NCBI GenBank assembly: GCA_002238565.1 | Contig: MPMP01000005.1 | Location: 23,916 to 87,915, forward strand | DNA from: Albidovulum sp. bin36 | Lineage (GTDB): Bacteria; Pseudomonadota; Alphaproteobacteria; Rhodobacterales; Rhodobacteraceae | DNA length: 64,000 nucleotides | Direction: 5' to 3' | In this document: piece by piece, positions 1 through 64,000 of the stretch | How positions within the stretch are numbered: position 1 is the first letter of the stretch | Layout of the letters: every line of letters begins with the position of its first letter | Translations under genes and position numbers: made by a program | Notes under the pieces: model-generated | Seen by the model: only the letters and a program-made list of their open reading frames with translations | The model's database searches: none | Told to the model about the DNA's origin: nothing

Positions 1-1
1 G

Positions 2-448
2 GACACGCTGCAGAAGGGCGACGATTTTTCGGGCTTCCTGGCGAAAGCCGTTCCTTTGCGTCTGCAGCGCAGGGCATTGCGAAGGCTTTGGCTGTCCGAT
101 CCGGTTCTCGCGAATCTCGACGAGCTCGTGGAGTACGGCGAGGATTTCACGGACGCCGCTACGGTTGTCGAAAATCTTCAAACCGCCTACCAGGTCGGAA
201 AGGGCATGCTCGAGCATGTGGAAAAAATGGCCGAGGCGGCGGCGCGGGCGGAGAGCGACGATTCCGCCGCCGAAGCCGCGGGGTCCGAGGCCGGCGAAGG
301 CGATTCTCTAGTGGATGCCGAGCCCGAGGACGAGATCTCGAACGAAACCGCCGAAGCCGCCGGTCCTCCCGAATCGCCCGAGGAGGAACAGGCGAACTCA
401 ACAGTCAAACGCCGCATGCGTTTCAAATTTTCCCGGGAAGGCGCCTGA
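2..448 (+). CDS. DUF3306-like protein of formate dehydrogenase clusters (5' end lies outside the window)
   Basis: The frame is open from base 2 (DTLQKGDDFSGFLAKAVPLRLQRRALRRLWLSDPVL...). It has an acidic low-complexity tail. It sits directly upstream of a TorD-like chaperone and the fdh genes, the usual DUF3305/DUF3306 context. Confidence 0.55.
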   Translation, partial: DTLQKGDDFSGFLAKAVPLRLQRRALRRLWLSDPVLANLDELVEYGEDFTDAATVVENLQTAYQVGKGMLEHVEKMAEAAARAESDDSAAEAAGSEAGEGDSLVDAEPEDEISNETAEAAGPPESPEEEQANSTVKRRMRFKFSREGA

Positions 449-450
449 CA

Positions 451-1098
451 ATGAATACGGACGACAAGCATCCCGGCCTGCCGCCGGAAGAAAAGCTTAG
501 GGCCGATCTCTACGCTTTTATGGGCGCGATACTTGCCGCGCCTCCCAAGCCTGACCTGATCGAAAAGATCGCCGGCGTGCGGGGCGACGACACGCCCCTC
601 GGCAAGGCCGTGCAGACGATGAGCCGGATGGCGCGCGTCGCGTCGCCGCGATCGGTGGAAGGCGAATTCAACGCCTTGTTCATAGGCGTCGGGCGAGGAG
701 AGCTTCTTCCCTACGGCAGTTACTACTTGACCGGCTTTCTGAATGAAAAGCCGCTTGCGCGACTGAGGAACGACATGGCTCGCCTCGGAATCGCAAGATC
801 GCCGAACGTATTCGAGCCCGAGGACAACATCGCCAGCTTGTTCGAAATCATGGCGGGTCTCGTTGCCGGTGCGTTCGGGCCGCCCGCGAGCATCGCCTTG
901 CAGCGGGAATTTTTCGACCGGCACATCGATTCCTGGGCGGAGCATTTCTTCGTAGACCTCGAAAACGCCAAGAATTCGGTATTCTACGCCCCGGTGGGCA
1001 CGGTCGGGCGCACGTTCATAGAGATCGAAAGAGAGTCTTTCCGCCTCGCGGGCGAGCCGACGGAAGAAGAAAAAGCGGCGCTGCCGATCGCGGAATAG
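451..1098 (+). CDS. TorD/DmsD-family redox enzyme maturation chaperone, probably specific for the formate dehydrogenase
   Basis: Internal ATG at 451 of track ORF 88..1098, 3 nt after the upstream stop. The sequence LYAFMGAILAAPP...EFNALFIGVGRGELLPYGSYYLTGFL...DNIASLFEIMAGL is typical of TorD-like chaperones. The 88-450 extension is Arg-rich junk overlapping the previous gene. Confidence 0.75.
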   Translation: MNTDDKHPGLPPEEKLRADLYAFMGAILAAPPKPDLIEKIAGVRGDDTPLGKAVQTMSRMARVASPRSVEGEFNALFIGVGRGELLPYGSYYLTGFLNEKPLARLRNDMARLGIARSPNVFEPEDNIASLFEIMAGLVAGAFGPPASIALQREFFDRHIDSWAEHFFVDLENAKNSVFYAPVGTVGRTFIEIERESFRLAGEPTEEEKAALPIAE

Positions 1099-1393
1099 AC
1101 CGGAGGCGGCGTTGATTCCGCATGGCCGGCATGCCGCTCGGCGGCGGCGCGATTCGGGGCGGCGGTGAATCGAAGCGGGAATCGGCGGTCGGGCCGTTGA
1201 TTCAGCCGCAGCCGCCGCGAACTCGCCGGCTGTCCGAAGGATTTTTCGTTCCCGAAACGAGAATTCCGCCTAGTTTCCGCGGAGTTCGAAATTTTCCCGG
1301 TATTGGTGAAGCCGCCGCGCTTTTTAGAGTTGACTAGTTCGCGAAAACCCTGTACGCAGGACCTAACCAGAGGTAGACCAAGGAGCTATCCAA

Positions 1394-1579
1394 ATGAAAG
1401 AGAATGTCGGCGATGGCGCAAATCGCCGTGACTTCCTGAAACTCGTATCGGTCTCCGCCCCAGCCGCCGCTGCAGCGACGGTCGCGGGCCAGGCTCAAGC
1501 GAGCGCGGCTATAGAAGCCGGCGACACGATGCAGGACACTCTGCACGTTCGCACCTATTATGAGAGCGCCCGTTTCTGA
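1394..1579 (+). CDS. small twin-arginine signal protein ('formate dehydrogenase region TAT target' family)
   Basis: 61 aa with an RRDFLK twin-arginine motif followed by an Ala-rich h-region. GGAG lies 9 nt upstream of the ATG. Located just upstream of the Fdh alpha subunit. Confidence 0.7.
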   Translation: MKENVGDGANRRDFLKLVSVSAPAAAAATVAGQAQASAAIEAGDTMQDTLHVRTYYESARF

Positions 1580-1691
1580 TATCGGACGCTTTCGATAGCC
1601 ATGGCTCGAGGTAGCGAGACGCCCTTGAGCTTGAATCATTGAAGAAACCCCGGCGCATCGACGCATGTCGAAGCGCTAAACGGAGGAAGCA

Positions 1692-4577
1692 ATGCTCAGG
1701 AAAAAGACCAACGGGGTTGCGAGACGCCCCCAGCGGACAACACTCCTGTCCAGTTTCGCCGAGAAATCTGTAGATAGGCGAACATTTCTGCGCAGTTCGG
1801 GGCTGACCATTGGAGGGCTGGCGGCGATTGGCGCAACAGCCGGAACGGTCACCCAGGCGAGCGCAAACTCCAGTGGCGGCGTGGACATCGTAAAGTCCGT
1901 CTGCACGCACTGCTCCGTCGGCTGCTCGGTCATAGCCGAAGTCGACAACGGCGTCTGGATCGGGCAGGAGCCCGGCTGGGACAGCCCGTTCAACCTCGGA
2001 GCCCACTGCGCCAAAGGCGCGTCGGTGCGCGAACACGCTCACGGCGAACGCCGGCTCAAGTATCCCATGAAGAAAATGAACGGCGAATGGGTGCGCATAA
2101 GCTGGGACCAGGCCATCAACGAAATCGGCGACGGCATGATGAATATCCGCGCCGAGAGCGGACCGGATAGCGTGTATTGGCTCGGTTCGGCCAAGCACAG
2201 CAATGAACAGGCGTACCTGTTCCGCAAATTCGCCGCCTACTGGGGCACGAACAACGTCGATCACCAGGCGAGGATTTGCCACTCGACCACGGTAGCCGGA
2301 GTTGCCAACACATGGGGCTACGGCGCCATGACCAACAGCTACAACGACATCCACAATTCCAGGGCGATCTTTCTAATCGGAGGCAACCCCGCGGAAGCGC
2401 ATCCGGTGTCGCTGCTGCACGTTCTTCGAGCCAAGGAGCAGAATAACGCTCCGCTCATCGTTTGCGACCCGCGCTTCACGCGGACTGCGGCGCACGCGGA
2501 TGAGTACGTCAGGTTCCGTCCCGGAACGGATGTCGCGCTCGTCTGGGGCATCGTTTGGCACATCTTCCAGAACGGATGGGAAGACAAGGAATTCATCCGC
2601 ACCCGCGTCTGGGGCATGGATCAAATTCGCGAGGAAGTCGCGAAATGGACTCCCGAGGAAGTGGAGCGCGTAACCGGCACGCCGGGTTCGCAGCTTCGCC
2701 GTGTCGCCAAGCTCATGGCCAACAACAGGCCCGGCACGGTCATTTGGTGCATGGGCGGAACCCAGCATACGAGCGGCAACAACAACACGCGCGCCTACTG
2801 CGTGCTTCAGCTCGCTCTCGGCAACATGGGCACTTCGGGCGGCGGCACGAACATCTTCCGCGGCCACGACAATGTTCAGGGGGCCACCGACCTCGGCGTT
2901 CTCAGCCACACTCTCCCGGGCTACTACGGCCTTTCGGGCGGAGCGTGGGCGCACTGGGCGCGCGTCTGGGAGGAAGATCTGGATTGGCTGAAGGGCCAGT
3001 TCGACACGATCAAGGGGGCGGACGGCAAGGACAAGCCGCTCATGAACCTTACCGGCATTCCGGTGTCGCGCTGGATCGACGGGGTTCTGGAGAATCCGGA
3101 CAACATTGACCAGCCGAACAATGTTCGCGCCATGGTGCTGTGGGGTCACGCTCCCAACTCGCAAACGCGCCTGAAGGAAATGAAGACGGCCATGGAGAAG
3201 CTCGACATGCTGGTCGTGGTCGATCCGTATCCGACGGTTTCCGCCGTGCTTCACGACCGCACCGACGGCGTATATTTGCTGCCCGCCTCGACGCAGTTCG
3301 AGACCTACGGCTCCGTAACGGCTTCTAATCGGTCGATCCAGTGGCGCGACAGAGTCGTGGCCCCGCTGTTCGAATCGCTTCCCGATGAAATCATCATGGC
3401 GAAATTCGCGAAGAAGTTCGGATGGGCCGACAGGTTCTTCCGCAATATCGAGCTTAACGGCGATCAGCCGGTCAACGAAGATGTCACGCGCGAACTCAAC
3501 CGCGGCATGTGGACCATCGGCTACACCGGTCAGTCTCCCGAAAGGCTCAAGCTGCACATGGCCAATCAGCATACGTTCGACAAGACGACGCTGCTGGCTG
3601 TCGGCGGAGCTGCGGACGGCGATTACTACGGCATGCCGTGGCCCTGCTGGGGCACCGCCGAGATGGGCCATCCGGGAACGCCGAATCTCTACGACATGTC
3701 GAAGCCGGTCTCCGCGGGCGGATTGACCTTCAGGGCTCGCTTCGGAGTTGAAAGGGATGGCGAGAACTTGCTTGCGGAAGGCGTCTACAGCGCGGGGTCC
3801 GAAATCCAGGACGGATATCCGGAATTCACGATGCAGATGCTGATGGATCTCGGATGGGACGGCGACCTTACCGATGCCGAGCGCGCGGTCATAGACGGAA
3901 TCGCAGGCGCGAAGACGAATTGGAAGACCGACCTTTCGGGCGGCATCCAGCGCGTCGCGATTAAGCATGAGTGCGCGCCGTTCGGCAACGCGAAGGCTCG
4001 AGCCGTCGTCTGGAACTTCCCGGATCCTGTTCCGATCCACCGCGAGCCTCTCTACACGCCGCGTCGCGATCTGGTGGCGGACTACCCGACCTACGAGGAC
4101 AGGAAGTTCTACCGCCTTCCGACCATGTATGCTTCGATTCAGAAAAACGACTTCTCGAAGGATTATCCATTAATCCTGACATCCGGTCGCTTGGTTGAAT
4201 ACGAGGGCGGCGGAGACGAGAGTCGATCGAATCCGTGGCTGGCCGAGCTTCAGCAGGACATGTTCGCGGAAGTCAATCCGCGCGATGCCAACAACCACGG
4301 CATTCGCAACGGAGAGCAGATCTGGGTCGAAGGCCCCGAAGGAGCCAAGGTCAAGGTAATGGCTATGGTTACCGAACGGGTTGGCGCCGGCGTTGTGTTT
4401 ATGCCCTTCCACTTCGGAGGGCACTTGGAAGGCGTGGACCTAAGGCACAAGTACCCGGCAGGCGCGGATCCCTACGTTCTGGGCGAATCTAGCAATACTG
4501 CTCAGACTTACGGCTATGACTCGGTTACCCAGATGCAGGAGACGAAGACGACTCTCTGCAAAATCTGGGCAGCTTAA
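1692..4577 (+). CDS. fdhA: formate dehydrogenase alpha subunit (molybdopterin oxidoreductase, Tat-exported, Cys-type)
   Basis: 961 aa. Tat motif RRTFLRSSG. N-terminal 4Fe-4S motif CTHCSVGCS. HQARICHSTT has Cys where FdnG-type enzymes have selenocysteine, and there is no in-frame TGA. GGAGG Shine-Dalgarno. Confidence 0.92.
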   Translation: MLRKKTNGVARRPQRTTLLSSFAEKSVDRRTFLRSSGLTIGGLAAIGATAGTVTQASANSSGGVDIVKSVCTHCSVGCSVIAEVDNGVWIGQEPGWDSPFNLGAHCAKGASVREHAHGERRLKYPMKKMNGEWVRISWDQAINEIGDGMMNIRAESGPDSVYWLGSAKHSNEQAYLFRKFAAYWGTNNVDHQARICHSTTVAGVANTWGYGAMTNSYNDIHNSRAIFLIGGNPAEAHPVSLLHVLRAKEQNNAPLIVCDPRFTRTAAHADEYVRFRPGTDVALVWGIVWHIFQNGWEDKEFIRTRVWGMDQIREEVAKWTPEEVERVTGTPGSQLRRVAKLMANNRPGTVIWCMGGTQHTSGNNNTRAYCVLQLALGNMGTSGGGTNIFRGHDNVQGATDLGVLSHTLPGYYGLSGGAWAHWARVWEEDLDWLKGQFDTIKGADGKDKPLMNLTGIPVSRWIDGVLENPDNIDQPNNVRAMVLWGHAPNSQTRLKEMKTAMEKLDMLVVVDPYPTVSAVLHDRTDGVYLLPASTQFETYGSVTASNRSIQWRDRVVAPLFESLPDEIIMAKFAKKFGWADRFFRNIELNGDQPVNEDVTRELNRGMWTIGYTGQSPERLKLHMANQHTFDKTTLLAVGGAADGDYYGMPWPCWGTAEMGHPGTPNLYDMSKPVSAGGLTFRARFGVERDGENLLAEGVYSAGSEIQDGYPEFTMQMLMDLGWDGDLTDAERAVIDGIAGAKTNWKTDLSGGIQRVAIKHECAPFGNAKARAVVWNFPDPVPIHREPLYTPRRDLVADYPTYEDRKFYRLPTMYASIQKNDFSKDYPLILTSGRLVEYEGGGDESRSNPWLAELQQDMFAEVNPRDANNHGIRNGEQIWVEGPEGAKVKVMAMVTERVGAGVVFMPFHFGGHLEGVDLRHKYPAGADPYVLGESSNTAQTYGYDSVTQMQETKTTLCKIWAA

Positions 4578-4588
4578 GGAGACAGGAA

Positions 4589-5182
4589 ATGGCAAGAGCT
4601 AAGTTCCTTTGCGATGCCGAGCGCTGCATCGAATGCAACGCCTGCGTAACCGCTTGCAAGAACGAGAACGAGGTGCCCTGGGGCATCAACCGCCGCCGCG
4701 TGGTGACGATCAACGACGGTAGCCCCGGCGAGCGCTCGATTTCGGTCGCCTGCATGCACTGCTCAGACGCGCCCTGCATGGCCGTTTGCCCGGTGGACTG
4801 CTTCTACCAGACCGACGACGGGGTGGTTCTCCATTCCAAGGATCTCTGCATCGGCTGCGGTTACTGCTTCTACGCGTGTCCTTTCGGCGCGCCGCAATTC
4901 CCGCAAGCCGGGAACTTCGGATCGCGCGGCAAGATGGACAAGTGCACGTTCTGCGCCGGCGGCCCCGAGGAGACGTTCTCGAATGCGGAATTCTCCAAAT
5001 ACGGTCGAAACCGCATTGCCGAAGGCAAACTGCCGATCTGCGCTGAAATGTGCGCGACCAAGGCGCTCCTGGCCGGCGACGGGGATGTGGTTTCCACGAT
5101 CTTCCGCGAACGCGTCGTAGCTCGAGGCTTCGGCACCGGCGCATGGGGCTGGGGCACCGCCTACGGTCAGAAGGCAAGCTGA
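4589..5182 (+). CDS. fdhB: formate dehydrogenase iron-sulfur (beta) subunit, 4Fe-4S dicluster protein
   Basis: Multiple CxxCxxCxxxC(P) ferredoxin motifs (CIECNACVTAC, CMHCSDAPC, CIGCGYCFYACP, CTFC). AGGAG Shine-Dalgarno. Immediately downstream of the alpha subunit. Confidence 0.9.
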   Translation: MARAKFLCDAERCIECNACVTACKNENEVPWGINRRRVVTINDGSPGERSISVACMHCSDAPCMAVCPVDCFYQTDDGVVLHSKDLCIGCGYCFYACPFGAPQFPQAGNFGSRGKMDKCTFCAGGPEETFSNAEFSKYGRNRIAEGKLPICAEMCATKALLAGDGDVVSTIFRERVVARGFGTGAWGWGTAYGQKAS

Positions 5183-5304
5183 TAGGCCCAGCTGAATTTT
5201 TGGACGGAGCGGCGCAGCGCCGCTCCGCTCCGGTTTTCAATGTTTTCTCAAGACTTGCGCGTCTGCGGCAGGACGGCAGACTGGTCTACGCAATAGGTGC
5301 TACA

Positions 5305-6525
5305 ATGTCCTCCATGCGCGCTTTCGCAATTTTCCTATCTATTCTGACTTTCACGGCGTTCGGCGCCGTCTCCATAGCAAACGCGCAGTCCGGCCAGGGC
5401 GAGCGAGCTTCCACCGGCGGGGCGCAGACTCTGGACGACATCCTCGCTCGGCAGCGAGGCGAAATCATCGACGACGAATTCCGTCGAGGAGATATCGGCG
5501 ATCCCGGCGCAGGCGCGGACATCACCAATCTGCTCGGAACGATGGGCGGGGTATCGGATCCGGAAATCTGGAGGGCTCTGCGCTACGGCAGCGCGGATGT
5601 AACGGCAAGCTCGGGAACGCCGGGATCGACTCTCCTGGTCCAGGACGGGGGCATGCGGTGGCTTCAGCTGCGCGCCGGGCCGCTTAGAATCTACGGCGGC
5701 TATTTGCTTCTGGGCGTAATTGCTCTGATCGGCGTCTTTTTCCTTCTGCGCGGGCGAATACGCGTCGAAGGCGAGAAGACCGGGGAGCTGTTCGTGCGAT
5801 TCAACGCGATCGAGCGCTTCGGCCACTGGCTGCTCGCCGGTTCATTCATCCTTTTGGGCATTACCGGACTTATCACGCTTTTCGGACGGGTGGCGTTTAT
5901 CCCAATCATGGGCAAGGATGCGTTTTCCGTCGTTGCCCTGGGTTCGAAATGGATCCACAACAATGTCAGCTGGGCGTTCATGGCGGCCCTGGTGCTGGTG
6001 TTCGTTTGCTGGGTAATTCACAACATTCCGAACCGCGCGGATCTGATCTGGCTTGCCAAGGGAGGAGGCCTGTTTACGAAAGGCACCCATCCTCCGGCGC
6101 GAAAATTCAACGCCGGCCAAAAAATCGTATTCTGGGCCGTGATTATTCTCGGCGCATCGGTTTCCGCTTCCGGGCTTTCGCTCCTCTTTCCGTTCGAAAT
6201 GCCGATGTTCGCGGCGACGTTCGAGAAAATGAACGCGCTCGGCATTCCGGGCCTGCTGAACATGGAGCCGTATCCGGAAGCTCTGTCTCCTCATGAGGAA
6301 ATGCAATTCGCTCAGCTTTGGCATTCGATCATAGCATTTCTTATGATCGCTCTGGTTATCGCGCACATCTATCTCGGCTCGATCGGAATGGAAGGCGCCT
6401 TCGACGCCATGGGAACGGGCAAGGTCGAAAGCCAGTGGGCCAAGGAGCATCATTCGCTCTGGTACAAAGAGATTCAGACGAAATCGAAGCAGAATTCCGA
6501 GCAATCCCCGGAACCCGCCGAGTGA
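5305..6525 (+). CDS. fdhC: formate dehydrogenase gamma subunit (cytochrome b, membrane) with an N-terminal secreted extension
   Basis: Internal ATG at 5305 of track ORF 5050..6525. Signal-like MSSMRAFAIFLSILTFTAFGAVSIANA. Then about 4-5 hydrophobic helices with conserved His (RFGHWLLAGSF, IHNNVSWAF, QKIVFWAVII, LWHSIIAFLMIALVIAHIY). The start is uncertain. Confidence 0.8.
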   Translation: MSSMRAFAIFLSILTFTAFGAVSIANAQSGQGERASTGGAQTLDDILARQRGEIIDDEFRRGDIGDPGAGADITNLLGTMGGVSDPEIWRALRYGSADVTASSGTPGSTLLVQDGGMRWLQLRAGPLRIYGGYLLLGVIALIGVFFLLRGRIRVEGEKTGELFVRFNAIERFGHWLLAGSFILLGITGLITLFGRVAFIPIMGKDAFSVVALGSKWIHNNVSWAFMAALVLVFVCWVIHNIPNRADLIWLAKGGGLFTKGTHPPARKFNAGQKIVFWAVIILGASVSASGLSLLFPFEMPMFAATFEKMNALGIPGLLNMEPYPEALSPHEEMQFAQLWHSIIAFLMIALVIAHIYLGSIGMEGAFDAMGTGKVESQWAKEHHSLWYKEIQTKSKQNSEQSPEPAE

Positions 6526-6526
6526 C

Positions 6527-7825
6527 ATGCCGCTGCGGGCGATTCTCGCAAGCTTCCTTATCTTCCCGTCTCTAGCCGGAGCCGGAGAATTCTTCACGCT
6601 TAAAGGGCACGGGGGCCCCATTTCGGCGATCGACGTCTCGCCCGACGGAAAGTCTATTCTGACGGGCAGCTTCGACTATTCGCTGGGCCTATGGAGGGAC
6701 GGCGAGCCGACATGGCTCGAAGCTCACCGGGCTGCGATCAATTCCGTCAAGTTCGTCAGCGACGAGACCGCGATTTCGGCGGGCGACGATTTCGACATGT
6801 ATTTGTGGGATCTGGAATCCGGCGCGTCCCGGCGGCTTCCGGGACATAGGGGCAAGATCAGGTCCGTCGCCGTTTCGCCCGACGGAAGCCGCATCGCGTC
6901 GGCGAGCTGGGACCGTACTATCGGAATCTGGCCCGCAGGCGAAGGCGAGCCGAAATTTCTGTCCGGGCACCGCGGCAGCGTCAACGATGTGCTTTTTTCC
7001 GACGGCGGAGGAGAGCTTTTTTCCGCATCTGCGGATGGAACAATTCGGGTCTGGCGCGTTTCCGACGGCGCGCAGGTGCAAACGCTTCTCAAGCACGGAT
7101 TCGCCGTCAATGCTCTGGCGGCCGATTTCGAAAGCGGCTGGCTGGCCTACGGCGCGGTCGACGGAGCCTTGCGAATTGTGGAGACGGAAGGCGGCTCGCT
7201 CGTCAAGGACTTTACGAAAGGCAGCCGTCCGATCCTCGCGCTGGCGGTAGACCGGGAGTCCGAAAGGCTGGCCGCAGGCGACATAGAAGGCAACATTAGG
7301 ATTTTCGACACCGTCGAATGGCGACTAATAAGAGAATTTCGCGCATCTCTGCGCGGGCCGGTCTGGGCGCTCAGGTTTTCAGCCGACGGCTCGAATATAC
7401 ATGCTGGCGGATTGGACGATTCGGTGTATTCCTGGCCCGTGGACGCGCAACTGAGCAGGGAAAGAATGTCGAGGGAACAATTTTCGTTTCTGAGGAAGCC
7501 GAGCGAAATGAGCAACGGAGAAAGGCAGTTTCACCGAAAGTGCTCGATTTGCCATACGCTCAGTCCCGACGGCCGGCGGCGCGCCGGACCGACGCTGCAC
7601 AGAATATTCGGGCGCCGAGCGGGCGAACTCGAGGGCTACAGGTTCTCGCCATCCCTCAAGCAATCGGATATAGTTTGGAATGCCGATACTATTGACAAGC
7701 TCTTCGACCTCGGTCCGGACCATTTCATTCCCGGATCCAAAATGCCGATGCAGAGGATTGCCAAGCCGCAGGATCGAATCGACTTGATCGAATACCTGCG
7801 GGCGGCGGCTTCCATGGAGAATTAA
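6527..7825 (+). CDS. periplasmic WD40 beta-propeller protein fused to a C-terminal c-type cytochrome domain
   Basis: Signal peptide MPLRAILASFLIFPSLAGA. Repeated GH...D/WD-like units (LKGHGGPISAIDVSPDG, LPGHRGKIRSVAVSPDG...SWDRTIGIW, LSGHRGSVNDVLFS...ADGTIRVW). C-terminal CSICH heme-binding motif plus a downstream Met ligand region (GSKMP). The ATG lies 2 nt after the fdhC stop. Confidence 0.8.
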   Translation: MPLRAILASFLIFPSLAGAGEFFTLKGHGGPISAIDVSPDGKSILTGSFDYSLGLWRDGEPTWLEAHRAAINSVKFVSDETAISAGDDFDMYLWDLESGASRRLPGHRGKIRSVAVSPDGSRIASASWDRTIGIWPAGEGEPKFLSGHRGSVNDVLFSDGGGELFSASADGTIRVWRVSDGAQVQTLLKHGFAVNALAADFESGWLAYGAVDGALRIVETEGGSLVKDFTKGSRPILALAVDRESERLAAGDIEGNIRIFDTVEWRLIREFRASLRGPVWALRFSADGSNIHAGGLDDSVYSWPVDAQLSRERMSREQFSFLRKPSEMSNGERQFHRKCSICHTLSPDGRRRAGPTLHRIFGRRAGELEGYRFSPSLKQSDIVWNADTIDKLFDLGPDHFIPGSKMPMQRIAKPQDRIDLIEYLRAAASMEN

Positions 7826-7826
7826 A

Positions 7827-7952
7827 ATGAGAGCCATGCTAATTGCATTCCTGGCGACGACGGCAATAGCGGTCGGGGCGGACTATCTGCTGGACCGGGC
7901 GGGCTATTCGACGATCGAGTATACTTCCGGAGCCGCGGTCAGAATAGATTAA
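7827..7952 (+). CDS. possible 41-aa small hydrophobic protein
   Basis: Not in the ORF track because it is under 60 aa. ATG at 7827 is preceded by GGAG 8 nt upstream. MRAMLIAFLATTAIAVGADYLLDRAGYSTIEYTSGAAVRID; TAA at 7950-7952. Confidence 0.3.
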   Translation: MRAMLIAFLATTAIAVGADYLLDRAGYSTIEYTSGAAVRID

Positions 7953-7958
7953 GCGCCG

Positions 7959-7994
7959 CGACCCGGGATGAATTCGGCCTTGGCCCCCGGGTCG
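7959..7994. terminator. inverted repeat between the convergent fdh and ABC operons (possible bidirectional terminator)
   Basis: CGACCCGGG (7959-7967) pairs with CCCGGGTCG (7986-7994). There is no clear U-tract. Confidence 0.25.
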
Positions 7995-8059
7995 GATCGA
8001 CGGAGTCGAATCGTCAATTCCATCGCCGGCAAAGTCGCTCCGCCTTGCCGGTCGACGCG

Positions 8060-9880
8060 CTACCAGCTCGCATTCCGCAGCACGAAGTGGCCGCTCGAAA
8101 TCTCCCTGTATTCGGGCGGCGCGGGTTCGTATCCGGCAGGATGAATCGGAGAGGCCGGCGGCGAAATCGGCTTGACCCTATCCCGGATGCTGGAATCGGG
8201 GTCGAGCGTCGGCACGGCCGCCAGCAATGCCTTGGTGTAGTCGTGCCGAGGGTTTTCGAAAACATCCCGTCTGGAGCCGGTTTCGACGATTCGCCCCGAA
8301 TACATTACCGCGACCCTGTGGGATATGCGCTCGACGACCGCCATGTCGTGGCTGATGAACAAATAGGAAATTCCGAGGTCCGCTTGGAGTTCCATCATTA
8401 AGTTCAGCACTTGCGCCTGAACGGAAACGTCCAGAGCCGAAACGGCTTCGTCGGCGACGATGAATTTCGGATTCGGCGCCAGCGCCCGGGCGATGGCGAC
8501 CCTTTGCCTTTGGCCGCCCGACAATTCGGCTGGGTAGCGGCGCAAAAAGCTGCGCGGCAGATGAACGCGGTCGAAGAGGGTTGCGACCCGATCGTCCAGC
8601 GCGCTGCCTTCGTCGAGCCGGAAGTTTCGAATTGGTTCGGCAACCTGGTCGCAGAGGCGCTTTTGCGGATTCAAGGAGCCGTAGGGATCCTGGAAAACCA
8701 TTTGCATGTTGCGGCGCAAATCCCGCATGTCCGATGGATGAAGCGATAGAACATCCCGGCCCTGGAAATGCACCGTTCCGGAATCGGGTTCCTCCAGACG
8801 TAGAACCGCACGGCCCGTTACCGACTTCCCGCTGCCGGATTCGCCTACGAGCGCCAGCGTTTCATTCTCGCTTACAGTAAACGAGATATCCTCGACAGCG
8901 TGCACGTTCGCCGTCGTTCTTCCGAATATTCCGCCGCGAATCGGAAATCTCTTTACAAGATTGCCGACTGTCAGAAGCCGGCTATCGCCGGCGACCAGCG
9001 GTTTCGCAGGCGCGCATTCATAGCCGCCGATGATTTTCATCGGCTCCGGCCCGGGTCTCTTCGACATGTCGCCGAGCTTCGGTACGGCGGCGAGCAGCGC
9101 CTTGGTATATTCGTGCCGCGGCTCCTGCAGTATTTGCCGAACCGGTCCGTCCTCGACCTTTCTGCCGCGATGCATGACGACGACCCGGTCAGCCATCTGG
9201 GCAACGACCGCCATGTCGTGGGTTATCAGCAGGATAGCGGCTCCGGTTTCCTCTCGCAGAAGGTCGATTAGCCCGAGAATTTCGGCCTGCACCGTTACGT
9301 CGAGCGCTGTTGTCGGCTCGTCCGCGATTAGCAAATGCGGCTCGCACGCCAAGGCCATCGCGATCACCACGCGCTGCCGCATGCCCCCGGAAAGCTCATG
9401 CGGGTATTGCCTAAGGCGCTTTTCCGGCTCCGAGATCCGCACCATGCGAAGCATTTCAAGAGATCTCTTGTCGGCCTGCCTTCGTGTAAGCCCCATATGA
9501 AGGCGCAGGCCTTCGGCCATTTGCCAGCCAATCGTATAGGCGGGATTCAATGCGGTCATAGGCTCCTGGAAAACCATGCCGATTTCATTGCCCCGAATCC
9601 TGCGCATTCGGTCTTCGCCGGCCCGCCTCAAATCGACGACCGTCCCGTCGCGCCGATAAAACGTCAATTCGCCGTTTGAAATCCTTCCGCCGCTAAACTT
9701 GGTCAGCTGCATGAGGCTGTACGAGGAAACCGATTTTCCCGACCCCGATTCGCCGACGATGCAGACGATTTCTCCCTTGCCGATTTGAAAGCTGACATCT
9801 TCGACAGCGACGACAGGACCCGCTTTCGACGGGAATTCGACCTTGAGGCCGTCGGCTCTTACCAGGATGCCTTCGTTCAT
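8060..9880 (-). CDS. ABC transporter ATP-binding protein with two fused ATPase domains (DppD/DppF-like)
   Basis: 606 aa with two Walker A motifs (GESGSGKSVS, GESGSGKSVT), two LSGG signatures (LSGGMRQR, LSGGQRQR) and two Walker B motifs (LIADEPTTALD, FIVADEAVSALD). Confidence 0.92.
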   Translation of the reverse strand: MNEGILVRADGLKVEFPSKAGPVVAVEDVSFQIGKGEIVCIVGESGSGKSVSSYSLMQLTKFSGGRISNGELTFYRRDGTVVDLRRAGEDRMRRIRGNEIGMVFQEPMTALNPAYTIGWQMAEGLRLHMGLTRRQADKRSLEMLRMVRISEPEKRLRQYPHELSGGMRQRVVIAMALACEPHLLIADEPTTALDVTVQAEILGLIDLLREETGAAILLITHDMAVVAQMADRVVVMHRGRKVEDGPVRQILQEPRHEYTKALLAAVPKLGDMSKRPGPEPMKIIGGYECAPAKPLVAGDSRLLTVGNLVKRFPIRGGIFGRTTANVHAVEDISFTVSENETLALVGESGSGKSVTGRAVLRLEEPDSGTVHFQGRDVLSLHPSDMRDLRRNMQMVFQDPYGSLNPQKRLCDQVAEPIRNFRLDEGSALDDRVATLFDRVHLPRSFLRRYPAELSGGQRQRVAIARALAPNPKFIVADEAVSALDVSVQAQVLNLMMELQADLGISYLFISHDMAVVERISHRVAVMYSGRIVETGSRRDVFENPRHDYTKALLAAVPTLDPDSSIRDRVKPISPPASPIHPAGYEPAPPEYREISSGHFVLRNASW

Positions 9881-9887
9881 CCGCGGG

Positions 9888-10814
9888 TCAATTCGAAGTT
9901 ATCCAGCGCCAGCGCTGAACAGGATCGGTCACGGCCCTGACCCAGTTGGCCAGCAGGTTCAGGCTGAGCGCGGTTAGGAATATCGCCAGTCCTGGAAACG
10001 TGACCAGCCACCACGCCGATCTGATATGTTCGCGGCCATCGGCAATCATCAGGCCCCATGAAGGATCGGGGGGCTGGACTCCGAAGCCTAGGAAGCTGAG
10101 CGAAGCTTCGGAAAGAATCAGGATGGCGATTTCGAGGGTGAAAAGAACTATGATCGGCGCGGCTACGTTCGGCAGGATGTGATTGAATACGATCCGCAGT
10201 TCGGTTGTTCCGAGAGACTTGGCCGCTAGTACGTACGTTGCGGTACGCGCGTCCAGCGCCAGGCCCCGGGCCATTCGGGCGAACACCATCCAATGAAGAA
10301 TGGAGAAAACAAGAATAAGATTAACGAATCCTCCGCCCAGGACGAATAGGACGAAGAGCGCTACTAGTAGCGACGGCAGCGACAGCATGCCGTCCACAAG
10401 CCGCATGACTATGTCTTCGTACAGGCCGCCGCGATAGCCCGCGGTCAGCCCGAGAGCGACGCCGAGCAGGCACGAAAGACCGGCTCCGATCAAGCCGACC
10501 GATATCGATACTCGCGAGCCGAAAATCAAGCGGCTGAAGATATCTCTGCCCAGCTCGTCGGTACCCAGCAAATAATAGTCGCCTTTCGACCCGACGCTGA
10601 ATGGCGGCAGCAGACCGTCTCTCAAATTGAGACCCATCGGCCGATGCGGCGCGAAGAATTCCGCGCCAAGGGTCAAGACAACCAGAATCAAGAGAAACGC
10701 CGCCGCGGCGAGGGCGACCTTGTCCTTTAGAATCGCGCGGAAGTAATCGCCGGGCGTAACCCTGAAATCGCGAGCATCTCGCGTCTCGTCCATGTCAAAT
10801 CGATCTTCGCTCAA
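9888..10814 (-). CDS. ABC transporter permease (DppC/OppC-like)
   Basis: 308 aa, polytopic, BPD-transport type inner membrane component. In an operon with the ATPase and a second permease. Confidence 0.88.
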   Translation of the reverse strand: MSEDRFDMDETRDARDFRVTPGDYFRAILKDKVALAAAAFLLILVVLTLGAEFFAPHRPMGLNLRDGLLPPFSVGSKGDYYLLGTDELGRDIFSRLIFGSRVSISVGLIGAGLSCLLGVALGLTAGYRGGLYEDIVMRLVDGMLSLPSLLVALFVLFVLGGGFVNLILVFSILHWMVFARMARGLALDARTATYVLAAKSLGTTELRIVFNHILPNVAAPIIVLFTLEIAILILSEASLSFLGFGVQPPDPSWGLMIADGREHIRSAWWLVTFPGLAIFLTALSLNLLANWVRAVTDPVQRWRWITSN

Positions 10815-10821
10815 CCTGCTC

Positions 10822-11787
10822 TCATGCCTCTTTCTTCCCGATGCGGATTCTCGGATTTAGCAGGCGGTACGCTATATCCACCAGCAAATTCACGCAGACG
10901 ACCAGTGCTGCGACGACGATGATCGATGCTTGGATAAGAGGCAGGTCGCTGCGGGACAGCGAGTCGATGATGAGCAGTCCTATTCCCGGCCAAGCGAATA
11001 TCTTTTCCACGAGGATCGCGCCGGTTAGCAGCGCCGACAGCTCGTCGCCGATCATGGTTACGATCGGAATCGCGGCATTTCTCAGCGAATGGAGATATAC
11101 GACTCTGGTCGGCGGCAGGCCCTTTGCGCGCGCGGTCATAATGTAGGGTTTCGCCAGCTCTTCCAGTACCGCGCTTCTCGTAACCTGGGCAATTCGCCCG
11201 ATGGGTCTGGCGGCCAGGGTCAAGGCAGGCAGAATTACGTGCCACCATTCCCCGTAGCCGCCTGTCGGAAGCCACCCGAGATGAACCGCGAAAAAGACGA
11301 TCAGCATCAGCCCGAGCCAGAACTGCACGATCGACACGCCGGCAAGCGACATGACGGTTACGATTCGATCCGCGATCGACCTTGGGTTGGCGGCGGCCGT
11401 TACGCCCATGATAACGCCGAGCGGTACGGCGAAGCCCATCGAGGCGCCGGCGAGAAAGAAGGTCGCCGGAAGTCGTTCAAGCACGATTTCGATGACCGGC
11501 TGGCCGATTTCGGATAATTTTTCGGAGGGCAGCACGGAAAACCCGTAGCGGTAGCTGATTCCGAAATCTCCGCTAAGCAGGTTCAAGATGTACCGGAAGT
11601 ACTGAATTAGGATCGGATCGTTGAGCCCGGCGGCGCGGCGCAAATTTTCGAGAGCCACGTCGCTGGCGCCGGGGCCGAGCATGTTGAGCGCCGGGTCGCC
11701 GATCAGCCTGCCGGCGAAAAAAACGAAGCTAACGGTAAGTAGAAGAATAATGGCCGAGTTGACAGTCCGCTTGATCAAATAGGCCAC
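10822..11787 (-). CDS. ABC transporter permease (DppB/OppB-like)
   Basis: 321 aa. N-terminus AYLIKRTVNSAIILLLTVSFVFF and YIMTARAKGL are typical of DppB-type permeases. GTG start with an upstream GGGGG. Confidence 0.88.
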   Translation of the reverse strand: MAYLIKRTVNSAIILLLTVSFVFFAGRLIGDPALNMLGPGASDVALENLRRAAGLNDPILIQYFRYILNLLSGDFGISYRYGFSVLPSEKLSEIGQPVIEIVLERLPATFFLAGASMGFAVPLGVIMGVTAAANPRSIADRIVTVMSLAGVSIVQFWLGLMLIVFFAVHLGWLPTGGYGEWWHVILPALTLAARPIGRIAQVTRSAVLEELAKPYIMTARAKGLPPTRVVYLHSLRNAAIPIVTMIGDELSALLTGAILVEKIFAWPGIGLLIIDSLSRSDLPLIQASIIVVAALVVCVNLLVDIAYRLLNPRIRIGKKEA

Positions 11788-11857
11788 ATGCTACCCCCGC
11801 ATGCAAATTGAATGCGGCGGGCGCGCGATCGGGCGCGCCCGCCGGTCTTTTTGAGAA

Positions 11858-13465
11858 TTACTCGGACCTGTTTACGTATACGGCCTGGATTCGATGGTCC
11901 GTCCCGAATACGAAGTCGATGCCGTCCTTAACCAAATAGCCGCGATCGAGCAGCGCCAGCGGAACGATCAAGTGCCGGTCGTGTACGTACTTGACCAGCT
12001 CCTGCATGCTCCGATCCCGTTCGTCGCCGAAGCTGGCCATGGCCTCGGACAGCTCGCCGTCGAATTCCGGGTCGCAGTACACCGACGATCTCGACGGCCC
12101 GGTAGGATCGTCGATATTCGGGCAGGCATAGTTCGACAGGAGCAGCAATCCGTAGTCGCCCGATGGATTCTGCTTGACGTGGACCTGCATCATCTGCCGG
12201 CCGGGCTCGTTGGCGTATCCCGCAATTCTGACTCGCGGATTGAATTCCTGCGGAGTCTGTACACGGATTTCGCTGCCAATGCCGACGCTGCCGAGCATGG
12301 CGCCGATCGCTTCAACGATCGGCTTGATCCGCGGCGTCGTGTCCCTCCCGACGACCTCGATGCTCAATCCCGACAGATCGTGACCGTCGGCTTCCGCCGC
12401 GGATAGCAGCTCCATGGCTCTTTCCGGATCGTATTCATACGGGCCGACATTGTCATTGAATCCGATAGTGCCCCGGGCGCCGAGCTGCCCCTGCGGAACG
12501 GATGCCATTCCGTAGAGGCCGGCGATGCCTTCGATATCGAGGGACAGGAAAACGGCTTCGCGGATTCGCGGGTCCGCCAAAATCGGGTCCGCGTGCAGCG
12601 AATGGTCCAGCCGACCGTACAGATAGGTCGTCGATGGCCCGGTTACGCAGCTGTAGCCTTCGTCTTCGCCGGCGCGCTCGCATTCGGCCGCCGATGGAAA
12701 CATCGCGATCTGGGCTTCGCCGCTTTGCACCATAGCCGCCCGCGTCGCGTCCTCCGACCGGAAAACAAACCTAAGCTCCGCGAAATCGGGCTTGGTAGTC
12801 CCGTAGGCGTCATCGGCTTCGAGACCCCACCAGCTGTCGTTTACGGCCGCAGTCCAGTATTGCCCTCTTGCCCATTCGACGAATTTGTACGGCCCTGTGC
12901 CGACCGGGGTGTCGAAATGCTTTTCCGGGCTGTTCGCAAGCTGCTCCGCCGACGAAATACCGCCGAGCGTCATGCGGAATTCCAGCAGCGGATCCGCCTT
13001 ATCGGACGTTACTTCAACTGTTGATTCGTCGATGGCGCTTGCCGTTATCGTTCCGGGACCTGCATATTCCTGAATGGTAAAGGCGTTCTCCGGGCTCCAG
13101 ACCCAGTTTATCGAAGTCGCAACGGCCTCGGCCGTCATCGGGCTGCCGTCGTGGAAAGTTACGCCCTCGCGGATGGTGAACCGGAGGGTGTTCCCGTCGA
13201 CGCGCTCCCATGCGGTAGCGAGCACCGGTATCAAGCCGCCGGTTTGCGGGTCGACCGCGATCAGTGTTTCCATTACATTCCGAAGCCCGGTCGCATTGAT
13301 TTCCTTGTAGGCGCCCTGAGCCGCGAGATCCTGCGGCTCCTGGTTGACCGCGACTACCAATGTGCCTTCGGGCGCGGATAGCGCCGGCACAGCGAAGAAT
13401 GCTGAAACCACCGCAAGCGAACACGCATTCGTCAGCGAACGCGCAACAATTCTCGAATTGATCAT
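11858..13465 (-). CDS. ABC transporter substrate-binding protein, family 5 (peptide/nickel/opine type)
   Basis: 535 aa with a signal peptide ending ...FFAVPALSA. The size and the position at the head of the operon fit a family-5 SBP. Substrate unknown. Confidence 0.85.
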   Translation of the reverse strand: MINSRIVARSLTNACSLAVVSAFFAVPALSAPEGTLVVAVNQEPQDLAAQGAYKEINATGLRNVMETLIAVDPQTGGLIPVLATAWERVDGNTLRFTIREGVTFHDGSPMTAEAVATSINWVWSPENAFTIQEYAGPGTITASAIDESTVEVTSDKADPLLEFRMTLGGISSAEQLANSPEKHFDTPVGTGPYKFVEWARGQYWTAAVNDSWWGLEADDAYGTTKPDFAELRFVFRSEDATRAAMVQSGEAQIAMFPSAAECERAGEDEGYSCVTGPSTTYLYGRLDHSLHADPILADPRIREAVFLSLDIEGIAGLYGMASVPQGQLGARGTIGFNDNVGPYEYDPERAMELLSAAEADGHDLSGLSIEVVGRDTTPRIKPIVEAIGAMLGSVGIGSEIRVQTPQEFNPRVRIAGYANEPGRQMMQVHVKQNPSGDYGLLLLSNYACPNIDDPTGPSRSSVYCDPEFDGELSEAMASFGDERDRSMQELVKYVHDRHLIVPLALLDRGYLVKDGIDFVFGTDHRIQAVYVNRSE

Positions 13466-14052
13466 TTTTGCTCCTCCTTTCGACCATGGTAAAAGACCCC
13501 GGGTGGCAAGTCAAATTTGCGGCATTCTTTCCAAGAATTCGGGCGGCGGCACAAAACGAAGAACTCGGCGACGAAGTTTCGGATAAGGCGCGAGATTGCA
13601 GGAATCCCGCTCTTCAATTCCGCCATCGACAGTTTGCGGATTATTGGATCGCGGACATTTTGTTGGCTTCACCGGTTAGGCGGAAGGACCGAGCGCCTAT
13701 TGACGCACTCGAATTCGAAACGGCGGTCGCGAGCCGACGCGCTCCCCGGAAAATCAAAGGGCGCAAAACGCTCCGCTGCGTTCGCTCGATTTCGGCGCAG
13801 CGGTTTGGGGGCAGGCCTAGTCAAAAGTCGAAGCGAACAGACCTGCAAATGCCAGAGGTGCATTTGCAGCGCCCGTCGAAATTTCGATCCGGTGGAAGCG
13901 GAGCGGCTCCGGCGGCGCGTTCGTTCGGAGAATTCGGCGGCGGGAGCCGAATGGAGGCAATAGTCCAAAGGGATTTGGGCGGCGAAGGCCGGCTTCGGGC
14001 AAAGAAAGGCACGTCCGCCGTGTTCCGCTTTGCGGTCGCCGGCCGGGAGAGG

Positions 14053-15850
14053 TTAGCAGCGCGAGGCGTTCAGCACCGCGTCGAGGGCGTCCTGGGTTTT
14101 CGCGGCGTAGTGGCGGTTGGCTTCGGGAAGGTATTTGAACTCGCCCCTCAGCCGGATGATGGAAATGGCGGCGTTGCTCAGGCAGGCCAAGTTTCGCGGC
14201 AGGTGGCGAACCCGAGCGCGGCAGCGGTCTTCATCGTAGGTGAAATCGGTTGCGTAGTGCAGGCGGTTCTCGATGTGCCAGTGATTTCTCACAAGGCTCA
14301 GCATCGCGTCGGGACCGGCCTTGTCGGCGCCGAGCGAGGTCAGTCCGAAGACGGTCTCGCGGCTTGTCTTTCCGGTTTTTCGAACGTGGCGGGCCCTTTC
14401 GATCCAGAACGCCTGCTTGCGCCCTTTCAGCTTGCGCGTCTCGCTCCACTTCGGGTCGGAGAGGTCGAAGACGGCGCAGCGTCGCGTTTCGAGGCGGCAG
14501 TGCCCCTTGTCGAACTTGTCCTCGCTCCAGCCCGCGCCGGCCCAGTCTAGATCTTCGAGATTCTTGCGGATGGCCGGCTGGTTGTCCTTCACCGAGGCAG
14601 CGACGTAGTCGGCCCGGCAGCTCTCGACCAGGCAGCGGGCGGTCTCCTGCTGCGCGTGCAGGGCATCGAGGGTGACCACCCGTCCCTTCAGGTCGAGATT
14701 CTGCGACAGCTGGCGCACGGCCGGGATCTCGTTGGTTTTCGAGCCGACCTGCACCTGCCCGAGGACCAGGCCGCTGCCGTGCTCGACGGCGGCCGCCATC
14801 ATCCGCCGTTCGCCCTCGACATGCCTCGAGGCTCCGCGCACGTCCTTGCCGTCGAGGACGACCGACGCGCCGGCCCTCGCCGAACTGCTCGATCCAATCG
14901 CGCAGAGCCGTCTCCAGCGTGTCCGGCGGCATGGAGGACAGAACGTAGTGGAAGGTCGAGGCTGCCGGGGCCGTGAAGCGCTGCCGGGTCGGACTCCAGA
15001 ACCCGCCGACGGCCCTGAGTTGCTCGTCGTCCAGGCGGGCGGCGTATTCGCCGAAGGCCGCAATGCCGCGGTAGCCGCTCAGCCGGGCGACGATCATGAT
15101 CGTCAAGTAGCAGGCGATGTCGTAGCGCTGGCCGCGCTTCTTGCGAAAGTCGGGGATGGTCTGCAGATAGGTGTGCAGGCTGCGCAATTCCTCGACCGGC
15201 ATCGGCTCCCCCTTCGCACCGGCCCGCCATTCGGGCGCCGCCTGCTCGCAGCGCAGCTTCTCCCGCGCTCCGGCTTCAAGTTCTCGCATGTTGATCTCCT
15301 TCGGCTGCCCGTTCCGCCGCCAGCGCGCCGAGCCGCCCGGCAGCCGGGAAAACCCCTTCGTCAGGCCCAGCCGCCGCCAGTTCGAAGCGCGGTAGCAAAT
15401 CCCTCCGAAACGCGACGGGTCGACGAACGTCTCGGCCAGAAGAACCGAAAAGCCGTGCAGCTCGCGCATGTCGCTCGACAGGCGGCGCAGGCTGAGGGCA
15501 AGTATCCGGGACGCCAGGTTGGGAACCTGGCCGCGCTCCGTCAGCATCACGAACCGACTGTTTTCGGCAATCAGATGCAGGCGTGAGAACTGCTGCTCGG
15601 GCGACCAGCCGATCCAGGCATCCCGCGCGCCGACCTTGAAGGCGCCCGCCGTCCAGCCGAGAAGGGCCAGCCAGACCTCGCCCCAAACCGCCACGTGCCG
15701 AAGCGATTTGCCGAAAAGGCTGTGGAACGGAAGATAATGATGCTCCCTGACCAGCGCGTCCCAGCGGCGCTGGTCCCCGGCACCGCTCACCGGGCGAACC
15801 GCGACCTCGCCCGGCACGGGCTCGCCGTCAAATGCGCTCAGAATCTCCAT
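14053..15850 (-). mobile_element. ISAs1-family insertion sequence (minimum extent is the transposase reading frames; ends not mapped)
   Basis: ORF 14231..15850 carries a DUF4338-like N-terminus plus the DDE_Tnp_1-associated region (YLQTIPDFRKKRGQRYDIACYLTIMIVARLSGYRGIAAFGEYA). ORF 14053..15063 carries the ISAs1 DDE core (VVLDGKDVRGA...VTLDALHAQQETA...VRNHWHIENRLHYATDFTYDEDRCR). Confidence 0.8.
14053..15850 (-). pseudogene. DUF4338-ISAs1 transposase interrupted by a 1-nt frameshift near 14866-14880
   Basis: The sense reading ...DWIEQFGEG continues as ...AGASVVLDGKDVRGA only in the other frame. The junction lies in the GC run GAGGGCCGGCGCG. Confidence 0.7.
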
Positions 15851-15964
15851 GTGGGATCAATAACACGGCGACTTCTGAAAAGCCAGACCTAAATTTGGCT
15901 TCGGGATGAGTGCGGCTCGCTATGCGGACTTTTGAGCAGCCCTGGGTTTGCGGGGCGTGCGCGG

Positions 15965-17431
15965 CTATCGCACTTTCTGCGAAAGCTCGAAAACCGCTTC
16001 CAAGTTCAAATGTTCGGAAACGTGCTTCGCTAGAGCGTTCAGAACCGCGTCGATTCGAGCGCCGTACGCAAAATTTGAAGCCGGTGCGCCAATTCTGGCG
16101 AGAAACTCCCGGCGATACTGGTCCGAAGCAAAAAGCCCGTGCAGATACGTTCCCGCAATTCGCTCGCTCGCCGACATGGCCCCGTCGGGGCGGTAGCTCC
16201 CGGAATCCTCGACAAGGGCCAGAGGGCGTTCGCAATCCGGTCCGGTCGTTCGCCCGATGTGAATCTCGTAGGCTTCCATCCGCGCCGATGTCGCCGAGCA
16301 CTTCGCCCTAACGCGCCCGACCTTTTTTTCCGGGTCCATGATTGTTGCGACATCGAGCAGAGAAAGGCCGGCGTCGGTTCCGGGAGCGCCTTCGATCCCG
16401 CCCGGATCGGAAATTTCTCGACCGAGCATCTGGAAGCCGCCGCAAATTCCGAGAACGTGGCCGCCCCGGCGCGCGTGCGCCAAAATGTCGATGTCCCATC
16501 CCTGGCGCCTCAAGTCCGCCAGGTCGCTTCTCGTCGACTTGCTTCCGGGCAAGACAACGAGCCCGGCATCGCCGGGTATCGGCGCTCCTGCACGAAGCAT
16601 TTGCAGCGATACGCCCGGCTCGAGCCTTAGCGGATCTAGATCGTCGAAATTCGCGATGCGCGGCAGAACGGGGCAGACGACCTTCAAGGGACCCTCGCCC
16701 CCCGATTCGATTTCAAGCGCGTCTTCCGAGGGTAGGGAGCCCGCTTCGCCGAACCAGGGAACGATACCGAGGCCGCGCCACCCTGTGAGTTTTTCGATTT
16801 GCCTGTACCCGTCTTCGAACAGGGACTTGTCGCCTCGGAATTTGTTGACGGCGAATCCCTTGATCGCGGCGGCGTCGCCGCTGCCAAGTACAAGCTTGGT
16901 TCCGGCGATCTGCGCAATGACGCCGCCTCGATCGATATCGCCCAATAGTATTACCGGAATTTCCGAAGTGCGGGCGAAGCCCATGTTGGCGATATCATTT
17001 TTCCTCAGGTTTATTTCGGCCGGGCTTCCCGCTCCTTCAACGATGACTAGGTCCGCATCCGCCGCCAGGCGGCGCAGACTCTCGAGAACCGCAGGCAGGA
17101 GCCTGTGCCGCATATCCCGGTATTCCCTTGCGCCGGCCGAGCAGAGCCGCCTCCCGTTCAGAATGATCTGCGCCTTCTGATCGGTTTCCGGCTTTAGCAG
17201 TACCGGGTTCATGTCGGTGACGGGATCGACTCGGCACGCCATAGCCTGCATCGCCTGCGCGCGCCCGATTTCGCCGCCGTCGTCCGCGGCGGCGGCGTTG
17301 TTGGACATGTTCTGCGGCTTGAAGGGCCTGACGGCCAGCCCGTTGGCGGCGAAAGCTCGGCAAAGCCCGGCAACGATCAGGGACTTTCCGACGCTTGATC
17401 CCGTGCCTTGGATCATAATGGCGCGCGCCAT
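15965..17431 (-). CDS. cobQ: cobyric acid synthase
   Basis: MARAIMIQGTGSSVGKSLIVAGLCRAF...RPFKPQNMSNNAA, with a C-terminal glutamine amidotransferase region (GICGGFQMLG). Confidence 0.92.
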   Translation of the reverse strand: MARAIMIQGTGSSVGKSLIVAGLCRAFAANGLAVRPFKPQNMSNNAAAADDGGEIGRAQAMQAMACRVDPVTDMNPVLLKPETDQKAQIILNGRRLCSAGAREYRDMRHRLLPAVLESLRRLAADADLVIVEGAGSPAEINLRKNDIANMGFARTSEIPVILLGDIDRGGVIAQIAGTKLVLGSGDAAAIKGFAVNKFRGDKSLFEDGYRQIEKLTGWRGLGIVPWFGEAGSLPSEDALEIESGGEGPLKVVCPVLPRIANFDDLDPLRLEPGVSLQMLRAGAPIPGDAGLVVLPGSKSTRSDLADLRRQGWDIDILAHARRGGHVLGICGGFQMLGREISDPGGIEGAPGTDAGLSLLDVATIMDPEKKVGRVRAKCSATSARMEAYEIHIGRTTGPDCERPLALVEDSGSYRPDGAMSASERIAGTYLHGLFASDQYRREFLARIGAPASNFAYGARIDAVLNALAKHVSEHLNLEAVFELSQKVR

Positions 17432-17466
17432 GGGCGATCTCGGTTCGCTCGGAGTCGCCGCCGCCG

Positions 17467-18078
17467 CTAGAATTCGATGCCGGCCTGCGCTTTTACGCCG
17501 GAGCGGAACGGGTGCTTGACCAATTCCATATTGGTCACGAGATCCGCCAGCTCGATCAGGTCGGCGTGCGCGTTGCGGCCCGTTAGCACGACATGCGAAG
17601 CATCCGGCTTTTCGCTTTTCAGAAACGCAACGACTTCGTCGATGTCAACGTATCCGTAGCGGACCGCGATATTGATTTCGTCGAGCAGGACCATCCTGAT
17701 GCTCTCGTCTCGAATCAGGTCCTTTCCAAGAGACCAGGCGGCCTGAGCCATCTCCGTATCGCGGCTTCGGTCCTGCGTTTCCCAGGTAAATCCTTCGCCC
17801 ATCGTATGGAACTGGCAAATGTCCGAAAACTTCTCTTGGATTAGATCCCGCTCGCCGGTATTCATGCCGCCCTTGATGAACTGAACGACCGCGCAGGGCA
17901 TTTCATGCGCGATGCATCTGAATATCATGCCGAAAGCCGCCGAAGACTTGCCTTTGCCGGGCCCGGTGTGAACTATGATCAACCCCCTTTCTTCGGTTTT
18001 CGTCGACATTATTCTGTCGCGCACGGCTTTTTTCTTCGCCATCTTCGTTTTGTGGCGTTCAAGATCATTCTGCATCAT
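17467..18078 (-). CDS. cobO: cob(I)yrinic acid a,c-diamide adenosyltransferase
   Basis: Internal ATG at 18078 of track ORF 17467..18300. GLIIVHTGPGKGKSSAAFGMIFRCIAH...VVQFIKG. Overlaps the cobN stop by 14 nt. Confidence 0.88.
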   Translation of the reverse strand: MMQNDLERHKTKMAKKKAVRDRIMSTKTEERGLIIVHTGPGKGKSSAAFGMIFRCIAHEMPCAVVQFIKGGMNTGERDLIQEKFSDICQFHTMGEGFTWETQDRSRDTEMAQAAWSLGKDLIRDESIRMVLLDEINIAVRYGYVDIDEVVAFLKSEKPDASHVVLTGRNAHADLIELADLVTNMELVKHPFRSGVKAQAGIEF

Positions 18079-21000
18079 GTGCTCCTTCAATTTTCGACGG
18101 GTTGGCGGCGGCAAGCCTTGAGAGGGAGTCCTTCGCGGAATTGAGCCTTGGCTGCCATAGATTCCTGTCCGCCGCCTCCAGCAGGCGCTCCGCGATTTCC
18201 CGCAGCGCCGCGGGATTGGAGGACGCGATAAAGTCCCTAGTGTCGTCGTCGACCAGGTAGGCTTCGTAGACGAGGTCAAAGTGGTGCGATTTCGCCGCAC
18301 CCGTCGTCGCCGCGAATGCGAAAAGGTAGTCGACTGTCGCGGCGATCTCGAACGCCCCCTTGTACCCGTGCCGCTTGATTCCCTTTATCCATTTCGGATT
18401 CACTGCCCGCGAGCGCACCACGCGGCCGAGTTCCTCCTCCAATGTTCGTATCGCAGGTCGCTCCGGCCTTGAATGGTCGTTGTGGAATATCGCCGGCCGC
18501 TCGCCGCGCAGGGATTCGACCGCCGCGGCCATGCCGCCTTCGAACTGGTAGTAGTCGTCGCTATCGAGCAGATCGTGCTCGCGGTTGTCCTGATTCTGCA
18601 CCACCGCCTCGACTGAAGAAAGGCGGCGCGCGAATTTTTCCCTGGCCTGGACGCCTTCCGCGCCCATACCGTATGCGTATCCGCCCCAATCGATGTAGAT
18701 CTTGCCGAGTTCCTCGCGTTCGCCCCATAGTTTTTCGTCGATCATCGCCTGCAGACCCGCGCCGTAGGCCCCCGGCATTGAACCGAATACCCTGAAGCCC
18801 GCATTCTCGGGGCCGGCGGCTTCCAGTTCGGAGCGATAGGATGCGGCGGCGGGATTGACGCTTTCGGGTTCATCGAGTTCCATGACGGCTCGAGTAGCGC
18901 TTGCGACAAGGTCGATCTGCGCGGGAAAGGCATCGCGGAAGAATCCCGAAATCCTCAGCGTGATGTCGACTCTCGGCCGGCCGAGAGAGTCGTGCGGCAA
19001 GATTTCGAAACCGGTTACGCGGCCGCTCGCTCCGTCCCAAGTCGGCCTGGCTCCAATCAAGGCGAGAGCTTGCGCAATGTCGTCTCCGCCCGTGCGCATG
19101 TTCGACGTGCCCCATGCGGTGATCGCCATGCGCCGGGGCCAGTCCCCGTTTTCCTGCGCAAAGCGCTCGATCAGGAGATTGGCCGATTTCCAGCCAAGTT
19201 CCCAGGCCGTTCTCGTCGGCAGGGCGCGGCTGTCGACGGAATAGAAGTTCCGGCCGGTCGGCAGAGTATCCAGCCTGCCTCGTGTCGGCGCGCCCGACGG
19301 TCCCGGCTGAATGTATTTTCCGTCGAGAGCCGCAAGAATCGAGTCGATCTCCGACCGGCCGGAACTGCCGACCGCCGGCCGAATTATTTTCTCGACGAAG
19401 TTCATCGCGCTGGCGGCTTCGTGACCCGGCGGCTCAGCCTCGCCGTCAACAAGCTTCCCGGCGAATATCTCGATTCTTTCCACGGTATCGCCCGAGGTTC
19501 TCCAAGGGTCGTCGGACACCCGGGCTAGCGGGGCCGGCTTAGGACCCGACCAGGCCTCGGCGAAATCGCAGTCGAGCGGATCGAATCGCCCGCCAAGTCC
19601 GAAATCGGTAGAAAGCGCGCGGTGCAGCGAGGGAATGTTCGTTTTGACCGCCATTTGCGGAAGGCGCGCCAGAGCGACCACGAGATCCCGCTCCTGGCTT
19701 CCCGTCGGCGAATGCCCGAATATATGCAGGCCGTCGCGGATTTGACTTTCCTTGATATCGCACAAATAGGCATCGATCTTTCGGAGCCGGCTGTCGGAGT
19801 CGTCGTCGCGGGAGATGCCCGCGTCGATATCCAGACGCATCGTGGCCGTCAGGGTCAGGATTTTTTCCTGCAGGCGCCTAACGCGCTTCGCGTCGAGGCC
19901 TGCGGCTTGATAGTATTCGTCGACCAGAATCTCGAGATCGCGAAGTTCGCCGTAACTTTCCGCCCTGGTTAAAGGCGGCGTCAAATGGTCGATTATTACC
20001 GCCTGCGACCGACGCTTCGCCTGGGTTCCTTCTCCGGGATCGTTAACGATGAACGGGTAAATGTTCGGAACGGGGCCGAGAATCGCTTCCGAAGCGCAGG
20101 CGGCCGACAGCCCTGCCGCCTTTCCTGGAAGCCATTCGAGATTGCCGTGCTTTCCCATATGGACGAATGCGTCGGCTCGGAAGCTTCGCCGTAGCCAGAA
20201 ATAAAACGCCGCGTAGTGATGGGGGGGCGGAAGGTCCGGGCTGTGATAGGCTTCAATCGGGTCGATATTGTAGCCTCTCGCAGGCTGAATGCCGACAGCG
20301 ACATTTCCGAATGCATGGATCGCAAGCGAGAATTCGCCGTTTTCGCAGAACGGATCCGATTCCGGCGATCCCCATCGGCCGACGATGGAGTCCCGGGTTT
20401 GAACCGGAAGCGCGTTGAATTCCGAATGGTATGCGCCTAGCGGCAGGCGCGCGCCGCCGGCTCGCTTAAATCTGTCGGGCAGCCAGTTGGTCGGCCCGGA
20501 TGTCAGCACATCCATTAATTCGCGCGACTCGGTTGGCGCGCCTTCCGCGTCGTAGCCCGCCCTCGCAAGAGCGGAAATCAGGAAGGCTGTCGATGCCGGC
20601 GTGTCTAGCCCGACGCCGTTGGCAAGCCTTCCGTCCTTGTTGGGATAGTTCGCCAATATAATCGCGGTTTTTCGTTTGCAGCGAGGGATATTCGCCAGTC
20701 GAGTCCACGATCGGGCCTGGTCGGCGACAAAATCGACTCTGTCCGCGCGAGGCTTGTAGCCGGCGATCGGACACTGCGTGGCCGCATCCAGTTTCGCTTC
20801 GGCCTTGAAGCTTATCGTCCGCGACATAAGGCGGCCGTCGACCTCCGGCAGCGCGACATTCATGGCGATATCCCTGGCGGGAAGGCCCGAATCGCTTGCC
20901 AGCCACTGCTCTTCGCCGCAGGAGCATAGAATAGCCTGGAGAACCGGCTTGCCCGGCGCATCCAGCGGCGTGCGCTTTCTGGGCGTGCCGAACTCCCCGC

Positions 21001-21823
21001 CTTCGGGAGAGCCGACGGCGAAACTGGTGCAGTTGACGACGACCGAGGGCTCCGCCTCCGAGAAAATGGATTCAATCGTGGCGGCCGAAAGAGGATCCTT
21101 TAGGGAAGCGACAAAGATCGGCATCGGATTCAAGCCGCGGTCGACAAGGCGGCGCACCAGTGCGTCTATTGGCTCCAGGCCGATTCCCTGCAGCAATGCC
21201 CGATAGAAAACGACAGCGGCTACCGGCGCGTCCCGCGACCATTGCCGGCGCAAATCGGTCATTCCGGAAATTTTGCGCCCGGGCCAGTACAGACCCGCCC
21301 GAAGAAGGGGGGTTGGAGGCGGCGGCCTTTGCGAGCCGTATACGAGATGGCGGCAAAACGACAGGAAATCGGATGCGTTGCCGGGACCGCCTTCGGCGCA
21401 GTAGCCGGCCAGCTGCGCCCAGTCCTGCCTGGAAATCGTGGAAATTCCGAAGAGTTCTTCGTCGGGACGGTCGTCGCCCGGCAGCGCCGCGAACATGGTT
21501 CCGTTTTCCGGCAGCCTGCTTGAGAATTGCTCCATGGCGTATCGCCAGTACGACATTCCGCCCAGCGCCCTCGCCACGACGAGCTTCGCTCCGCTCGCCG
21601 TCTTGTCGACGTACAGGTCCGTCGAAAAAGGATGCGAGAGCCAGGATAGATTCGCCAGCCTCAAGAATTCCGGCGGGTTGCCCGCGGCGGAATTCGCCGC
21701 GGACAAAGCGGCGAGATCGGTATCCGCGGCCGAAAGAAAAACTACGTCCGCAGGCGCCTGCTCCGGGTCGACCGGCTCAGTTCCGTCGGCAATCGTTCCC
21801 GCTTGCGCGGCGAGCAGGTGCAT
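18065..21823 (-). CDS. cobN: cobaltochelatase large subunit
   Basis: 1252 aa CobN/Mg-chelatase H family. Its size and its position between cobW and cobO fit. Confidence 0.92.
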   Translation of the reverse strand: MHLLAAQAGTIADGTEPVDPEQAPADVVFLSAADTDLAALSAANSAAGNPPEFLRLANLSWLSHPFSTDLYVDKTASGAKLVVARALGGMSYWRYAMEQFSSRLPENGTMFAALPGDDRPDEELFGISTISRQDWAQLAGYCAEGGPGNASDFLSFCRHLVYGSQRPPPPTPLLRAGLYWPGRKISGMTDLRRQWSRDAPVAAVVFYRALLQGIGLEPIDALVRRLVDRGLNPMPIFVASLKDPLSAATIESIFSEAEPSVVVNCTSFAVGSPEGGEFGTPRKRTPLDAPGKPVLQAILCSCGEEQWLASDSGLPARDIAMNVALPEVDGRLMSRTISFKAEAKLDAATQCPIAGYKPRADRVDFVADQARSWTRLANIPRCKRKTAIILANYPNKDGRLANGVGLDTPASTAFLISALARAGYDAEGAPTESRELMDVLTSGPTNWLPDRFKRAGGARLPLGAYHSEFNALPVQTRDSIVGRWGSPESDPFCENGEFSLAIHAFGNVAVGIQPARGYNIDPIEAYHSPDLPPPHHYAAFYFWLRRSFRADAFVHMGKHGNLEWLPGKAAGLSAACASEAILGPVPNIYPFIVNDPGEGTQAKRRSQAVIIDHLTPPLTRAESYGELRDLEILVDEYYQAAGLDAKRVRRLQEKILTLTATMRLDIDAGISRDDDSDSRLRKIDAYLCDIKESQIRDGLHIFGHSPTGSQERDLVVALARLPQMAVKTNIPSLHRALSTDFGLGGRFDPLDCDFAEAWSGPKPAPLARVSDDPWRTSGDTVERIEIFAGKLVDGEAEPPGHEAASAMNFVEKIIRPAVGSSGRSEIDSILAALDGKYIQPGPSGAPTRGRLDTLPTGRNFYSVDSRALPTRTAWELGWKSANLLIERFAQENGDWPRRMAITAWGTSNMRTGGDDIAQALALIGARPTWDGASGRVTGFEILPHDSLGRPRVDITLRISGFFRDAFPAQIDLVASATRAVMELDEPESVNPAAASYRSELEAAGPENAGFRVFGSMPGAYGAGLQAMIDEKLWGEREELGKIYIDWGGYAYGMGAEGVQAREKFARRLSSVEAVVQNQDNREHDLLDSDDYYQFEGGMAAAVESLRGERPAIFHNDHSRPERPAIRTLEEELGRVVRSRAVNPKWIKGIKRHGYKGAFEIAATVDYLFAFAATTGAAKSHHFDLVYEAYLVDDDTRDFIASSNPAALREIAERLLEAADRNLWQPRLNSAKDSLSRLAAANPSKIEGAHDAE

Positions 21824-21827
21824 GCGA

Positions 21828-22934
21828 TCACTCGGCGGCTTCGCGCAGGCGCCGCGAAATTTCCTCCCTGTCCAGGTTGCTGTAGCCGATTACGACCAGC
21901 TTGGTTTCGCGCGGCTCGCCGGTTTCGAACGGCCTGTCGTAATATTTTTCCACGTTGGCCCCCACGGCCTGCACGACCAGCCGCATAGACCTATTCGCTA
22001 TGGACGCGAATCCCTTGACCCGCAGCAGGGTGAATTCCGCCATTGCTTCCTCTATGGCCCGAACCAATTCGGCAACGTCGCGAATCGGCGGCAAATCGAC
22101 GACGAAGGATTCGAATTCGTCGTGTTCGCCATGTTCGTCTCCGTCCGCATGAACGTGATGGATCTCCCTTCGGGTGCCGGCATCGGATTCCGCCTCCAAA
22201 CCGAATCCCAGCAGAACGTCGGGATCCAGCGCGCCGTTGACTGCCGGCAATATGCGCACGCCCTTGCGAGCCTTGGCGGCAAGCTCCTCCACGACCTTTA
22301 TGCGTTCGCCTTCCGTAATCAGGTCCGATTTACTAAGGACGACCATGTCGGCGCAGTTCAGCTGATCTTCGAACAATTCTTCCAGCGGACGCTTATGATC
22401 CGGGGCTAGCTCCAATCCTTCGCTCAAATACTTGCCCGCCGAAAAGCTGCCGTTTACCTTTCGCGCGCTTTTCATGCCGTAATTTCCGGCGCTAATTCTC
22501 AAGTCGTCGCGGTGCTTCTCCGCGGCGACCTCGCCGTCGACAACGGCGATAACGGCATCGACGGTCAAGCGATTTCGAATGTCCGGCCAGCCGAAGGCGC
22601 GAACAAGAGGCTGAGGCAGCGCGAGTCCCGAAGTTTCGATGACTATATTGTCGGGAAGCTCCTTCCGGTCGAGAAGCAATTGCATCGTCGGAATGAAGTC
22701 TTCGGCGACCGTGCAGCAGATGCATCCGTTCGAGAGCTCGATGATATCGCCTTCGGCGCAGTCTTCGATCCCGCAGCCGCGCATAATCTCGCCGTCGACG
22801 CCGAGATCGCCGAATTCATTGACGACCAGCGCGATGCGCCGTCCTCCGGCGTTTTTCATCAAGTGGCTGATCAAGGTCGTTTTACCGGATCCAAGGAATC
22901 CCGTAACGATTGTCGCGGGTATTTTCTGGGCCAT
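21828..22934 (-). CDS. cobW: COG0523 metallochaperone GTPase CobW
   Basis: GFLGSGKTTL P-loop, CICCT metal motif, His/Asp/Glu-rich stretch HHVHADGDEHGEHDEFE. Directly upstream of cobN. Confidence 0.9.
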   Translation of the reverse strand: MAQKIPATIVTGFLGSGKTTLISHLMKNAGGRRIALVVNEFGDLGVDGEIMRGCGIEDCAEGDIIELSNGCICCTVAEDFIPTMQLLLDRKELPDNIVIETSGLALPQPLVRAFGWPDIRNRLTVDAVIAVVDGEVAAEKHRDDLRISAGNYGMKSARKVNGSFSAGKYLSEGLELAPDHKRPLEELFEDQLNCADMVVLSKSDLITEGERIKVVEELAAKARKGVRILPAVNGALDPDVLLGFGLEAESDAGTRREIHHVHADGDEHGEHDEFESFVVDLPPIRDVAELVRAIEEAMAEFTLLRVKGFASIANRSMRLVVQAVGANVEKYYDRPFETGEPRETKLVVIGYSNLDREEISRRLREAAE

Positions 22935-23306
22935 GCTGTGTCCGCCTTTGCGTCAAGAATTGGTAGGGGAATGCAAATGGCTCGCGCCTGTTTCCGTTTG
23001 CCTTTCGCTCAATGCCCCATCCCGACTCGGAATTCAATTGCGCGTCATTGACTTTTTCGGTTTGCCGCCGCTTCGCGGCATCGATTATCGGGCGTTCGGC
23101 GCGGTATTCCGAAGCGCCGAACGAAATAGCCGGCGACAATGGACTGCGAGCGCGGAGTCCCCGGTTCGCGCCGGTCAGGCGCTAAGAACTCCGCCGGTCC
23201 CGATTTGGAGCGCGGGCCTTTTTGAAGGAAGGGTTCTCGTTCCGACGCAATTGCGAATTCGCGGAAAGCGGAATTTGGCCCGGCGGTCGCGCGGCATCGC
23301 GGGATT

Positions 23307-24092
23307 TCATGCGGTCGGGTCGCGCATAATCCATCGTTCTACCTCCCGGGCGGTCACGAAAACATCCCCGCATTCGGTCGCGTTCGCCTCGGCAGGGCGT
23401 TCGACCATGTGTACCGGAATCCCGATTCGCGCGGCGGCGCGCAGCTTTGAAAGCCCTGCGCGCCCGCCGGAGTTTCTGCAAAGCAGGCAAGTCGCGGCGT
23501 ATTTTTCAAGCGCGGCCAGTTCCTTTTCCGGGTCGCCCGCCGGACGCGCCGCGACGGCGCGGCAATTGCCGGGCAGCGCCTTGTCGTCGACGGGTTCGGC
23601 GACGCGGACAATGAATCGGCAGTCGTTTCGAATTTCCAGGAACGCGCGCTCGGGCGACCGGAATATTCCCGAACCGATGGTCGCGAAAACGCGCGACCCG
23701 CCGGGCAGCGCCTTGATGGCGGACGGCAAATCCGGAAAGGATTTCCAGGCGCCGTCGCGCCCGTTGAGCCAGGACGGCCTTTCCAGGCGAGCCCGCCGAG
23801 CCCCCGCGAGCGCTGCCGCGGAGCGCGCATTGGCCGTTATGCGCAACGCGAACGGATGGGTTGCATCGACAAGATGCGTGTAGCCGCCTCGCCGCAGTTC
23901 GTCCGCCAGGCCGTCCGCGCCGCCGAAGCCGCCGGCGCGAACCGGAACCTCGTAGCGGGCCGGGGCGGACGTCGCACCGGCAAGAGAGGCGACGGCCTCG
24001 ACTTCCTTCATCCGGGAAAGCCGCCCGCAGAGTTCCCTCGCATCGGCTGTTCCCGCAAGAACCATAATCTTCCTTTGTCCTTTGGATGCCAT
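23307..24092 (-). CDS. cobK: precorrin-6A / cobalt-precorrin-6A reductase
   Basis: 261 aa. IMVLAGTADARELCGRL...GGFGGADGLADELRRGGYTHLVDATHPFA is typical of CobK/CbiJ. Confidence 0.85.
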   Translation of the reverse strand: MASKGQRKIMVLAGTADARELCGRLSRMKEVEAVASLAGATSAPARYEVPVRAGGFGGADGLADELRRGGYTHLVDATHPFALRITANARSAAALAGARRARLERPSWLNGRDGAWKSFPDLPSAIKALPGGSRVFATIGSGIFRSPERAFLEIRNDCRFIVRVAEPVDDKALPGNCRAVAARPAGDPEKELAALEKYAATCLLCRNSGGRAGLSKLRAAARIGIPVHMVERPAEANATECGDVFVTAREVERWIMRDPTA

Positions 24093-24100
24093 TTTCGGAA

Positions 24101-25207
24101 TTATTTCGGAAAGCGGATTCGGCTGCTGCGCGCGGCGATATTGCCGAAGCGGTCCACAACCATGATTTCGACCGCGACCTCGGCTCCGGAAAGCAGAGCT
24201 TCCGCCTCCGCGCGCGCCGCCTTGGCTACTTCTTCGGCAAGCCCCGGCCCGGCGATGGCCAGAGCTTGCATGGCGGAATTCGCCTGCGCGACGGCCTTGG
24301 AAACGGACTCGCCGGAACCGGCGATCGCCGCTCGCTTGGCAAGGAGCGCAAAATCGATCCTTGAACGGGAAGAGTGGAGATCCGCGGCGCCCTGCGCCAG
24401 TTTGGCGAGTTTTCCGAAGCCTCCGCTAATGGTGAGCATCGGAATAGGGTGGCGCCGCAGATATTTAAGCAATCCGCCGGCGAAATCCCCCATATCGAGC
24501 ATCGCGAAATCCGGCAGCCCGTAGAAGTTCTGGGCAACCGATTCCGAAGTCGATCCGGTGGCCGCCGCGACATGCGTCGCGCCGGCGGCCCTGGCCACGT
24601 CGATGCCCCTGTGAATCGACGCGATCCAGGCGGAGCATGAAAAAGGGCGAACGATTCCCGTCGTGCCGAGAATCGATAGCCCGCCGACAATTCCCAGCCG
24701 CGGGTTCCAGGTTTGCAGCGCAAGCTCCCTGCCTCCGGGGATTGAAATTTCCACGCTGAAATCTTCCGGCTCGCCGCAGGATCGCGCGATGTCGCGTATC
24801 GCGGCCGCCATCATTTGCCGAGGCACCGGGTTGATCGCCGGCTGCCCGGGCTCGATCGGCAGTCCCGGCATGGATACCGTGCCGACCCCTTCGCCCGCCA
24901 AAAAGACGATTCCCGACCCGCTCGGGAGCGGTCGAACCGTCGACGCTACAATGCAGCCATGCGTAACGTCCGGATCGTCGCCGGCATCCTTGCGAACGGC
25001 CGCCTCCGCCCAGGACGAGCCTAGCGCCTTGAACTCGAGAGGAAACCGGGGCGTCTGGCCCCTGGGCAATTCGATTCGCACCGGATCGGTCCACTTGCCG
25101 GTCAAAAGAGCCCGGCATGCCGCGGCCGTCGCCGCCGTCGCGCACGCCCCTGTTGTAAAACCGAATTTTAGGTCGGGAGATCGTTTTTCGGCCATGGTCG
25201 CGATCAT
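24101..25207 (-). CDS. cbiD: cobalt-precorrin-5B (C1)-methyltransferase
   Basis: 368 aa. FGFTTGACATAATAAACRALL and LSILGTTGIVRPFSCSAW are CbiD hallmarks. Confidence 0.88.
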   Translation of the reverse strand: MIATMAEKRSPDLKFGFTTGACATAATAAACRALLTGKWTDPVRIELPRGQTPRFPLEFKALGSSWAEAAVRKDAGDDPDVTHGCIVASTVRPLPSGSGIVFLAGEGVGTVSMPGLPIEPGQPAINPVPRQMMAAAIRDIARSCGEPEDFSVEISIPGGRELALQTWNPRLGIVGGLSILGTTGIVRPFSCSAWIASIHRGIDVARAAGATHVAAATGSTSESVAQNFYGLPDFAMLDMGDFAGGLLKYLRRHPIPMLTISGGFGKLAKLAQGAADLHSSRSRIDFALLAKRAAIAGSGESVSKAVAQANSAMQALAIAGPGLAEEVAKAARAEAEALLSGAEVAVEIMVVDRFGNIAARSSRIRFPK

Positions 25208-25293
25208 ATATGGTAATCTCGTCCTGCGCGATTGCCAAAATGCATTGATTTTGCTCGAAAATCGGCTTCGGTGCGATTAATGATCCGGTTGCA

Positions 25294-26187
25294 ATGAATC
25301 AGATACGATCCAATCGAAGTCCGCTGCCGCGGGAGGCCGAATTTCTGCCGCGCGGAAACTGGCCCGATTTCCCGCCGGGGCTCGTCTGGCTGGTGGGGGC
25401 GGGCCCGGGCGACCCCGGTCTTATGACTCTGCACGGATTGAATGCATTGAGGCGCGCGGATCATGTCGTCTACGATGCATTGGCCAATCCCGCGATACTT
25501 GAATGGTGCTCGCCGGGCACGAAGCTGGAATTCGCCGGCAAGCGCGGAGGCCGGCCTTCGCCGGAGCAAAGGAGCATAACCTTTCGGCTTATCGAACTCG
25601 CCAAAAGCGGCGCGAGAGTGCTGCGGCTCAAGGGCGGCGACCCGTTCACGTTCGCGCGAGGCGGCGAGGAAGCGATAATGCTGACCCGCGCCGGCGTTCC
25701 GGTTCGAATAACGCCGGGGATAACGGCCGGCATCGGCGGCCTGGCGTATGCGGGAATTCCGTTGACGCACCGCGACGTCAATCATTCGGTAACCTTGGTA
25801 ACGGGCCATGACACGGACGGCGCCGGAGCGAATGCGGTCGATTGGAAAGCTCTTTCCAGGGGGTCGCAAGTCATAGTGCTCTACATGGCATCGAGATGGT
25901 TCAGATCGATCGCCGAAATATTTCTGGCCTCGGGGCGCGATCCAAACGAACCCGTCGCCGTTGTGAGCCAGGCAACGACCCCGAATCAAGCCGTTCTCGA
26001 AACGAAGCTTTACCGCGCAGCCGACGATATGGACGAATCGGGAATCAAGCCGCCATCCATAATCTGCGTAGGCCGCAATGTTCCGATCAGGCATGCAATC
26101 GAGTGGCTGCCGCATTCGGAAAACGCCCCGGAGGCGGACTTGCCCGCAGCGGCCTCCGCGACCGAAATCGCGCGGCTAGCTCGGTGA
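25294..26187 (+). CDS. cobA: uroporphyrinogen-III C-methyltransferase (SUMT)
   Basis: VWLVGAGPGDPGLMTLHGLNALRRADHVVYD...LKGGDPFTFARGGEE. Confidence 0.88.
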   Translation: MNQIRSNRSPLPREAEFLPRGNWPDFPPGLVWLVGAGPGDPGLMTLHGLNALRRADHVVYDALANPAILEWCSPGTKLEFAGKRGGRPSPEQRSITFRLIELAKSGARVLRLKGGDPFTFARGGEEAIMLTRAGVPVRITPGITAGIGGLAYAGIPLTHRDVNHSVTLVTGHDTDGAGANAVDWKALSRGSQVIVLYMASRWFRSIAEIFLASGRDPNEPVAVVSQATTPNQAVLETKLYRAADDMDESGIKPPSIICVGRNVPIRHAIEWLPHSENAPEADLPAAASATEIARLAR

Positions 26188-27497
26188 TTCGAGGCCTGGC
26201 AATTACCGCGCCCTCGACGGGAGCGGGCAAAACAGTTCTTTCTCTCGGAATCATGCGAGCCCTTTCGAATCGGAAGATGCGCGTCGTTCCGGCAAAATGC
26301 GGTCCAGATTATATCGATCCCCAGTATCACGCTCTTGCCTGCGGGTCGCCTTCGTTCAATCTGGATCCCTGGGCTATGGACGCGCCGCTCGTTCGAAGCC
26401 TGGTCGCGTCGGCCGCGGACGATTCGGAGAATCGGATTCTTGTCGTCGAAGGGGCCATGGGCGTTCTCGACGGAGCCGGGAAGGATGGCTCGGGAAGTAC
26501 GGCGCACCTTGCATCCCTTCTCGGATTGCCGCTGATCATGGTCGTCGATGTCAGGGGGCAGTCGCATTCCAGTGCGCTCGCGCCGGTCGGCCTGCGAGCG
26601 CTCAAGCCCGAAATCGAACTTGCCGGGGTGATTCTGAACAGAGTCGGTTCCGTTCGGCACGAGGCGATGGTTCGAAGTTCGCTCGAGGCGAGCGGGGTGA
26701 CGGTTTTCGGAGCGGTGCCCAGGGACGGCGAGCTCGAATTGCCGTCCAGGCATCTTGGCCTCGTGCCGGCCGGGGAGCACGAGGGAATTGAAAGCTTCTT
26801 GTCCGCCGCCGCCGCCGCGGTCGAGCGAAATGTCGATTTGGCCAAGGTGGCGGCGGCGGCTGAAGTTCCGATTCTAAATGGAGGAATTCGCCAGGATTTC
26901 GGCATCCCGCCGCTGGGACAGCGAATCGCGGTGGCTTGCGACGAAGCGTTCGTCTTTGCGTACAGCCATCTTGTCGACGGATGGCGAAGAGCCGGCGCCG
27001 AGCTTCGCTTTTTTTCTCCTCTGGCGGATTCGGGTCCCTGCGAGGGCTGCGACTCGGTTTTCCTTCCGGGCGGCTATCCCGAGCTCCATGCGGGCCGCCT
27101 GGCCTCATGCCGAAGATTCAGGGCGGGCATGCGCGCTTCCGTCGAAAAGGGCGCGGTCGTCTACGGCGAATGCGGCGGCTACATGGTGCTGGGCGACGGT
27201 CTCGAAGACGCTTGCGGCGCGAGGCACGCCATGCTGGGATTGCTGCCGGTTGAAACGACATTCCGCGATCGCCGGCTCTGCCTCGGCTACCGCGACCTGG
27301 TTGCCGAACCCGAAGCGCCGTTCAAAGGATCATTCAAAGGCCATGAATTCCACTACGCGCGCATATCCGCGACCGGTTCCGCCCCGAGCTTGTTTTCAGC
27401 CAGCGATTCCTTCGGCGAGGATCTGGGCGGCATCGGACACGTCGCAGGCCGCGTGAGCGGTTCGTTTGCCCATCTTATCTGCGCGCCCGGCGGGTAG
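26184..27497 (+). CDS. cobB: cobyrinate a,c-diamide synthase
   Basis: A GTG at 26184 overlapping the cobA TGA (GTGA) was chosen inside track ORF 25842..27497. GLAITAPSTGAGKTVLSLGIMRAL...AKCGPDYIDP, with a C-terminal amidotransferase region (GECGGYMVLG). The start is moderately uncertain. Confidence 0.82.
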   Translation: MIRGLAITAPSTGAGKTVLSLGIMRALSNRKMRVVPAKCGPDYIDPQYHALACGSPSFNLDPWAMDAPLVRSLVASAADDSENRILVVEGAMGVLDGAGKDGSGSTAHLASLLGLPLIMVVDVRGQSHSSALAPVGLRALKPEIELAGVILNRVGSVRHEAMVRSSLEASGVTVFGAVPRDGELELPSRHLGLVPAGEHEGIESFLSAAAAAVERNVDLAKVAAAAEVPILNGGIRQDFGIPPLGQRIAVACDEAFVFAYSHLVDGWRRAGAELRFFSPLADSGPCEGCDSVFLPGGYPELHAGRLASCRRFRAGMRASVEKGAVVYGECGGYMVLGDGLEDACGARHAMLGLLPVETTFRDRRLCLGYRDLVAEPEAPFKGSFKGHEFHYARISATGSAPSLFSASDSFGEDLGGIGHVAGRVSGSFAHLICAPGG

Positions 27498-28269
27498 GCT
27501 TTTTTTCTCGTCCGGCGAATGGCCTAAGCAAATGCGGCCGGGCGGGATCGTAAAGCGCGCTTTCCTTGACATCCTGCCCCCGGAGGCTGCGGCCGACGAA
27601 TATCAGCGCCGAGCGCGTAATTTTTTTCCCTCTGATTTCGTCGACGAGGCTTAGCAAGTCGGTGCGAATTATCTCCTGTTCTGGCCAGCCGATTCGATAG
27701 GCGATCACGGCCGGGCAGTCCGCGCCGTAAAGAGGAATGAGACGGCGCTGTATCTCGCGCGAATTTCGGACCGAAAGGTGTATTGCCAATAGCGCGCCGG
27801 TCGCTCCGAGCGAGTCCAGATCTTCGCCGACGGGCATCGCGGTCGACTTCATGGACGTGCGCGTTAGAATTATCGTCTGCGCGAATTCGGGCATGGTCAG
27901 CTCCTGGCCCATCGCGGCCGCGGCGGCCGCGAAGGCCGGAACGCCCGGAACGATTTCATACGGGATGCCGAGCGCGTCGAGCCTGTTGATCTGCTCTCCT
28001 ATGGCCCCGTAGATCGAAGGATCTCCGGAATGCACGCGAGCCACATGCCGCCCGCTCTCGTGAGCTGCGGAGATAATCGAGATGATCTCGTCAAGATGCA
28101 AGCTTGCCGTGTCGGTGACCATTGCATCCGCCGGGGCGCAGGCGATCACGGCTTCCGGCACGAGGGAGCCTGCGTAGAGGCAGACTCCGCACGATTCGAT
28201 TAGGCGCCTGCCCTTGACGGTAATGAGTTCAGGGTCGCCGGGTCCGGCGCCAATAAAATATACCGTCAT
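27475..28269 (-). CDS. cobM: precorrin-4 / cobalt-precorrin-4 C11-methyltransferase
   Basis: Internal ATG at 28269 (ATGA overlap with the upstream stop). MTVYFIGAGPGDPELITVKG...VHSGDPSIYGA. Confidence 0.88.
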   Translation of the reverse strand: MTVYFIGAGPGDPELITVKGRRLIESCGVCLYAGSLVPEAVIACAPADAMVTDTASLHLDEIISIISAAHESGRHVARVHSGDPSIYGAIGEQINRLDALGIPYEIVPGVPAFAAAAAAMGQELTMPEFAQTIILTRTSMKSTAMPVGEDLDSLGATGALLAIHLSVRNSREIQRRLIPLYGADCPAVIAYRIGWPEQEIIRTDLLSLVDEIRGKKITRSALIFVGRSLRGQDVKESALYDPARPHLLRPFAGREKKPTRRARR

Positions 28270-30107
28270 GGCCGCTTTCCATCGGGCTTGCTGCGGCCAT
28301 AGCCGCGGGGAGTGTAGAGATGCCGGCCGTCCACGCCGTTGCCGGCTCCGCTTCCAAAGCGCGCCCGCGACGCGGAATTGCCGACGAGAACGATTGTCGA
28401 CATGTCGATTCCGCTTCTTTCCAGCGCATCCAATGTTCCGGCTTCCAGGAATTCGCCGTCGCGGCCGAGATTGCGGGCGATGAGCACCGGAGTGTCCGGC
28501 GGGCGCCATCGCCTAAGCGTCGCGACCGCTTCACCGAGAAGATCGCGTCGCCGCTGCGACTGCGGATTGTAGAATGCCACGACGAAATCGCCTTTTGCCG
28601 CCGCCTCGACTCGGGACCTAATAACATCGCGAGGCGTCATGAGGTCGGAAAGCGAAATCGCGCAAAAATCGTGGCCGAGCAGGGAGCCGCCTTTCGCCGC
28701 CGCCGCCTGCATCGCGGATATTCCGGGGGCGACGACGATTTCGGCCCTGTTCGCCGTTGCTGGACAGCCGCTTGAATCGGCGGAATCGAGCATTTCCATA
28801 ACTAGCGAAGCCATGGCGTAAATACCCGGATCGCCGGAGCAGACGAGGGCGACCTTCGACCCGTCGGCCGCCTTTCCCAAAGCATAGCCGCACCGTTCCG
28901 TTTCGTGCCCGATCGGAAAAGGCTTCAAGGTTTTTCCGGCCGCCAAAGGACCCAGCAAGTCAAGATAGGCGCCGTACCCGACCAGCTCGTCGGACTCCGC
29001 GATCAGGCGGGATGCCTCGGGAGTTCTCCAATCCGCCTTGCCCGGCCCGATTCCGACAATAGCCAGCCGCCCTCGACCGCGTCCCGGGTCTCCGGAATCC
29101 GAACCGCGTCGAGCGATCGCGCAGGTCGCATCCGACGTTTTTAGTTTCGCCACTTCCAGCCGGCCGTCGGTCCCGGCGGCCGCAAGCGCCGCCGCCTCGC
29201 ATACGCCGTGGCAGCCTACCGCCGCGAATACGGTTTCCGAAGGGCTAGGCAGGCGCGGCGTTTCGGATTCCAGCCGGCTAGCGGCATAGAATCGAGTCGG
29301 CACGTCCAAATTTTCGGCAAGAGCGTGTATCGCAAGCTCGTCCTCCTTCAAGTCGATAGTGCAAACAGCCGCGATTTCGAACGGCGAAATTCCCGCGTCG
29401 GCCATTGCGCGCCGCGCGAGGCCGATCAACTGGTCCGGCTCGCAGCCGCGCGAGCATCCCGCGCCGAGAAAGTAGTCCGTTCGCCTGTAGACCAGCGGCT
29501 CGGCCCCTTCCGCAAGCAAAACGACAGGCGACCCCGGCTCCCCGGACTCCAGAAATTCCGTCCGCGGGCGATTTCGAAGAGGAGCCAGCCATTCGGCCCC
29601 GCCGCTAACGCGCGCGGGCTTCCCGGCGAGCAGAGCGGCTGCCGCCCGTTTGCAATTCTCCGGATTTTCCAGCCGCCAGCCCTCGGGAGGGTCGTCGAGC
29701 GCAATGCCGAACGCCAGGTCGCTCGCCGTCGTAATTGCGGCGACTGCGCCAAGCAGGTCCGCTAGGTCCCGCGCCAGGCGATTGCCGCCTCGATGCCCCC
29801 CGAGCAGCGGAACGACGCAATTGCCGTTTTCGGAAACGCTGACGACCGGCGGCTCCTTTTTCTTTTCCAGCACGACCGGCGCAAGCGCTCGAATCAGGAT
29901 TCCGGCGGCGCATACGCCGATGATGGGCCGCCCCGACAGGAACAGGCTTCGAAGCTCGGCCGGCACGTCGCGCATGACGCTTGCGCCGTCGGCTTTCGCC
30001 ATTCCGCTTCGAACCAGCAGCTGGCCGCCCGTCTTTCGCGCGATCCTCGTCGCCGTGCCGAGCCCGCTCTCGGCCAGGCAGAATACGGCGGGATCAAGAG
30101 GCTGCAT
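28266..30107 (-). CDS. cobJ: bifunctional CbiG-like (cobalt-precorrin-5A hydrolase) / precorrin-3B C17-methyltransferase fusion
   Basis: 613 aa. The N-terminal approximately 330 aa is CbiG-like. The C-terminal half, LAIVGIGPGKADWRTPEASRLIAESDELVGYGAYLDLL...VCSGDPGIYAMA, is a CobJ/CbiH-type methyltransferase. Confidence 0.82.
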   Translation of the reverse strand: MQPLDPAVFCLAESGLGTATRIARKTGGQLLVRSGMAKADGASVMRDVPAELRSLFLSGRPIIGVCAAGILIRALAPVVLEKKKEPPVVSVSENGNCVVPLLGGHRGGNRLARDLADLLGAVAAITTASDLAFGIALDDPPEGWRLENPENCKRAAAALLAGKPARVSGGAEWLAPLRNRPRTEFLESGEPGSPVVLLAEGAEPLVYRRTDYFLGAGCSRGCEPDQLIGLARRAMADAGISPFEIAAVCTIDLKEDELAIHALAENLDVPTRFYAASRLESETPRLPSPSETVFAAVGCHGVCEAAALAAAGTDGRLEVAKLKTSDATCAIARRGSDSGDPGRGRGRLAIVGIGPGKADWRTPEASRLIAESDELVGYGAYLDLLGPLAAGKTLKPFPIGHETERCGYALGKAADGSKVALVCSGDPGIYAMASLVMEMLDSADSSGCPATANRAEIVVAPGISAMQAAAAKGGSLLGHDFCAISLSDLMTPRDVIRSRVEAAAKGDFVVAFYNPQSQRRRDLLGEAVATLRRWRPPDTPVLIARNLGRDGEFLEAGTLDALERSGIDMSTIVLVGNSASRARFGSGAGNGVDGRHLYTPRGYGRSKPDGKRP

Positions 30108-30813
30108 ACGGATCTATTCCCGGAACGAGTATCATGGAAAAATATGGCGCCGCCTCCGGAGCATCGGCGAGCGGCGCGACCGTCTGTCCGGGCAGCGAAG
30201 CGTGGGCGACGAACACGGCGCCGGACTCCCGGCCAAGGCGCCGCAGCAATTCGCGTATTCTCGGCAAATGCCGTCCAACTTTGACGATCGCCAGCGCGCC
30301 TCCGCGAGACATGCGATCGGAAAGTTCGGCGTCGGCGAGCGTGGCGGGAAGCACGAAAAGCGATTCGCTTTGCGCGCAGAGCGGGCGAAGGGCCGCCGCG
30401 GCGCAGGCGGTCATTGACGAGACGCCCGGAACGAGCCGAACGGAAAATCGGTCCTTGAGTCGTTCGAATAAGTACATGAACGACCCGTAGAAAAACGGGT
30501 CGCCCTGGCAGAGCGCGACAACATCGTCTCCTTGAAGCAAATGCTCGGAAACCTTTTGCGACGCCTCGTCGTAGATTTCCTGCACCGGAAACCTGTCGAC
30601 CTGCATCGGAATCCGAATTGGGATTTCCACGGTTTCGGGTTGAATGCTATTCCTAGCAATGGATCGGGCGAAGCTGGCTCCATTTTCGGGCGCGGGGTAC
30701 GCTATGACCCTGGCATTGCGAATTAGCCGGTCGGCGAGTACTGTCATCAGATCGGGATCGCCCGGACCGACCCCGACCCCGTAAAGAGTGCCGGTCAATT
30801 CTCTATCGCCCAC
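30094..30813 (-). CDS. cobI: precorrin-2 / cobalt-factor-II C20-methyltransferase
   Basis: LYGVGVGPGDPDLMTV...CQGDPFFYGSF. The start is either GTG at 30813 or TTG at 30798 (TTGA overlap with the cobL stop). The long track ORF extension is spurious. Confidence 0.82.
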   Translation of the reverse strand: MGDRELTGTLYGVGVGPGDPDLMTVLADRLIRNARVIAYPAPENGASFARSIARNSIQPETVEIPIRIPMQVDRFPVQEIYDEASQKVSEHLLQGDDVVALCQGDPFFYGSFMYLFERLKDRFSVRLVPGVSSMTACAAAALRPLCAQSESLFVLPATLADAELSDRMSRGGALAIVKVGRHLPRIRELLRRLGRESGAVFVAHASLPGQTVAPLADAPEAAPYFSMILVPGIDPYAAS

Positions 30814-32006
30814 TGCGTTACCGTCATCGGCCTTTGCCAGCCCCTGCCGGCGCCGAGCCTTTCCGCCCGCTCCGCGGAGAGTCTTACCAGCCTGCCGCCA
30901 TGTTCGGCGTGCAATTTCGCGAGAAGCGATTCGGTTTCCAGCGTAACGCCGTTGGCCACCAGCCTGCCGAACGGTTTCAGAGCGGCGAACGCCGTTTCGA
31001 AAATGTCCTCGTTGAGGCCGCCGCCTATGAAAACCGCATCGGGCTTGGGGAGGTCTCGTAGAGCGTCGGGCGCGCTTCCCTGAACGATGCGAAGCCGCGG
31101 CGCGCCGAGGAATTCGGCATTTCTCTTTGCGATGCCGCACCTGTCGTCGCGCCGTTCGATGCCGATCGCCTCGGCGTTTCTAACGGAACGAAGCCACTCG
31201 ATGGACACGGTGCCGCATCCCATGCCGATATCCCATAGAAGTTCGCCCGGCATCGGCGAAAGCGATGCGAGCGTGACGGCGCGAACTTCTCTCTTGGTTA
31301 TGTTTCCGTCGCTTTCGAACGATTCGTCGGGCAGGCCCGGGCCCCGTCGAAGCGGCTTGGATCCCGCCGACGCGACGCACTCGATGCAAAGGGTATGGAA
31401 TTCGGGAATGTCTAAATTCGCGCCCGATTCGCTCCATTCCTTCGCGGTTCCCTCGACCGAAGTCTCCCGGGGGCCGCCCATGGCGCCGAGCGCTCTGATC
31501 GCGCTGCGCTCGAATCCCCGTTCCGAAAGAAGCCGGGCGACTTCCCGCGCGGTCCGGGATCCGGATGTCAAAACTACCAGCCTGGCGCCGTTGGCGAATG
31601 CCGGGATTATCTGCGATGCGGGTCGCCCGTGCGCGGTGAGCGTCTCCACGTCGGCCAGGCTCCAGCCCATCCGAGCGCACGCCAGCTGAAATGCGGAAAT
31701 CTGCGGATGAAATCTGGCTTCGCCGGGTTCGACTATGCGAGCGATTCGCGAACCTGCCGAATACCAGAGCGGATCGCCCGTAACCAGAAGGGCGACCCGT
31801 CGGCCGCGATACCCTAGAATCTTGCCGGTCATCGCCGAAAACGGGCTCGGCCACATGATTCTCTCCGCGCGGAGGTGCGGCGCAAGGCCGTGATGGCGAC
31901 GGCCGCCGATTATGATTTCCGCGGATTGCAGCGCGGATTTCGCTTCTTCCGACAGCGCGCCGTACCCGTCTTCGCCAATGCCGACGACATCTAGCCAGGG
32001 CTTCAT
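30795..32006 (-). CDS. cobL: precorrin-6Y C5,15-methyltransferase (decarboxylating)
   Basis: Internal ATG at 32006 (ATGA overlap with the cobH stop). MKPWLDVVGIGEDGYGAL...VTGDPLWYSAG, plus a C-terminal CbiT-like SAM domain (LWDIGMGCGTVSIEW). Confidence 0.86.
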   Translation of the reverse strand: MKPWLDVVGIGEDGYGALSEEAKSALQSAEIIIGGRRHHGLAPHLRAERIMWPSPFSAMTGKILGYRGRRVALLVTGDPLWYSAGSRIARIVEPGEARFHPQISAFQLACARMGWSLADVETLTAHGRPASQIIPAFANGARLVVLTSGSRTAREVARLLSERGFERSAIRALGAMGGPRETSVEGTAKEWSESGANLDIPEFHTLCIECVASAGSKPLRRGPGLPDESFESDGNITKREVRAVTLASLSPMPGELLWDIGMGCGTVSIEWLRSVRNAEAIGIERRDDRCGIAKRNAEFLGAPRLRIVQGSAPDALRDLPKPDAVFIGGGLNEDIFETAFAALKPFGRLVANGVTLETESLLAKLHAEHGGRLVRLSAERAERLGAGRGWQRPMTVTQWAIEN

Positions 32007-32680
32007 GGCGAATGCGATCCGTTTCGGACGTTCGCGACATCGCTCTCGGCCTTCTTGCGCGAAGCCGATGCGGAAATCGCGTTTACGGCTGCGGCCGCCA
32101 TTGCGGAGCCGCCGAGCCTTCCGGGCAAGGTTACAAAGGGAAGTCCCCGCGGGTCGCTTGCTAGTTCCGCTTTGCTTTCGGCTGCGCCGACGAATCCCAC
32201 CGGCATGGCGACGACAAGCGCGGGACGCGGAATTCCGGAATCGATCAATTCCAAAAGTTTGAACAGCGCGGTTGGAGCGTTTCCTATCGCTACGATCGCA
32301 CCCTCGAGTTCGCGTTTCAGCAGTTCGAAAGCAGCTGCCGAGCGCGTCGTGCCGGTTTCCGCCGCTAGGCGCGCCGCTCCTGGATCTTCGATCGCGGCCA
32401 CCACGGGATTCCCTGCTGGAAGAAGGTCGCGGCTGACCCCGCCTGCAACCATGCGGCTGTCGCATACGACTGCGGCGCCCGCCTCTAGCGCGCTGCGTCC
32501 CGCGCTTGCGCAGTCAGCGGAAAAAATCAGCGATTTCCCCGCCTCCGCCATTCCGCAGGCGTGAATGATCCGCACGGCTATGTCGGCGTTGTCTTCGGAT
32601 AAACGGGAAAGGTCGGATTCTGCACGGACGATCTCGAAGCTTTTCCGATATATGGCCTCCGGATCGCGTTCGTAAATCAA
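32003..32680 (-). CDS. cobH: precorrin-8X methylmutase
   Basis: YERDPEAIYRKSFEIVRAE...VRIIHACGM...IAIGNAPTALF. Confidence 0.88.
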   Translation of the reverse strand: MIYERDPEAIYRKSFEIVRAESDLSRLSEDNADIAVRIIHACGMAEAGKSLIFSADCASAGRSALEAGAAVVCDSRMVAGGVSRDLLPAGNPVVAAIEDPGAARLAAETGTTRSAAAFELLKRELEGAIVAIGNAPTALFKLLELIDSGIPRPALVVAMPVGFVGAAESKAELASDPRGLPFVTLPGRLGGSAMAAAAVNAISASASRKKAESDVANVRNGSHSP

Positions 32681-33828
32681 GTCTTGTCCTTTTTTAGCTG
32701 CCTTGCGCTTTCCGGTCCGAACGGGTGGTCGGCATGCGGATACGGAGGATGATGGTGATCATGGGCGTGGCCGTGATCATGGCCGTGGTGGTGACTGTGT
32801 CCATGGCGGTGACCGTGGCCGCGATTCTCGTCGTCGGCGTGGAATTCGTTTTCCGCTCCCGCGGAATCGGAGTCGCTGAAATCCAGGCGGCAGGCTCCCG
32901 TGCAAAAGTCGTCGCAGAGTTCGCAGTCTTCGACGTTCGACCCCGGAGCCGATGCGCCTTGCCCCTCTACATGGTGGTGGTGGCTTCTCTGGACCATTCC
33001 GACTTCCGATTCGAAGCCGAGCACCTGGGTTCGATACTTGCAAAGCGAGCAATTCATCTGGTTGCGGCCTTCAAGAATCTCCGTAGCTCTTTCCGCAAAT
33101 GCGCCGAGAACCCCGGGGTGGTCGTTTAGATAGCCGGCCTTGACGAATTGGATGGTCTTGCATTGCGACGCTACCATGTCCGTAAACCCGTAAATCCTGT
33201 CAACGAGGATGCCGCTAAACAAAAAGTACGGGAAAACTATGATTCTCCGAAACGGCATGAGGGAAATGTTTTCGAGGCAAGGCTTGACCAAAGGAAAGGT
33301 AATGCCCGAATAGGCGGTTTCGCACCACCCGAAACCGAGCCCTTCCCAAAGCATTCGCGCAATTTTGGACACGTTGCTATTGGCATCCGGATCGGACGAG
33401 CCTCGTCCCACGACGACAAGGCACGTTTCTGCGCGGGAGACTTCGACGTGTTCATTGGCCGCGTCTTCCGCTGCGGCAATTCTTTCCGCGGCTGCTGAAA
33501 TCAGCTTTGCGTCGACTCCAAGTTCCCGGCCGTATTCGACTTTCAGGCCATGCTGCGCGGCATAGGTGTTGAGAACGGAGGGGATATCGTTTTTAGCGTG
33601 CATCGCGGCGAAGAGAAGTCCGGGAACGGCAAGAATCCTATTGCATCCACTCGTCCGAAGATTGTCGAGTCCATCGCGAATCACGGGGTTCGCGAACTCT
33701 AGGAAACCATGTTCCACGGGCCAATCAGGCAGGTAGCGCGGTAGCTTCGACGCAAGACTTGCGAATTCGCTCACGGCCGCGGATGACCTAGAACCGTGGC
33801 CGCACAGCATAACTCCGATTTTTTCCAA
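32677..33828 (-). CDS. cbiX: long-form CbiX-type sirohydrochlorin chelatase with Cys motifs and a His-rich C-terminal tail
   Basis: Two CbiX halves (VMLCGHGSRS..., VVVGRGSSDPDANS...). MNCSLCKYR and CELCDDFCTGAC motifs. Tail HGHRHGHSHHHGHDHGHAHDHHH. TTG start at 33828 with GGAG 8 nt upstream. Confidence 0.8.
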   Translation of the reverse strand: MEKIGVMLCGHGSRSSAAVSEFASLASKLPRYLPDWPVEHGFLEFANPVIRDGLDNLRTSGCNRILAVPGLLFAAMHAKNDIPSVLNTYAAQHGLKVEYGRELGVDAKLISAAAERIAAAEDAANEHVEVSRAETCLVVVGRGSSDPDANSNVSKIARMLWEGLGFGWCETAYSGITFPLVKPCLENISLMPFRRIIVFPYFLFSGILVDRIYGFTDMVASQCKTIQFVKAGYLNDHPGVLGAFAERATEILEGRNQMNCSLCKYRTQVLGFESEVGMVQRSHHHHVEGQGASAPGSNVEDCELCDDFCTGACRLDFSDSDSAGAENEFHADDENRGHGHRHGHSHHHGHDHGHAHDHHHPPYPHADHPFGPESARQLKKDKT

Positions 33829-34013
33829 TATTTAACTCCATAGATCGGTGCGGCGAAAGCCGCGGTTCTTAAAAAATCTTCAACCGGGACCAATTGCCCG
33901 GCAAAGACGGAAAGCTTTGTCTGACGCGCCTGGCGGAATTTCGGATGCTGCCGGATTCGCCCCCTGCCGATTCATGCGTCGAGCCTCGATTGAATCACGT
34001 CCAGCCGGTCGAG

Positions 34014-35669
<1,656 letters not shown>

Positions 35670-36239
35670 TTTCGCCGCTCCGTCAAAGAATCCGCTTAGG
35701 CAATCCCTAGCCAATTTCCCGCATTCGGACAATGAATGCTATCGCATTTGAGAGCGTTGCCGCCTTAAGCCGCAAATTTGCCGCCTGGAAGATTCCAACC
35801 GAAATGCCCAGTGCATCCGCGCGAGCTCGCGGGGCGGTTTTGCCGCCGGAAGACAAGGCTCCGCTTTGAGATTCCAAGTTCGAATCGATCCAATCGCATA
35901 TCCGATACGACGCACTTGGTCGAGGTTGCCAATGCTAACATGTTGACCGCCATAATCCTTCGAGCAAATTGGAGAAAGGCGACAAGCAATTCGGACAGCC
36001 AGGGATCGGCGGGAATCAACCATGATCAAGGTTGCCGATGTCGAGGAAAAGCGATGCGCATCATCGAATAAAGATTTGCCGATTTCGGGTTCCGCAAATA
36101 CATTATTCCAAATAGCGGCAAGTCGAAGTCGCAATTAAACAAGCTGAGCGGACTTGCCGGGTTACTTGGTCAAATTGGGTTCGGGCTTGGCGGGCGGCCC
36201 GAAACCGGCGGTCTGCACGAATCAAGGGAAGAAATCGAT

Positions 36240-36764
36240 ATGAGGATCATTATGGCGGCTATCGCGGCAGCGATCGCGACCGCGTTTTCGCAGCTTGCAA
36301 TAGCCGAAGAAGCACAGGTTCCAACACCTGCGCCCGTGATTCATCTCCAGGACAACCTGGATGAAGCTGACGGTCTCGGCTGGTGCATTGACACGCTCGG
36401 TCGCGGCTATGCCGAGCACCTTCACGCTCATTCCTGCAAACCGCGGGGCGGCGACGTTCAATTCGCCTTTGACCCCAACTACGGGAGTATCCGCTCCGTC
36501 GCCTTTCCAGACAAGTGCGTTGTCGATCTTCCTCTAAACTCGCAAACCGTATTTGGCCTTGCCGATTGCGATCCGAACGACCCAGAGCAGGGCTTTTCCT
36601 ACGAACTCGGCACGTTGTCACTGCATGATGCGCAGAATCCCGCTCGCTGCGTCGCGGTAGGCGATGCCAGCAGATCCGCCGGCCCCTTTATGTCCCGCGA
36701 TCTGGTATGGGCGGACTGCGAATCGGTGGACCCGAAATTGCTCAGCTGGATCATTCGGAATTGA
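36240..36764 (+). CDS. secreted Cys-containing hypothetical protein, possibly a ricin-B-like beta-trefoil
   Basis: Signal peptide MRIIMAAIAAAIATAFSQLAIA. Six spaced Cys residues (GWCIDT, HSCKP, DKCVV, ADCDP, ARCVA, ADCES). The fold assignment is only a guess. Confidence 0.6.
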   Translation: MRIIMAAIAAAIATAFSQLAIAEEAQVPTPAPVIHLQDNLDEADGLGWCIDTLGRGYAEHLHAHSCKPRGGDVQFAFDPNYGSIRSVAFPDKCVVDLPLNSQTVFGLADCDPNDPEQGFSYELGTLSLHDAQNPARCVAVGDASRSAGPFMSRDLVWADCESVDPKLLSWIIRN

Positions 36765-36910
36765 CATTCCTCCAGAACGCGTCACTTCCCGGAATAATGG
36801 AATTATCGACGAGCGTTTGCCGTTAACTCCTAGGCATCGTATTCTGCTTCTAAGATTATCAGCGAGCTGCCTCAATCACGCAAAGCGGACCACGCACAGC
36901 CTCGGGTCTT

Positions 36911-37204
36911 TCACCGCTGGTGCACGGAGTAAACTGCTTTTGCGTTCGCTCCGTGATGCGGGTCATACCACAGCAGCTTCAAGGCCCTCCTGTCACGGAT
37001 CCCGTAGATTCGAACCGTTGCACTCAAACGCAATGAAAACAGTTCCGACACATCTTCTTGCATGATCTTGGCGAGACGCAACTTGGCCGAATCTGTCAGT
37101 TTCTCGACCGCGACGAAATGGCTGTTGGTGCCGCTCGCCCGCCCGCCCGACGCGCGCATGATCTCCGCCCAGGTCATCGATTCGAAGTTGCGGAGCTTCG
37201 GCAA
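36911..37204 (-). CDS. hypothetical 97-aa protein
   Basis: Clean ORF in an AT-richer patch next to the IS remnant. No family recognised. Confidence 0.45.
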   Translation of the reverse strand: MPKLRNFESMTWAEIMRASGGRASGTNSHFVAVEKLTDSAKLRLAKIMQEDVSELFSLRLSATVRIYGIRDRRALKLLWYDPHHGANAKAVYSVHQR

Positions 37205-37335
37205 AATTTTTTGCCACTTCGCTCTGCTGGCCGTAGTGGGCCAGCTCCACGGATCCTCAACGTCCGCAATCCCGAATGCCCAGACGATAGTCTCGCGATC
37301 ATGGTGAGCGGGGTCCCCTCCCGGTGCAGTGCGAG

Positions 37336-38041
37336 CTGCCCATTGGCCATAAATTTAGTCACAGCGCAATAGCTTGTACACTTCACTTTCCGGTCCCAGC
37401 CTTACGGCGCGTTCGGTCGAGGCGGACGAATCGGCCAGCCGGGCGTAGCCGAGCCAGACGATCTCGTACTCCGGAGGCCGGTCGTGCTTGCGGTGCAGAT
37501 GGCCGCCAATCGCGGCGACTAGGCCCATGGTGCGGCCGAGATTGTCCGGCCCTGGGAGTCGCCGCTCGGCCGCGAAGTCGGCGAGGACCGCGATTTCGAT
37601 GTCCGTGAAGAAGAATTTCGCGTCCAGCTCCGGTGTCTCGCGCCCGCACATCGCCGGGGGTGCCAGCCTCCAGGCGATAACGGCGTTGATGGCGGCGGTG
37701 CGCTGGATCCGGGCTCCCGAGCATCGCCGGGCCGGTGGGGCGGACGCGCTTCGACGTCGGCGGAAGTAAACCTTTTCGCCGCGCTCCATCGCCGCCAGCA
37801 CCGACAGGCAGCTCGAATCCCGGGACCGGCCGCGGGCATCGAGGAAGCCGAAGGCGTCGCAGACGCGGCGGCGGACGGTGGCCGAGCGGTTCTCGAATGC
37901 CTCGCCCTCCAGAATGGCGGGCAGCCGCTCGAAGCCGGCGGGTGAGGACTGGGTGCGGCGAATCAGGTTTTGCTTCTCCATGCCGCTCGGATACCGGAAA
38001 AGCCGGGCCGCGTTCAGTGCTTATTTACAGCCAATGGGCAG
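37336..38041 (-). mobile_element. internally deleted IS4/Tn5-like element, about 706 bp, with both terminal inverted repeats
   Basis: The plus strand starts CTGCCCATTGGCcATAAAT at 37336 and ends ATTTAcaGCCAATGGGCAG at 38041. The 12 outermost bp are perfect inverted repeats. It encloses a 208-aa transposase relic. Confidence 0.75.
37355..37981 (-). pseudogene. IS4/Tn5-like transposase relic lacking the DDE core
   Basis: An N-terminal piece (MEKQNLIRRTQSS...) is joined to a C-terminal dimerisation-type region (AINAVIAWRL...FFTDIEIAVLADFAAERRLPGPDNLGRTMGLVAAIGGH...WLGYARLAD). It is far shorter than the roughly 450 aa expected. Confidence 0.7.
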
Positions 38042-38499
38042 CCGGCGGCGCCAAACCGCCGCGCCGAACCATCCCTCATTCGCCCAACATCCCGGGAAAT
38101 CCAACGACCGTTCAATCTGCGAAAAAAGCCTAGGCCCCTATCCAAATAAACAGGGAGACAACAGAGAATCGTCTGCATCACGTGCGCGACGTCTCGTACG
38201 ACGGGCTAACGGCCAGAGGTGAAGCTCGTTCCCGGCCGTACGAGCTACGCTTACGCTGGTATCAAGTATGTGGAGTGCGATCCTTGTTCGCGTTCGTCGC
38301 TGCCGAGCAACATCCGTTCGGACTTTTTTCGGATTGCCAAGAGCGTGAGGCAGGCCCGGTGATTCTGGATAAGTATCGCGATGGCGGCCGACGCGAGTCG
38401 CGTGATCCATTGCCCGCACCTACAGGGTGACGCAGTTTGAGCGCGGCGCAAGCGTCGTGGGAGGTATTGGGCACCGCATCTGACGTTCCGAACAAACGC

Positions 38500-41259
38500 T
38501 TATCCTGTCTGCGAATCGACCGCTATAAGCACGCCTGCATCCGATCCACGCCCTTTCAGATAGTTTACAATCTCCCTAGCGGCCGTTGCTGTGTCCTTCC
38601 GGGCCTGCACCCATTCCAACTGCACGGCCCGTTCCAGTGCATTGACCGCATCGCGGGAAAGTTTTCCCTCCGGCGGCAGCGCTTCGGAGTCTAGAAGACG
38701 CACTCTGCAAAGGCCCCCAAGAAGCAGGATCGCGTACCGAAATAAAGTGCGGTTGTAAATCTCATTATTCCATTCACCATCTACGAGTTGGTCCAAAACA
38801 CGTACGCTGAAACTAACCGCATGAACCAAGTTTTCGTGATTTTCCAATACAACCGCCGCTGCCGAATCTCTTCTACTGATAATGTGTGAGAGGCAAGCAA
38901 GCCGCTCAACTCGTTGTCCCGCCTTCTTCTGCCCAAGAATGAGTTGAACTACTCTTCTAATCCGAAGTGAATCGGAAACGGTACGTCCGAGACCATGATA
39001 ACATGCAACTGCCGCCGATGCATCCGTGGCTCCTAGTGGACCAGCCGGTCCAATAGACAAACCCATCGCGGCCTTCTCAACTTCTTCGATAATACGGTCC
39101 TGGATAGAGTCTGGACACCGCACAAAACACCATGTCGCCGGCAGATGTCGCCTGTTTGTCACTCCTATTCCTTCCACTGTGGGCTGCCGAATGAAAGCAT
39201 CCAGATCGGTGGCTAGCGCTTCCAAGACTCTGTTCAGCTTGTGTTCGATTCTTGTCAATTTCTCTTCACCGATCTGATCCTTTCCCGGTAATTGTCCCGA
39301 AGAACTCACTACGTATTTGCGCTGGTTGGGGATTCCAATTCCATTCAAAGAAGTCCTACTTAGCTTGCGGTACAGTCTGTCTCGAACATCTGCTTTGTCT
39401 TCGTAGGAGTGTGCGGACAGAAACGCGTCCAGCGCTACCTCGGTGCTCCGAGGCCCATGCCAAAAGCGGGGATATGCCTCGTACTCCACGAGATCCGGCG
39501 CAAGTCTGAAAGGACATGCCTGGCGCTGATCGCCGTCTCGGAAGAGATCGCTCCACCTGAAACGGAGAGGTGATCGTCGTAGCGGTTCGTAGCTTCTAGA
39601 GGAAACCGTGCAAGTAGCGAACCCTGAGACCGGTCGTTGTTCGGCATAAACCTGCACCTCGTACCTCGTTGGCGGATGCTCCTTCAGCGGTTGGATTTTT
39701 TCGCGTATCTCCTCTCCCTTCTTCAGCCTGAAGTCGAGGCATCGCATCCGTGCTGGTATCTCAAATAGGATCGGCTCCTGTGTTCGATAAGTCTTTCCCG
39801 CTTCGACGATCTCCCCCGCCGGTATTAGCGTAGACCAGTTTCGAGTTCCGTCAGGCTGTCTCGCCCAGAGATCGAGTTGCGGTAGGTGATCCAGATACGG
39901 GGCCTCGCCTCGTTCTAGGCGCCGTGCGGCTTCGAGTGCTCCCCAAGCAGCGCAGGCGGCATCGAGCTTCAAAGTATTTTCCGAGGAAACGCCTTGTTTC
40001 TCCAAGGCCAGCTCCAATGCTCGTGCCATTGTGCAGCCCGCGGGTGAGTACAGCAGCACATATCTGGATTCTTTAGCGGCGTGTACCGCCTCCTCCGGCA
40101 GCGGTTCCTCGTGAAACGGTGATGGCTGCCCGATTGCGATCTTCTTCCAGGTTCCCGTATCGTCTCGTATGGCATTCTGAGCGTCGAAATGCCCTAGGGT
40201 GCTTTCCCCGGAAGCAATGCTCTCGACCAATCTCGTCTGCCGATGGAGAAGTTCCATTGCCTCGTGTCCGCTAACTGCCTGGATCTGCCTTCGGATCTCG
40301 TGAATTCTAGCGGTCCAATCCCCTTTCCATTTCAGCCGCTGACCATACTCCTTTCGTTCTGGGAGCAATTTTCCCTTCCACTCGTGGAGCAAGAGTTGTT
40401 GGGTCTCAACTCCTTTCGTTCCGGCGATTAACACTACGAGGGAAATTGGTTTACTTGAGTTGTCTCGGGCTTGTTGCAGTATCCTTCTTGCTCGACTCGC
40501 AGCGGCAATTTCGTGGTGCTTTGTTCTCTCGTTCAGGATTCCGAGAACGACGGCGACTGGCCGCCAGAGAAGGTCAATGGTGCATCCGCCCAACCTTGTT
40601 CGAGCGAGTTCATCAAGGATTCGCGCCTGCGCGGCTTCGTCTATCGCCGGGACATCGGATACAACAAGCACAGCACGTCGGGCGCTGGGTGCTGTACCCA
40701 TTACCCCGGCCCGTAGCGCTTCGCCCAGAGTAGGCCTGCGAACTGGCTCTAGGTTGTCGCGGGTTGCTGCGTCGGTCCCTGGCTCTCGCTTGTTCCGTGC
40801 TCGATCACTTTCCCCAATATTGTTTGCGGCTAGGAGCAGGGCGGAGTTGCGCTCCGATGTTGAACCCGGACGACGTTCGCCCTTGGCATACGGTGCAGCC
40901 GATTGCGTTAATTCGTCGCCATGTAGATTGGCGTCGCTGCCGCCTTCCGGTATTTCCCATAGGCCACCTTCGATTTCCTCCCAAATTTGGCAAAACTCGA
41001 GACGGCGATCGGGATCGCCCACATGCTCGCCGTATCCGGCTCCGCGACCGTAAGGCGAGCGCTCTGCCTGCGGCCCTGCAATGACATCACCGAGTTGTTC
41101 CGTGTCGTCGATTCGGGCAGCGACGGAACGCCATCCGAACCGGTTGCAGTGCACCTCCTCGGACTCGTCGGGCGCATGCCCGGGCTCCCGCGCGCAAAAA
41201 TCTTGAAGACCGTTCAGATCGAGGCCTGCCAGGGTCTTCGTTCGACGCTCCTTCTTCAT
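38500..41259 (-). CDS. large (about 919 aa) protein with a degenerate Hsp70/actin-fold-like N-terminal region and a helical C-terminal region; fifth gene of the candidate defence operon
   Basis: Start placed at ATG 41259 (ATGA overlap with the upstream stop); ATG 41280 is the alternative. Motifs occur in Hsp70 order: LAGLDLNG, VLVVSDVPAIDEAAQARILDELARTRLGGCTIDLLWRPVAVVLG, LVVLIAGTKGVE, YVLLYSPAGCTMARAL. Coding status is strong; the fold call is by eye only. Confidence 0.6.
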   Translation of the reverse strand: MKKERRTKTLAGLDLNGLQDFCAREPGHAPDESEEVHCNRFGWRSVAARIDDTEQLGDVIAGPQAERSPYGRGAGYGEHVGDPDRRLEFCQIWEEIEGGLWEIPEGGSDANLHGDELTQSAAPYAKGERRPGSTSERNSALLLAANNIGESDRARNKREPGTDAATRDNLEPVRRPTLGEALRAGVMGTAPSARRAVLVVSDVPAIDEAAQARILDELARTRLGGCTIDLLWRPVAVVLGILNERTKHHEIAAASRARRILQQARDNSSKPISLVVLIAGTKGVETQQLLLHEWKGKLLPERKEYGQRLKWKGDWTARIHEIRRQIQAVSGHEAMELLHRQTRLVESIASGESTLGHFDAQNAIRDDTGTWKKIAIGQPSPFHEEPLPEEAVHAAKESRYVLLYSPAGCTMARALELALEKQGVSSENTLKLDAACAAWGALEAARRLERGEAPYLDHLPQLDLWARQPDGTRNWSTLIPAGEIVEAGKTYRTQEPILFEIPARMRCLDFRLKKGEEIREKIQPLKEHPPTRYEVQVYAEQRPVSGFATCTVSSRSYEPLRRSPLRFRWSDLFRDGDQRQACPFRLAPDLVEYEAYPRFWHGPRSTEVALDAFLSAHSYEDKADVRDRLYRKLSRTSLNGIGIPNQRKYVVSSSGQLPGKDQIGEEKLTRIEHKLNRVLEALATDLDAFIRQPTVEGIGVTNRRHLPATWCFVRCPDSIQDRIIEEVEKAAMGLSIGPAGPLGATDASAAVACYHGLGRTVSDSLRIRRVVQLILGQKKAGQRVERLACLSHIISRRDSAAAVVLENHENLVHAVSFSVRVLDQLVDGEWNNEIYNRTLFRYAILLLGGLCRVRLLDSEALPPEGKLSRDAVNALERAVQLEWVQARKDTATAAREIVNYLKGRGSDAGVLIAVDSQTG

Positions 41260-42866
41260 GGTATCGCGTCCTGTAGCCATGCCTCGATGTGTTCTCCGAA
41301 GTGATCCATTGGCTTGGTTAACTCGCTGCCCGGTTCAAAGGCCGCGCGCATGAGCCGTGCGTCTCGTCGTGTCGACTCCGGCTCACTGCCGCTTCTATCG
41401 AACACCGAGCGCAGAGCAACGCCATACACCTTGCCGAGTGACTTCTCCTTACGCTCAATGAGGTCGCACGTACGCTCAAGGCCCGCAAGATCTTCATCCT
41501 CTGTGGCTTTGCGAAAGCTGTGCAGCGCGTAGATTGGCATCCGTCCAAAGGTCCGTCCGTTCCAGGACTTGACGTGAAGGGAGGCGGCTGTTCCCGGCAG
41601 TCGGCCTTGATCGCTGTCCATCATGGGTGAATGCACCTCGATGGTCCACTGATGCCCACCTTTGACCGGGAAAAACACCATTGCGGGCTCATGTAACGCG
41701 ATCCACCTTCCCTCGCGCTGTTCGTTACGTGCTTGGAGTGGCATTTCTGCAAGGGGCGTCATGAGTTGCGTTTGCATCCGACATGCCACCAGAGCAAACA
41801 AGAAGCAGAATTCATCCCAGCTGCGGCTCTGCCAGATCCACACCAAATCTCTTGCCCGGTCGTGCCTTATCAGCGCTTGCCAAGCGGCCCAGACGGTCTG
41901 GTACCGCGCGTCGTGCTGAAGAACGTAGTTGGGTGATACGCCCGGCTGAACGGTCCTCACACCGCGCAGTCGCAAGTCGCGGTCCAAAGTTCGGCATCGC
42001 CGGCGGTAAGCTGCGAGCAATTCGCGTTTCTTCGGATCCCGTACGACGTACTCTCCGACCAACCGCGTGCTCATCTCCGCGACCGTCCGCAGGGTCCGGT
42101 TCTCAAGGGTGTCGAGGTTCTCCTCGCGCACCGGCGCGAGTATTGTCTGCCGGGTGCCGGCGCGCTCCGCAGTATCGCGTCCGGGCTGCTTCAAGAGCCA
42201 GCGGAGGGTCCGATCATCCATCTCCGTCGCAGCGCCGACTGGGACAGTTCGGTGCACTCTGCGCAGCACCTTGCGCGGGCTTGCGGATAGATCGGCCAGC
42301 ACCGGATGGAGCGTTCGGGCGTGCTCGACCAGCACCTCCATCGTTGGCTCGTAATCCTGACCGTACGGATCCAAAAACGCTTCGTCGACCCACTGCCAGA
42401 CTCCATTCGCCGTCTTCTCCATCCATCGCTCAACCGCGTGGATCCGCCCAGAGAGGGTCCAGATTGCCGTTAGCCATCGCTCGTTTGATCGCCCAGCGTC
42501 TTTGATTGCATGCTTGCTTGCGTGTGGTTTTTCGAGAACATCGCGGTGCCATTCGATGCCCCTGAATGATTTACCACGGTTGTCTTCGATGCGTAGCGTA
42601 TGCTTGAGACGGGAGGATATCGGAACTTGATAGATCCGGAAGCCCTCCAAGGCACCGCCCGCCTCTCCAACCATGGCGAGCATGATGCGTTTTCCGGCGC
42701 TTACGTTTTGCGGAGGCGGGCACTTTGACGCCGGCAGGTACTTCCACGCTATGAGGGTATCGGCGTCCGCAGGGGTGGACTGTGGTTTCCAACTCGCCTC
42801 GTTGTAGAGCGCCTCCGCGAGATCCCAAACGCCTGCGAGAGCGAAGGCGTGTGGCTCCAAACTCAT
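41256..42866 (-). CDS. McrC/DUF2357-like partner of the McrB-like ATPase
   Basis: 536 aa. LDTLENRTLRTV resembles the McrC/DUF2357 DTxENR-hhK motif. SWDEFCFLFALV resembles the helix preceding the PD-(D/E)xK core. ATGA overlap with the upstream AAA+ gene. Confidence 0.65.
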   Translation of the reverse strand: MSLEPHAFALAGVWDLAEALYNEASWKPQSTPADADTLIAWKYLPASKCPPPQNVSAGKRIMLAMVGEAGGALEGFRIYQVPISSRLKHTLRIEDNRGKSFRGIEWHRDVLEKPHASKHAIKDAGRSNERWLTAIWTLSGRIHAVERWMEKTANGVWQWVDEAFLDPYGQDYEPTMEVLVEHARTLHPVLADLSASPRKVLRRVHRTVPVGAATEMDDRTLRWLLKQPGRDTAERAGTRQTILAPVREENLDTLENRTLRTVAEMSTRLVGEYVVRDPKKRELLAAYRRRCRTLDRDLRLRGVRTVQPGVSPNYVLQHDARYQTVWAAWQALIRHDRARDLVWIWQSRSWDEFCFLFALVACRMQTQLMTPLAEMPLQARNEQREGRWIALHEPAMVFFPVKGGHQWTIEVHSPMMDSDQGRLPGTAASLHVKSWNGRTFGRMPIYALHSFRKATEDEDLAGLERTCDLIERKEKSLGKVYGVALRSVFDRSGSEPESTRRDARLMRAAFEPGSELTKPMDHFGEHIEAWLQDAIP

Positions 42867-44932
42867 CCGCCGTGTCCCTGCCGGTCAAGCCCACCCCAGG
42901 CGAAGAGGCCCCGCTCTTCGCCTGCGGAGATATCGCGTCGTATCGCTTCCTCTAGATTCTGATCCTGAAGCGTCTCGGTGGTGTACTGCATGAGCTCCTT
43001 CAGCGATTGCTCTGTCGCGGGGTCCGCGAGATCCACGCCACGAAGCTTAGGCAAAACGCGCATTTCGACCTGATCCGCGATCGCGAGCCGCCAATCGCCA
43101 GCATTGGGGTACTGCTGTGCGTAGCGTTCAATTGCCTGCGCCATGCGGTGCCCGAAGCCCCGCTGTATCCGTCCCAAAATCCGGTTCAGATTTTCGATCG
43201 CAGTCTCGATACTCTCGCTATCGACGTGTTGTCCGCAATCGTTGATCCATCGGTCCCATTGCGCGGCATTGAGATAGCCGCTTGCAGGGTCGGTATCATG
43301 CGTGCTGTCTCCACCGAACTCGAGCTTCTCCGGCCGAGTGAAACGCAGAACGTTTGAACGGTCGAGGACCTTGTCTGAGAGGGTCTGGGTGCTCTCGTCT
43401 TCGTTCATCGTGCCCGCGAAGAGGACCCGGTATCCGGCGTAGATCCGTCGTGCAGTACCGTTGCTTTCCGCGGGGATATCGAGTTCAATCTCTGCGTCCG
43501 CACGCCGTGCAGGGTTGCTGTTCTCATTGCGATGAGGGCGCATTTCCAATCGACTCAGGAAGTCTGAGAAGTAATACTCCGTGCGCGCCAGGTTCATCTC
43601 GTCCAGCAACACCAGCGCCATTCGGTTTTGCCACTCATGGGCTATGTCCGGCCAGTTCTCGGAGTCTAGGTGCGCGAGCAGGCGCGCAAGATCTGTAGCC
43701 CGGTACCGCTTGTCGACGAAGTTATAGAATCCCATTAGATCCTGCGGGCTGTCCCATCTCGGTTGCACCGGAACCTGAAGGAAGTGAATCCCCATAGCCG
43801 CCGCATAAGCGCGGGGGAGTTGGCTCTTTCCGGTACCGCTGATTCCCGCTAAAACGGTCATCGGTGATATGTCCGCCACCTTGAGCGCGGTATGGAAGGC
43901 GTAGATTGTGCGTTGTCCGAATGTCAGTCCCGCTTGCCTCAACGATTCTTCTACCGCGCTAAGGGATTCTCTCTCGCTCCTTGCGCCGAGCGGTCTTTTC
44001 CACCCGCTGTTCTTGGCTGCAACAAGACACTGCGGGGGGCGAGTAAGCTCCGCTAGTTTGTCGTCATCACCGTCCTTCCTCGTCGGCTGGAGTTGCGCAC
44101 GCTGTTCTATTAGGTCTTGGAGTTCTGCGTCCAACTTTGCCGTGCGCGCCTCGAGCTCGGACCGGCGTTTCTGAAACTCATTAATCTTGTCGTCCAACTC
44201 TCGAGCTTCCTGGCGAGCGACCGCCGAGGCGGCGGCGACTACAACGAGGTCCGCGCGCAGTTCGCCAAGCCTCTGTTCTGCAGATTTCGCTTCGGCTTCG
44301 GCAACCTCCCGTTGGGCTCGACGCGCCTCGATTTCAGCATCGAGTCGGACGACTTCGCGCTCGCATTCCAGCAGGCGCCCGCGGAGGGAATCCTCTTGTG
44401 CGAGGAGAGTTTCCAGTTCGGCTGCCTCGGTTCGGAGTTTCGAGGTCTTATCCGAAAGAGACTTGTGGCGCTCGGTCAATTCGTCGATTTCGTCAACAAG
44501 GCGGCGAGCCTGAGAAAGCTCTGTTTGAGCATGCTCAAGTTCAGCCATCTTCTCCGCAAGGTTCCGAGTGGCGTCCGCGTGTCGCGCGGTGGCCTCTTCG
44601 GTTTCCCCGCGGACTGCAAGGACTTCCTGACGCTTTTCCTCCAACGTCTTGTGCTCGGCGAGCAATTCCTCTTTTTGACGTGCTAGAGCATCGACATCAG
44701 CCTGCATCCCGGCAATGTTAGCGAGAGCTTCACGTCGCTGCTTGAGGTCGTCGTCGAGATCGACGAGCGTTCCGCGTTTCGTTTCGATTTGACGGTCGAG
44801 TTCTTCGAGCGTGGCCATCGGCCCGCGGACCGTGGCCTGGTGATCCGCGCGAGCCGCAACGAGCACCGTGACGAAGATAAGCGTGGCAAGTCCGAATGCG
44901 GCAATGAGAACTGTGAGAACGAGAGGATCCAT
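42863..44932 (-). CDS. membrane-anchored coiled-coil protein fused to a McrB-like AAA+ (AAA_5) NTPase domain
   Basis: 689 aa. N-terminal hydrophobic helix LVLTVLIAAFGLATLIFVTVLVAA, then about 270 aa of heptad-rich sequence. Then Walker A LAGISGTGKSQL, Walker B LVLLDEMNLARTEYYFSDFLS, and GTMNEDESTQTLSDKVLDRSNVLRF (equivalent to the McrB NTAD...RRF region). Confidence 0.8.
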   Translation of the reverse strand: MDPLVLTVLIAAFGLATLIFVTVLVAARADHQATVRGPMATLEELDRQIETKRGTLVDLDDDLKQRREALANIAGMQADVDALARQKEELLAEHKTLEEKRQEVLAVRGETEEATARHADATRNLAEKMAELEHAQTELSQARRLVDEIDELTERHKSLSDKTSKLRTEAAELETLLAQEDSLRGRLLECEREVVRLDAEIEARRAQREVAEAEAKSAEQRLGELRADLVVVAAASAVARQEARELDDKINEFQKRRSELEARTAKLDAELQDLIEQRAQLQPTRKDGDDDKLAELTRPPQCLVAAKNSGWKRPLGARSERESLSAVEESLRQAGLTFGQRTIYAFHTALKVADISPMTVLAGISGTGKSQLPRAYAAAMGIHFLQVPVQPRWDSPQDLMGFYNFVDKRYRATDLARLLAHLDSENWPDIAHEWQNRMALVLLDEMNLARTEYYFSDFLSRLEMRPHRNENSNPARRADAEIELDIPAESNGTARRIYAGYRVLFAGTMNEDESTQTLSDKVLDRSNVLRFTRPEKLEFGGDSTHDTDPASGYLNAAQWDRWINDCGQHVDSESIETAIENLNRILGRIQRGFGHRMAQAIERYAQQYPNAGDWRLAIADQVEMRVLPKLRGVDLADPATEQSLKELMQYTTETLQDQNLEEAIRRDISAGEERGLFAWGGLDRQGHGG

Positions 44933-47900
44933 CAGTCAGAGGAGCCTTCGTTGGTGGGTGGACGACCGGCGGTAGGTCCGTTCGGGTCGTTGTCGTCGGG
45001 GCTAGGTGATGGCACAGTTTCGGCAGCGGGAGGTTCGTCTTTCGGTGCTGTACGCTGATCCTCCATTGAGTGGAGGACTTCGCGCTTCTCGCGGATCTGT
45101 TCATCAAGCATGTGGAGCATCGTTCGGGACTCCGTTGCGGTCCGCTCCAGTTCCTTTAGCGTCTCTTGGAGTGTGTTCTGTCGAGTTTCCAAGGCTGGAA
45201 TCAGCGCTTCCAACTCGGTGTTGCGCTCTTCCAGTCGTTTAACTGCCGCGCGCTGTTCGGCCGCCTCGGCACGAGTTGCCGCGAAATCTCTCTCGGCCCG
45301 GTTCAAATCTTCCCCAGCTGCGACGCGCTTCGCTTCGATGTCGTTCCGTCTCTCTTCGAGGACCGAGAGGTCTTCACGAATGGAAGCTACTTGCATCTGG
45401 AGATCCTTGATACGAATCTTGTATTCTTCGATCTGACTCCTCAGACTTGCCAGTTCCGTGGATCGCTGCGCTGTTTGCCCCTCGAGGGAGGCGCTTGCGA
45501 CGCGTGCTTCCTCAAGGGCTTGCTGTCCCGCTGCCTGCTCGGCGGCGAGATCGCGAACCTCGATCATCAGTGCATCTTTGCGCTCTTGCAAGGTGTCGGC
45601 ATCGGCTTGAATGCGTCGAAGCTGGGTTTGGGCATCGGTTCGTCGTGTTTCGGTCTCCGCCAGACTCTGCTCCAGCGCGTCCAACTCGGTCTGCCGCTCC
45701 GCAATTCGAGCCTCGGTGTCGGTCCGGGCCTGTCGTACCTCACCTAACCGTTCTAGCTCGGCTGCTATCTCACCCCGGAGTGTCTGCAATTCGGTACTGG
45801 TTTGATTCACCGACAGCCGCTGGGAGTCGAGTCGACTCTCGATGGAAGCTTCTTGCGTCTGGATATCCTTGATGCGAATCTTGTATTCTTCAATCTGACT
45901 CCTCAAACTTGCCAGTTCCGTGGATCGCTGCGCTGATTGCCCCTCGAGGGAGGCGCGTGCGACGCGTGCTTCCTCAAGGGCTTGCTGTCCCGCTGCCTGC
46001 TCGGCGGCGAGATCGCGAACCTCGATCATCAGTGCGTCTTTGCGCTCTTGCAAGGTGTCGGCGTCGGCTTGGATGCGTCGAAGCTGGGTTTGGGCATCGG
46101 TTCGTCGTGTTTCGGTCTCCGCCAGACTCTGCTCCAGCGCGTCCAACTTGGTCTGCCGCTCCGCGATTCGAGCCTCGGTGACGATCCGGGCCTGCAGTAC
46201 CTCATCTAACCGTTCTTGCTCGGCTGCTTTCTCACTCCGGAGAGTCTGCAATTCGGTATTGGTTTGATTCACCAACTGCTGCTTGGTGTCGAGTGGACCC
46301 TCGATGGAAGCTTCTTGCGTCTGGAGATCCTTGATACGAATCTTGTATTCTTCGATTTGACTCCTCAAACCTGCCAGTTCCGTGGATCGCTGCGCTGTTT
46401 GCCCCTCGAGGGAGGCGCGTGCGACGCGTGCTTCCTCAAGGGCTTGCTGTCCCGCTGCCTGCTCGGCGGCGAGATCGCGAACCTCGATCATCAGTGCATC
46501 TTTGCGCTCTTGCAAGGTGTCGGCGTCGGCTTGGATGCGTAAAAGCTGGGTTTGGGTATCGGTTCGTCGTGTTTCGGATTCCGCCAGACTCTGCTCCAGC
46601 GCGTCCAACTTGGTCTGCCGCTCCGCGATTCGAGCCTCGGTGACGGTCCGGGCCTGCCGTACCTCATCTAACCGTTCTTGCTCGGCTGCTCTCTCACCCC
46701 GGAGAGTCTGCCATTCGGCATTGGTTTGATTCACCAACTTCTGCTTGGTGTCGAGTCGACCCTCGATGGAAGCTTCTTGCGTCTGGAGATCTTTGATACG
46801 AATCTTGTATTCTTCGATTTGACTCCTCAAACTTGTCAGTTCCGTGGATCGCTGCGCTGATTGCCCCTCGAGGGAGGCGCGTGCGACGCGTGCTTCCTCA
46901 AGGGCTTGCTGTCCCGCTGCCTGCTCGGCGGCGAGATCGCGAACCTCGATCATCAGTGCATCTTTGCGCTCTTGCATGGTGTCGGCGTCGGCTTGGATGC
47001 GTCGAAGCTGGGTTTGGGCATCGGTTCGTCGTGTTTCGGTCTCCGCCAGACTCTGCTCCAGCGCGTCCAACTTGGTCTGCCGCTCCGCGATTCGAGCCTC
47101 GGTGACGGTCCGGGCCTGCCGTACCTCATCTAACCGTTCTTGCTCGGCTGCTATCTCACCCCGGAGAGTCTGCAGTTCGGTACTGGTTTCATTTACCAAC
47201 AGCCGCATGGTGTCGAGTCGAACCTGGAGACCATTTGCCTCGCGCAGTCGCCCCTCAAGGGCCGCTACGTTTTTCTGCAGATCGTCCCGATGTGCAATGA
47301 GCGAGACGACTTCCTCTACCAGTGCGGCTCGGCGTTCGGTGGTTGTCCCAATTTCGGTGGCGATTTCATCCTTTTCTGCTTGGGCGGCTTGAATTCCCGC
47401 GAGTATGCCGGTGCGCTGTTCCTCTGCTCCTGCCCGACGGGCTTCGGCGGCCTTGGCTTCTGAGTTCACTCCCGCGAGCGTGGCGCGGGCGGTACTGAGC
47501 TCCAGTTCCACGTCTTCGAGACGGCGCTGCTCCCTTGCCAGCCTGCTCACCTCAGCTTGCAACTGATCTCGATCAGCCGTCAGTCGATCACGCTGCGAAA
47601 CCAGATCGTCTCGCGCCATCTCCGCAGTCGCGGCGGATTGTTCGGCTCTCGCGCGGCGATCCTCAATCTCCTCGATTTCTGAAAGGAGTGCGTCGCGTCG
47701 AGTCTCAGCCTTCAGAAGGGCGTCTCGCGTCGACGAGAGGTCAGCCTGAACCCGCTCTCGTGTTGCGAGGCTGTCCTGGATGTCTTGTTCCTCGTCCCGT
47801 AGCTCCGAGAGCTTTTTTCTCGCATCCTGCACCGCGATTTCCAAGCTGCCGAGTTCGGCGCGTGCGGCCTGGGCGAGGCGCAACTCGCTTCCAAGCTGCG

Positions 47901-48135
47901 TAAGCTCCGTCCGGAGGGTGTCGCGACGGTCGGCAAGCTCGGCAATCTCAGACCGGTCCGCTGCCAGAGCCTTCTCTATGCGGGCACGGTCATCTCGAAT
48001 GGCACCGAAGTTGCCTTCGAGTTCATTAACCTTCCACACAAGAAAGCCCAGCAGGCCAATTGTCGCCAGCGCGGCGAGACCCGCGGTCCACGTATATGCG
48101 CGGGACTTACGAAAGGTCTCGTTCGATGAGGTCAA
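44932..48135 (-). CDS. giant (1067 aa) coiled-coil protein with an N-terminal hydrophobic anchor, four 154-aa tandem repeats and a Pro/Asp-rich tail
   Basis: TTG start at 48135 with GGAGAG 5 nt upstream. Anchor YTWTAGLAALATIGLLGFLVWKV. Almost continuous E/R/A/L/Q-rich heptad-like sequence. Tail ...PKDEPPAAETVPSPSPDDNDPNGPTAGRPPTNEGSSD. Confidence 0.85.
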   Translation of the reverse strand: MTSSNETFRKSRAYTWTAGLAALATIGLLGFLVWKVNELEGNFGAIRDDRARIEKALAADRSEIAELADRRDTLRTELTQLGSELRLAQAARAELGSLEIAVQDARKKLSELRDEEQDIQDSLATRERVQADLSSTRDALLKAETRRDALLSEIEEIEDRRARAEQSAATAEMARDDLVSQRDRLTADRDQLQAEVSRLAREQRRLEDVELELSTARATLAGVNSEAKAAEARRAGAEEQRTGILAGIQAAQAEKDEIATEIGTTTERRAALVEEVVSLIAHRDDLQKNVAALEGRLREANGLQVRLDTMRLLVNETSTELQTLRGEIAAEQERLDEVRQARTVTEARIAERQTKLDALEQSLAETETRRTDAQTQLRRIQADADTMQERKDALMIEVRDLAAEQAAGQQALEEARVARASLEGQSAQRSTELTSLRSQIEEYKIRIKDLQTQEASIEGRLDTKQKLVNQTNAEWQTLRGERAAEQERLDEVRQARTVTEARIAERQTKLDALEQSLAESETRRTDTQTQLLRIQADADTLQERKDALMIEVRDLAAEQAAGQQALEEARVARASLEGQTAQRSTELAGLRSQIEEYKIRIKDLQTQEASIEGPLDTKQQLVNQTNTELQTLRSEKAAEQERLDEVLQARIVTEARIAERQTKLDALEQSLAETETRRTDAQTQLRRIQADADTLQERKDALMIEVRDLAAEQAAGQQALEEARVARASLEGQSAQRSTELASLRSQIEEYKIRIKDIQTQEASIESRLDSQRLSVNQTSTELQTLRGEIAAELERLGEVRQARTDTEARIAERQTELDALEQSLAETETRRTDAQTQLRRIQADADTLQERKDALMIEVRDLAAEQAAGQQALEEARVASASLEGQTAQRSTELASLRSQIEEYKIRIKDLQMQVASIREDLSVLEERRNDIEAKRVAAGEDLNRAERDFAATRAEAAEQRAAVKRLEERNTELEALIPALETRQNTLQETLKELERTATESRTMLHMLDEQIREKREVLHSMEDQRTAPKDEPPAAETVPSPSPDDNDPNGPTAGRPPTNEGSSD
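45380..47225 (-). repeat. four tandem in-frame copies of a 462-bp (154-codon) unit inside the coiled-coil gene
   Basis: The landmark TTGTATTCTT recurs at 45419, 45881, 46343 and 46805 (period exactly 462). In the protein, SQIEEYKIRIKD and LDEV.QAR..TEARIAERQT.LDALEQSLAE.ETRRTD.QTQL each occur four times. Copies differ by scattered substitutions. Confidence 0.95.
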
Positions 48136-51100
48136 GACAACTCTCCAAGTCCTTGTCCAACTCGTCCACCCAGAAGCGCCGGACCTTCCAGCCGAGGGAA
48201 TGCAGCTGGTGATCCCGCCAATGGTCGTCCAACTTGCGGTTACCGTCGATGTCCTGGTGCCAGCGGCGTCCGTCGACTTCGATGTCGATCCTTATGCCGC
48301 TTGCGCCGAACACGGCGAAATCGAGCCGGCGACCCGCGATCTCGTATTGTGGTTTGGGATCCAAGCCGCGGGCGCGCAACGCTTCGTAGACCCGACGTTC
48401 CCAAGTGCTGTCGAAAACTCCTTCGTCGGGTGGTTGGCGCGATTCGGTGGCACGAGCGGCGAGGCTTTGCAATCGCCGCACGGTTCCTCTACGAGCAAAG
48501 TCAAGATCGCCGAATACATGGGCGATCGCACGCGCCCGGCTGATTGCCACGTTCAGGCGCCGCCAGTCTTTCTGAAGGAAAGAGATTGCGCTTGGAGCTA
48601 TTCGGTCGTGAAGGACAGGCGAGAACAAGATCAAGTCCCGTTCCTGGCCCTGGAATGCGTCAACCGTGCCCACACGCAAGTTCGCGGCGTGTCGGCGATT
48701 CTCAGGGATATGCGTGGTGATGGCCTCGGCCAGAGCCGCTACCTGTGGACGAAAGGGAGAGATCACACCGACACTACCATCGTAATCGTGCTTGAGAAGA
48801 AGTTGCTCAAGGTGTGTGACGATGGCGCGAGTTTCCGCTGCATTAACATTGCCGCGTGCAGTCTCTACTCCAGTAGCCGGCGGAACGTGCGTCCAATGGA
48901 GGCCAGGGCGTGTGGTGGTTGGTACGCGCAATCCATCTTGGTCGGCAGCGACACGAAGCTTGCCGCCGTAGAAATCCTGGTTAATGTAGGCAACGATATC
49001 GGCCGCCGAGCGGTACTGATCTCGCAGCATCACTGCGGGAACGTCCGGGTTGGATCGAGCGAGATCAAACAGGCTCTTGCGGCTCTGCGCGAACCGCCCC
49101 ATCCCAGTCTGGGGCAATTGCTGCGCCGCCATCAGGTTTCGGTCCTTTGCGATGCCGACCTGAGGGATAAAGGCGAGTTGTCTGTCGTCACCTACGATGA
49201 CGGCGCGACGCGCACGGGCGAGAACCGGCAGCGCGGATCCAATGTCGCATTGGCTCGCCTCATCGAAGATCGCCAGATCGAACAATCCGTCTTCCAGTGG
49301 GAGCCGTCTCGGCGCTCCGAGGACGGAGGCGAGCCAGAGCGGTCGATGCAGCAGCACGCTCTTGGCTAACTCGCGGTCTACCGCGATGTGACCGTGCAAC
49401 TGAAGATCGTCGTGGGCGTTGGAGAGTGCCAAACGCGTTCTTTCGTCTGGAGTGCTGAGGGCCGTGACACGGCGGCCGAGTACTTGCCGAGCCAACGACG
49501 CAATCTCTTGAGTTGACGTGACTGGGTTTTCTATGGGGCCAAAATTCGCGAGACTAGCGCGTGTTTCAGCTACTCGTTCCCGGAGCGCCACCGTCGGGAT
49601 CGTGCCGTCATCCATATCTGGAGTGGCGAGTGACGGCGCGAACCCAAGCCAACTGAGCAGCCGGCGCCAAAATCCCGATGATGACGGTTCGGCCACCAAT
49701 ACGGTCGTATCCGGGAGACCGGCGAGCTGCCGGGATTGCAAACGCTCAATATCGTCGGCAAGTTGGAGGCGGAGTCTTCGCTCCCTCGCGATCCGCTCAA
49801 GTGTATCCAAGCGCGCGTTGGCCCGCTTGTCGAGTTCTGCCGAGACATCGGACTCCGGAGCGGCGACACTCGTCCCTGCGGGCTCGGAGACGAGATCGCG
49901 AAGCACGCCGGCCATGTCGCGGTCTACGTCACGGGCGGGGTCGAGCGTGCGCACGATGAAAGATGCGCCGGGAGCAATGCTGGACAGGCGCTGTTCGACT
50001 GCATCCAGGGCTTGATGGTTCTTGGATGCGACGATTACTGTTTGCCCGGCCCAAAGTGCAGTCGTGGCAATGGCTACGATCACTTGGCTCTTCCCGGTGC
50101 CGGGCGGCCCGGTTACGACTGAGAGGGGGGTGCGCATTGCTTGGGCGGTTGCCTCGATCTGCTCCATGTTGAGCGGACCGACATTGACCGGTGGAACTGG
50201 ATTGACAGGTGCCTGATTGGGCAGACCAATGAGCGGTGCGAGGGCGGTACGGCAGAGGCGATCAGACGGCCAAGCGGCAATGGAATCGAGATCGCGTACC
50301 GCGCCTGCGGTGAAGGTGGAACCCAATGACAGGAACAGGGCGACGGCATCGTGGATTCCTGTTTCGCTAGGGTCAACCATGGCGGCGAAGCTGTTGCCCA
50401 CGAGGTTCCCCCTGATGGCGCGCGCTGCCGCCTCACGAAGTCGCCCGAGAAACTCCTCGCCCGGCAGTCCTGATCCTCCATTCCCGCGGAAGAGGTTTTG
50501 AAGTTCGCTCCGTGTCCACGCGGTGACCCGCGCCGTACTCCGCACCCAATCGGGATTCACGAGGACATCGTCGGCGTCAACTCGCAGTTCGATGAAGTCT
50601 CCTTTCCGGCTCCACACAGCAGCGAGAAGCCCGACCGGTCGGATCGCCGGGGCGCCAGATTGACGCCCCAGATCCAGCGGCCAGCCCAAAGCGACTCCGT
50701 TCTCTTCGTCATCGCGCCGGATCATCGCCTCGCGGAAGGCACCTGGTAGGTCGTCGGCCCGAATTCGTACAATGACTTCCTCGTCGCTTGCCGGAAACAG
50801 GTTTCCTTCGCCGGCAAGAAGTTGGAAGGTTTCACCATGGCGGTCGCCGGTCTGAGTCAGAGCCCCTCGTGGGTCGTACAGGAGCGCGGATTTGTAGTAG
50901 CGGAGCAACGCGTGGGGATCGAACTCGGATTCCGATGCGGCTGAGTCTTCGTCAGGTAGCACATCTGCCGCTACCGGCTTTGTGGTGAAGGTGGCTGGCG
51001 AGGCGATCAGAGGATCGGAAGGCGCGTTGCCGGAGTGGACTGGACGCAGTGCCGAGGTTGAGGACGGCGCGAGGGGTCGGTGCTGGGCACGCCATCGATG

Positions 51101-51262
51101 ATCACGGCCTAACGAGACCACGCCCCTGGCTTGCAATTCAGCAAGTTCTCGGCCAACGGCCTCCCGCCGCGCACCATCGAACGCAACGTCGAGCAGGACC
51201 ACCAACTCGTTGGTGGTTCGACCCAGTGGAAATGCCTCGATCGTCTTCAGCAGGAGCGACAT
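48107..51262 (-). CDS. SF1 (Upf1/DNA2-like) helicase with an N-terminal winged-helix-like segment and a C-terminal DUF559/Vsr-like endonuclease domain
   Basis: 1051 aa. VTGPPGTGKSQ (motif I), AIFDEASQC (II), VIVGDDRQL (III), VDAFQGQERD (V), RRLNVAISRAR (VI). C-terminus YEALRARGLDPKPQYEIAGRRLDFAVF...IDIEVDGRRWH...LGWKVRRFW. Confidence 0.85.
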   Translation of the reverse strand: MSLLLKTIEAFPLGRTTNELVVLLDVAFDGARREAVGRELAELQARGVVSLGRDHRWRAQHRPLAPSSTSALRPVHSGNAPSDPLIASPATFTTKPVAADVLPDEDSAASESEFDPHALLRYYKSALLYDPRGALTQTGDRHGETFQLLAGEGNLFPASDEEVIVRIRADDLPGAFREAMIRRDDEENGVALGWPLDLGRQSGAPAIRPVGLLAAVWSRKGDFIELRVDADDVLVNPDWVRSTARVTAWTRSELQNLFRGNGGSGLPGEEFLGRLREAAARAIRGNLVGNSFAAMVDPSETGIHDAVALFLSLGSTFTAGAVRDLDSIAAWPSDRLCRTALAPLIGLPNQAPVNPVPPVNVGPLNMEQIEATAQAMRTPLSVVTGPPGTGKSQVIVAIATTALWAGQTVIVASKNHQALDAVEQRLSSIAPGASFIVRTLDPARDVDRDMAGVLRDLVSEPAGTSVAAPESDVSAELDKRANARLDTLERIARERRLRLQLADDIERLQSRQLAGLPDTTVLVAEPSSSGFWRRLLSWLGFAPSLATPDMDDGTIPTVALRERVAETRASLANFGPIENPVTSTQEIASLARQVLGRRVTALSTPDERTRLALSNAHDDLQLHGHIAVDRELAKSVLLHRPLWLASVLGAPRRLPLEDGLFDLAIFDEASQCDIGSALPVLARARRAVIVGDDRQLAFIPQVGIAKDRNLMAAQQLPQTGMGRFAQSRKSLFDLARSNPDVPAVMLRDQYRSAADIVAYINQDFYGGKLRVAADQDGLRVPTTTRPGLHWTHVPPATGVETARGNVNAAETRAIVTHLEQLLLKHDYDGSVGVISPFRPQVAALAEAITTHIPENRRHAANLRVGTVDAFQGQERDLILFSPVLHDRIAPSAISFLQKDWRRLNVAISRARAIAHVFGDLDFARRGTVRRLQSLAARATESRQPPDEGVFDSTWERRVYEALRARGLDPKPQYEIAGRRLDFAVFGASGIRIDIEVDGRRWHQDIDGNRKLDDHWRDHQLHSLGWKVRRFWVDELDKDLESCLDLIERDLS

Positions 51263-51413
51263 CGAAGAATTCCCAGTTCTGAAGTATGCCCCTTAAGTAG
51301 ATCGAAGCATGTGCGGTGGGCCACGGACACTGAATCGTGCCTCGTTATCGACAAGTCGGCAAAGGCAGCCAGAGTTTGAGTGTGACGAAGGTATGAGTCG
51401 ACGGCTGCCCAAG

Positions 51414-51842
51414 TCATGCCTGCGCAACCGACCAGGGATTGATTACATCCACGCCAATGCCGTCGAAATCCCGCACGTTGCGCGTAACTAGGACGGCGCC
51501 CTTCGAGCGGGTTATCGCGGCGATCTGGCAGTCGGCTTCGCCGATCGGGCGACCTGCGAAGCGGCGGTCTGCAGCAATGCCGGCATAGGCGCGGGCGGCG
51601 GCGCTGTCGAACGGCAGGATGCGTTCCGAGAAGCCGAAGTCGAGCCACCGGGTCATGGCAGCCACTAGCCTGTCCCGGCGCCTGCCTGCCGGCATGATCG
51701 CGATGCCGTAAAGAAGCTCCGCTTCGCTGACCGCAGTCAGGTACATGTACATTGCATCCTGATCCGCGATCCAGGCAGCCATGGCAGGAGCCGGTTCCGG
51801 GCGCATAAGTTCGGAAACCACGTTCGTGTCAAGCACCAGCAT
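51414..51842 (-). CDS. vapC: PIN-domain toxin VapC/FitB
   Basis: MLVLDTNVVSELMRPEP...LTAVSEAELLYG...DCQIAAITRSKGAVLVTRNVRDF. Confidence 0.88.
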   Translation of the reverse strand: MLVLDTNVVSELMRPEPAPAMAAWIADQDAMYMYLTAVSEAELLYGIAIMPAGRRRDRLVAAMTRWLDFGFSERILPFDSAAARAYAGIAADRRFAGRPIGEADCQIAAITRSKGAVLVTRNVRDFDGIGVDVINPWSVAQA

Positions 51843-51852
51843 CCGATGCGCC

Positions 51853-52098
51853 TCAAGAGAAGTCCGGAGGCTCGCGCATCGGGCCGCGCGGGGGCAGGTC
51901 TAGCTCGACCCCGCCAAGGGGTGCGAAACACTCCCGGGTGAACTCCGCCAAGTTCCGGGGGGCGGACTGGCTGTCGCTCACGGCCTCGCGAAGGATGATA
52001 CGCACCTCCTCTTCCATTGAGCGGCTGTGCGCGGCGGCGCGGACGCGCAGGCGCGTACTCACGTAGTCATCGAGATTGCGGATGGTGATGCTTGCCAC
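51853..52098 (-). CDS. vapB: VapB/FitA-type ribbon-helix-helix antitoxin
   Basis: 81 aa. (M)ASITIRNLDDYVSTRLRVRAAAHSRSMEEEVRIILREAV. GTG start with GGAGG 8 nt upstream. Ends 10 nt upstream of vapC. Confidence 0.82.
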   Translation of the reverse strand: MASITIRNLDDYVSTRLRVRAAAHSRSMEEEVRIILREAVSDSQSAPRNLAEFTRECFAPLGGVELDLPPRGPMREPPDFS

Positions 52099-52143
52099 TG
52101 GCGGTTCCTCCCTATCTGTCGGAACATGTCCAAACTACCGCAC

Positions 52144-52158
52144 GCTTGCAGTGCAAGC
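52144..52158 (-). promoter_or_regulatory. palindrome upstream of vapB (possible autoregulatory operator)
   Basis: GCTTGCAgTGCAAGC, 7-bp perfect arms, about 46-60 nt upstream of the vapB start. Confidence 0.3.
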
Positions 52159-52920
52159 AACGGGGAGGTCAGCGACCTGACCGTGTCGATGCGACCTCAC
52201 GATCAGCAATGTCAATTTGAGCATATCCGAGCACCTCCTTGTGTTTCTCGACGGGCAAAAGCGGTTCGGCCGCGACGGCACGAATATAAAGGCGCGCATT
52301 CGGCGGCAGGGCGGGCAAAGTTTCCGGTTCTCCGGGACTCGACGTTTTTTCGCGAGTGAGTGCTGCGCAGCGCATGGCAGCGCGTAGACGTCGGTAATGC
52401 ATTGTAAATACTAAACTAATCATGTTGTTTCGATGACAGGATGAGCTTACTCTCGCGCCCCCGACGCCCGCTGGAATGTCTGCTAGGCAAACTCTGCGGC
52501 GACCGTGACGAACCGGCTCGCCATTGTCGTCGGCAGATTCGCGGCCGCGTACCGGCGGGGCTCGAGAGCTGGAGGTTATAGCGGTGGGATGCTGGACAGG
52601 ACAGGGTGGGGCGGTCTGCCCATTAGCCTGATAGCCTCTAAACAAAAATTATTCGTTCCTGTACTGATTCGGCCAAGTCGAATCAATACTGCATTTCAAG
52701 AACTCTCCGGTCGCCCGGCGCCGCCGCGCCTTTCATCCCGACGCAGTTAACTCGGTTCACTAGAAGGCGAAATTAAAGCCCTTCCGAAGGGCGATCGCGC
52801 GTTCGCGCCTAAGGTGGAACCAGCCCGGGGTTCCCTAAAAACCGTGAACGAGGGAACCGCCAATTGCTTCCTTTAATGTGATTGCTCATAGGCCGGAACG
52901 CCGGACGGGTCGGGAACCGG

Positions 52921-53127
52921 GCTCCATCGCCGCCAGAGCCGACAGGCAGCTTGAAGCCCGGGGCCGGCCGCGGGCGTCGCAAACGCGGCGGACGGCGGCC
53001 GAGCGGTTCTCGAACGCCTCGCCCTCCAGGAGGACAGGGTGCGGCGAATCAGGCTTTGCTTCTCCATGCCGCCCGGATGCCGGAAAAGCCGGGCAGCGTT
53101 CAGAGCTTGTTTGCAGCTAATGGGCAG
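52921..53127 (-). mobile_element. truncated second copy (5' end only) of the same IS4/Tn5-like element as 37336-38041
   Basis: 52921-53127 aligns by eye with 37783-38041 (with indels), including the transposase start MEKQ(S/N)LIRRT and the terminal GC(T/C)AATGGGCAG. Same orientation as the first copy. Confidence 0.7.
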
Positions 53128-53204
53128 AGTGCGGGTGTGCTTCTTGCAAATAGGATAAGATTTTGCGTTTGGCTGCTTAGCCTGCTTCCGGGCCATGGCC
53201 GACG

Positions 53205-53633
53205 CTACAGGCTGCCGTAATATTCGGCCAGGGATTCCTTCGGAATGATTTCGTTGCCGCGTTTACCGTCAGTAATTCCGCGCCGCGCCAACTGCCAGGG
53301 ATCCTCCATATGAGTAAGATCGCTCAGCCATTGCGGAGATTTGTCCCCGTAGAACTTCAGCACTGCGTCGACAGTCTCGCGCTGGGTTTCAGTCAAGTTT
53401 TCCGGGCGGCCATTGCGAAGAGAGGAGATTCGATAATCGCCGCGATGGGTTTCGTAGAGCTCTCGCACCACCGGCCCGTTGGCCCATGCCTCGATCTCTT
53501 CGGGAAAAAGGATGTCATCGTCCCACACGAGCGACCATGCCTGGCAGTAGTAGACCAGCTTCTGCAGCTTCCATGTGGTCATAGGACCCTGCCGCTTGAG
53601 TATGCAGGCGGCTACATCGAAAACACGGACCAT
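53205..53633 (-). CDS. Panacea (DUF4065, SocA/GepA-like) antitoxin-domain protein
   Basis: Internal ATG at 53633 of track ORF 53205..53732. MVRVFDVAACILKRQGPMTTWKLQKLVYYCQAWSLVWDDDILFPEEIEAWANGPVVRELY. Confidence 0.75.
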   Translation of the reverse strand: MVRVFDVAACILKRQGPMTTWKLQKLVYYCQAWSLVWDDDILFPEEIEAWANGPVVRELYETHRGDYRISSLRNGRPENLTETQRETVDAVLKFYGDKSPQWLSDLTHMEDPWQLARRGITDGKRGNEIIPKESLAEYYGSL

Positions 53634-54129
53634 TCTGCTGGCCTCGGTATGTGGAAGCCGACACAATCGAAGGTCGACGAGATAGCCATCGGTAATGGCT
53701 TTTCTTGAAGGAAACAACCTAATCGAGGACATCGTCGACGACAGAGATCAAGTGCTGCGCAAATGCTTTGCGAAATTCGGAATCGCCCGAGGGAGATTGA
53801 AAATTTTTGCGTTCTCGATAATCGAATTGAGGCAGCTTGTCTGTCGAATCTTTCCTGCAGGCACCACTGCCCGCGCGTGTCGGTGGCTGGGTAAAATCAC
53901 GGGATACTTGCGATTCGGCGCGCTTTGGCCGGATCACGGCTAAGTGTCCTTGAAACCGATCTTGCGAACGGCAATTGCACCGGTTGCGATTATCGGTAAC
54001 GGATCGGATGCAATTCGGTGCATGTCGCTCTGCGCTGTAGCTTCCCGGCAGGTCATTTTCGCTACTCGGACTAGGCTCTCATGCAGGGCTTCGCAGCGAA
54101 CACCGTGAAACCCTGCGCGGCTGGCAAAG

Positions 54130-55383
54130 CTAAATTCGCACGACTTTGAGTTTAGTTTTCAGGTCGGTCCGGCAAAGGGCGTGCAAAAAGCAGGTCTGCT
54201 CCGAGATATCCAGCATCTCCTTCGCGGTCTCGTCGCTTTCACCCGTCTCAAGATAGACATGAGTCTCGATCGGGTCCGCCTCTCCGGCCTTGCCCGTGCC
54301 GCCGGATGCGCCGCCGAGGCTGAAATGCGTGTCCTGCGCAATGCGGTAGTCGGGGAGATCCAGATGAAGCATCGAGACAAAGCGCCCGAACTGGGTCATG
54401 AAGCAAAATCCTATGCCGGCGCTGACAAGCGTGCCGGCATCCGGCGCGCGGCCGTCTTCGGAGGAGAGGAACCGGAACGAGGTGCCGTAGGGCGAATACT
54501 GCATCTGCTGGATTTCCTTGATGCCGTCCTCTCGAAGCACCGCGACCGCCCCGATATTTAGCCGCCGATCCTGTTCGTCGGAAAGTGACGAGCCGCCCGA
54601 CGCGGTGCCCTTGGCTACGTCTTTCTTCGGCGTTGCGCCGACGGGTTCCATGAGCGCCGGATCGCTCGCCGCGGGCGCCGACGCGGCGAAACGGTCGCCG
54701 CCCGGATCGGGCAGCAGCGGCGCGTCAAGTTCGGCGGCCTTGGCCGTCGGCAATGGCCGCCCGTTCCTGCCCAGCTTGAAAAGGCTTTCGAGTCGACCGC
54801 GCATTAGGCCGTTCACAGGCGACGCGCAGGTCGCGTCGATCAGAAATTCGCTGAGCGCGCCGTCGTCGAGGTCGCAGTCGATTTCGACCTCCAGCTCGAC
54901 ATTCTCGGCCCCGCCTTCCATGGTGCGCTTGGGCATGGAGCCCTTCATCGTGTAATAGTTGTTTTGAACAAGCCTCAGCTTGCGGATCTCGGTGCTTCGG
55001 CTTTCCGCCAGAGCAAGCATCTCGTTCATGAAGCTCGCCGCCATTCCCGCGCTGAGAAACGCCAATGGACACGGAGCGGCGTCATGACCGTTCAAATACG
55101 GGCCTTCGTCCGAAACCAGCCGCCAAGTGTCGCCGGTTTTCGCAGACCTCACCAATGCCTCTTTCTGGAAACCCGACAGCGAACGCACCCAGGTTCGCAG
55201 CGCGTCGCCCTTGCGGTTTTCGGGAGTATCGATCTTCACCTCATCGGCGTTCGCCACCTTGAAGAAGGCTGGCAGGCCGCTGGCTCCTATGACGTTGTCT
55301 CCAAGTTTCGCCAAGTCGGTTTCTCCTTTCGATCTAGATTGCCGGACAACCAAAATTTTCGGAAGCGAGGCGCGAATCCGCAT
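54130..55383 (-). CDS. protein with two OsmC/Ohr-like domains
   Basis: DEGPYLNGHDAAPCPLAFLSAGMAASF in the first half. The second half has SAGIGFCFMTQF...EQTCFLHALC. The start is uncertain. Confidence 0.65.
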   Translation of the reverse strand: MRIRASLPKILVVRQSRSKGETDLAKLGDNVIGASGLPAFFKVANADEVKIDTPENRKGDALRTWVRSLSGFQKEALVRSAKTGDTWRLVSDEGPYLNGHDAAPCPLAFLSAGMAASFMNEMLALAESRSTEIRKLRLVQNNYYTMKGSMPKRTMEGGAENVELEVEIDCDLDDGALSEFLIDATCASPVNGLMRGRLESLFKLGRNGRPLPTAKAAELDAPLLPDPGGDRFAASAPAASDPALMEPVGATPKKDVAKGTASGGSSLSDEQDRRLNIGAVAVLREDGIKEIQQMQYSPYGTSFRFLSSEDGRAPDAGTLVSAGIGFCFMTQFGRFVSMLHLDLPDYRIAQDTHFSLGGASGGTGKAGEADPIETHVYLETGESDETAKEMLDISEQTCFLHALCRTDLKTKLKVVRI

Positions 55384-55841
55384 GCGCGCGAATTTTCAAA
55401 GCATAGAATACGCTGCGCCTTGCCGCAGTCAAAGCTCGGATGAAATATGCGGTCAACAGCGGAATCGCGACGGATGGATCATGGAAGTAAACGTCGCGGC
55501 CATCGGATTATCGCCGGCGTTTTTGCCCTGGCCCGGCGTCAATGCAACAGTTGTTGATATCGGCATGCTCATGGAGCCCTCGCGCCTATGGCGGCCATGA
55601 CACGGCTGTCGACATAGGGGTAGCCGGCTCGTCGAGAATTTCAAGAGTCTCGGCTAGGAATCCGTGCGCGCGGAGGCGCGGCCTGAATTTGCCTTTGCCG
55701 GCATCCGGCATCAGTTGGCTCAGGCAGTCCGGGACCAACGACCGACGCAATCGAGATGTCGCGGCCCTCCGGCCTTTTTGCGGCCAGCCGTAGCAATCGC
55801 GGGAGCGCCCATTAAGGCTTCTGAACACGGTCGGGTGGCCT

Positions 55842-56597
55842 TTAGAGGTTGTATTTGCCTCCGTCGACATTGATCGTCTGGCCAGTTACGAAGTTGCTGT
55901 CGGACGAGGCGAGATAGATTAGGGTGCCAAGCAGGTCGGCGGGAAGCATTTCTCGTTTGATCGAGCGCGAGGCGATGGTCGGTCCGCGGGCCATGTTGAA
56001 GCCATCGTTGGCTCTTACGCCCTCGCTTTCAGTCAGCCCGGGCGCGATGGCGTTCACCTGGATGTTCTTGTCGCCCAATTCGCGCGCGTGGCAGCGGGTC
56101 AGCGCAATGACCGCTCCTTTGGAGGCGGTGTAGTGCGACAATCCCGGAGGGCCGTAGTAAAACGTGCCGGACGCGATGTTGACGACTTTGCCGCCGCCGG
56201 CCTGGATCATGGTCGGCACGACCGCGCGCATGACCTGGTGAACGCTCCGCGTGTTCACGCGCATGATCAGGTCGAACTCGTCGTCGTCGATTTCAAAAAA
56301 CGGCTTCGGCCGGATCGCGGCGAAGATCGATGCGTTGTTGACCATGATATCGAGTCCGCCCAGTTCGGTTTTGGCCGTTTCGACCATCGCAGCGAGGTCG
56401 CCGTTCGACGTCACGTCGACCTTCATGCCCAGCGCCGTGCCGCCGGAAGCGGTAATCGCCGTCACGGCGCCGGCCGTATCCCGCACATCCGATACCAGCA
56501 CCTTGGCCCCTTCGTCGGCCATTGCCTTGGCCATGAGAGCTCCGATGCCTTGCGCGGCTCCCGTGATTGAGGCGGTTTTTCCTTCTAGGCGGCCCAT
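55842..56597 (-). CDS. short-chain dehydrogenase/reductase (SDR)
   Basis: TGAAQGIG cofactor motif, NNAS, and catalytic YxxxK (YTASKGAV). Confidence 0.88.
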   Translation of the reverse strand: MGRLEGKTASITGAAQGIGALMAKAMADEGAKVLVSDVRDTAGAVTAITASGGTALGMKVDVTSNGDLAAMVETAKTELGGLDIMVNNASIFAAIRPKPFFEIDDDEFDLIMRVNTRSVHQVMRAVVPTMIQAGGGKVVNIASGTFYYGPPGLSHYTASKGAVIALTRCHARELGDKNIQVNAIAPGLTESEGVRANDGFNMARGPTIASRSIKREMLPADLLGTLIYLASSDSNFVTGQTINVDGGKYNL

Positions 56598-56611
56598 CGG
56601 CTCCTCCTTTT

Positions 56612-57433
56612 TCAGTTTTCGATTTCGAGAATTCTAGCGACTTCCGGCCAGCTCCTGGCGCCGTTGTCCCGCAGATCATTGGCAAGGTCCTCGGGCACCC
56701 AGTCGATCAGGCATTTTTTGAAATTGGGCCGCGCTTCGACCCGCGCGAACCACGTCTCTACATTGGGCAGGCGCCCTCCTTCCCACATGCCGCGCATCGA
56801 CATCATGGCGAGGCGGTTGACATAGGGCGCCATGGCGATGTCGGCGATCGAGAACCTGCCGCCGACCAGCCAGGCGTTTCCGTCGTCGAGCGCTTTCTCC
56901 ATCCTGTGGAGATAGGCGTCGTAAAGCCTGATCTTGTCTTCTATTCCCGGAGCTTCGAACCCGTAGCGGGTAAAGGCGTCCTTTTGGCTCTTCCAGTTGG
57001 CCGTGACGGACATCGGCGGGGTCGATGCAAGGAATTTCCTTACGCCTTCCGGTCCAAGATTTTTGAGGACGGTGTGCCGATGCGAGCAGACGAAGGTAAC
57101 GGCGCCGCAAGCCGGGTGAAGATCCTCGTCGACCGCCTTGGTCCAATACCTGGCCTGCGCGCGCTCCCACGGGTCCGCGGGATGAACGCTGGTCTCGGGA
57201 GCGATTTGATCGAGATATTCGATGATGACCGTGCTGTCCGGAATAACAAGATCGTTGTGAACCAGCGTCGGAACCACGCCCTTCGGGTTGAGCTTGAGGT
57301 ATTCGGGATCGAACTGCTCGCCTTTCAGGATGTCGATATAGACGCCATCCCAGTCCTGTCCCTTCTCGTCCATCGCAAACCGTACTTTGGCGGCGCATAC
57401 CGAAGAGCCGTGATGATAGAGCGTAAATGTCAT
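56612..57433 (-). CDS. glutathione S-transferase family protein
   Basis: Internal ATG at 57433 (ATGA overlap with the aldehyde dehydrogenase stop). MTFTLYHHGSSVCAAKVRFAMDEKG...LNPKGVVPTLVHNDLVIPDSTVIIEYL. Confidence 0.8.
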   Translation of the reverse strand: MTFTLYHHGSSVCAAKVRFAMDEKGQDWDGVYIDILKGEQFDPEYLKLNPKGVVPTLVHNDLVIPDSTVIIEYLDQIAPETSVHPADPWERAQARYWTKAVDEDLHPACGAVTFVCSHRHTVLKNLGPEGVRKFLASTPPMSVTANWKSQKDAFTRYGFEAPGIEDKIRLYDAYLHRMEKALDDGNAWLVGGRFSIADIAMAPYVNRLAMMSMRGMWEGGRLPNVETWFARVEARPNFKKCLIDWVPEDLANDLRDNGARSWPEVARILEIEN

Positions 57434-58869
57434 AGCTGCACCGTTACCCACTTGAGTTCCGTCATTGCTTCCATGTCCGCGTCCGTTCCTTCTCTGCCTA
57501 CGCCGCTTTCGCCGTTGCCGCCGAAAGGCACGTGGGCCTCGTCGTGAATCGTCGGGCCGTTGATGTGGCACATGCCGGCGCCTATGTTCCGGGCGAAATG
57601 AAAAGCCTTGTCGATGTCCTTTGTAAAGATCGCCGACGAGAGGCCGTATTCCGTGTCGTTGGCTTTCTCCAGCCCTTCCTCGTAGCTGTCAATCGGGTAG
57701 ATCGACGTAACCGGACCGAAGGTTTCGGTCTTGCACACGGTCATGTCCTCGGTAACGCCGGTTAGCAGCGTCGGCTGGCAGCGGTTGCCGACCCATCCTC
57801 CGCCCGCGACTACTGTCGCGCCCTTGTCGACGGCATCGGCGATATGGGCCTTGACCCGGGCGCGCTGCCTTTCAGAGATTATGGGTGCTATGACCGTGCC
57901 CGGATCTCGCAGGCACCCCATCCCGACCCGCGATGCGGCCATGGCGAACCGCTTCACGAATTCTTCATAGAGCGGGCGCTCGACATAGAATCGGCTGGAC
58001 CCGATGCATGCCTGCCCGGCGAACATGAAGATCGACCGCGCCGCGAGCGGCACGACCTTGCCCAGGTCGGCATCGGCCAGAATTACGGTCGGACTCTTGC
58101 CGCCCAGCTCCAGCGTGCTAGGCGTTTTATTCTTCGCGCAGACCTCGCTTACGTGCTGCCCGACCACCGAGGATCCTGTGAATGTGACAAAATCCACGTC
58201 ATTGTGCCCGGTCAGATCGTCGCCGATCTCGTGGCCGAAGCCGGTTACGACGTTGTAGGCGCCTGCGGGGAATCCCGCCTCGGCGACCATCTCGGCAAAA
58301 AGCACGGTGAGATGCGGCGCCAGTTCGGACGGTAGATGCACGGCCGTATTCCCGACAGCCAGCGCATTGGCGACAAGCCGGGTCGTTTTGATCAAAGGCA
58401 CGTTGAAGGGCGTGAATATCGCTACGACGCCCAGCGGCTCGCGAATCGACATCGAAAACTTTCCCGGCGCGTCGGAAGGGATCGTTTCGCCGCGCACGTT
58501 GCGGCAAAGTCCCGCCGCCGCGCGGACCATGGTCAGGCCCTTTTCGAATTCGAAGGCCGCCTTTTGAATCGGCGAGCCGATTTCGTCGATCAGGCAGTCG
58601 ATGAGCTCGGACTTCCTCTTCTCCATGATTTCCGCGACGCGCAGCAGCCGGCGCTCGCGATCCGCGGGCGGAGATTCCCGATATCCGGGAAACGCGGCCC
58701 TGGCCGCGGCTACGGCGCGGCGCATGTCGCCGCCCGTGCCCTTGGCCGCGCGGGCGTAGAGGCTGTCGTCGAGCGGGTTCAGCACGTCGAAGTCCCTGCC
58801 GCCTTCGGAATCGACCCATTCGCCGCCGATGAAATGCTGAAGATTCTTGATGCCGGTGTTCGTAGTCAT
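57430..58869 (-). CDS. NAD(P)-dependent aldehyde dehydrogenase
   Basis: 479 aa. ELGGKSP and FMFAGQACIGSSR (catalytic Glu and Cys motifs). Confidence 0.9.
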   Translation of the reverse strand: MTTNTGIKNLQHFIGGEWVDSEGGRDFDVLNPLDDSLYARAAKGTGGDMRRAVAAARAAFPGYRESPPADRERRLLRVAEIMEKRKSELIDCLIDEIGSPIQKAAFEFEKGLTMVRAAAGLCRNVRGETIPSDAPGKFSMSIREPLGVVAIFTPFNVPLIKTTRLVANALAVGNTAVHLPSELAPHLTVLFAEMVAEAGFPAGAYNVVTGFGHEIGDDLTGHNDVDFVTFTGSSVVGQHVSEVCAKNKTPSTLELGGKSPTVILADADLGKVVPLAARSIFMFAGQACIGSSRFYVERPLYEEFVKRFAMAASRVGMGCLRDPGTVIAPIISERQRARVKAHIADAVDKGATVVAGGGWVGNRCQPTLLTGVTEDMTVCKTETFGPVTSIYPIDSYEEGLEKANDTEYGLSSAIFTKDIDKAFHFARNIGAGMCHINGPTIHDEAHVPFGGNGESGVGREGTDADMEAMTELKWVTVQL

Positions 58870-58888
58870 GGAGCGGCTCCTGTTGCTG

Positions 58889-60250
58889 CTATCCGCCGAC
58901 GATCGTCTGCGGTAGGAAAAGCGCTATCTGCGGGAAGAGGATGAGAAGGCCGATCATCGCGGCCATGGCGAACCAGAACGGCCAGATGCCGCGGAAGATC
59001 TGGCCCATCGGAACCTCGGGCGCGATGGATTTCACGATGAAGACATTGATGCCGACCGGCGGGCTGATCATGCCCATTTCAAGCACGATCACTACGATGA
59101 TGCCGAACCAGATCAGGTTCCAGTCGAGGCCGATCGCAATGGGGATGACGACCGGGATTGTAAGTACTAGCATCGCGAGCGACTCGAGAAACATGCCGAG
59201 GACCATGTAGGCGAGGATGATGACCAGCAGCACGCCGAGGTCTCCGATCGGGAGGGATGTAAGAATTGTCACCAGCTGCGCCGGCAATTCCGTAAGCGAC
59301 ATGAACGGGATGAACACGAACGCGCCGATAATGATCAGAAACACCGTCGCGGTGGCGTTCATCGTCTGCAGGATGACGGTTCGCGCCGCTTCCAGCGTCA
59401 GAGACCGTCGCCAGGCCGCCACGGCGAAGGTTAGGAAAGCGCCGACCGAGGATGCCTCGACCGGAGTAAAGAATCCCGTATACATTCCGCCGATCGTAAT
59501 CAGAACAACGCCCAGAATGGGAACGGCGCGCCAGAGCGCGGCCAGTCGGTCCGCGCGTCCGGAACGCTCTCCGCGCGGACCCGCCTCGGGGTTTCGCGCG
59601 ACGACAAGGTAGACCGCCGCGATGAAGAGCAGCGTCAGGATAATGCCCGGGAACACCCCCGCCATGAAGAGGCGGCCGATCGACTGCTCGGTGAGAACGG
59701 CATATATGATCATGCCGCCGGATGGAGGAATAAGGAAGCCGAGCGTGCCGCCCGCGGCCACGGATCCCGTGGCAAGCCTATCGGAATACTTGTACCGCTT
59801 CATCTCCGGCAGCGCGACGCGGCCCATTGTAACTGCGGATGCGAGCGATGAGCCGGACAGCGCCGCGAAGCCCGCGCAGGCGGCGATCGTGGCCGAGGCC
59901 AGCCCGCCGCGCAGATGCCCCATCCAGCGATAGGCCGCTTCGAAGAGGTGGTTCGACATCCGGGAAACGCTGGCTAGATTGCCCATCAGTACGAACATCG
60001 GGATCACTAGCAAATTATAGTTCGAAGCGGCCTCGAACGTTTCGCCCGCGAGGTTCGAATAGGCGATCTTCCAGCCCCGCGCCCACGCTTGATCCGGGGC
60101 CATCCCGACGCCGATGAACTTGTTGGCGTTGGCGACTGCCGTGCCTAGGAATCCTACGCCCAGCATCGACAGTGCGACCGGCATGCGAAGGGCAAGCAAT
60201 GCGAACAGCGAAAGCAGTCCCAAAAGACCGAGAAGCGTCATGCTGATCAT
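58889..60250 (-). CDS. dctM: TRAP transporter large permease
   Basis: 453 aa polytopic protein. ATGA-type overlap with the upstream small permease. Confidence 0.88.
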   Translation of the reverse strand: MISMTLLGLLGLLSLFALLALRMPVALSMLGVGFLGTAVANANKFIGVGMAPDQAWARGWKIAYSNLAGETFEAASNYNLLVIPMFVLMGNLASVSRMSNHLFEAAYRWMGHLRGGLASATIAACAGFAALSGSSLASAVTMGRVALPEMKRYKYSDRLATGSVAAGGTLGFLIPPSGGMIIYAVLTEQSIGRLFMAGVFPGIILTLLFIAAVYLVVARNPEAGPRGERSGRADRLAALWRAVPILGVVLITIGGMYTGFFTPVEASSVGAFLTFAVAAWRRSLTLEAARTVILQTMNATATVFLIIIGAFVFIPFMSLTELPAQLVTILTSLPIGDLGVLLVIILAYMVLGMFLESLAMLVLTIPVVIPIAIGLDWNLIWFGIIVVIVLEMGMISPPVGINVFIVKSIAPEVPMGQIFRGIWPFWFAMAAMIGLLILFPQIALFLPQTIVGG

Positions 60251-60861
60251 AGCGCGCCGCCTCCGATCTTTATCGACGCGACCTTGCCGGATCTCAGGAG
60301 TTGCCAGATATCGAACGCCAGAACCACTGCGTAAATTGCCGCCGAAAGAGCGAGCAGGTAGTAGAACGGCTCGAACGAAATCAGCAATTGCTGGGTGGTT
60401 TCACCGAATCGAACCGCGTTCTGCCCCGAATGCCAAAGCCGCCAAGCCATGACGGCCAGAAGGGCCGCGCCGAGCAACTTAACGAATATCATCGACCATT
60501 TCGCGAATCCGGCCGACATGCGCGACCTGAGCACCTCGATCTCGATATGGGCGCCCGTCCGCGCGCCGAGCGAGACCGACAGCGCGACGATCACGACGAG
60601 CGCCAGAATCAGCAGATCCTCCGCGCCGACGATGGGGGAGTTCAAGGCCTTGCGCATGACCAGTACATTCAAGACTGAAAAGCCCGTCATGAAGACCAGC
60701 GCCGCTCCTCCGCAAGCCAGGGACGTCCAGCTTAGCAAAGCGTCGAGCCATTGAAGCCCGAGCCGCGTTCCGCCGCGGGTCTTTCCGCTGTTCGATTCGT
60801 TCGGCACTTGACGAAGTCCTCGCTTCGGTCGGTTCAGACTTTCGAAAAGTCCGGGCACCAT
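60247..60861 (-). CDS. dctQ: TRAP transporter small permease
   Basis: About four hydrophobic helices. Immediately upstream of and overlapping dctM. The start is uncertain because the track start overlaps the upstream GST by 28 nt. Confidence 0.7.
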   Translation of the reverse strand: MVPGLFESLNRPKRGLRQVPNESNSGKTRGGTRLGLQWLDALLSWTSLACGGAALVFMTGFSVLNVLVMRKALNSPIVGAEDLLILALVVIVALSVSLGARTGAHIEIEVLRSRMSAGFAKWSMIFVKLLGAALLAVMAWRLWHSGQNAVRFGETTQQLLISFEPFYYLLALSAAIYAVVLAFDIWQLLRSGKVASIKIGGGAL

Positions 60862-61514
60862 TTCAGGATGCCTTCGCGAAAGCTCTCCTTGCTTCCGACA
60901 GCCGCTGCCCAGCGCGCGATATTCGGAAAGCGCTGGAACGGAAAGCCGCAGCCGATGAGCACGAAGTGCAGGGGTATCCAGGAGATATCGGCCAGAGTGA
61001 ACCGATCGCCCATAATGAAATTCCGGCCTTCAAGCGAGCTTTCGAGTTTGGCGAAGCACTCCTCCAGAATTCCCTGCGCCCTAGCGATGTCCTGCTCGCC
61101 GAATGCGCCGGAGCCGGCATGCTTCGCGTGGAAAGTTTTCAGCTCCTCGTTCTTCTGAAGCTCGTCGTACTTTTTCTGCTCGTCGGCGGTCTTTTTCACC
61201 TTGTTCTGAATTTTGGTCGCGTAGACGTACGGCTTGACCGCCGGCACATGGATCGACGCGGCGAGACGAAGCCATCCATGCATTTCATCTTCGCCGCCGA
61301 CCGCTCGCAACGAGGGTTCGGGATAGGCTTCGTCGAGATACGCGATAATATCGTTGGACTCTATGTGAACTACGCCGCTATCGATCAGCGTCGGCACCAG
61401 ACCGTTCGGATTTATACCGAAAAATTCATCCGAAATATTTTCCTTCTTCTTCAGGTCGAGGTGATGACTGGTCCAGGGAAGTCCCTTTTCGATGAGCGCC
61501 ATGCGGACGCGCAT
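60834..61514 (-). CDS. glutathione S-transferase family protein, probably 5'-truncated by the adjacent IS debris
   Basis: It begins MRVRMALIEKGLPW..., that is, inside the conserved SPxSxRVR N-terminal motif. The in-frame upstream sequence reads stop-PTPS-M, so the first beta-strand (about 8-10 aa) is missing. Confidence 0.65.
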   Translation of the reverse strand: MRVRMALIEKGLPWTSHHLDLKKKENISDEFFGINPNGLVPTLIDSGVVHIESNDIIAYLDEAYPEPSLRAVGGEDEMHGWLRLAASIHVPAVKPYVYATKIQNKVKKTADEQKKYDELQKNEELKTFHAKHAGSGAFGEQDIARAQGILEECFAKLESSLEGRNFIMGDRFTLADISWIPLHFVLIGCGFPFQRFPNIARWAAAVGSKESFREGILKWCPDFSKV

Positions 61515-61539
61515 CGAGGGTGTAGGTCAAATGGTTTGA

Positions 61540-61895
61540 TTAGGCCGCCTGCGACATTCCGACCTTCCAGTCCATGAAGTCCACCCAGCGCGTGTTCGCG
61601 AGCGCGCATTTGATTGCCAGCATGGCGTTCGCCCCCTTGAGCGTCCAGCGGCTTCCGGGGCGCTTGAGGCGCAGCCCGACGATGTGCCGGCACGAGGTTT
61701 CGACCACTCCGGAGCCGATCTGCATGCCGCGCTTCCTGTAGCTTCCGTAGCGCATGCGCTCCCGGTTCTCTTTAAAATAGTCGATGCACTTCGCCACGGC
61801 TTCGCCACGGCTTCGCCTCGTTCGCGATGCGGCTCGAGTTCGCCGATGATCGAGGCGACGACTCCGGCCTTCAGCCTGGACTTGAGCTCCTGCAA
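61540..61895 (-). pseudogene. C-terminal fragment of an ISKra4-like transposase, frameshifted
   Basis: CIDYFKENRERMRYGSYRKRGMQIGSGVVETSCRHIVGLRLKRPGSRWTLKGANAMLAIKCALANTRW. The upstream continuation lies in another frame across an 11-bp tandem duplication at about 61793-61814. Confidence 0.65.
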
Positions 61896-62284
61896 TCGCG
61901 TCTCTCGCTTTGCCTTGTCCGGGCTTAACTGCTCGAGCCCGCTGTCGCGGATTTTTCGTTAATTTCAGACTTCCTGACCTCGGGTTTTACGGCGGCGAGC
62001 TTTCCCGGCCCCTTTATTCGGTTTCGCCGCTCTGGCCGGCAATTCATAGACCATGTGCGGGCCGGTTCAGGGGAAGACGGTTCGGGTCAGCTCCTCCAGG
62101 AGCCCGGCGATCGCTGCGTCGCCGGAGTTGCTGGCGGTGCCGATGATGCGGACTCGCAGGATTCCGTTGTCCGACTCGAGCGCAATGTCGGCTTCCGACT
62201 GGAAGAGCTCGGCGAGAAGCCGACGGGGCGCTGCTTTTTGCCCTGCGTATCGGCGACGGCGGGCATCATTCGGGACTCCGCACG

Positions 62285-62850
62285 GTAGGCGATCATCCGG
62301 CTGCTGCTCGCCACCTTCGGCGACGCAACGCCGGACCACGCGCTCCAACTCGTGTCCTGGTACGAGAAGCGGTGGCTGATCGAGGAGTATTCCGGAACCC
62401 TCAAGGTCGGCACCCGGATCAAGGACCGGAAGCTTAATCCGGCCGACGACCTGCGCAAGCGCCTGGCATTCGACGCGGTGATCGCCTGCGCGGTGATGTC
62501 CATCGAGCGCCCCGTGCGCACGGTCGTCCCCTTGGACGAGATCATGGCTCCGGCCGTTCACATGTCCAAGCCGCACCACCGGAGGCAGCGCGGGCCGGGT
62601 CGTCCCCTGGGACGAGATCTGGGCTCGGCCCGTTCACATGTCCAAGCCGACCCACCGGAGGCAGCGCGGCCCGCCCGACCCGAACCAGACGATCGCGAGT
62701 TTCGCGGTCAACACGGCCCGCCTCGCCGGATTCATCCCCGGGAAGAGGCAGCCGCTGCCGGGAACCCAAAAACTCTGGGAGGGCTACATGCTGCTATCAT
62801 TGTTCGTCGAAGATTTCAAAGCTTGGCGAGACTACGGCATGATCTGAGTT
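62285..62850 (+). pseudogene. fragment of a second, different IS4/Tn5-like transposase, disrupted
   Basis: LVSWYEKRWLIEEYSGTLKVGTRIKDRKL (YxxRWxIE catalytic-E region). The C-terminal dimerisation-like region (TIASFAVNTARLAGFIPGKRQPLPGTQKLWEGY) lies in another frame after a 76-bp duplication. Confidence 0.65.
62522..62673 (+). repeat. two tandem copies of an approximately 76-bp unit inside the transposase fragment
   Basis: GGTCGTCCCCTTGGACGAGATCATGGCTCCGGCCGTTCACATGTCCAAGCCGCACCACCGGAGGCAGCGCGGGCCG is followed at 62598 by a near-identical copy. Confidence 0.85.
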
Positions 62851-62871
62851 AACTGTTTACGGATAAAAGGT

Positions 62872-63618
62872 CTAGGATCTCGGCGCTCGGGCGGTTAGGA
62901 ATATCAGCTCGAACGTAGCGGGAATTCTACCGTCCGGAGCCGAAAATCGCTCGGCGTAGATCCGGGCGCATTCCAAAAACAACTTTTTCGAGGCGAATTC
63001 CGTTTTTCGTTCCGCAAGAGCGTTCGTTTCGCCCATGGAGCGCAAATCCCGCATGAGTTCCAATGCGCTTGAATAGGTCGCCTTTACAGTAATGCTGTCA
63101 GCGACTGCATCGATGAAACCGGCCCGCTGAAGCAAATTCCCCAGGTCGCGAATGTCTCCCATCGGCGCGACTCGAGGGCTTGCTCCGCCGGCGGCGAATA
63201 CTTCCGCTTCCGCGATCGACTGCCTCAACTCCTGCAGCGTCGCGCCGCCGAGAAGCGCGCATAGAAACAAGCCCCCGGGACGAAGCGCCATCCTGCATTG
63301 GATAAGCTGTCCTACGGGATCGTTCGACCAATGAAGCGCCATGGCGTGAATGAACAGGTCGAACCGCGAAGCTGGTGCGCCAAGAATTTCCCTGTCCGGG
63401 AACAGCTCGGCGGTTTCGAATGCTCCTTTCCAGAATTCGGGGAATCCGGAAACAAGCGCCGCTGCGGCGAACCGCCCGTCGAGTTCTTCTAATCGAACGC
63501 GAATTTCATCCTGCACCTGCGAATGCAGAAACATGGCATCGTTTCGGCCCTCGGCCCGGGCGCGCCTGCGATGCTTGCCCAGCGAATCGGTATCGGTTAA
63601 ATTTAGCGGGCTTCGCAT
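62872..63618 (-). CDS. class I SAM-dependent methyltransferase-like protein (NDUFAF5/BioC-like family)
   Basis: Internal ATG at 63618. FDLFIHAMALHWSNDPVGQLIQCRMALRPGGLFLCALLGGATLQELR... The N-terminal SAM-binding glycine motif is not obvious. Confidence 0.6.
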   Translation of the reverse strand: MRSPLNLTDTDSLGKHRRRARAEGRNDAMFLHSQVQDEIRVRLEELDGRFAAAALVSGFPEFWKGAFETAELFPDREILGAPASRFDLFIHAMALHWSNDPVGQLIQCRMALRPGGLFLCALLGGATLQELRQSIAEAEVFAAGGASPRVAPMGDIRDLGNLLQRAGFIDAVADSITVKATYSSALELMRDLRSMGETNALAERKTEFASKKLFLECARIYAERFSAPDGRIPATFELIFLTARAPRS

Positions 63619-63703
63619 CGGCGAAATCGATCTTGGCCGCCATGGAGGCAAGCCAATTCCCGAATATTGTTTTGTTCCGGCTTCAACTTGCGAGCCGCCG
63701 GAT

Positions 63704-64000
63704 TCACGCAAAAGTATCTAGCGCGGCATGGACCAGTCGCTTCGTGTAATCCGTTTTCGGATTGTCAAGCACATCCGCCGTTTGACCTTGCTCGACTACG
63801 TCGCCGTCGCGCATTACGATCACGCGATGGCATAGAGCCTTTACGACTTTTAGGTCGTGGCTGATGAACAGATAGCTAAGGTCGTGCTTGCGCCGAAGTT
63901 CGCGCAGCAAATCTATAATCTGCGCCTGGATTGAAAGGTCGAGAGCCGACGTGGGCTCGTCGAGCAGTATGAATTTCGGTCGCATGACCATGGCTCGGGC
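63704..64000 (-). CDS. ABC transporter ATP-binding protein, C-terminal part (5' end outside the window)
   Basis: Walker B and downstream region FILLDEPTSALDLSIQAQIIDLLRELRRKHDLSYLFISHDL. The frame is open to the window edge. Confidence 0.8.
   Translation of the reverse strand, partial: ARAMVMRPKFILLDEPTSALDLSIQAQIIDLLRELRRKHDLSYLFISHDLKVVKALCHRVIVMRDGDVVEQGQTADVLDNPKTDYTKRLVHAALDTFA

What the first reader, a model, noticed from the sequence alone, without database searches (positions are those of the whole stretch)
38500..51262. Five-gene, translationally coupled McrBC-derived operon with helicase-nuclease, two anchored coiled-coil proteins and an Hsp70-like protein: candidate novel defence system
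Five consecutive minus-strand genes have overlapping or abutting stops and starts: a 29-nt overlap at 48107/48135, TGATG at 44932, ATGA at 42863-42866 and ATGA at 41256-41259. The genes are as follows. (1) An SF1 Upf1/DNA2-like helicase (GPPGTGKS, FDEASQC, VGDDRQL, QGQERD, NVAISRAR) with a winged-helix-like N-terminus and a DUF559/Vsr-like C-terminal nuclease. (2) A 1067-aa coiled-coil protein with an N-terminal hydrophobic anchor. (3) An anchored coiled-coil protein fused to a McrB-type AAA+ domain (GISGTGKS, LLDEMNLA, MNEDES...LDRSNVLRF). (4) A McrC/DUF2357-like protein (DTLENRTLR). (5) A protein of about 920 aa with Hsp70-like motif order. From memory, the nearest described relatives are the CoCoNuT (coiled-coil nuclease tandem) branch of McrBC type IV restriction systems, which combine coiled-coil McrB, McrC, Upf1-like helicases and Hsp70 homologues. 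I cannot match this locus to a defined subtype. The membrane anchors, the separate repeat-expanded coiled-coil protein and the apparently degenerate catalytic motifs seem unusual. The context supports an immunity role: IS remnants, vapBC, a Panacea antitoxin and AT-richer composition.
Basis: partly seen in the sequence, partly recalled or inferred. Interest (0 to 1): 0.9.

Follow-up and report, generated by a model that had tools for sequence, protein, structure and literature searches.

The report
Type III-B CoCoNuT defence operon
The five overlapping genes are real, but they are an ordinary member of an already described, computationally predicted and still untested bacterial immunity system, the Type III-B CoCoNuT, and not a new system.

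Summary
All five minus-strand genes and their 29-, 1-, 4- and 4-nt overlaps are confirmed.

- **What it is.** Domain content and gene order match the Type III-B CoCoNuT of Bell et al. 2024 (eLife, PMC11090510):
  - CnuH: weak wHTH-like N-terminus, UPF1-like helicase and a fused Vsr-like nuclease.
  - CnuA: a separate coiled-coil protein.
  - CnuB: coiled coil plus a McrB-type GTPase carrying the diagnostic NxD motif (MNEDE).
  - CnuC: DUF2357 with a nuclease motif that lacks its lysine.
  - CnuD: a separate protein whose AlphaFold model matches only Hsp70/DnaK structures.
- **How common.** At least 540 species genomes encode a CnuB relative, mostly Alphaproteobacteria. Of 54 related loci with full flanks, 44 carry CnuH, CnuB, CnuC and CnuD. 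The window comes from an Albidovulum MAG.
The membrane anchors are family-wide: 116 of 120 CnuB homologues and 45 of 48 CnuA-position ORFs have them. The degenerate CnuC and CnuD motifs are expected for this subtype.
- **What is locus-specific.** The only such feature I noticed is a 4 × 462-bp tandem expansion in cnuA. The unit is 154 aa, exactly 22 heptads.
- **Small additions.** I did not find the N-terminal transmembrane helices mentioned in Bell et al. CnuA and CnuB show opposite flanking-charge bias around those helices.

Function is inferred; no Type III-B system has been tested. Verdict: new member of a known kind, modest interest.

The parts
48107..51262 (-). cnuH (CnuHE): 1051-aa helicase-nuclease fusion. 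The exact start is uncertain; some homologues begin about 20 aa further in.
   Evidence: Pfam AAA_11 (1.1e-14), AAA_12 (5.6e-34), MTES_1575 (1.1e-14) and DUF559 (4.7e-07). Best solved relatives are Sen1, SMUBP-2, DNA2 and Upf1. Orthologues of 49-83% identity sit at the same operon position.
51083..51262 (-). CnuH N-terminal conserved domain of about 60 aa, possibly a winged helix-turn-helix
   Evidence: Conserved across 22 homologues. Only sub-threshold matches were found, all to wHTH proteins: ArsR 0.11, Stf76 0.54, HTH_Crp_2 0.0048. No structure model was made.
48464..50173 (-). CnuH UPF1-like SF1 helicase core (aa 364-933). It contains a poorly conserved insertion of about 200 aa after Walker A (aa ~440-640, nt 49343-49945).
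   Evidence: Motifs GPPGTGKS, DEASQ, VGDxxQL, FQGxExD and NVAxSRARA are at least 85% conserved in 50 homologues. No conservation is seen across aa 440-640. AAA_11 covers 333 residues against 249 profile positions.
48116..48400 (-). CnuH C-terminal Vsr/DUF559-like PD-(D/E)xK endonuclease. It is the only nuclease in the operon with an intact motif.
   Evidence: Pfam MTES_1575 and DUF559. LDxA...DxExDG...H...RD...GWxVxRFWV is at least 85% conserved in 50 homologues. In the window the residues are D981, D993, E995 and D997.
44932..48135 (-). cnuA: 1067-aa protein with one N-terminal hydrophobic helix (aa 13-36, nt 48028-48099) followed by about 980 aa of coiled coil. TTG start.
   Evidence: Hydropathy 1.85 over 19 aa. 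AELRQKD fraction is 0.72 and hydrophobic periodicity peaks at 3.50 residues, power 2.52 against a median of 0.13. Only coiled-coil-type database hits were found. A TTG start, a 29-32-nt overlap with cnuH and a conserved TSSN..RKSR-TM N-terminus occur in L001, L003 and L004.
45380..47225 (-). Tandem repeat inside cnuA: 462 bp x 4.0 copies, 94% matches. The unit is 154 aa, exactly 22 heptads.
   Evidence: TRF score 3314. Copies differ at 14-21 of 154 residues. The closest relative's CnuA is 605 aa, which equals 1067 minus 3 x 154. An independent assembly, L086, reproduces nt 1181-3204 of the gene with 0 mismatches.
42863..44932 (-). cnuB: 689 aa. N-terminal transmembrane-like helix (aa 3-27, nt 44852-44926), coiled coil (aa ~35-295, nt 44048-44830) and a McrB-type AAA+ GTPase domain (aa ~298-689).
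   Evidence: Hydropathy 2.74. PADLOC PDC-M26A 4.2e-45. hhalign of a 72-sequence domain alignment against E. coli McrB gives Prob 86%, E 4.8e-06 over 167 columns spanning Walker A, Walker B and the signature motif. More than 3187 homologues were found, some named 'McrB family protein' by NCBI.
43391..43408 (-). NxD GTPase signature (MNEDES; N510, D512, E513). This replaces the NxxD of classical McrB and is diagnostic of the clade that includes the CoCoNuTs.
   Evidence: Read directly. GTMNEDE is present in 118 of 120 homologues. It aligns to MNTAD of E. coli McrB. The definition is in PMC11090510 section 7.
41256..42866 (-). cnuC: 536-aa McrC homologue. DUF2357 region aa 183-264 (nt 42075-42320) with DTLENR at aa 252-257. 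C-terminal alpha/beta domain aa ~365-536 with a degenerate nuclease motif (H392...E410-V-H412).
   Evidence: Pfam DUF2357 scores 24.4 bits against a cut-off of 23.3. Five of the six best Foldseek hits of a low-confidence model are McrC chains, E 0.012-0.044. Across 65 homologues the motif columns read D (34 of 65)...E (47 of 65)-x-Q/H/R; lysine is not among the four commonest residues at the third position.
38500..41259 (-). cnuD: 919 aa from Met8 (the ORF runs to 41280). Hsp70-like NBD/SBD (aa ~8-580 in ORF numbering) plus a C-terminal all-helical domain (aa ~770-915, nt 38536-38973).
   Evidence: No Pfam or PADLOC hit and no meaningful NCBIfam hit. The AlphaFold2 model has mean pLDDT 59, with 70-90 over aa 200-580 and 770-915. 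The 50 listed Foldseek PDB hits are Hsp70-family chaperones (DnaK, BiP, Hsc70, Hsp110, Ssb), apart from two ciliary-complex chains whose identity is not shown. E values reach 1.3e-09 and alignments span 430-640 columns. The family has 232 representative clusters.
51414..52098 (-). vapB (51853-52098) and vapC (51414-51842) toxin-antitoxin pair directly upstream. This is context, not a core part of the system.
   Evidence: Pfam FitA-like_RHH 5.9e-19 and PIN 9.3e-13. The same pair precedes cnuH in the closest relative L004 but not in L001 or L003.

Best explanation
The locus is a Type III-B CoCoNuT (coiled-coil nuclease tandem) operon, cnuH-cnuA-cnuB-cnuC-cnuD. This is a McrBC-derived immune system that has been predicted computationally but not tested.

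**Shown here:**
- Gene content, order and translational coupling.
- An intact UPF1-like helicase fused to an intact Vsr-like endonuclease (CnuH).
- A McrB-family GTPase with the NxD signature behind a coiled coil (CnuB).
- A McrC homologue whose own nuclease motif lacks the catalytic lysine (CnuC).
- An Hsp70-fold protein whose Hsp70-type phosphate-loop positions look degenerate by eye (CnuD).
- A pure coiled-coil protein (CnuA).
- A conserved N-terminal hydrophobic helix on both CnuA and CnuB.

**Inferred mechanism:**
1. By analogy with E. coli McrBC, CnuB forms a GTP-dependent AAA+ ring. The DUF2357 domain of CnuC plugs into it and stimulates GTP hydrolysis.
2. Because CnuC cannot cut, cleavage is delegated to the CnuH helicase-nuclease. 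CnuH would translocate 5'-3' on single-stranded RNA or DNA and nick or degrade it.
3. CnuH would be recruited through coiled-coil contacts with CnuA and CnuB.
4. CnuD acts as the sensor or adaptor, binding foreign RNA, ribosome-associated RNA or an unfolded phage protein, as Bell et al. propose.
5. The transmembrane helices hold the assembly at the inner membrane, where phage or plasmid nucleic acid enters.

The outcome would be destruction of invader nucleic acid, or abortive infection if that fails. I put identity as Type III-B at about 0.9, a defence role at about 0.7, and the mechanistic details at no more than 0.4 each.
For: **Architecture.** It matches the published definition point by point.

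**CnuH.**
- Pfam AAA_11, AAA_12, MTES_1575 and DUF559.
- Nearest solved relatives are Sen1, SMUBP-2, DNA2 and Upf1.
- Helicase and Vsr motifs are at least 85% conserved in 50 homologues.

**CnuB.**
- GTMNEDE (NxD followed by E) in 118 of 120 homologues.
- G[IV]SGTGKS and [IV]LLDEMN in 120 of 120.
- hhalign to E. coli McrB: Prob 86%, E 4.8e-06.

**CnuC.**
- DUF2357 above the Pfam cut-off.
- McrC chains are five of the top six Foldseek hits.
- The (D/E)xK lysine is missing.

**CnuD.** The listed Foldseek hits are Hsp70-family chaperones apart from two unidentified ciliary-complex chains, with E down to 1.3e-09.

**Synteny.**
- Identical order in R. leguminosarum, Ruegeria profundi and a metagenomic relative.
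- Of 54 loci with full flanks, 54 have CnuC, 53 CnuD and 45 a full CnuH; 44 have all of them.
- At least 540 species genomes encode a CnuB relative.

**Taxon.** An Albidovulum MAG, an alphaproteobacterium. Bell et al. report Type III-B mainly in Alphaproteobacteria.

**Defence context.**
- vapBC, a Panacea antitoxin and an IS remnant in the window.
- A Shedu SduA_C protein and a ResIII/restriction-endonuclease gene next to the R. leguminosarum copy.
- A Type II CoCoNuT (the Obs locus) protected Pseudomonas aeruginosa from RNA phages PP7 and LeviOr01 and DNA phage MPK7 (bioRxiv 10.64898/2026.04.06.716636).

**Membrane anchor.** A transmembrane-like helix occurs in 116 of 120 CnuB homologues and 45 of 48 CnuA-position ORFs.
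Against: - No Type III-B CoCoNuT has been tested experimentally, so the defence role and target are inference only.
- I could not place the CnuB GTPase domain on Bell et al.'s tree. The Type III-B sheet of their supplement is truncated in the held copy.
- Three defining domains are unconfirmed. The CnuC immunoglobulin-like N-terminal sandwich has pLDDT below 35 over aa 1-220. The CnuH wHTH gave weak hits only. The CnuH OB fold was not modelled.
- Sequence-only links are weak. The 13-sequence CnuB domain profile (A3) found no McrB among PDB sequences. CnuC matched E. coli McrC only over the DTLxNR motif (E 0.024).
- The transmembrane helices are not part of the published description. They rest on hydropathy alone.
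- PADLOC models did not call a named system; the best match was candidate PDC-M26A.
Confidence: 0.8

Rival explanations
1. It is a distinct, unclassified CoCoNuT-like subtype. It has the Type III-B domain set but is defined by membrane anchoring of CnuA and CnuB, so it would form a new variant rather than belong to Type III-B proper.
For: Transmembrane helices are not mentioned for Type III-B in the main text or in the held domain table of Bell et al.. Tree placement could not be tested.
Against: The anchors occur in essentially the whole family, including Rhizobium, Ensifer, Bradyrhizobium and Ruegeria. Alphaproteobacteria are the group in which Bell et al. report Type III-B. The simplest reading is that Type III-B has always had these helices and they were not annotated. 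Every other component and the order H-A-B-C-D are identical to the definition.
Confidence: 0.06
2. These are two independent neighbouring systems. One is a stand-alone Hhe/ProA-like helicase-Vsr defence protein (gene 1). The other is a separate coiled-coil McrBC-like module (genes 2-5).
For: Gene 1 matches PADLOC MkoA (5.3e-55), PDC-S37 and Hhe (7.6e-24), and NCBIfam ProA and Hhe. Several of these are named single-protein anti-phage defences, and the Hhe and ProA matches span the helicase and Vsr regions.
Against: - The scores are far below the family cut-offs: ProA 158 against 1500, and Hhe 102 against 2000. They cover only the shared helicase and Vsr core.
- cnuH overlaps cnuA by 29 nt here and by 29-32 nt in L001, L003 and L004.
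- A full CnuH accompanies CnuB, CnuC and CnuD in 44 of 54 full-context loci. It stays linked even where the order is B-C-D-H.
Confidence: 0.05
3. It is not an immune system. It would be a membrane-tethered housekeeping machine, such as a chromosome or plasmid segregation or cytoskeletal apparatus, or an RNA quality-control complex. NCBI's label 'chromosome segregation ATPase-like protein' hints at the former.
For: NCBI names for CnuB homologues. SMC, Rad50 and crescentin profile hits on genes 2 and 3. UPF1-like helicases and Hsp70s have housekeeping RNA and protein quality-control roles.
Against: - The SMC and Rad50 hits cover coiled-coil segments only and score far below cut-off: 117 bits against 567. 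No SMC head domain is present.
- Distribution is patchy: the capped scan confirmed 540 relatives among 185,579 species genomes, a lower bound.
- The locus sits among toxin-antitoxin genes, IS remnants, Shedu and restriction genes.
- A related Type II CoCoNuT does protect against phages.
Confidence: 0.06
4. It is a CoCoPALM-type system. CoCoPALM is the sister group of NxD McrBC systems in which McrB is fused to an FtsB-like transmembrane plus coiled-coil domain and is linked to pilus-assembly signal peptidases.
For: CnuB has an N-terminal transmembrane helix followed by a coiled coil and an NxD GTPase, which resembles the CoCoPALM McrB fusion described.
Against: No signal-peptidase or pilin-assembly gene lies in or beside the operon. 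No FtsB/DivIC family hit was found. The CnuH-Vsr, CnuA and Hsp70-like CnuD genes define Type III-B, not CoCoPALM.
Confidence: 0.02

Closest known systems
Type III-B CoCoNuT (Bell, Sahakyan, Makarova, Wolf, Koonin, eLife 2024; PMC11090510)
   Same: - The same five proteins in the same order.
- CnuH(E): UPF1-like helicase with an insertion after Walker A and a directly fused Vsr-like nuclease.
- CnuA: a separate coiled-coil protein with no other recognisable domain.
- CnuB: coiled coil plus an NxD McrB GTPase.
- CnuC: DUF2357 with an inactivated PD-(D/E)xK motif.
- CnuD: a separate Hsp70-like protein with a helical C-terminal domain.
- No TerY-P genes. Alphaproteobacterial host.
   Different: - CnuA here is 1067 aa because of a 4 x 154-aa tandem expansion. 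Relatives are 407-911 aa.
- CnuD carries an extra N-terminal insertion of roughly 85-90 aa that is shared only with close relatives.
- The N-terminal transmembrane-like helices of CnuA and CnuB are family-wide but absent from the published description.
- Tree placement, the CnuC Ig-like domain and the CnuH OB fold could not be verified here.
Type III-A and Type II CoCoNuTs, including the Pseudomonas aeruginosa Obs locus (bioRxiv 10.64898/2026.04.06.716636)
   Same: NxD coiled-coil CnuB, a nuclease-dead CnuC, a UPF1-like CnuH, and (in III-A) an Hsp70-like module. [quoted passage not shown]
   Different: - Types II and III-A use a separate CnuE HEPN RNase, SmpB-like and RelE-like domains on CnuH, and usually a TerY-P triad.
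- III-A fuses the Hsp70 module to CnuC.
- Here the effector is a Vsr-like nuclease fused to the helicase. No HEPN or TerY-P domain was hit in the operon or in the ten flanking ORFs scanned.
Classical McrBC type IV restriction enzyme (E. coli K-12 McrB and McrC)
   Same: An AAA+ GTPase with Walker A and B motifs and an Asn/Asp signature that aligns to E. coli McrB. The partner protein has the McrC N-terminal DTLxNR motif and DUF2357. The two genes overlap.
   Different: - NxD instead of NxxD.
- A coiled coil and transmembrane helix replace the N-terminal modified-DNA reader.
- The McrC nuclease motif is degenerate.
- Three extra conserved partners are present: helicase-nuclease, coiled-coil protein and Hsp70-like protein.
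Hhe, ProA and Mokosh MkoA helicase-nuclease defence proteins
   Same: A UPF1-like SF1 helicase core. For Hhe and ProA, also a C-terminal Vsr/DUF559-type nuclease.
   Different: Scores are far below the family cut-offs. CnuH has none of the long N-terminal regions those profiles cover, and no Mokosh partner (MkoB) profile matched any of the five genes. CnuH is embedded in a conserved five-gene operon.
Shield (ShdA): transmembrane helix, long coiled coil and RmuC-like nuclease
   Same: A membrane anchor followed by a long coiled coil in a nuclease-based defence system. Bell et al. mention it as a possible CoCoNuT partner.
   Different: ShdA is a single protein carrying its own nuclease. No homology was detected here, so the resemblance is in architecture only.

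Membership tests
Type III-B CoCoNuT | CnuB is a McrB-like AAA+ GTPase with the shortened NxD signature, usually followed by E or D | tested here: met
   MNEDES at aa 509-514. GTMNEDE in 118 of 120 homologues. hhalign to E. coli McrB gives Prob 86%, E 4.8e-06, with NEDE aligned to NTAD.
Type III-B CoCoNuT | CnuB carries only a long coiled coil at its N-terminus, with no CSD or YTH domain | tested here: met
   AELRQKD fraction is 0.76 over aa 35-295. Only coiled-coil-type Pfam hits were found and no CSD or YTH. An extra transmembrane-like helix lies at aa 3-27.
Type III-B CoCoNuT | CnuH is a UPF1-like SF1 helicase with a large helical insertion after Walker A | tested here: met
   PDB best hits are Sen1, SMUBP-2, DNA2 and Upf1. 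A non-conserved insertion of about 200 aa lies at aa 440-640. Its helical nature was not modelled.
Type III-B CoCoNuT | [quoted passage not shown] | tested here: met
   MTES_1575 (1.1e-14) and DUF559 (4.7e-07) at aa 955-1049. Catalytic-type residues are conserved in 50 homologues. The next gene is the coiled-coil protein.
Type III-B CoCoNuT | Sul7s-like wHTH domain at the CnuH N-terminus | tested here: inconclusive
   A conserved 60-aa N-terminal block exists. Only weak wHTH matches were found: ArsR 0.11, Stf76 0.54, HTH_Crp_2 0.0048, BLACT_WH 0.0021.
Type III-B CoCoNuT | OB fold (without stalk) in CnuH | not tested
   No structure model of CnuH was made, and there was no sequence-family hit in aa 61-360.
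Type III-B CoCoNuT | Separate coiled-coil protein CnuA with no other recognisable domain | tested here: met
   Gene 2 has heptad periodicity of 3.50 and only coiled-coil hits. A coiled-coil-like ORF fills the CnuH-CnuB gap in 41 of 48 loci. It also has an N-terminal hydrophobic helix.
Type III-B CoCoNuT | CnuC contains the McrC N-terminal domain (DUF2357) | tested here: met
   Pfam DUF2357 E 1.9e-05, 24.4 bits against a 23.3 cut-off. The DTLENR motif aligns to NEDTLANR of E. coli McrC. McrC chains top the Foldseek list.
Type III-B CoCoNuT | CnuC retains a PD-(D/E)xK fold with inactivating replacements | tested here: inconclusive
   The motif degeneracy is met: H392...E410-V-H412 here, and D...E-x-Q/H/R across 65 homologues, with lysine not among the commonest residues. 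The fold is only weakly supported. The model has mean pLDDT 46, and hits to McrC and restriction endonucleases have E of 0.012 or worse.
Type III-B CoCoNuT | Immunoglobulin-like beta-sandwich at the CnuC N-terminus | tested here: inconclusive
   AlphaFold2 pLDDT is 21-33 over aa 1-220, with almost no secondary structure. The alignment had only 12 sequences.
Type III-B CoCoNuT | Separate CnuD with an Hsp70-like NBD/SBD | tested here: met
   The 50 listed Foldseek PDB hits are Hsp70-family chaperones apart from two unidentified ciliary-complex chains. E reaches 1.3e-09, prob 1.00, and 430-640 columns are aligned. The gene is separate and overlaps cnuC by ATGA.
Type III-B CoCoNuT | HEAT-like helical repeats at the C-terminus of CnuD | tested here: inconclusive
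   aa 770-915 are modelled as stacked helices with pLDDT 73-91. No fold match to HEAT proteins was obtained, because Hsp70 dominated the search.
Type III-B CoCoNuT | Gene order cnuH(E)-cnuA-cnuB-cnuC-cnuD and absence of a TerY-P triad | tested here: met
   Order confirmed. It is the same in L001-L004. It is consistent with the consecutive accessions TBW38397, TBW38399 and TBW38400. No VWA, PP2C or kinase hit was found among the ten flanking ORFs scanned between 36.2 and 56.6 kb.
Type III-B CoCoNuT | CnuB GTPase domain falls in the Type III-B clade of the reference phylogeny | not testable with these tools
The supplement sheet is truncated in both held copies.
Classical McrBC (type IV restriction) | NxxD GTPase signature, an N-terminal modified-DNA-binding domain on McrB, and a catalytically intact PD-(D/E)xK in McrC | tested here: not met
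   The signature is NxD. The N-terminus is a transmembrane helix plus coiled coil. The (D/E)xK lysine is absent. The locus is McrBC-derived, not a classical McrBC.
CoCoPALM | FtsB-like domain on McrB plus an associated SipA-like signal peptidase or pilus-assembly gene | tested here: not met
   No FtsB/DivIC hit. No signal-peptidase gene in the operon or among the flanking ORFs scanned.
Hhe / ProA / Mokosh | Whole-protein match to the family model, together with the long N-terminal regions those profiles cover or the Mokosh partner protein | tested here: not met
   NCBIfam Hhe scores 102 bits against a 2000 cut-off, and ProA 158 against 1500. PADLOC MkoA, MkoC and Hhe hits cover only the helicase or helicase-Vsr core, and no MkoB profile matched any of the five genes.

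The most novel reading that the evidence does not exclude
Type III-B CoCoNuTs may be integral-membrane machines with two oppositely oriented anchors.

- **CnuB.** Basic residues lie on the C-terminal side of the helix in 116 of 116 homologues. That predicts N-out/C-in, with a cytoplasmic coiled coil and GTPase.
- **CnuA.** The conserved RKSR-type cluster lies on the N-terminal side and the C-terminal flank is acidic in 31 of 43 homologues. That predicts N-in/C-out, which would put its 400-1000-aa coiled coil in the periplasm.

CnuA would then be an envelope-side sensor or ruler. Its length could be tuned by heptad-preserving repeat expansion, as in this window. It would couple events at the cell envelope, such as phage adsorption or DNA entry, to a cytoplasmic GTPase and helicase-nuclease effector. 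The evidence is a positive-inside heuristic only.
Probability: 0.12. Interest if true: 0.7.

Novelty: new member of a known kind. Interest (0 to 1): 0.3.

Why it matters
The finding mainly corrects a novelty claim: the locus belongs to a published subtype, so it should not be pursued as a new defence system.

It still has some value.
- **An untested class.** Type III-B CoCoNuTs are completely uncharacterised experimentally. They are predicted to combine a McrBC-type GTPase, a UPF1-like helicase-nuclease and an Hsp70-like sensor, a combination that may target RNA.
- **Membrane anchoring.** That points to a membrane-tethered mode of action and suggests concrete experiments.
- **A natural length variant.** CnuA length can change through heptad-exact tandem duplication. 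This offers a natural variant for testing what the coiled coil does.
- **A practical warning.** The repeat breaks every short-read assembly examined, so this gene will often be truncated in MAGs.

Tried and rejected
- **PDB sequence searches with CnuB.** The single sequence and the 13-sequence GTPase-domain profile gave no McrB hit, only coiled-coil or P-loop noise. Profile-profile comparison with E. coli McrB was needed. It was weak with 13 sequences (Prob 36%) and adequate with 72 (Prob 86%).
- **CnuC against E. coli McrC.** hhalign gave nothing with 12 sequences. With 65 sequences it found only the DTLxNR motif.
- **AlphaFold2 of CnuC.** The 12-sequence alignment gave a poor model (pLDDT 46), so the Ig-like domain could not be judged.
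- **Word-indexed homologue searches.** They found only 10-13 relatives for CnuD and CnuC. The exhaustive search was used for CnuD instead.
- **Promoter and terminator scans at both operon ends.** Uninformative: no sites above shuffled expectation.
- **Bell et al.'s Type III-B locus list.** I looked for Ruegeria, Albidovulum, Shimia and Tateyamaria in the held supplements and for R. leguminosarum in the eLife copy. The sheet is truncated in both copies.
- **Literature on PADLOC candidate PDC-M26.** None held.
- **Exact-sequence look-up of the 1067-aa CnuA.** Not in the collection. This is explained by assemblies breaking inside the repeat.
- **Tandem repeats in the second-longest CnuA (L034, 911 aa).** None found, so repeat expansion is not shown to be general.
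- **SMC, Wadjet or Lamassu reading (LmuB and JetC hits).** Rejected, because the hits are coiled-coil only.
- **Rfam and tRNA scans of the whole window.** Empty.

Full report
**1. Observation**

The window carries five consecutive minus-strand ORFs:
- 48107-51262, 1051 aa
- 44932-48135, 1067 aa, TTG start
- 42863-44932, 689 aa
- 41256-42866, 536 aa
- 38500-41280, 926 aa

- There is a 29-nt overlap between genes 1 and 2. A GGAGAG Shine-Dalgarno-like site lies 5 nt before the TTG start.
- TGATG joins genes 2 and 3.
- ATGA joins genes 3 and 4.
- ATGA joins genes 4 and 5, if gene 5 starts at its eighth codon (MKKERR...). Its homologues start there.

All quoted sequence motifs are present.

**2. 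What each gene is**

*Gene 1 (CnuH).*
- Pfam finds AAA_11, AAA_12, MTES_1575 and DUF559.
- The closest solved proteins are Sen1, SMUBP-2, DNA2 and Upf1, that is, the UPF1-like SF1 clade.
- In 50 homologues every helicase motif and the Vsr-type nuclease residues (LDxA...DxExDG...H...RD...GWxVxRFWV) are at least 85% conserved. The roughly 200 residues after Walker A are not conserved.
- The first 60 residues are conserved. They give only weak matches, all to winged-helix proteins.

*Gene 2 (CnuA).*
- It has one N-terminal hydrophobic helix followed by about 980 residues with strong heptad periodicity. The best period is 3.50 residues and 72% of residues are A, E, L, R, Q, K or D.
- All database matches are coiled-coil noise against SMC, Rad50, JetC and LmuB.

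*Gene 3 (CnuB).*
- It has a strongly hydrophobic N-terminal helix, a coiled coil of about 260 residues and an AAA+ domain.
- That domain aligns to E. coli McrB across Walker A, Walker B and the Asn/Asp signature. hhalign gives Prob 86%, E 4.8e-06 over 167 columns.
- The signature is MNEDE, the shortened NxD plus E form. It is present in 118 of 120 homologues.

*Gene 4 (CnuC).*
- It passes the Pfam threshold for DUF2357, the McrC N-terminal domain.
- Its low-confidence AlphaFold model still retrieves McrC chains as five of the six best Foldseek hits.
- Its nuclease motif is degenerate. It reads H392...E410-V-H412 here. Across 65 homologues it reads D...E-x-Q/H/R, and lysine is not among the commonest residues at the third position.

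*Gene 5 (CnuD).*
- It has no Pfam or PADLOC hit and no meaningful NCBIfam hit.
- Its AlphaFold model is confident over aa 200-580 and 770-915.
- The 50 listed Foldseek hits are Hsp70-family chaperones (DnaK, BiP, Hsc70, Hsp110, Ssb), apart from two ciliary-complex chains whose identity the listing does not show. E values reach 1.3e-09, and the alignments cover both the nucleotide-binding and substrate-binding domains.

**3. Comparison with the literature**

Bell et al. (eLife 2024, PMC11090510) define CoCoNuTs as the coiled-coil branch of NxD McrB systems. They describe Type III-B as follows:
- a UPF1-like CnuH with an N-terminal wHTH, an OB fold and a directly fused Vsr-like nuclease;
- a separate coiled-coil protein CnuA with no other domain;
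- a coiled-coil CnuB;
- a CnuC with an Ig-like domain, DUF2357 and an inactivated PD-(D/E)xK domain;
- a separate Hsp70-like CnuD with HEAT-like repeats;
- no TerY-P triad;
- occurrence mainly in Alphaproteobacteria.

Table S1 of the preprint lists representatives TBW38397.1 (CnuHE), TBW38399.1 (CnuB) and TBW38400.1 (CnuC). Their consecutive numbering implies the order H-A-B-C. The window's operon matches this definition in every feature I could test.

Three features remain unverified: the Ig-like domain, the OB fold and the Sul7s-like character of the wHTH. Tree placement could not be tested because the Type III-B sheet is truncated in the held supplements.

**4. Conservation**

- CnuB has more than 3187 homologues. 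These include full-length proteins from Ruegeria, Shimia, Tateyamaria, Sinorhizobium, Rhizobium, Ensifer, Bradyrhizobium and Aminobacter.
- The same five-gene order is present in R. leguminosarum, Ruegeria profundi and a metagenomic relative. All five proteins find their counterparts.
- A scan of one genome per species found at least 540 genomes with a relative. Most are Alphaproteobacteria. Gammaproteobacteria, Desulfobacterota, Planctomycetota and Verrucomicrobiota also occur.
- In an HMM census of 80 loci, 54 had full flanks. Of these, 54 had CnuC, 53 CnuD and 45 a full-length CnuH; 44 had all of them.
- The CnuH-CnuB gap held a coiled-coil-like ORF in 41 of 48 cases.

The window's proteins are in GenBank from an Albidovulum sp. 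MAG. Their names are generic: 'AAA domain-containing protein', 'chromosome segregation ATPase-like protein' and 'hypothetical protein'.

**5.

*Membrane anchors.* These are family-wide. 116 of 120 CnuB homologues and 45 of 48 CnuA-position ORFs have an N-terminal transmembrane-like helix. I found no mention of this for Type III-B in Bell et al.'s text or domain table. It is therefore a small addition to the description, not a peculiarity of this locus.

*Flanking charge.* The bias is opposite in the two proteins.
- In CnuB, basic residues lie only after the helix, in 116 of 116 homologues.
- In CnuA, a conserved RKSR-type cluster precedes the helix and the following flank is acidic, in 31 of 43 homologues.

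By the positive-inside rule this hints at opposite orientations. It is a heuristic only.

*Degenerate motifs.* The degenerate CnuC and CnuD motifs are expected for Type III CoCoNuTs. The GTPase, helicase and Vsr motifs are intact.

*Repeat-expanded CnuA.* This is real and is the only locus-specific feature I noticed.
- It is a 462-bp unit in 4.0 copies with 94% matches.
- The unit is 154 aa, exactly 22 heptads, so the coiled-coil register is preserved.
- The result is the longest CnuA of 45 compared; the others are 407-911 aa.
- The closest relative has 605 aa, which equals 1067 minus 3 x 154.
- Five independent short-read assemblies carry the 3' part of the gene with zero mismatches. Every one of them ends inside the array. 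One spans at least 3.4 copies.

**6. Mechanism**

*Shown:* the parts list, the intact and degenerate motifs, translational coupling and conserved synteny.

*Inferred,* from the E. coli McrBC structural paradigm as summarised in Bell et al. and from their proposal:
1. A CnuB GTPase ring is regulated by the CnuC DUF2357 domain.
2. Cleavage is delegated to the CnuH 5'-3' helicase and Vsr nuclease.
3. CnuD acts as an RNA or protein sensor with little or no ATPase activity.
4. CnuA and CnuB coiled coils act as scaffolds.
5. New here: the assembly is tethered to the inner membrane.

*Support for a defence role:*
- The context in the window: vapBC, a Panacea antitoxin and an IS remnant.
- The context in the R. 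leguminosarum locus: a Shedu SduA_C protein and a ResIII/restriction-endonuclease gene.
- A 2026 preprint in which a Type II CoCoNuT protected P. aeruginosa against RNA and DNA phages.

I found no experiment on a Type III-B system.

**7. Rivals**

- *A separate new subtype.* Unlikely, because the anchors span the whole alphaproteobacterial family.
- *Two independent adjacent systems, an Hhe-like helicase plus a McrBC-like module.* Contradicted by the conserved overlap and co-occurrence and by far-sub-threshold Hhe and ProA scores.
- *A housekeeping or segregation role.* This rests only on coiled-coil noise and generic names.
- *CoCoPALM.* Excluded by the absence of signal-peptidase or pilus genes and by the presence of CnuH and CnuD.

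**8. Verdict**

The claim of novelty is not: the locus is a new member of the already described Type III-B CoCoNuT kind.

Interest is modest at 0.3. The class is untested, and two details add something: the family-wide membrane anchors with opposite charge bias, and the heptad-exact repeat expansion of CnuA.

Noticed in passing
window 45380-47225 (inside cnuA): The tandem repeat is 462 bp x 4 at 94% identity. The unit is 154 aa, exactly 22 heptads, so duplication keeps the coiled-coil register. Amino-acid differences between copies outnumber synonymous ones (14-21 against 3-11 codons) and appear to cluster near the unit boundaries. This CnuA is the longest of 45 compared.
   Followed up: yes
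L086-L090, independent assemblies of the same locus: All five short-read contigs that carry this exact cnuB end inside the cnuA repeat array, with 0 mismatches to the window. The gene will usually be truncated in MAGs. The four-copy count is fully spanned only in the window's own assembly; L086 supports at least 3.4 copies.
   Followed up: yes
window 48028-48099 (CnuA) and 44852-44926 (CnuB); relatives P0001-P0120 and L006-L085: The N-terminal transmembrane-like helices are conserved family-wide but show opposite flanking charge. CnuB has K/R only after the helix (116 of 116). CnuA has an RKSR-type cluster before it and an acidic flank after it (31 of 43). I did not find this mentioned in Bell et al.
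   Followed up: partly
window 51414-52098: A vapB (FitA-like RHH) and vapC (PIN) pair lies 151 bp upstream of cnuH on the same strand. The same pair precedes cnuH in the closest relative L004, but not in Rhizobium or Ruegeria. It may be a hitch-hiking or regulatory toxin-antitoxin pair.
   Followed up: partly
window 52873-53732: A SocA/Panacea-domain antitoxin gene (53205-53732) is followed 8 nt downstream by a 107-aa ORF (52873-53196) with no Pfam hit. The ORF is a candidate cognate toxin of unknown family.
   Followed up: no
window 37355-37981: A 208-aa remnant of a Tn5-type transposase (dimerisation domain only) lies about 500 bp downstream of cnuD. It is present at the same place in three of the independent assemblies (L086-L088).
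   Followed up: partly
L041, L042, L048, L052, L055, L057, L064 (mostly Paracoccaceae and other marine MAGs): In seven related loci the full CnuH is replaced upstream of cnuB by a protein of about 270-330 aa. It keeps only the Vsr-like nuclease, behind an unrelated N-terminal region of roughly 190 aa. This is a helicase-less variant of the operon.
   Followed up: partly
L059, L066, L067, L068, L071, L083 (Akkermansia, Tichowtungia, Kiritimatiellia, Lentisphaeria): In Verrucomicrobiota-related genomes the helicase-nuclease gene lies downstream (order B-C-D-H) instead of upstream. This shows linkage without fixed order.
   Followed up: no
window 40726-41205 (CnuD aa ~25-185): CnuD here and in its close relatives is 912-929 aa, against about 780-860 aa in most of the family. 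The difference looks like an N-terminal insertion of roughly 85-90 aa inside the Hsp70-like domain. It is modelled with pLDDT below 35 but contains invariant Gly-rich residues (G78, R79, G80, G82, G84, G88).
   Followed up: no
L001/L002 (Rhizobium leguminosarum) 1-5200: The Rhizobium copy of the operon sits directly beside a Shedu-type SduA_C protein, a ResIII/restriction-endonuclease protein and a NOV_C protein, and is followed by resolvases. This is a typical defence island.
   Followed up: no
window 27475-35732: The low-coordinate flank looks, by reading the translations only, like a cobalamin-biosynthesis cluster followed by an ABC-F (EttA-like) ATPase gene at 34014-35732. No cobalamin riboswitch or any other Rfam family reached threshold anywhere in the window, and there are no tRNA genes.
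   Followed up: partly

Follow-up and report, generated by a model that had tools for sequence, protein, structure and literature searches.

The last gene of a Type III-B CoCoNuT operon, cnuD, encodes an Hsp70-like protein with degenerate ATP-binding loops and an ARM/HEAT-like tail

CoCoNuTs form a large McrBC-derived class that is known almost only from prediction. CnuD, a component of the Type III-B CoCoNuT, was described computationally by Bell, Koonin et al. (eLife 2024; PMC11090510), who published for it the same inference that a first-pass annotation of the DNA studied here had made, namely a pseudo-ATPase scaffold or a substrate- or RNA-binding module. In that description, coiled-coil segments are usual in CnuD, though not invariable, and the Type III-B CnuC carries an N-terminal immunoglobulin-like beta-sandwich (PMC11090510). 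CoCoNuT experiments were found in the literature for a Type II-like locus only (preprint 10.64898/2026.04.06.716636), and none for Type III-B or CnuD.

The window, meaning the whole stretch of 64,000 nucleotides that was analysed, contains a five-gene operon in the order cnuH, cnuA, cnuB, cnuC and cnuD, and the features are listed in Table 1. The operon is an intact Type III-B CoCoNuT, an assignment made via the published description (PMC11090510). CnuB has the motifs GISGTGKS (Walker A), LLDEMN (Walker B) and GTMNEDES, which contains N-x-D-E and is of the NxD and not the NxxD form. In CnuC, E410 is invariant and the lysine position of ExK is taken by H, R, Q, I or L in 12 homologues; judged from sequence, its PD-(D/E)xK nuclease domain is probably inactivated. 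The nuclease part of CnuH (MTES_1575/DUF559, residues 955-1049) is fused directly to the helicase, and the ORF list has no additional gene between cnuH and cnuA, i.e. no separate CnuE. No RNA families were found in the window by Rfam. The open reading frame of cnuD, on the minus strand, extends over 38500-41280 (926 aa). Because all homologues begin at the second Met (MKKERRTK) and the ATG at this position (41259-41257) overlaps the cnuC stop codon TGA (41258-41256) as ATGA, the coordinates 38500-41259 given by the first-pass annotation are correct and comprise 919 aa and a stop codon at 38500-38502.

Table 1. Genes of the operon and features of CnuD, in positions of the window.
Feature	Residues	Position (nt)	Strand	Basis
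cnuH: UPF1/DNA2-like SF1 helicase fused to Vsr-like (MTES_1575/DUF559) nuclease, 1051 aa		48107..51262	-	Pfam AAA_11 1.1e-14, AAA_12 5.6e-34, MTES_1575 1.1e-14
cnuA: stand-alone coiled-coil protein, 1067 aa		44932..48135	-	Pfam/PADLOC matches of coiled-coil type only
cnuB: coiled-coil and McrB-like AAA+ GTPase, NxD motif, 689 aa		42863..44932	-	Pfam AAA_5 and coiled-coil-type matches; PADLOC PDC-M26A 4e-45
cnuC: McrC-like, DUF2357 and putatively inactivated PD-(D/E)xK domain, 536 aa		41256..42866	-	Pfam DUF2357, E 1.9e-5 (above cut-off)
cnuD: Hsp70-like NBD/SBD and ARM/HEAT-like protein, 919 aa		38500..41259	-	ORF, start overlap, model, fold matches
NBD, N-terminal part	1-99	40963..41259	-	Family conservation; predicted CnuC contact
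Phosphate-1 equivalent LAGLDLNGLQD	10-20	41200-41232	-	Family conservation
Family signature loop GPQAxxxPxGRGxGYG (also given as GGPQAxxAPHGRGxGWG)	60-81	41017-41082	-	G71 82/82, R72 71/82
Clade-specific disordered insertion in NBD lobe I, 77 aa	100-176	40732..40962	-	pLDDT, family alignment
NBD, remainder	177-452	39904..40731	-	hhalign register, column statistics, VIA alignment
Interdomain linker YLDHLPQL (455-462) and Hsp70-type beta-sandwich SBD	453-575	39535..39903	-	VIA vs DnaK 2-502
Predicted ARM/HEAT-like alpha-solenoid, 323 aa	597-919	38503..39471	-	Domain model pLDDT 94.3; VIA Z 12-14

The Hsp70/actin fold claimed for this protein by the first-pass annotation was put to structure prediction, which had been set as the refuting check, and strong Hsp70 matches were obtained. 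The AlphaFold2 model of CnuD (pLDDT 86.2, pTM 0.77) retrieved only Hsp70s among its top 50 Foldseek matches in the PDB, with DnaK 7krv at E 7e-10. By VIA-align, model residues 6-451 superimpose on residues 2-383 of the HSP72 NBD (Z 22.8, rmsd 3.7, 313 aligned) and residues 8-570 on the NBD and SBD-beta of DnaK (2-502 of 7krv_B; Z 22.4, 425 aligned), and the model resembles the docked DnaK states 7krv/7kru. Other actin-fold families (MreB, ParM, FtsA and sugar kinases) were considered and none ranks near the Hsp70s; the SBD-beta match is Hsp70-specific. In sequence searches, CnuD matched no family in Pfam at E up to 0.1, HSP70 PF00012 included, and none in PADLOC, while the CnuD family profile found no Hsp70 among PDB sequences, its best match being a spurious engineered chalcone isomerase (E 0.035). 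An hhalign comparison of the CnuD family with the DnaK of the host genome itself was not significant (E 0.18) and was used for register only. By Pfam, profile and hhalign, CnuD is not a member of the canonical Hsp70/DnaK sequence family PF00012.

The beta-sandwich SBD, modelled with beta strands across residues 456-568, had been absent from the first-pass annotation, as had the ARM/HEAT identity of the tail and the recognition of an already described family. The linker that precedes the sandwich is conserved in an alignment of 82 CnuD family members (D457 in 80/82, L459 in 82/82).

The Hsp70 motif order proposed from the letters alone holds in the model, which aligns CnuD from residue 8 on with DnaK from residue 2 on. 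The proposed pairing of motifs recurs in the sole hhalign alignment (E 0.18), which sets VLVVSDVPAIDE...LLWRPVAVVLG against VITVPAYFND...INEPTAAALAYG and LVVLIAGTKG against AVYDLGGGTF. A fourth motif, VLLYSPAGCT, forms a strand-loop-helix 47 residues before the NBD end, in the place of the Hsp70 LVGGxTR, a placement made at the level of the fold. As had also been proposed, the nucleotide-binding residues are replaced, and column statistics of the 82 sequences extend this to the entire family. Phosphate-1 has the family form GxDxNGWxD in place of GIDLGTT, with G12 and G17 in 82/82, D14 in 75/82 and D20 in 81/82, and its Mg-binding Asp is retained. The hydrophobic strand with D202 in VSD(202)VP, a Walker B-like element, is kept in 81/82, and in LLW(232)R(233)P the position of the DnaK catalytic E171 is held by R233 (75/82). 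The phosphate-2 loop IAGTKG (aa 278-283) is degenerate: DLGGGT is not conserved in the family and the position of DnaK D194 varies between S, I and V. The GG of the adenosine motif is lost, the sequence being SPAG at aa 405-408 and [TS]-P in the family. The DnaK catalytic residues E171, D194, G196-T199 and GG341-342 are thus not found in CnuD, and the residues of hydrolysis seem to be replaced by other, family-conserved ones. ATP hydrolysis has probably been lost, to judge by the motif substitutions, whose mapping was taken from the fold match and from an hhalign alignment short of significance (E 0.18). CnuD may still bind nucleotide; D14, D20 and D202 are conserved.

Between the first two motifs the first-pass annotation had placed an acidic, disordered segment of about 150 aa. 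Disorder is indeed predicted, pLDDT being below 50 at residues 107-158, but the insertion is 77 aa long and not acidic, since 13 D+E stand against 11 K+R; the remaining spacer is modelled as well-folded lobe I. The insertion is present in 5/82 aligned family members, the median length of the region being 5 aa, and is 53% identical to the relative L011, compared with 79-88% for the flanking NBD.

An all-helical C-terminus, likewise expected from the letters, appears at residues 597-919 in both the full and the domain model, with long helices such as 665-691. Against CNOT9, importin-beta and designed armadillo proteins the domain model scored Z 12-14 across approximately 220-258 residues, and the solenoid is probably ARM/HEAT-like, a match that is generic for helical repeats with Z in the range that such repeats give. 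No Foldseek match of the C-terminal domain reached E ≤0.001, the best being a designed armadillo protein at E 2e-3. The DNA encoding the helical domain is, as the first-pass annotation had observed, AT-richer: its GC is 52.4% and its GC3 49.8%, where the operon has a GC of 59.2% and the window one of 60.4%. The solenoid is also the fastest-diverging part of CnuD. It is 75% identical in amino acids to L009, an allele from Thalassobaculaceae with 86% identity, where the NBD is 95-96% identical, its dS is 0.23 against 0.04-0.16 in the other domains, and in the comparison of close relatives nucleotide identity steps down at the border of the domain. The low-GC tail may be a separately acquired segment; dS and dN both rise there, which is compatible with recombination or with faster evolution.

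Several lines of evidence connect CnuD with CnuC, one of them being the ATGA overlap of their genes. When the CnuD NBD alone was modelled with CnuC, lobe I docked on the dead nuclease domain of CnuC with a score of 0.75, the best of 3 controls scoring 0.00. Of 80 solved complexes 58 attained this mark, as did 2 of 110 mismatched pairs, counts that apply only roughly here because the alignments used were our own. Between runs, 59% or more of the contacts are shared, and the pLDDT of the partner is 73 or higher. The predicted interface comprises CnuD residues 50-80 and CnuC residues 370-408 and 435-437, and 19% of it consists of residues conserved at 80% or more, a share that is 11% in the NBD overall. 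The complex model supports binding of CnuD to CnuC and does not demonstrate it, its score being a model confidence and not a measurement. A natural fusion of CnuC and CnuD was found in the 1360-aa protein P0158, which has DUF2357 at E 7e-9, matches CnuC at residues 187-394 (E 2e-36) and then continues into a full CnuD, residues 519-1358 matching the CnuD profile (hhalign E 1.4e-32). The gene order is the same in L002 (24% identity), L001, L009, L011 and the P0006 contig, and in relatives down to 24% identity the CnuD gene is always last, after cnuC. A search for related loci with the single CnuD protein returned one genome only.

These findings are best explained if CnuD is the stand-alone Hsp70-like subunit of a McrBC-derived, predicted anti-phage Type III-B CoCoNuT, and a role in trigger recognition or as an adaptor, not as an ATP-driven chaperone, is rather likely. 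Lobe I of the NBD would dock via the signature loop on the inactivated nuclease domain of CnuC and thereby tether CnuD to the GTPase motor CnuB. The trigger would be bound by SBD-beta together with the variable solenoid; we lean, as has been suggested in print, to viral or aberrant RNA or ribonucleoprotein. Once the trigger is bound, the helicase-Vsr nuclease CnuH would be free to act. Only tentatively, CnuD could be a sensor whose lobe I loop clamps the dead nuclease of CnuC and whose low-GC solenoid is an exchangeable or diversifying cassette that sets the phage trigger recognised. If true, such a sensor with a specificity-cassette solenoid would turn an Hsp70 with a dead ATPase into a modular immune receptor. 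Relaxed constraint or recombination, and not specificity, could also lie behind the higher divergence of the solenoid.

The SBD-beta of Hsp70 has the binding of extended peptides as its canonical task, and peptides are also common ligands of ARM repeats. It is conceivable, if somewhat unlikely, that SBD-beta and/or the solenoid of CnuD capture an unfolded or new phage protein, e.g. a structural one, and switch on CnuBC and CnuH without the involvement of RNA. The retention of SBD-beta and of the interdomain linker motif would agree with this, as would a solenoid that diverges fastest between close relatives as in an arms race with phage proteins, and the CnuD domains are near neutral in net charge, so that RNA binding is not particularly favoured. 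Sister CoCoNuT types have, however, the RNA-linked domains CSD, YTH, SmpB-like and HEPN, and Type III-A CnuCD fusions often have CSDs (PMC11090510). Several conserved Arg and Lys residues in the SBD (K514 and R519) and the solenoid also speak against a polypeptide trigger, Arg being the residue in 10 of the 77 columns with a conservation of 80% or above, including R759, R852 and R854 of the solenoid.

That CnuD is a passive scaffold, which only stabilises or oligomerises the assembly of CnuBC and CnuH and has no ligand of its own, is improbable. Its degenerate catalytic loops, the large predicted CnuC interface and the frequent use of solenoids as scaffolds would fit such a role, but D14, N16, G17, D20, D202, W232 and R233 are strongly conserved in the former nucleotide cleft, and K514, R519, Q541, P543 and W569 in SBD-beta, which argues for a retained binding function, and dN/dS relative to L011 is 0.13-0.24 across the domains. 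The least probable reading is that CnuD still works as an ATP-driven Hsp70, either as a chaperone or as a remodeller, e.g. one that disassembles phage or host complexes, since the complete NBD-linker-SBD architecture, the likeness to docked DnaK states and the phosphate-1 Mg-binding Asp are set against the missing Pfam HSP70 match, Arg at the E171 position, a phosphate-2 Asp and GGG-T and an adenosine GG that are not conserved in the family, the lack of an SBD-alpha lid and the lack, in a Pfam scan, of a J-domain or GrpE-like partner in the operon.

To the published description the present analysis adds the predicted docking surface of CnuD lobe I on the inactivated CnuC nuclease domain, the natural end-to-end fusion that backs the CnuC-CnuD link, and an ARM/HEAT tail that is the variable and compositionally distinct portion of CnuD, and hence a candidate specificity module. 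The discovery is a modest one, since the literature already contains both the fold assignment and the idea of a pseudo-ATPase.

Compared with the published CnuD of Type III-B/III-C (PMC11090510), the protein has in common a separate gene after cnuC in an alphaproteobacterial host, an Hsp70-like NBD/SBD with HEAT-like helical repeats after it, Walker A-like loops that have degenerated and a conserved hydrophobic-strand-plus-Asp (Walker B-like) element. The operon shares with the published Type III-B a coiled-coil NxD CnuB, a nuclease-dead CnuC, CnuA and CnuH-Vsr, whereas Type III-A has CnuCD as a fusion and the two genes are separate here (PMC11090510). Different from the published CnuD are the lobe I insertion of this clade, absent in 77/82 relatives, and the solenoid, whose composition is distinct (52% GC) and whose divergence is faster than that of the other parts.

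With DnaK/Hsp70 (PF00012), CnuD shares the NBD fold (Z 22.8), the arrangement of NBD, linker and SBD-beta (Z 22.4, DnaK 2-502), the linker motif D-x-[TL]-P and the A-x-G-A of the terminal NBD helix. It differs in its identity of only about 12-14% without a Pfam match, in the change of E171 to Arg, in the loss of the phosphate-2 and adenosine loops, in having a 323-aa ARM/HEAT-like solenoid where Hsp70 has its helical lid, and in its location in a defence operon and not with dnaJ/grpE. The best structural matches also include Ssz1, a non-hydrolysing Hsp70 from the ribosome-associated complex (5mb9_A, Z 22.6; 6sr6_C, Z 22.1). Ssz1 may offer an analogy, in fold and role only, of an Hsp70 acting as non-catalytic partner in a stable complex; it is however eukaryotic, binds ATP, has a J-protein partner and lacks a solenoid tail. 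E. coli McrBC (Type IV) has in common the AAA+ GTPase core of CnuB and, with CnuC, the DUF2357 N-terminal domain and the PD-(D/E)xK-like fold. Relative to E. coli McrBC, CnuB has NxD and not NxxD and a coiled coil in place of the DNA-binding N-domain, CnuC has lost the nuclease lysine, and the three subunits CnuA, CnuD and CnuH-Vsr are extra.

The last gene of the operon cnuH-cnuA-cnuB-cnuC-cnuD lies in a 926-codon open frame (minus strand, 38500-41280) whose second methionine, opening the peptide MKKERRTK, is the start in all full-length CnuD homologues, and the corresponding ATG (41259-41257) runs into the stop codon TGA (41258-41256) of the gene before it, giving ATGA. The cnuD gene is thus 38500-41259, as the first-pass annotation had placed it, and encodes 919 aa, numbered here from the MKKERRTK methionine; the ATGA overlap makes translational coupling to the preceding gene probable. 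CnuD had no match in Pfam or PADLOC scans. Its AlphaFold2 model, from an 82-sequence alignment, had a mean pLDDT of 86.2 and a pTM of 0.77. The top 50 Foldseek matches in the PDB were all Hsp70s (best DnaK matches, E 1e-10 to 1e-9), and in VIA-align residues 6-451 aligned with the nucleotide-binding domain (NBD) of human HSP72 (Z 22.8, rmsd 3.7, 313 residues) and residues 8-570 with DnaK 2-502, comprising the NBD and the beta-sandwich substrate-binding domain (SBD; Z 22.4, 425 residues), which supports the initial Hsp70-like reading. The C-terminal 335 residues, modelled separately, reached a pLDDT of 94.3 and resembled ARM/HEAT solenoids at Z 12-14 (CNOT9 4cru_B, importin-beta 1qgk_A, designed armadillo proteins), with a best Foldseek E of only 2e-3; a match of this level is generic for helical repeats, yet it fits 'HEAT-like repeats'. 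The acidic, disordered spacer of about 150 aa described earlier between the first two motifs is mainly folded lobe I: it does hold a true insertion with low confidence (pLDDT <50 at 107-158), but this is 77 aa long, is not acidic (13 D+E against 11 K+R) and was found in only 5 of 82 aligned family sequences.

Domains of CnuD and features of the surrounding operon (window positions)
Feature	Extent	Position	Assignment or basis
NBD	aa 7-452, insertion at 100-176		AlphaFold2 model
SBD-beta	aa 453-575		AlphaFold2 model
Linker	aa 576-596		AlphaFold2 model
Solenoid	aa 597-919		AlphaFold2 model
cnuH	1051 aa	48107-51262, upstream, same strand	SF1 helicase (AAA_11/AAA_12), C-terminal Vsr-like MTES_1575/DUF559 nuclease; PADLOC MkoA 5e-55
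cnuA	1067 aa	upstream, same strand	Coiled-coil-type matches only
cnuB	689 aa	42863-44932, upstream, same strand	Coiled coil and AAA_5 McrB-like domain; PADLOC PDC-M26A 4e-45
CnuB N-terminal helix	aa 4-27	44852-44923, minus	Hydrophobic, transmembrane-like, preceding the coiled coil: LVLTVLIAAFGLATLIFVTVLVAA
cnuC	536 aa	upstream, same strand	DUF2357
Downstream ORF	208 aa	37355-37981, minus	Tn5 transposase dimerisation domain only (PF02281, E 1e-6)

Motif conservation was read from column statistics over 82 sequences. At the position of Hsp70's GIDLGTT, phosphate-1 is G-x-D-x-N-G-W-x-D, with G12 and G17 present in 82/82, D20 in 81/82 and D14 in 75/82, and residues 60-81 form the glycine-rich signature GGPQAxxAPHGRGxGWGxIG. 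D202, closing a hydrophobic strand, is kept in 81/82. IINEPT is replaced by LLW(232)R(233)P, which puts an arginine (75/82) at the position of the catalytic E171 of DnaK; the DLGGGT loop is not conserved in the family, with S/I/V/T/L at the D194 position and only G283 kept, and the GG of the adenosine motif has become [TS]-P. The NBD end, A438-x-G440-A441...A444, resembles Hsp70 AxGAAxQA, and the linker Y455-[FL]-D457-x-L459-P resembles LLDVTP. Among the motif pairs first proposed, the second and third were reproduced by the sole hhalign alignment of the family with the DnaK of the same genome, which is itself not significant (E 0.18). The exchange of the hydrolysis machinery for other, conserved residues argues for a binding function that was probably retained without canonical ATP turnover.

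A word-indexed search gave 10 relatives of CnuD; when 1.84 billion cluster representatives were searched exhaustively, 232 clusters passed E <=0.001 and 27 of them E <=1e-30, mostly of about 800 aa. The family profile matched 3/400 sampled other genomes of the same class and 0/3 genomes of the same taxonomic family; by these counts the family is real, rare and patchily distributed. Clusters P0008, P0009 and P0010 (566-580 aa, 50-56% identical to CnuD) stop just past SBD-beta, with no ARM/HEAT solenoid, which may mean that tail-less forms occur naturally or that the genes were broken at this domain border; P0008 represents 15 sequences from 4 contigs.

The four genes upstream of cnuD overlap at their ends. 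CnuB carries Walker A GISGTGKS, Walker B LLDEMN and GTMNEDES, an N-x-D-E; in 12 CnuC homologues E410 is invariant and the ExK lysine is H/R/Q/I/L. The gene order recurs in the Thalassobaculaceae locus L009 (86% identity), in L011 (75%), on the P0006 contig and in L001 and L002, the last of these keeping it at a CnuD identity as low as 24%. The neighbourhoods of these loci contain integrases, transposases and toxin-antitoxin genes, and the ORF immediately downstream of cnuD is an IS remnant at the island edge. In L010 (738-4167; CnuD 92% identical), which shares Ricin-type lectin, ABC-F and CbiX neighbours with the window locus, a DDE transposase insertion splits cnuC and leaves cnuD intact. 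In L008 (3949-12739; P0007, CnuD 50% identical) cnuC and cnuD alone are left, the upstream three genes being absent, and the pair adjoins a Mu/IS21-like transposase pair (rve + AAA_22). The N-terminal helix of CnuB suggests that the GTPase motor may be membrane-anchored.

CnuC and CnuD are linked further by P0158 (1360 aa), a DUF2357-containing protein from the representative search, in which residues 187-394 match CnuC 173-379 (E 2e-36) and 519-1358 the entire CnuD profile (E 1.4e-32); its sequence identifies it as a naturally occurring protein in which a CnuC-like N-terminus is fused to a complete CnuD. Modelled as a complex, CnuC and the CnuD NBD (residues 1-452) scored 0.75 (three runs 0.78, 0.66 and 0.75), the best of three controls scoring 0.00; this mark was attained by 58/80 solved complexes and 2/110 mismatched pairs, counts that apply only roughly here, since alignments of our own making were supplied to the model. 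The runs share at least 59% of contacts, with partner pLDDT at least 73. No complex of this kind is known to have been solved, so the score is unlikely to reproduce an existing structure, and the model supports a predicted binding of CnuC to the NBD. On the CnuC side the modelled interface uses residues 370-408 and 435-437, which belong to the dead nuclease-like domain; on the CnuD side it uses 359-372 and the signature loop at 50-80. Residues at least 80% conserved make up 19% of the interface versus 11% of the whole NBD, about 2-fold.

The AT-richness attributed earlier to the DNA of the helical C-terminus was borne out: solenoid GC is 52.4% (GC3 49.8%) against 59.2% in the operon and 60.4% in the window, and the solenoid is also the lowest-GC domain in L009, L010, L011 and L001. 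It is the most divergent part of CnuD, with 75% identity versus 95-96% for the NBD against L009 and 85% versus 96-98% against L010. Both dN (0.143) and dS (0.226) are raised there against L009, and nucleotide identity drops stepwise at the SBD/solenoid border, from 0.95-0.99 to 0.82-0.89. Taken over whole genes against L009, no globular component is less conserved than CnuD, at 85.7% identity; CnuH, CnuB and CnuC reach 92.8-94.5%.

Alongside the established fold, motif replacement, operon membership and fusion, CnuD may be an ATPase-dead adaptor or sensor seated on CnuC, and hence on the CnuB motor, whose SBD-beta and solenoid would bind a trigger. We lean towards RNA or a ribonucleoprotein, following the published view, to which Arg/Lys residues conserved in the SBD and solenoid (82 sequences) lend weak support. 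Nearly as probable is a polypeptide ligand, which would fit what SBD-beta and ARM repeats canonically do as well as the fast evolution of the tail. An RNA-directed adaptor and a polypeptide sensor are both favoured over a pure scaffold or an active chaperone. Two features deserve testing, the variable tail and the predicted contact between CnuC and CnuD.

Bell, Koonin and colleagues (eLife 2024, PMC11090510) defined CoCoNuTs as relatives of McrBC in which an NxD GTPase is fused to a coiled coil. Type III-B, found mainly in Alphaproteobacteria, has a CnuH helicase that continues directly into a Vsr-like nuclease; CnuA stands alone as a coiled-coil protein and carries no further domain, CnuB is accompanied by a nuclease-dead CnuC, and CnuD, likewise encoded on its own, combines an Hsp70-like NBD/SBD with HEAT-like repeats and has degenerate Walker A-like but usually retained Walker B-like motifs (PMC11090510). 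All testable features were found in the window operon, whose nearest genome is an alphaproteobacterial Thalassobaculaceae MAG, and the protein is therefore the CnuD of a Type III-B CoCoNuT. From its PADLOC matches, automatic defence annotation would instead name the operon as Mokosh or PDC-M26 fragments. In the authors' proposal, CnuD would bind ATP/ADP but hydrolyse little of it, and would direct the system to RNA (PMC11090510); the first-pass suggestion of a pseudo-ATPase scaffold or substrate- or RNA-binding module agrees with this and is supported by the present analysis. The literature search found no experiment on a Type III CoCoNuT; for a Type II-like one, a 2026 preprint (10.64898/2026.04.06.716636) reports that Pseudomonas is protected against RNA phages and a single DNA phage, and that type, unlike the window operon, lacks CnuD. 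CnuD here belongs to the family described computationally in 2024, to which the natural fusion, the CnuC-CnuD NBD complex model and the variable low-GC solenoid are added.

What the first reader, a model, noticed from the sequence alone, without database searches (positions are those of the whole stretch)
45380..47225. Four near-identical 462-bp in-frame tandem repeats build the middle of the giant coiled-coil protein
The period is exactly 462 bp (154 codons, 22 heptads): the same landmark recurs at 45419, 45881, 46343 and 46805. The copies are highly similar at the DNA level, differing only by scattered substitutions that cluster in the last third of each unit. This argues for recent duplication or ongoing gene conversion rather than ancient coiled-coil periodicity. 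Each unit should add a fixed length of rod, so copy number could act as a length or spacing variable, or as a rapidly evolving surface, in the putative defence complex. Repeats like this are also prone to assembly collapse or expansion.
Basis: seen in the sequence. Interest (0 to 1): 0.7.

Follow-up and report, generated by a model that had tools for sequence, protein, structure and literature searches.

The report
Length-expanding repeats in a defence-system rod protein
Four real, recently duplicated 154-residue units double the length of CnuA, the stand-alone coiled-coil protein of a predicted Type III-B CoCoNuT (McrBC-like) anti-phage operon; relatives have lengthened the same rod independently by other in-frame, heptad-compatible duplications, so its length is unusually free to change.

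Summary
Window 45380-47228 holds exactly 4.00 in-frame copies of a 462-bp unit (93-96% nt identity, no indels) inside a 1067-aa minus-strand gene (44932-48135).

Copy number is not an assembly artefact. Two independent short-read contigs tile all four units at 100% identity in a unique register. All 14 other contigs examined break inside the array.

The gene is cnuA of a five-gene cnuH-A-B-C-D operon. The operon matches the published Type III-B CoCoNuT architecture (NxD McrB-like GTPase, DUF2357 McrC, UPF1-like helicase fused to a Vsr-like nuclease).

The array is lineage-specific. The closest orthologue (operon dS about 0.1) has 3 x 165 aa with a different junction. Others have 2 x 186, an old 2 x 154, or one copy.

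Across about 60 related loci, long-period tandem arrays are strongly enriched in cnuA. All are in frame, and 15 of 17 periods are 0, 3 or 4 mod 7. In the window one heptad register runs unbroken through every junction.

Not supported: ongoing gene conversion (substitutions are mostly private to one unit), and a positively selected surface (dN/dS is about 1 and core positions are not spared).

What the extra length does is untested.

The parts
45380..47228 (-). Tandem array: 4.00 copies of a 462-bp (154-codon, 22-heptad) unit. In gene orientation U1 = 47229-46768, U2 = 46767-46306, U3 = 46305-45844, U4 = 45843-45382.
44932..48135 (-). cnuA: 1067-aa stand-alone coiled-coil protein. TTG start overlaps the cnuH stop by 29 nt. 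This start and the N-terminal motif (M)TSSN..RK.R are conserved in distant homologues.
47122..47229 (-). Fast-evolving segment (unit codons 1-36) of U1. Equivalent segments: U2 46660-46767, U3 46198-46305, U4 45736-45843. 21 nonsynonymous vs 2 synonymous variable columns.
48028..48084 (-). N-terminal hydrophobic helix of CnuA (aa 18-36, mean KD 1.85), preceded by a conserved basic motif. Putative membrane anchor.
47236..47238 (-). Conserved heptad discontinuity (stammer) at aa 300, just before the array. The AF2 helix breaks at 300-301. It marks the start of the length-variable distal rod.
44935..45054 (-). Acidic, Pro-rich C-terminal tail of CnuA (aa 1028-1067), predicted disordered.
48107..51262 (-). 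cnuH: SF1 UPF1-like helicase (AAA_11/AAA_12) with a fused C-terminal Vsr-like REase_MTES_1575/DUF559 nuclease.
42863..44932 (-). cnuB: N-terminal hydrophobic helix (aa 8-26), ~260 aa of coiled coil, and a McrB-like AAA_5 GTPase. Walker A GISGTGKS, Walker B LLDEMN and signature N-E-D-E (NxD) are invariant.
41256..42866 (-). cnuC: McrC homologue (DUF2357, 24.4 bits against a cut-off of 23.3).
38500..41280 (-). cnuD-position gene: 926 aa, no Pfam hit. N-terminal GLDLNG motif and a helical C-terminal part. Sub-threshold profile hits to Hsp70-family Ssz1 and to helical-repeat proteins.
38500..51491 (-). Extent of homology with the Thalassobaculaceae MAG locus L001: the five-gene cassette plus ~230 bp upstream. 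The flanks are unrelated.

Best explanation
The array is a real, lineage-specific amplification inside cnuA. CnuA is the separate coiled-coil component of a Type III-B CoCoNuT (coiled-coil nuclease tandem, McrBC-derived) defence operon, cnuH-cnuA-cnuB-cnuC-cnuD.

Shown:
- One founding duplication created the junction ...QEAS|IEG.... The three junctions are the same, so later copies came from amplifying that unit.
- This happened at about the time of, or after, the split from the closest known orthologue. That orthologue made its own array from a different junction, 11 codons away, across a GC(T/C)AAGCG microhomology.
- The four copies have since diverged independently by ~5%. Most changes are private to one unit, so there is no homogenisation.
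- The unit is exactly 22 heptads. One heptad register runs from the conserved stammer at aa 300 through all junctions to the C-terminal tail.
- Family-wide, the distal part of CnuA has been lengthened repeatedly and independently. These duplications are in frame, and their periods are almost always 0, 3 or 4 mod 7, the shifts a coiled coil tolerates.
- Partner proteins keep constant lengths.

Inferred:
- The distal CnuA rod is a self-associating spacer or tether, not a segment paired residue-for-residue with a partner. Its length is adjustable rather than fixed.
- With the usual rise of ~0.148 nm per residue, each unit adds ~23 nm. The window allele is therefore ~69 nm longer than a single-copy allele, and the helical part is ~147 nm in all.
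- Codons 37-154 of every copy remain under purifying selection (dN/dS 0.3-0.5 in most pairs), so the extra copies are expressed and constrained.
- Codons 1-36 evolve near neutrality.

Whether the extra length changes defence activity is unknown.
For: Array and frame.

Independent confirmation of four units.

Operon identity:
- Pfam and PADLOC hits.
- Invariant NxD-E signature.
- Published Type III-B description.
- H-A-B-C-D order conserved in 44 or more loci and on rhizobial plasmids.

Lineage specificity:
- L001 has 3.0 copies of a 495-bp unit.
- P0001 has 2 x 186 aa, P0002 an old 2 x 154 aa, P0003 a single copy.
- Unit tree and junction sequences.
- Operon dS 0.06-0.13 against inter-unit dS 0.04-0.09.

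Family-wide pattern:
- 9 of 14 long-period arrays lie in cnuA, which is 10% of the DNA (P=1.6e-6).
- All coiled-coil arrays are in frame.
- Periods mod 7 fall in {0,3,4} for 7 of 7 cnuA arrays (P=0.003) and 15 of 17 overall (P=1.5e-4).

Register: continuous in the window; the P0001 junction forms a stutter.

Structure: AF2 gives a near-continuous helix from aa 13 to 1027.

Length:
- No CnuA-CnuB length correlation (rho 0.09).
- Family median 492 aa, maximum 730.
- No representative longer than 776 aa among 1.84 billion proteins.

Selection.

No conversion mosaic.
Against: - No experiment or structure shows what CnuA does, or that its length matters. The wide length range (about 300-1067 aa) with constant partners fits selectively neutral tolerance equally well.
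- Oligomeric state and orientation (parallel dimer or antiparallel hairpin) are unknown. The AF2 model is a monomer with a 4-sequence alignment and mean pLDDT 62, so the nanometre figures are conditional.
- The heptad assignment comes from my own simple scoring scheme, not a calibrated predictor.
- Two older, protein-level-only repeats have periods 233 and 120 aa (2 and 1 mod 7).
- Type III-B membership could not be checked against the paper's own sequences, and the Hsp70-like nature of CnuD was inconclusive.
Confidence: 0.7

Rival explanations
1. Neutral by-product. Repetitive coiled-coil DNA is prone to slippage and unequal crossover, and a rod with free ends tolerates insertions. The four units would then be selectively meaningless extra length that has not yet been lost.
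For: - Very wide CnuA length range with constant partner lengths, and no CnuA-CnuB length correlation.
- Part of each unit evolves at dN/dS of about 1.
- Similar arrays also occur in the CnuB coiled coil of other lineages.
Against: - Codons 37-154 of all four copies stay under purifying selection (dN/dS 0.3-0.5 in most pairs).
- The array has stayed intact for ~5% divergence and is identical in many assemblies.
- Frame and heptad phase are preserved in essentially all arrays. This shows selection on foldability at least, though a neutral-length model also predicts that.
Confidence: 0.3
2. Diversifying recognition surface. Each unit carries a fast-evolving 36-residue patch, and four diverged patches give a multivalent, rapidly evolving binding or sensing surface.
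For: - In unit codons 1-36, 21 of 23 variable columns are nonsynonymous against 17 of 27 in the rest (Fisher p=0.024).
- Pairwise dN/dS is 1.3-4.5 there.
- It is also the segment with the highest dN between orthologues.
Against: - Between orthologues dN/dS is 1.0, not above 1.
- The excess over neutrality among units rests on very few synonymous sites.
- Substitutions hit core a/d positions as often as expected (11 of 32 against 9.1).
- There is no diversity-generating machinery (reverse transcriptase) in the operon and no adenine-specific mutation pattern.
Confidence: 0.12
3. Assembly artefact. The true locus would have one copy or a different number, and the four units would come from mis-assembly.
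For: All 14 short-read contigs reaching cnuA terminate in the array. One contig end (L088) is a U1/U4 hybrid.
Against: - Units differ by 20-31 nt and each has 8-17 private changes. A mis-assembled duplicate would be identical.
- Independent contigs from different samples reproduce 3.41 units and 1.40 units at 100% identity, and overlap uniquely to give exactly four.
Confidence: 0.03
4. Ancient periodicity kept uniform by ongoing gene conversion (concerted evolution), rather than recent duplication.
For: Units cluster by genome, which concerted evolution could also produce. An older internal 77-aa half-repeat exists (35% identity).
Against: - The window and L001 arrays have different junctions, periods (154 and 165 aa) and copy numbers.
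- A single-copy orthologue exists.
- 44 of 49 biallelic columns are private and there are no shared conversion tracts.
Confidence: 0.03

Closest known systems
Type III-B CoCoNuT system: CnuH, CnuA, CnuB, CnuC, CnuD (Bell et al., eLife 2024, PMC11090510)
   Same: - Five-gene layout.
- UPF1-like SF1 helicase with a directly fused Vsr-like nuclease.
- A separate coiled-coil protein with no other Pfam domain.
- A coiled-coil-fused McrB-like GTPase with the NxD(E) signature.
- A DUF2357 McrC homologue.
- A separate large fifth gene.
- Alphaproteobacterial carriers.
   Different: The paper's text does not mention any of the following:
- Tandem repeats or length variation in CnuA.
- N-terminal hydrophobic helices in CnuA and CnuB, found here in 54/64 and 65/68 loci.
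- The conserved (M)TSSN..RK.R N-terminus of CnuA.

The window's CnuA is about twice the family median length.
CoCoPALM systems: NxD McrB GTPase fused to an FtsB-like transmembrane plus coiled-coil domain (same paper)
   Same: CnuB here also starts with a hydrophobic helix followed by a coiled coil, ahead of an NxD GTPase.
   Different: The operon has no signal-peptidase or pilus-assembly genes. It has the helicase-nuclease, CnuA and the fifth gene instead.
Canonical E. coli McrBC (Type IV restriction)
   Same: A AAA+ (AAA_5) NTPase paired with a DUF2357/McrC partner.
   Different: - NxD instead of NxxD.
- The DNA-reader domain is replaced by a hydrophobic helix plus coiled coil.
- Three extra components.
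Length-variable rod and ruler proteins built from tandem repeats: streptococcal M proteins, injectisome ruler YscP, phage tape-measure proteins, Lpp (own knowledge, not tested here)
   Same: In-frame tandem duplications change the physical length of an elongated helical protein. Unequal crossover between repeats generates alleles.
   Different: In those cases length has a demonstrated read-out (needle, tail or periplasm dimension, or antigenic variation). For CnuA no read-out is known. CnuA belongs to a nuclease/NTPase defence operon.
Zorya ZorA long coiled-coil tail (own knowledge)
   Same: A defence system that combines a membrane-embedded component with a long helical tail and separate helicase/nuclease effectors.
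   Different: No sequence relationship was tested or seen, there is no ZorB-like stator, and CnuA membrane insertion is only predicted.

Membership tests
Type III-B CoCoNuT | CnuB is a McrB-like GTPase with an NxD (not NxxD) signature, often followed by E/D | tested here: met
   GTMNEDEST is invariant in 4 orthologues and was usable as a scan pattern that retrieved 359 relatives. AAA_5 hit is weak (E=0.0017). PADLOC PDC-M26A hit at 4e-45.
Type III-B CoCoNuT | Long coiled coil fused N-terminally to the CnuB GTPase | tested here: met
   Coiled-coil family hits over aa ~27-282. Heptad tracking over aa 30-290.
Type III-B CoCoNuT | CnuC is a McrC homologue with a DUF2357 N-terminal domain | tested here: met
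   PF09823, E=1.9e-5, 24.4 bits against a cut-off of 23.3. RefSeq annotates the rhizobial homologues as DUF2357.
Type III-B CoCoNuT | CnuH is a UPF1-like SF1 helicase with a Vsr-like PD-(D/E)xK nuclease fused directly to it | tested here: met
   AAA_11 1e-14, AAA_12 6e-34, REase_MTES_1575 1e-14 and DUF559 5e-7 at aa 955-1049.
Type III-B CoCoNuT | Separate coiled-coil protein CnuA with no other recognisable domain, encoded between cnuH and cnuB | tested here: met
   Only sub-threshold coiled-coil family hits. AF2 gives a helix from aa 13 to 1027. Position conserved in ~60 loci. Extra feature: an N-terminal basic motif plus hydrophobic helix.
Type III-B CoCoNuT | Separate CnuD with an Hsp70-like NBD/SBD and HEAT-like repeats | tested here: inconclusive
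   A gene of the right size and position is conserved. A 30-sequence profile gives only sub-threshold hits to Hsp70-family Ssz1 chains (E 0.2-0.4) and to helical-repeat proteins. No Pfam hit. The single-sequence AF2 model failed (pLDDT 34).
Type III-B CoCoNuT | CnuB GTPase falls in the III-B clade of the published tree | not testable with these tools
   The Type III-B sheet of the paper's sequence supplement is not held.
Type III-B CoCoNuT | Sul7s-like wHTH at the CnuH N-terminus | not tested
   The N-terminal ~60 aa look wHTH-like by eye only.
CoCoPALM | Association with signal-peptidase-family or pilus-assembly genes | tested here: not met
   None in the operon or its conserved relatives.
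Canonical McrBC | NxxD signature and an N-terminal DNA-binding reader domain in McrB | tested here: not met
   The signature is N-E-D. The N-terminus is a hydrophobic helix plus coiled coil.

The most novel reading that the evidence does not exclude
CnuA is a membrane-anchored rod of adjustable length, lying on the opposite side of the membrane from the CnuB GTPase.

In 48 of 54 CnuA proteins the conserved basic N-terminus is more positive than the segment after the hydrophobic helix. By the positive-inside rule this predicts N-in, with the rod outside. In CnuB the bias is reversed in 38 of 57.

Type III-B CoCoNuTs would then be trans-membrane devices. An extracytoplasmic coiled-coil sensor or tether changes length by unequal crossover between units. 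The U1/U4 hybrid contig end hints at a co-existing shorter allele. The rod would be coupled through paired transmembrane helices to a cytoplasmic GTPase/nuclease/helicase effector.
Probability: 0.12. Interest if true: 0.75.

Novelty: new variant of a known kind. Interest (0 to 1): 0.45.

Why it matters
CoCoNuTs are a large family of McrBC-derived defence systems, so far described almost entirely by prediction. The only experimental report I found concerns a Type II-like locus (bioRxiv 10.64898/2026.04.06.716636). Nobody knows what their coiled coils do.

Coiled-coil length is usually more conserved than other protein regions (PMC5082667). CnuA does the opposite. Close relatives form a natural series of 603, 736, 791, 939 and 1067 aa, made by independent heptad-compatible duplications, while all partner proteins keep their length.

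This has three uses:
- It gives a ready-made allelic series for testing whether the rod acts as a spacer, tether or sensor.
- It argues against residue-for-residue pairing of the distal CnuA rod with CnuB.
- It shows that cnuA is routinely broken in short-read assemblies, so surveys will under-count and mis-size it.

The family-wide hydrophobic N-terminal helices in CnuA and CnuB, with opposite charge bias, are a further testable lead that the original description does not mention.

Tried and rejected
1. In-register parallel CnuA-CnuB heteroduplex. CnuB discontinuities (aa 75, 101, 142, 180) do not match those of CnuA (88, 126, 203, 300), and the lengths do not co-vary. Not supported.

2. Gene conversion. 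Site patterns are star-like or tree-like.

3. Diversity-generating retroelement. There is no reverse transcriptase in the operon and no adenine-specific pattern.

4. Word-index protein search with the non-repetitive N-flank. It returned nothing, not even the known homologues, so it was uninformative. The exhaustive phmmer search replaced it.

5. BLASTP mapping of repeats onto the single-copy homologue. It over-extended through the coiled coil, so junctions were mapped by landmarks and DNA instead.

6. Fourier analysis of hydrophobicity. Power was low and uninformative.

7. AF2 of CnuD from a single sequence. Unusable, pLDDT 34.

8. The paper's supplement for Type III-B reference sequences. The sheet is not held.

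9. Positive selection on the variable patch. Suggestive among units, but dN/dS is 1.0 between orthologues and the core is not spared.
Full report
OBSERVATION

Tandem Repeats Finder reports one array at 45380-47225: period 462, 4.0 copies, 94% matches, no indels. An offset-462 identity scan of the gene gives 45380-47228, which is 4.002 copies.

The array lies in frame in a minus-strand ORF, 44932-48135, encoding 1067 aa. In gene orientation the units begin at aa 303, 457, 611 and 765. They are 93.3-95.7% identical in DNA and 86-91% in protein.

Of 50 variable nucleotide columns, 23 fall in the first 36 codons of the unit.

IS THE COPY NUMBER REAL?

Each unit has 8-17 private substitutions. A mis-assembled duplicate would not.

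The exact CnuB, CnuC and CnuH proteins of this window occur, with the same flanking genes, in 10-18 other contigs per protein. Sources include ENA MEGAHIT assemblies, NCBI GCA_026712665.1, several JGI metagenomes and a Logan assembly.

Every one of the 14 contigs that reaches cnuA, from either side, stops inside the array.

The fragments nonetheless agree with the window:
- L085 covers 3.41 units plus the C-flank at 100% identity.
- L101 covers the N-flank, U1 and 0.40 of U2 at 100% identity.
- The two overlap by 375 nt with no mismatch in the correct register, and with 12 or more mismatches in any other register.

Four units are thus independently supported.

One contig end (L088) starts with U1-specific bases and switches to U4-specific bases across the 95-nt stretch where U1 and U4 are identical. 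That is the product expected from an unequal U1 x U4 crossover, giving a shorter allele. It could equally be a graph chimera. I treat it as a hint only.

WHAT THE GENE IS

The ORF belongs to a tightly packed minus-strand operon:
- 48107-51262: an SF1 helicase (AAA_11, AAA_12) with a C-terminal REase_MTES_1575/DUF559 Vsr-type nuclease.
- 44932-48135: the coiled-coil protein.
- 42863-44932: a hydrophobic helix, ~260 aa of coiled coil and an AAA_5 NTPase.
- 41256-42866: a DUF2357 (McrC N-terminal) protein.
- 38500-41280: a 926-aa protein with no family hit.

This matches the Type III-B CoCoNuT of Bell et al. 2024 (PMC11090510). That type has CnuH with a directly fused Vsr-like nuclease, a separate CnuA with nothing but coiled coil, CnuB with a coiled coil and an NxD GTPase, CnuC, and a separate CnuD. 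It is mainly alphaproteobacterial.

The CnuB signature here is GTMNEDEST (N-E-D-E), invariant among orthologues.

The H-A-B-C-D order recurs in 44 or more metagenomic loci. It also occurs on finished plasmids of Rhizobium tropici CIAT 899, R. leguminosarum OyaliB and Sinorhizobium meliloti GR4, where the products are annotated only as hypothetical or AAA proteins. In R. leguminosarum the operon sits beside Shedu and a restriction endonuclease.

The Hsp70-like nature of CnuD could not be established. A 30-sequence profile gave only sub-threshold hits to Hsp70-family Ssz1 chains and to helical-repeat proteins. The single-sequence AF2 model failed.

The closest genomic relative is a Thalassobaculaceae MAG (L001). 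Homology with the window covers only 38500-51491, so the operon is a ~13-kb cassette in unrelated flanks.

THE ARRAY IS RECENT AND LINEAGE-SPECIFIC

CnuA homologues are rare. The first search found 3, and an exhaustive phmmer search of 1.84 billion representatives found 22, none longer than 776 aa.

All homologues examined sit in the same synteny. Their repeat content differs:
- L001 (operon 92-97% nt identical; dS 0.06-0.13) has 3.0 copies of a 495-bp (165-aa) unit.
- P0001 has two identical 186-aa copies.
- P0002 has an old, diverged duplication at offset 154.
- P0003 (603 aa) has a single copy.

In a unit tree the four window units form one clade and the three L001 units another.

The junctions differ. 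The window has ...QEAS|IEGRLD... at all three junctions. L001 has ...IEAKR|QLVKQ..., 11 codons downstream, formed across a GC(T/C)AAGCG microhomology. These are independent founding events followed by amplification.

Inter-unit dS in the window (0.04-0.09) is similar to or slightly below the window-L001 dS. This dates the amplification to around or after that split.

Among the four units, 44 of 49 biallelic columns are private, three support U1+U4 | U2+U3, and one each supports the other two splits. The copies have therefore diverged independently, and there is no sign of ongoing gene conversion.

An older layer also exists. The two 77-aa halves of the unit are 35% identical, against 9-18% at other heptad-multiple offsets.

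A FAMILY-WIDE PATTERN

A profile of CnuB retrieved 359 relatives from metagenomes, of which the best 80 loci were analysed.

The ORF directly upstream of cnuB has coiled-coil composition. Its median length is 492 aa and its maximum 730 aa (n=61), so the window's 1067 aa is the longest seen.

TRF over 1.03 Mb of these loci found 14 arrays with period 30 bp or more:
- Nine are in cnuA, which is 10.3% of the DNA (binomial P=1.6e-6).
- Three are in the coiled-coil part of cnuB.
- Three are elsewhere.

All coiled-coil arrays are in frame. Periods in residues for cnuA are 154, 165, 186, 52, 112, 70 and 60. All are 0, 3 or 4 mod 7 (P=0.003).

Adding the cnuB arrays and the weaker protein-level repeats gives 15 of 17 in {0,3,4} (P=1.5e-4) and 9 of 17 exactly 0 (P=2e-4). 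From established coiled-coil knowledge, these are the shifts a coiled coil accommodates: none, stammer or stutter.

The arrays lie in the distal 20-90% of the protein, never in the N-terminal ~100 aa.

L038 and L039 have identical flanks and differ by exactly one 70-aa unit. That is either polymorphism or a short-read collapse.

STRUCTURE-LEVEL READING

A register-tracking Viterbi, using my own simple a/d scoring, gave these results:
- All five close orthologues share discontinuities at aa 88, 126, 203/206 and 300.
- In the window one unbroken heptad frame then runs from aa 300 through all four units and into the C-flank.
- P0001's 186-aa duplication creates a stutter exactly at its junction.

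AF2 (monomer, 4-sequence alignment, mean pLDDT 62) gives helices at 13-299, 302-608 and 618-1027, and a disordered tail. Confidence dips at aa 300 and at the junctions or Gly motifs.

At ~0.148 nm per residue, each unit would add ~23 nm to a parallel coiled coil.

CnuA length does not correlate with CnuB length (rho 0.09, p=0.51), and the discontinuity patterns of the two proteins differ. The variable distal rod is therefore unlikely to pair residue-for-residue with CnuB.

SELECTION

Over whole units NG86 dN/dS is 0.6-1.6. For codons 37-154 it is 0.3-0.5 in five of six pairs. For codons 1-36 it is 1.3-4.5, or undefined.

The nonsynonymous to synonymous ratio differs between the two parts (21:2 against 17:10, Fisher p=0.024).

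Between the window and L001 the same 36-codon segment has the highest dN in the protein (0.142), but dS is also 0.142. Variable codons fall on core a/d positions as often as expected (11 of 32).

I read this as relaxed constraint on that segment, and purifying selection on the remainder of every copy.

MEMBRANE HELICES (NOTICED, NOT PART OF THE FINDING)

CnuA begins with a conserved (M)TSSN..RK.R motif and a 19-aa hydrophobic helix. CnuB begins with a very conserved hydrophobic helix. These occur in 54 of 64 and 65 of 68 family members.

The charge bias is opposite. In CnuA the N-side is more positive in 48 of 54. In CnuB the C-side is more positive in 38 of 57. If both helices are true transmembrane segments, the positive-inside rule would put the CnuA rod outside the cytoplasm. 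This is unproven.

The text of the CoCoNuT paper mentions neither these helices nor any CnuA repeats.

VERDICT

- Recent duplication: yes.
- Gene conversion: no.
- Length variation among orthologues: yes, and recurrent across the family.
- Rapidly evolving surface: weak.
- Functional meaning of length: untested.

The system is a member of a computationally described family (Type III-B CoCoNuT), carrying the most expanded CnuA allele known. The only experimental support I found for CoCoNuTs as defence systems concerns a Type II-like locus. The general literature holds that coiled-coil length is usually conserved, which makes the plasticity of CnuA a modestly interesting and testable feature.

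Noticed in passing
window 48028-48084 (CnuA aa 18-36) and 44855-44911 (CnuB aa 8-26); family loci L005-L084: Both CnuA and CnuB start with a hydrophobic helix (54/64 and 65/68 family members). The charge bias is opposite: in CnuA the N-side is more positive in 48/54, in CnuB the C-side in 38/57. This suggests opposite membrane topologies. The CnuB helix sequence is nearly invariant among orthologues that are 54-56% identical overall. The CoCoNuT paper's text does not mention any of this.
   Followed up: partly
L088 (= L094) nt 1-300; corresponds to window ~45382-45686: The contig end is a U1/U4 hybrid unit. It has U1-only bases up to unit column 252 and U4-only bases from column 348. This is the product expected from an unequal crossover that deletes units, or an assembly chimera.
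   Followed up: partly
L038 vs L039 (cnuA-position ORFs, 434 vs 364 aa): The flanking sequence is identical but the two differ by exactly one 70-aa unit. This is either copy-number polymorphism between near-identical strains or a short-read collapse.
   Followed up: partly
window 51414-51842 (PIN) and ~51853-52098 (FitA-like RHH), minus strand: A VapBC-type RHH-PIN toxin-antitoxin pair lies directly upstream of cnuH. The same pair precedes cnuH in the distinct lineage L002. Homology with L001 ends 78 nt inside the 3' end of the PIN gene. In L100 the RHH-PIN-cnuH block has a different upstream context.
   Followed up: partly
window 37355-37981 (-) and 53205-53732 (-): A Tn5-type transposase fragment (Dimer_Tnp_Tn5 only) lies just downstream of cnuD, and a SocA/Panacea-domain antitoxin gene lies upstream of the cassette. 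Both fit a mobile or defence-island setting.
   Followed up: no
L048 7957-8595; L051/L054 2048-2837: In other lineages the coiled-coil part of cnuB itself carries in-frame tandem arrays: 70 aa x 3.0 at 97% identity, and 91 aa x 2.9 at 74%. Both periods are 0 mod 7.
   Followed up: partly
L001 ~8500-9100 (cnuA of the Thalassobaculaceae MAG): The L001 repeat copies contain local frameshift-like glitches (SKSGSWFGW for EERR; RSMATLV for RSTELV; a missing residue in IAALERL). These look like long-read indel errors, not biology.
   Followed up: no
L104 5406-7604 (R. tropici CIAT 899 pRtrCIAT899b): In this finished plasmid cnuH is truncated to 732 aa, with an IS21 element (istA/istB) immediately upstream. 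The system is probably inactivated there.
   Followed up: no
window 32677-33828 (-): A CbiX-type cobaltochelatase has a long His-rich C-terminal tail (HGHRHGHSHHHGHDHGHAHDHHH). It is part of a cobalamin-biosynthesis cluster flanking the cassette.
   Followed up: no
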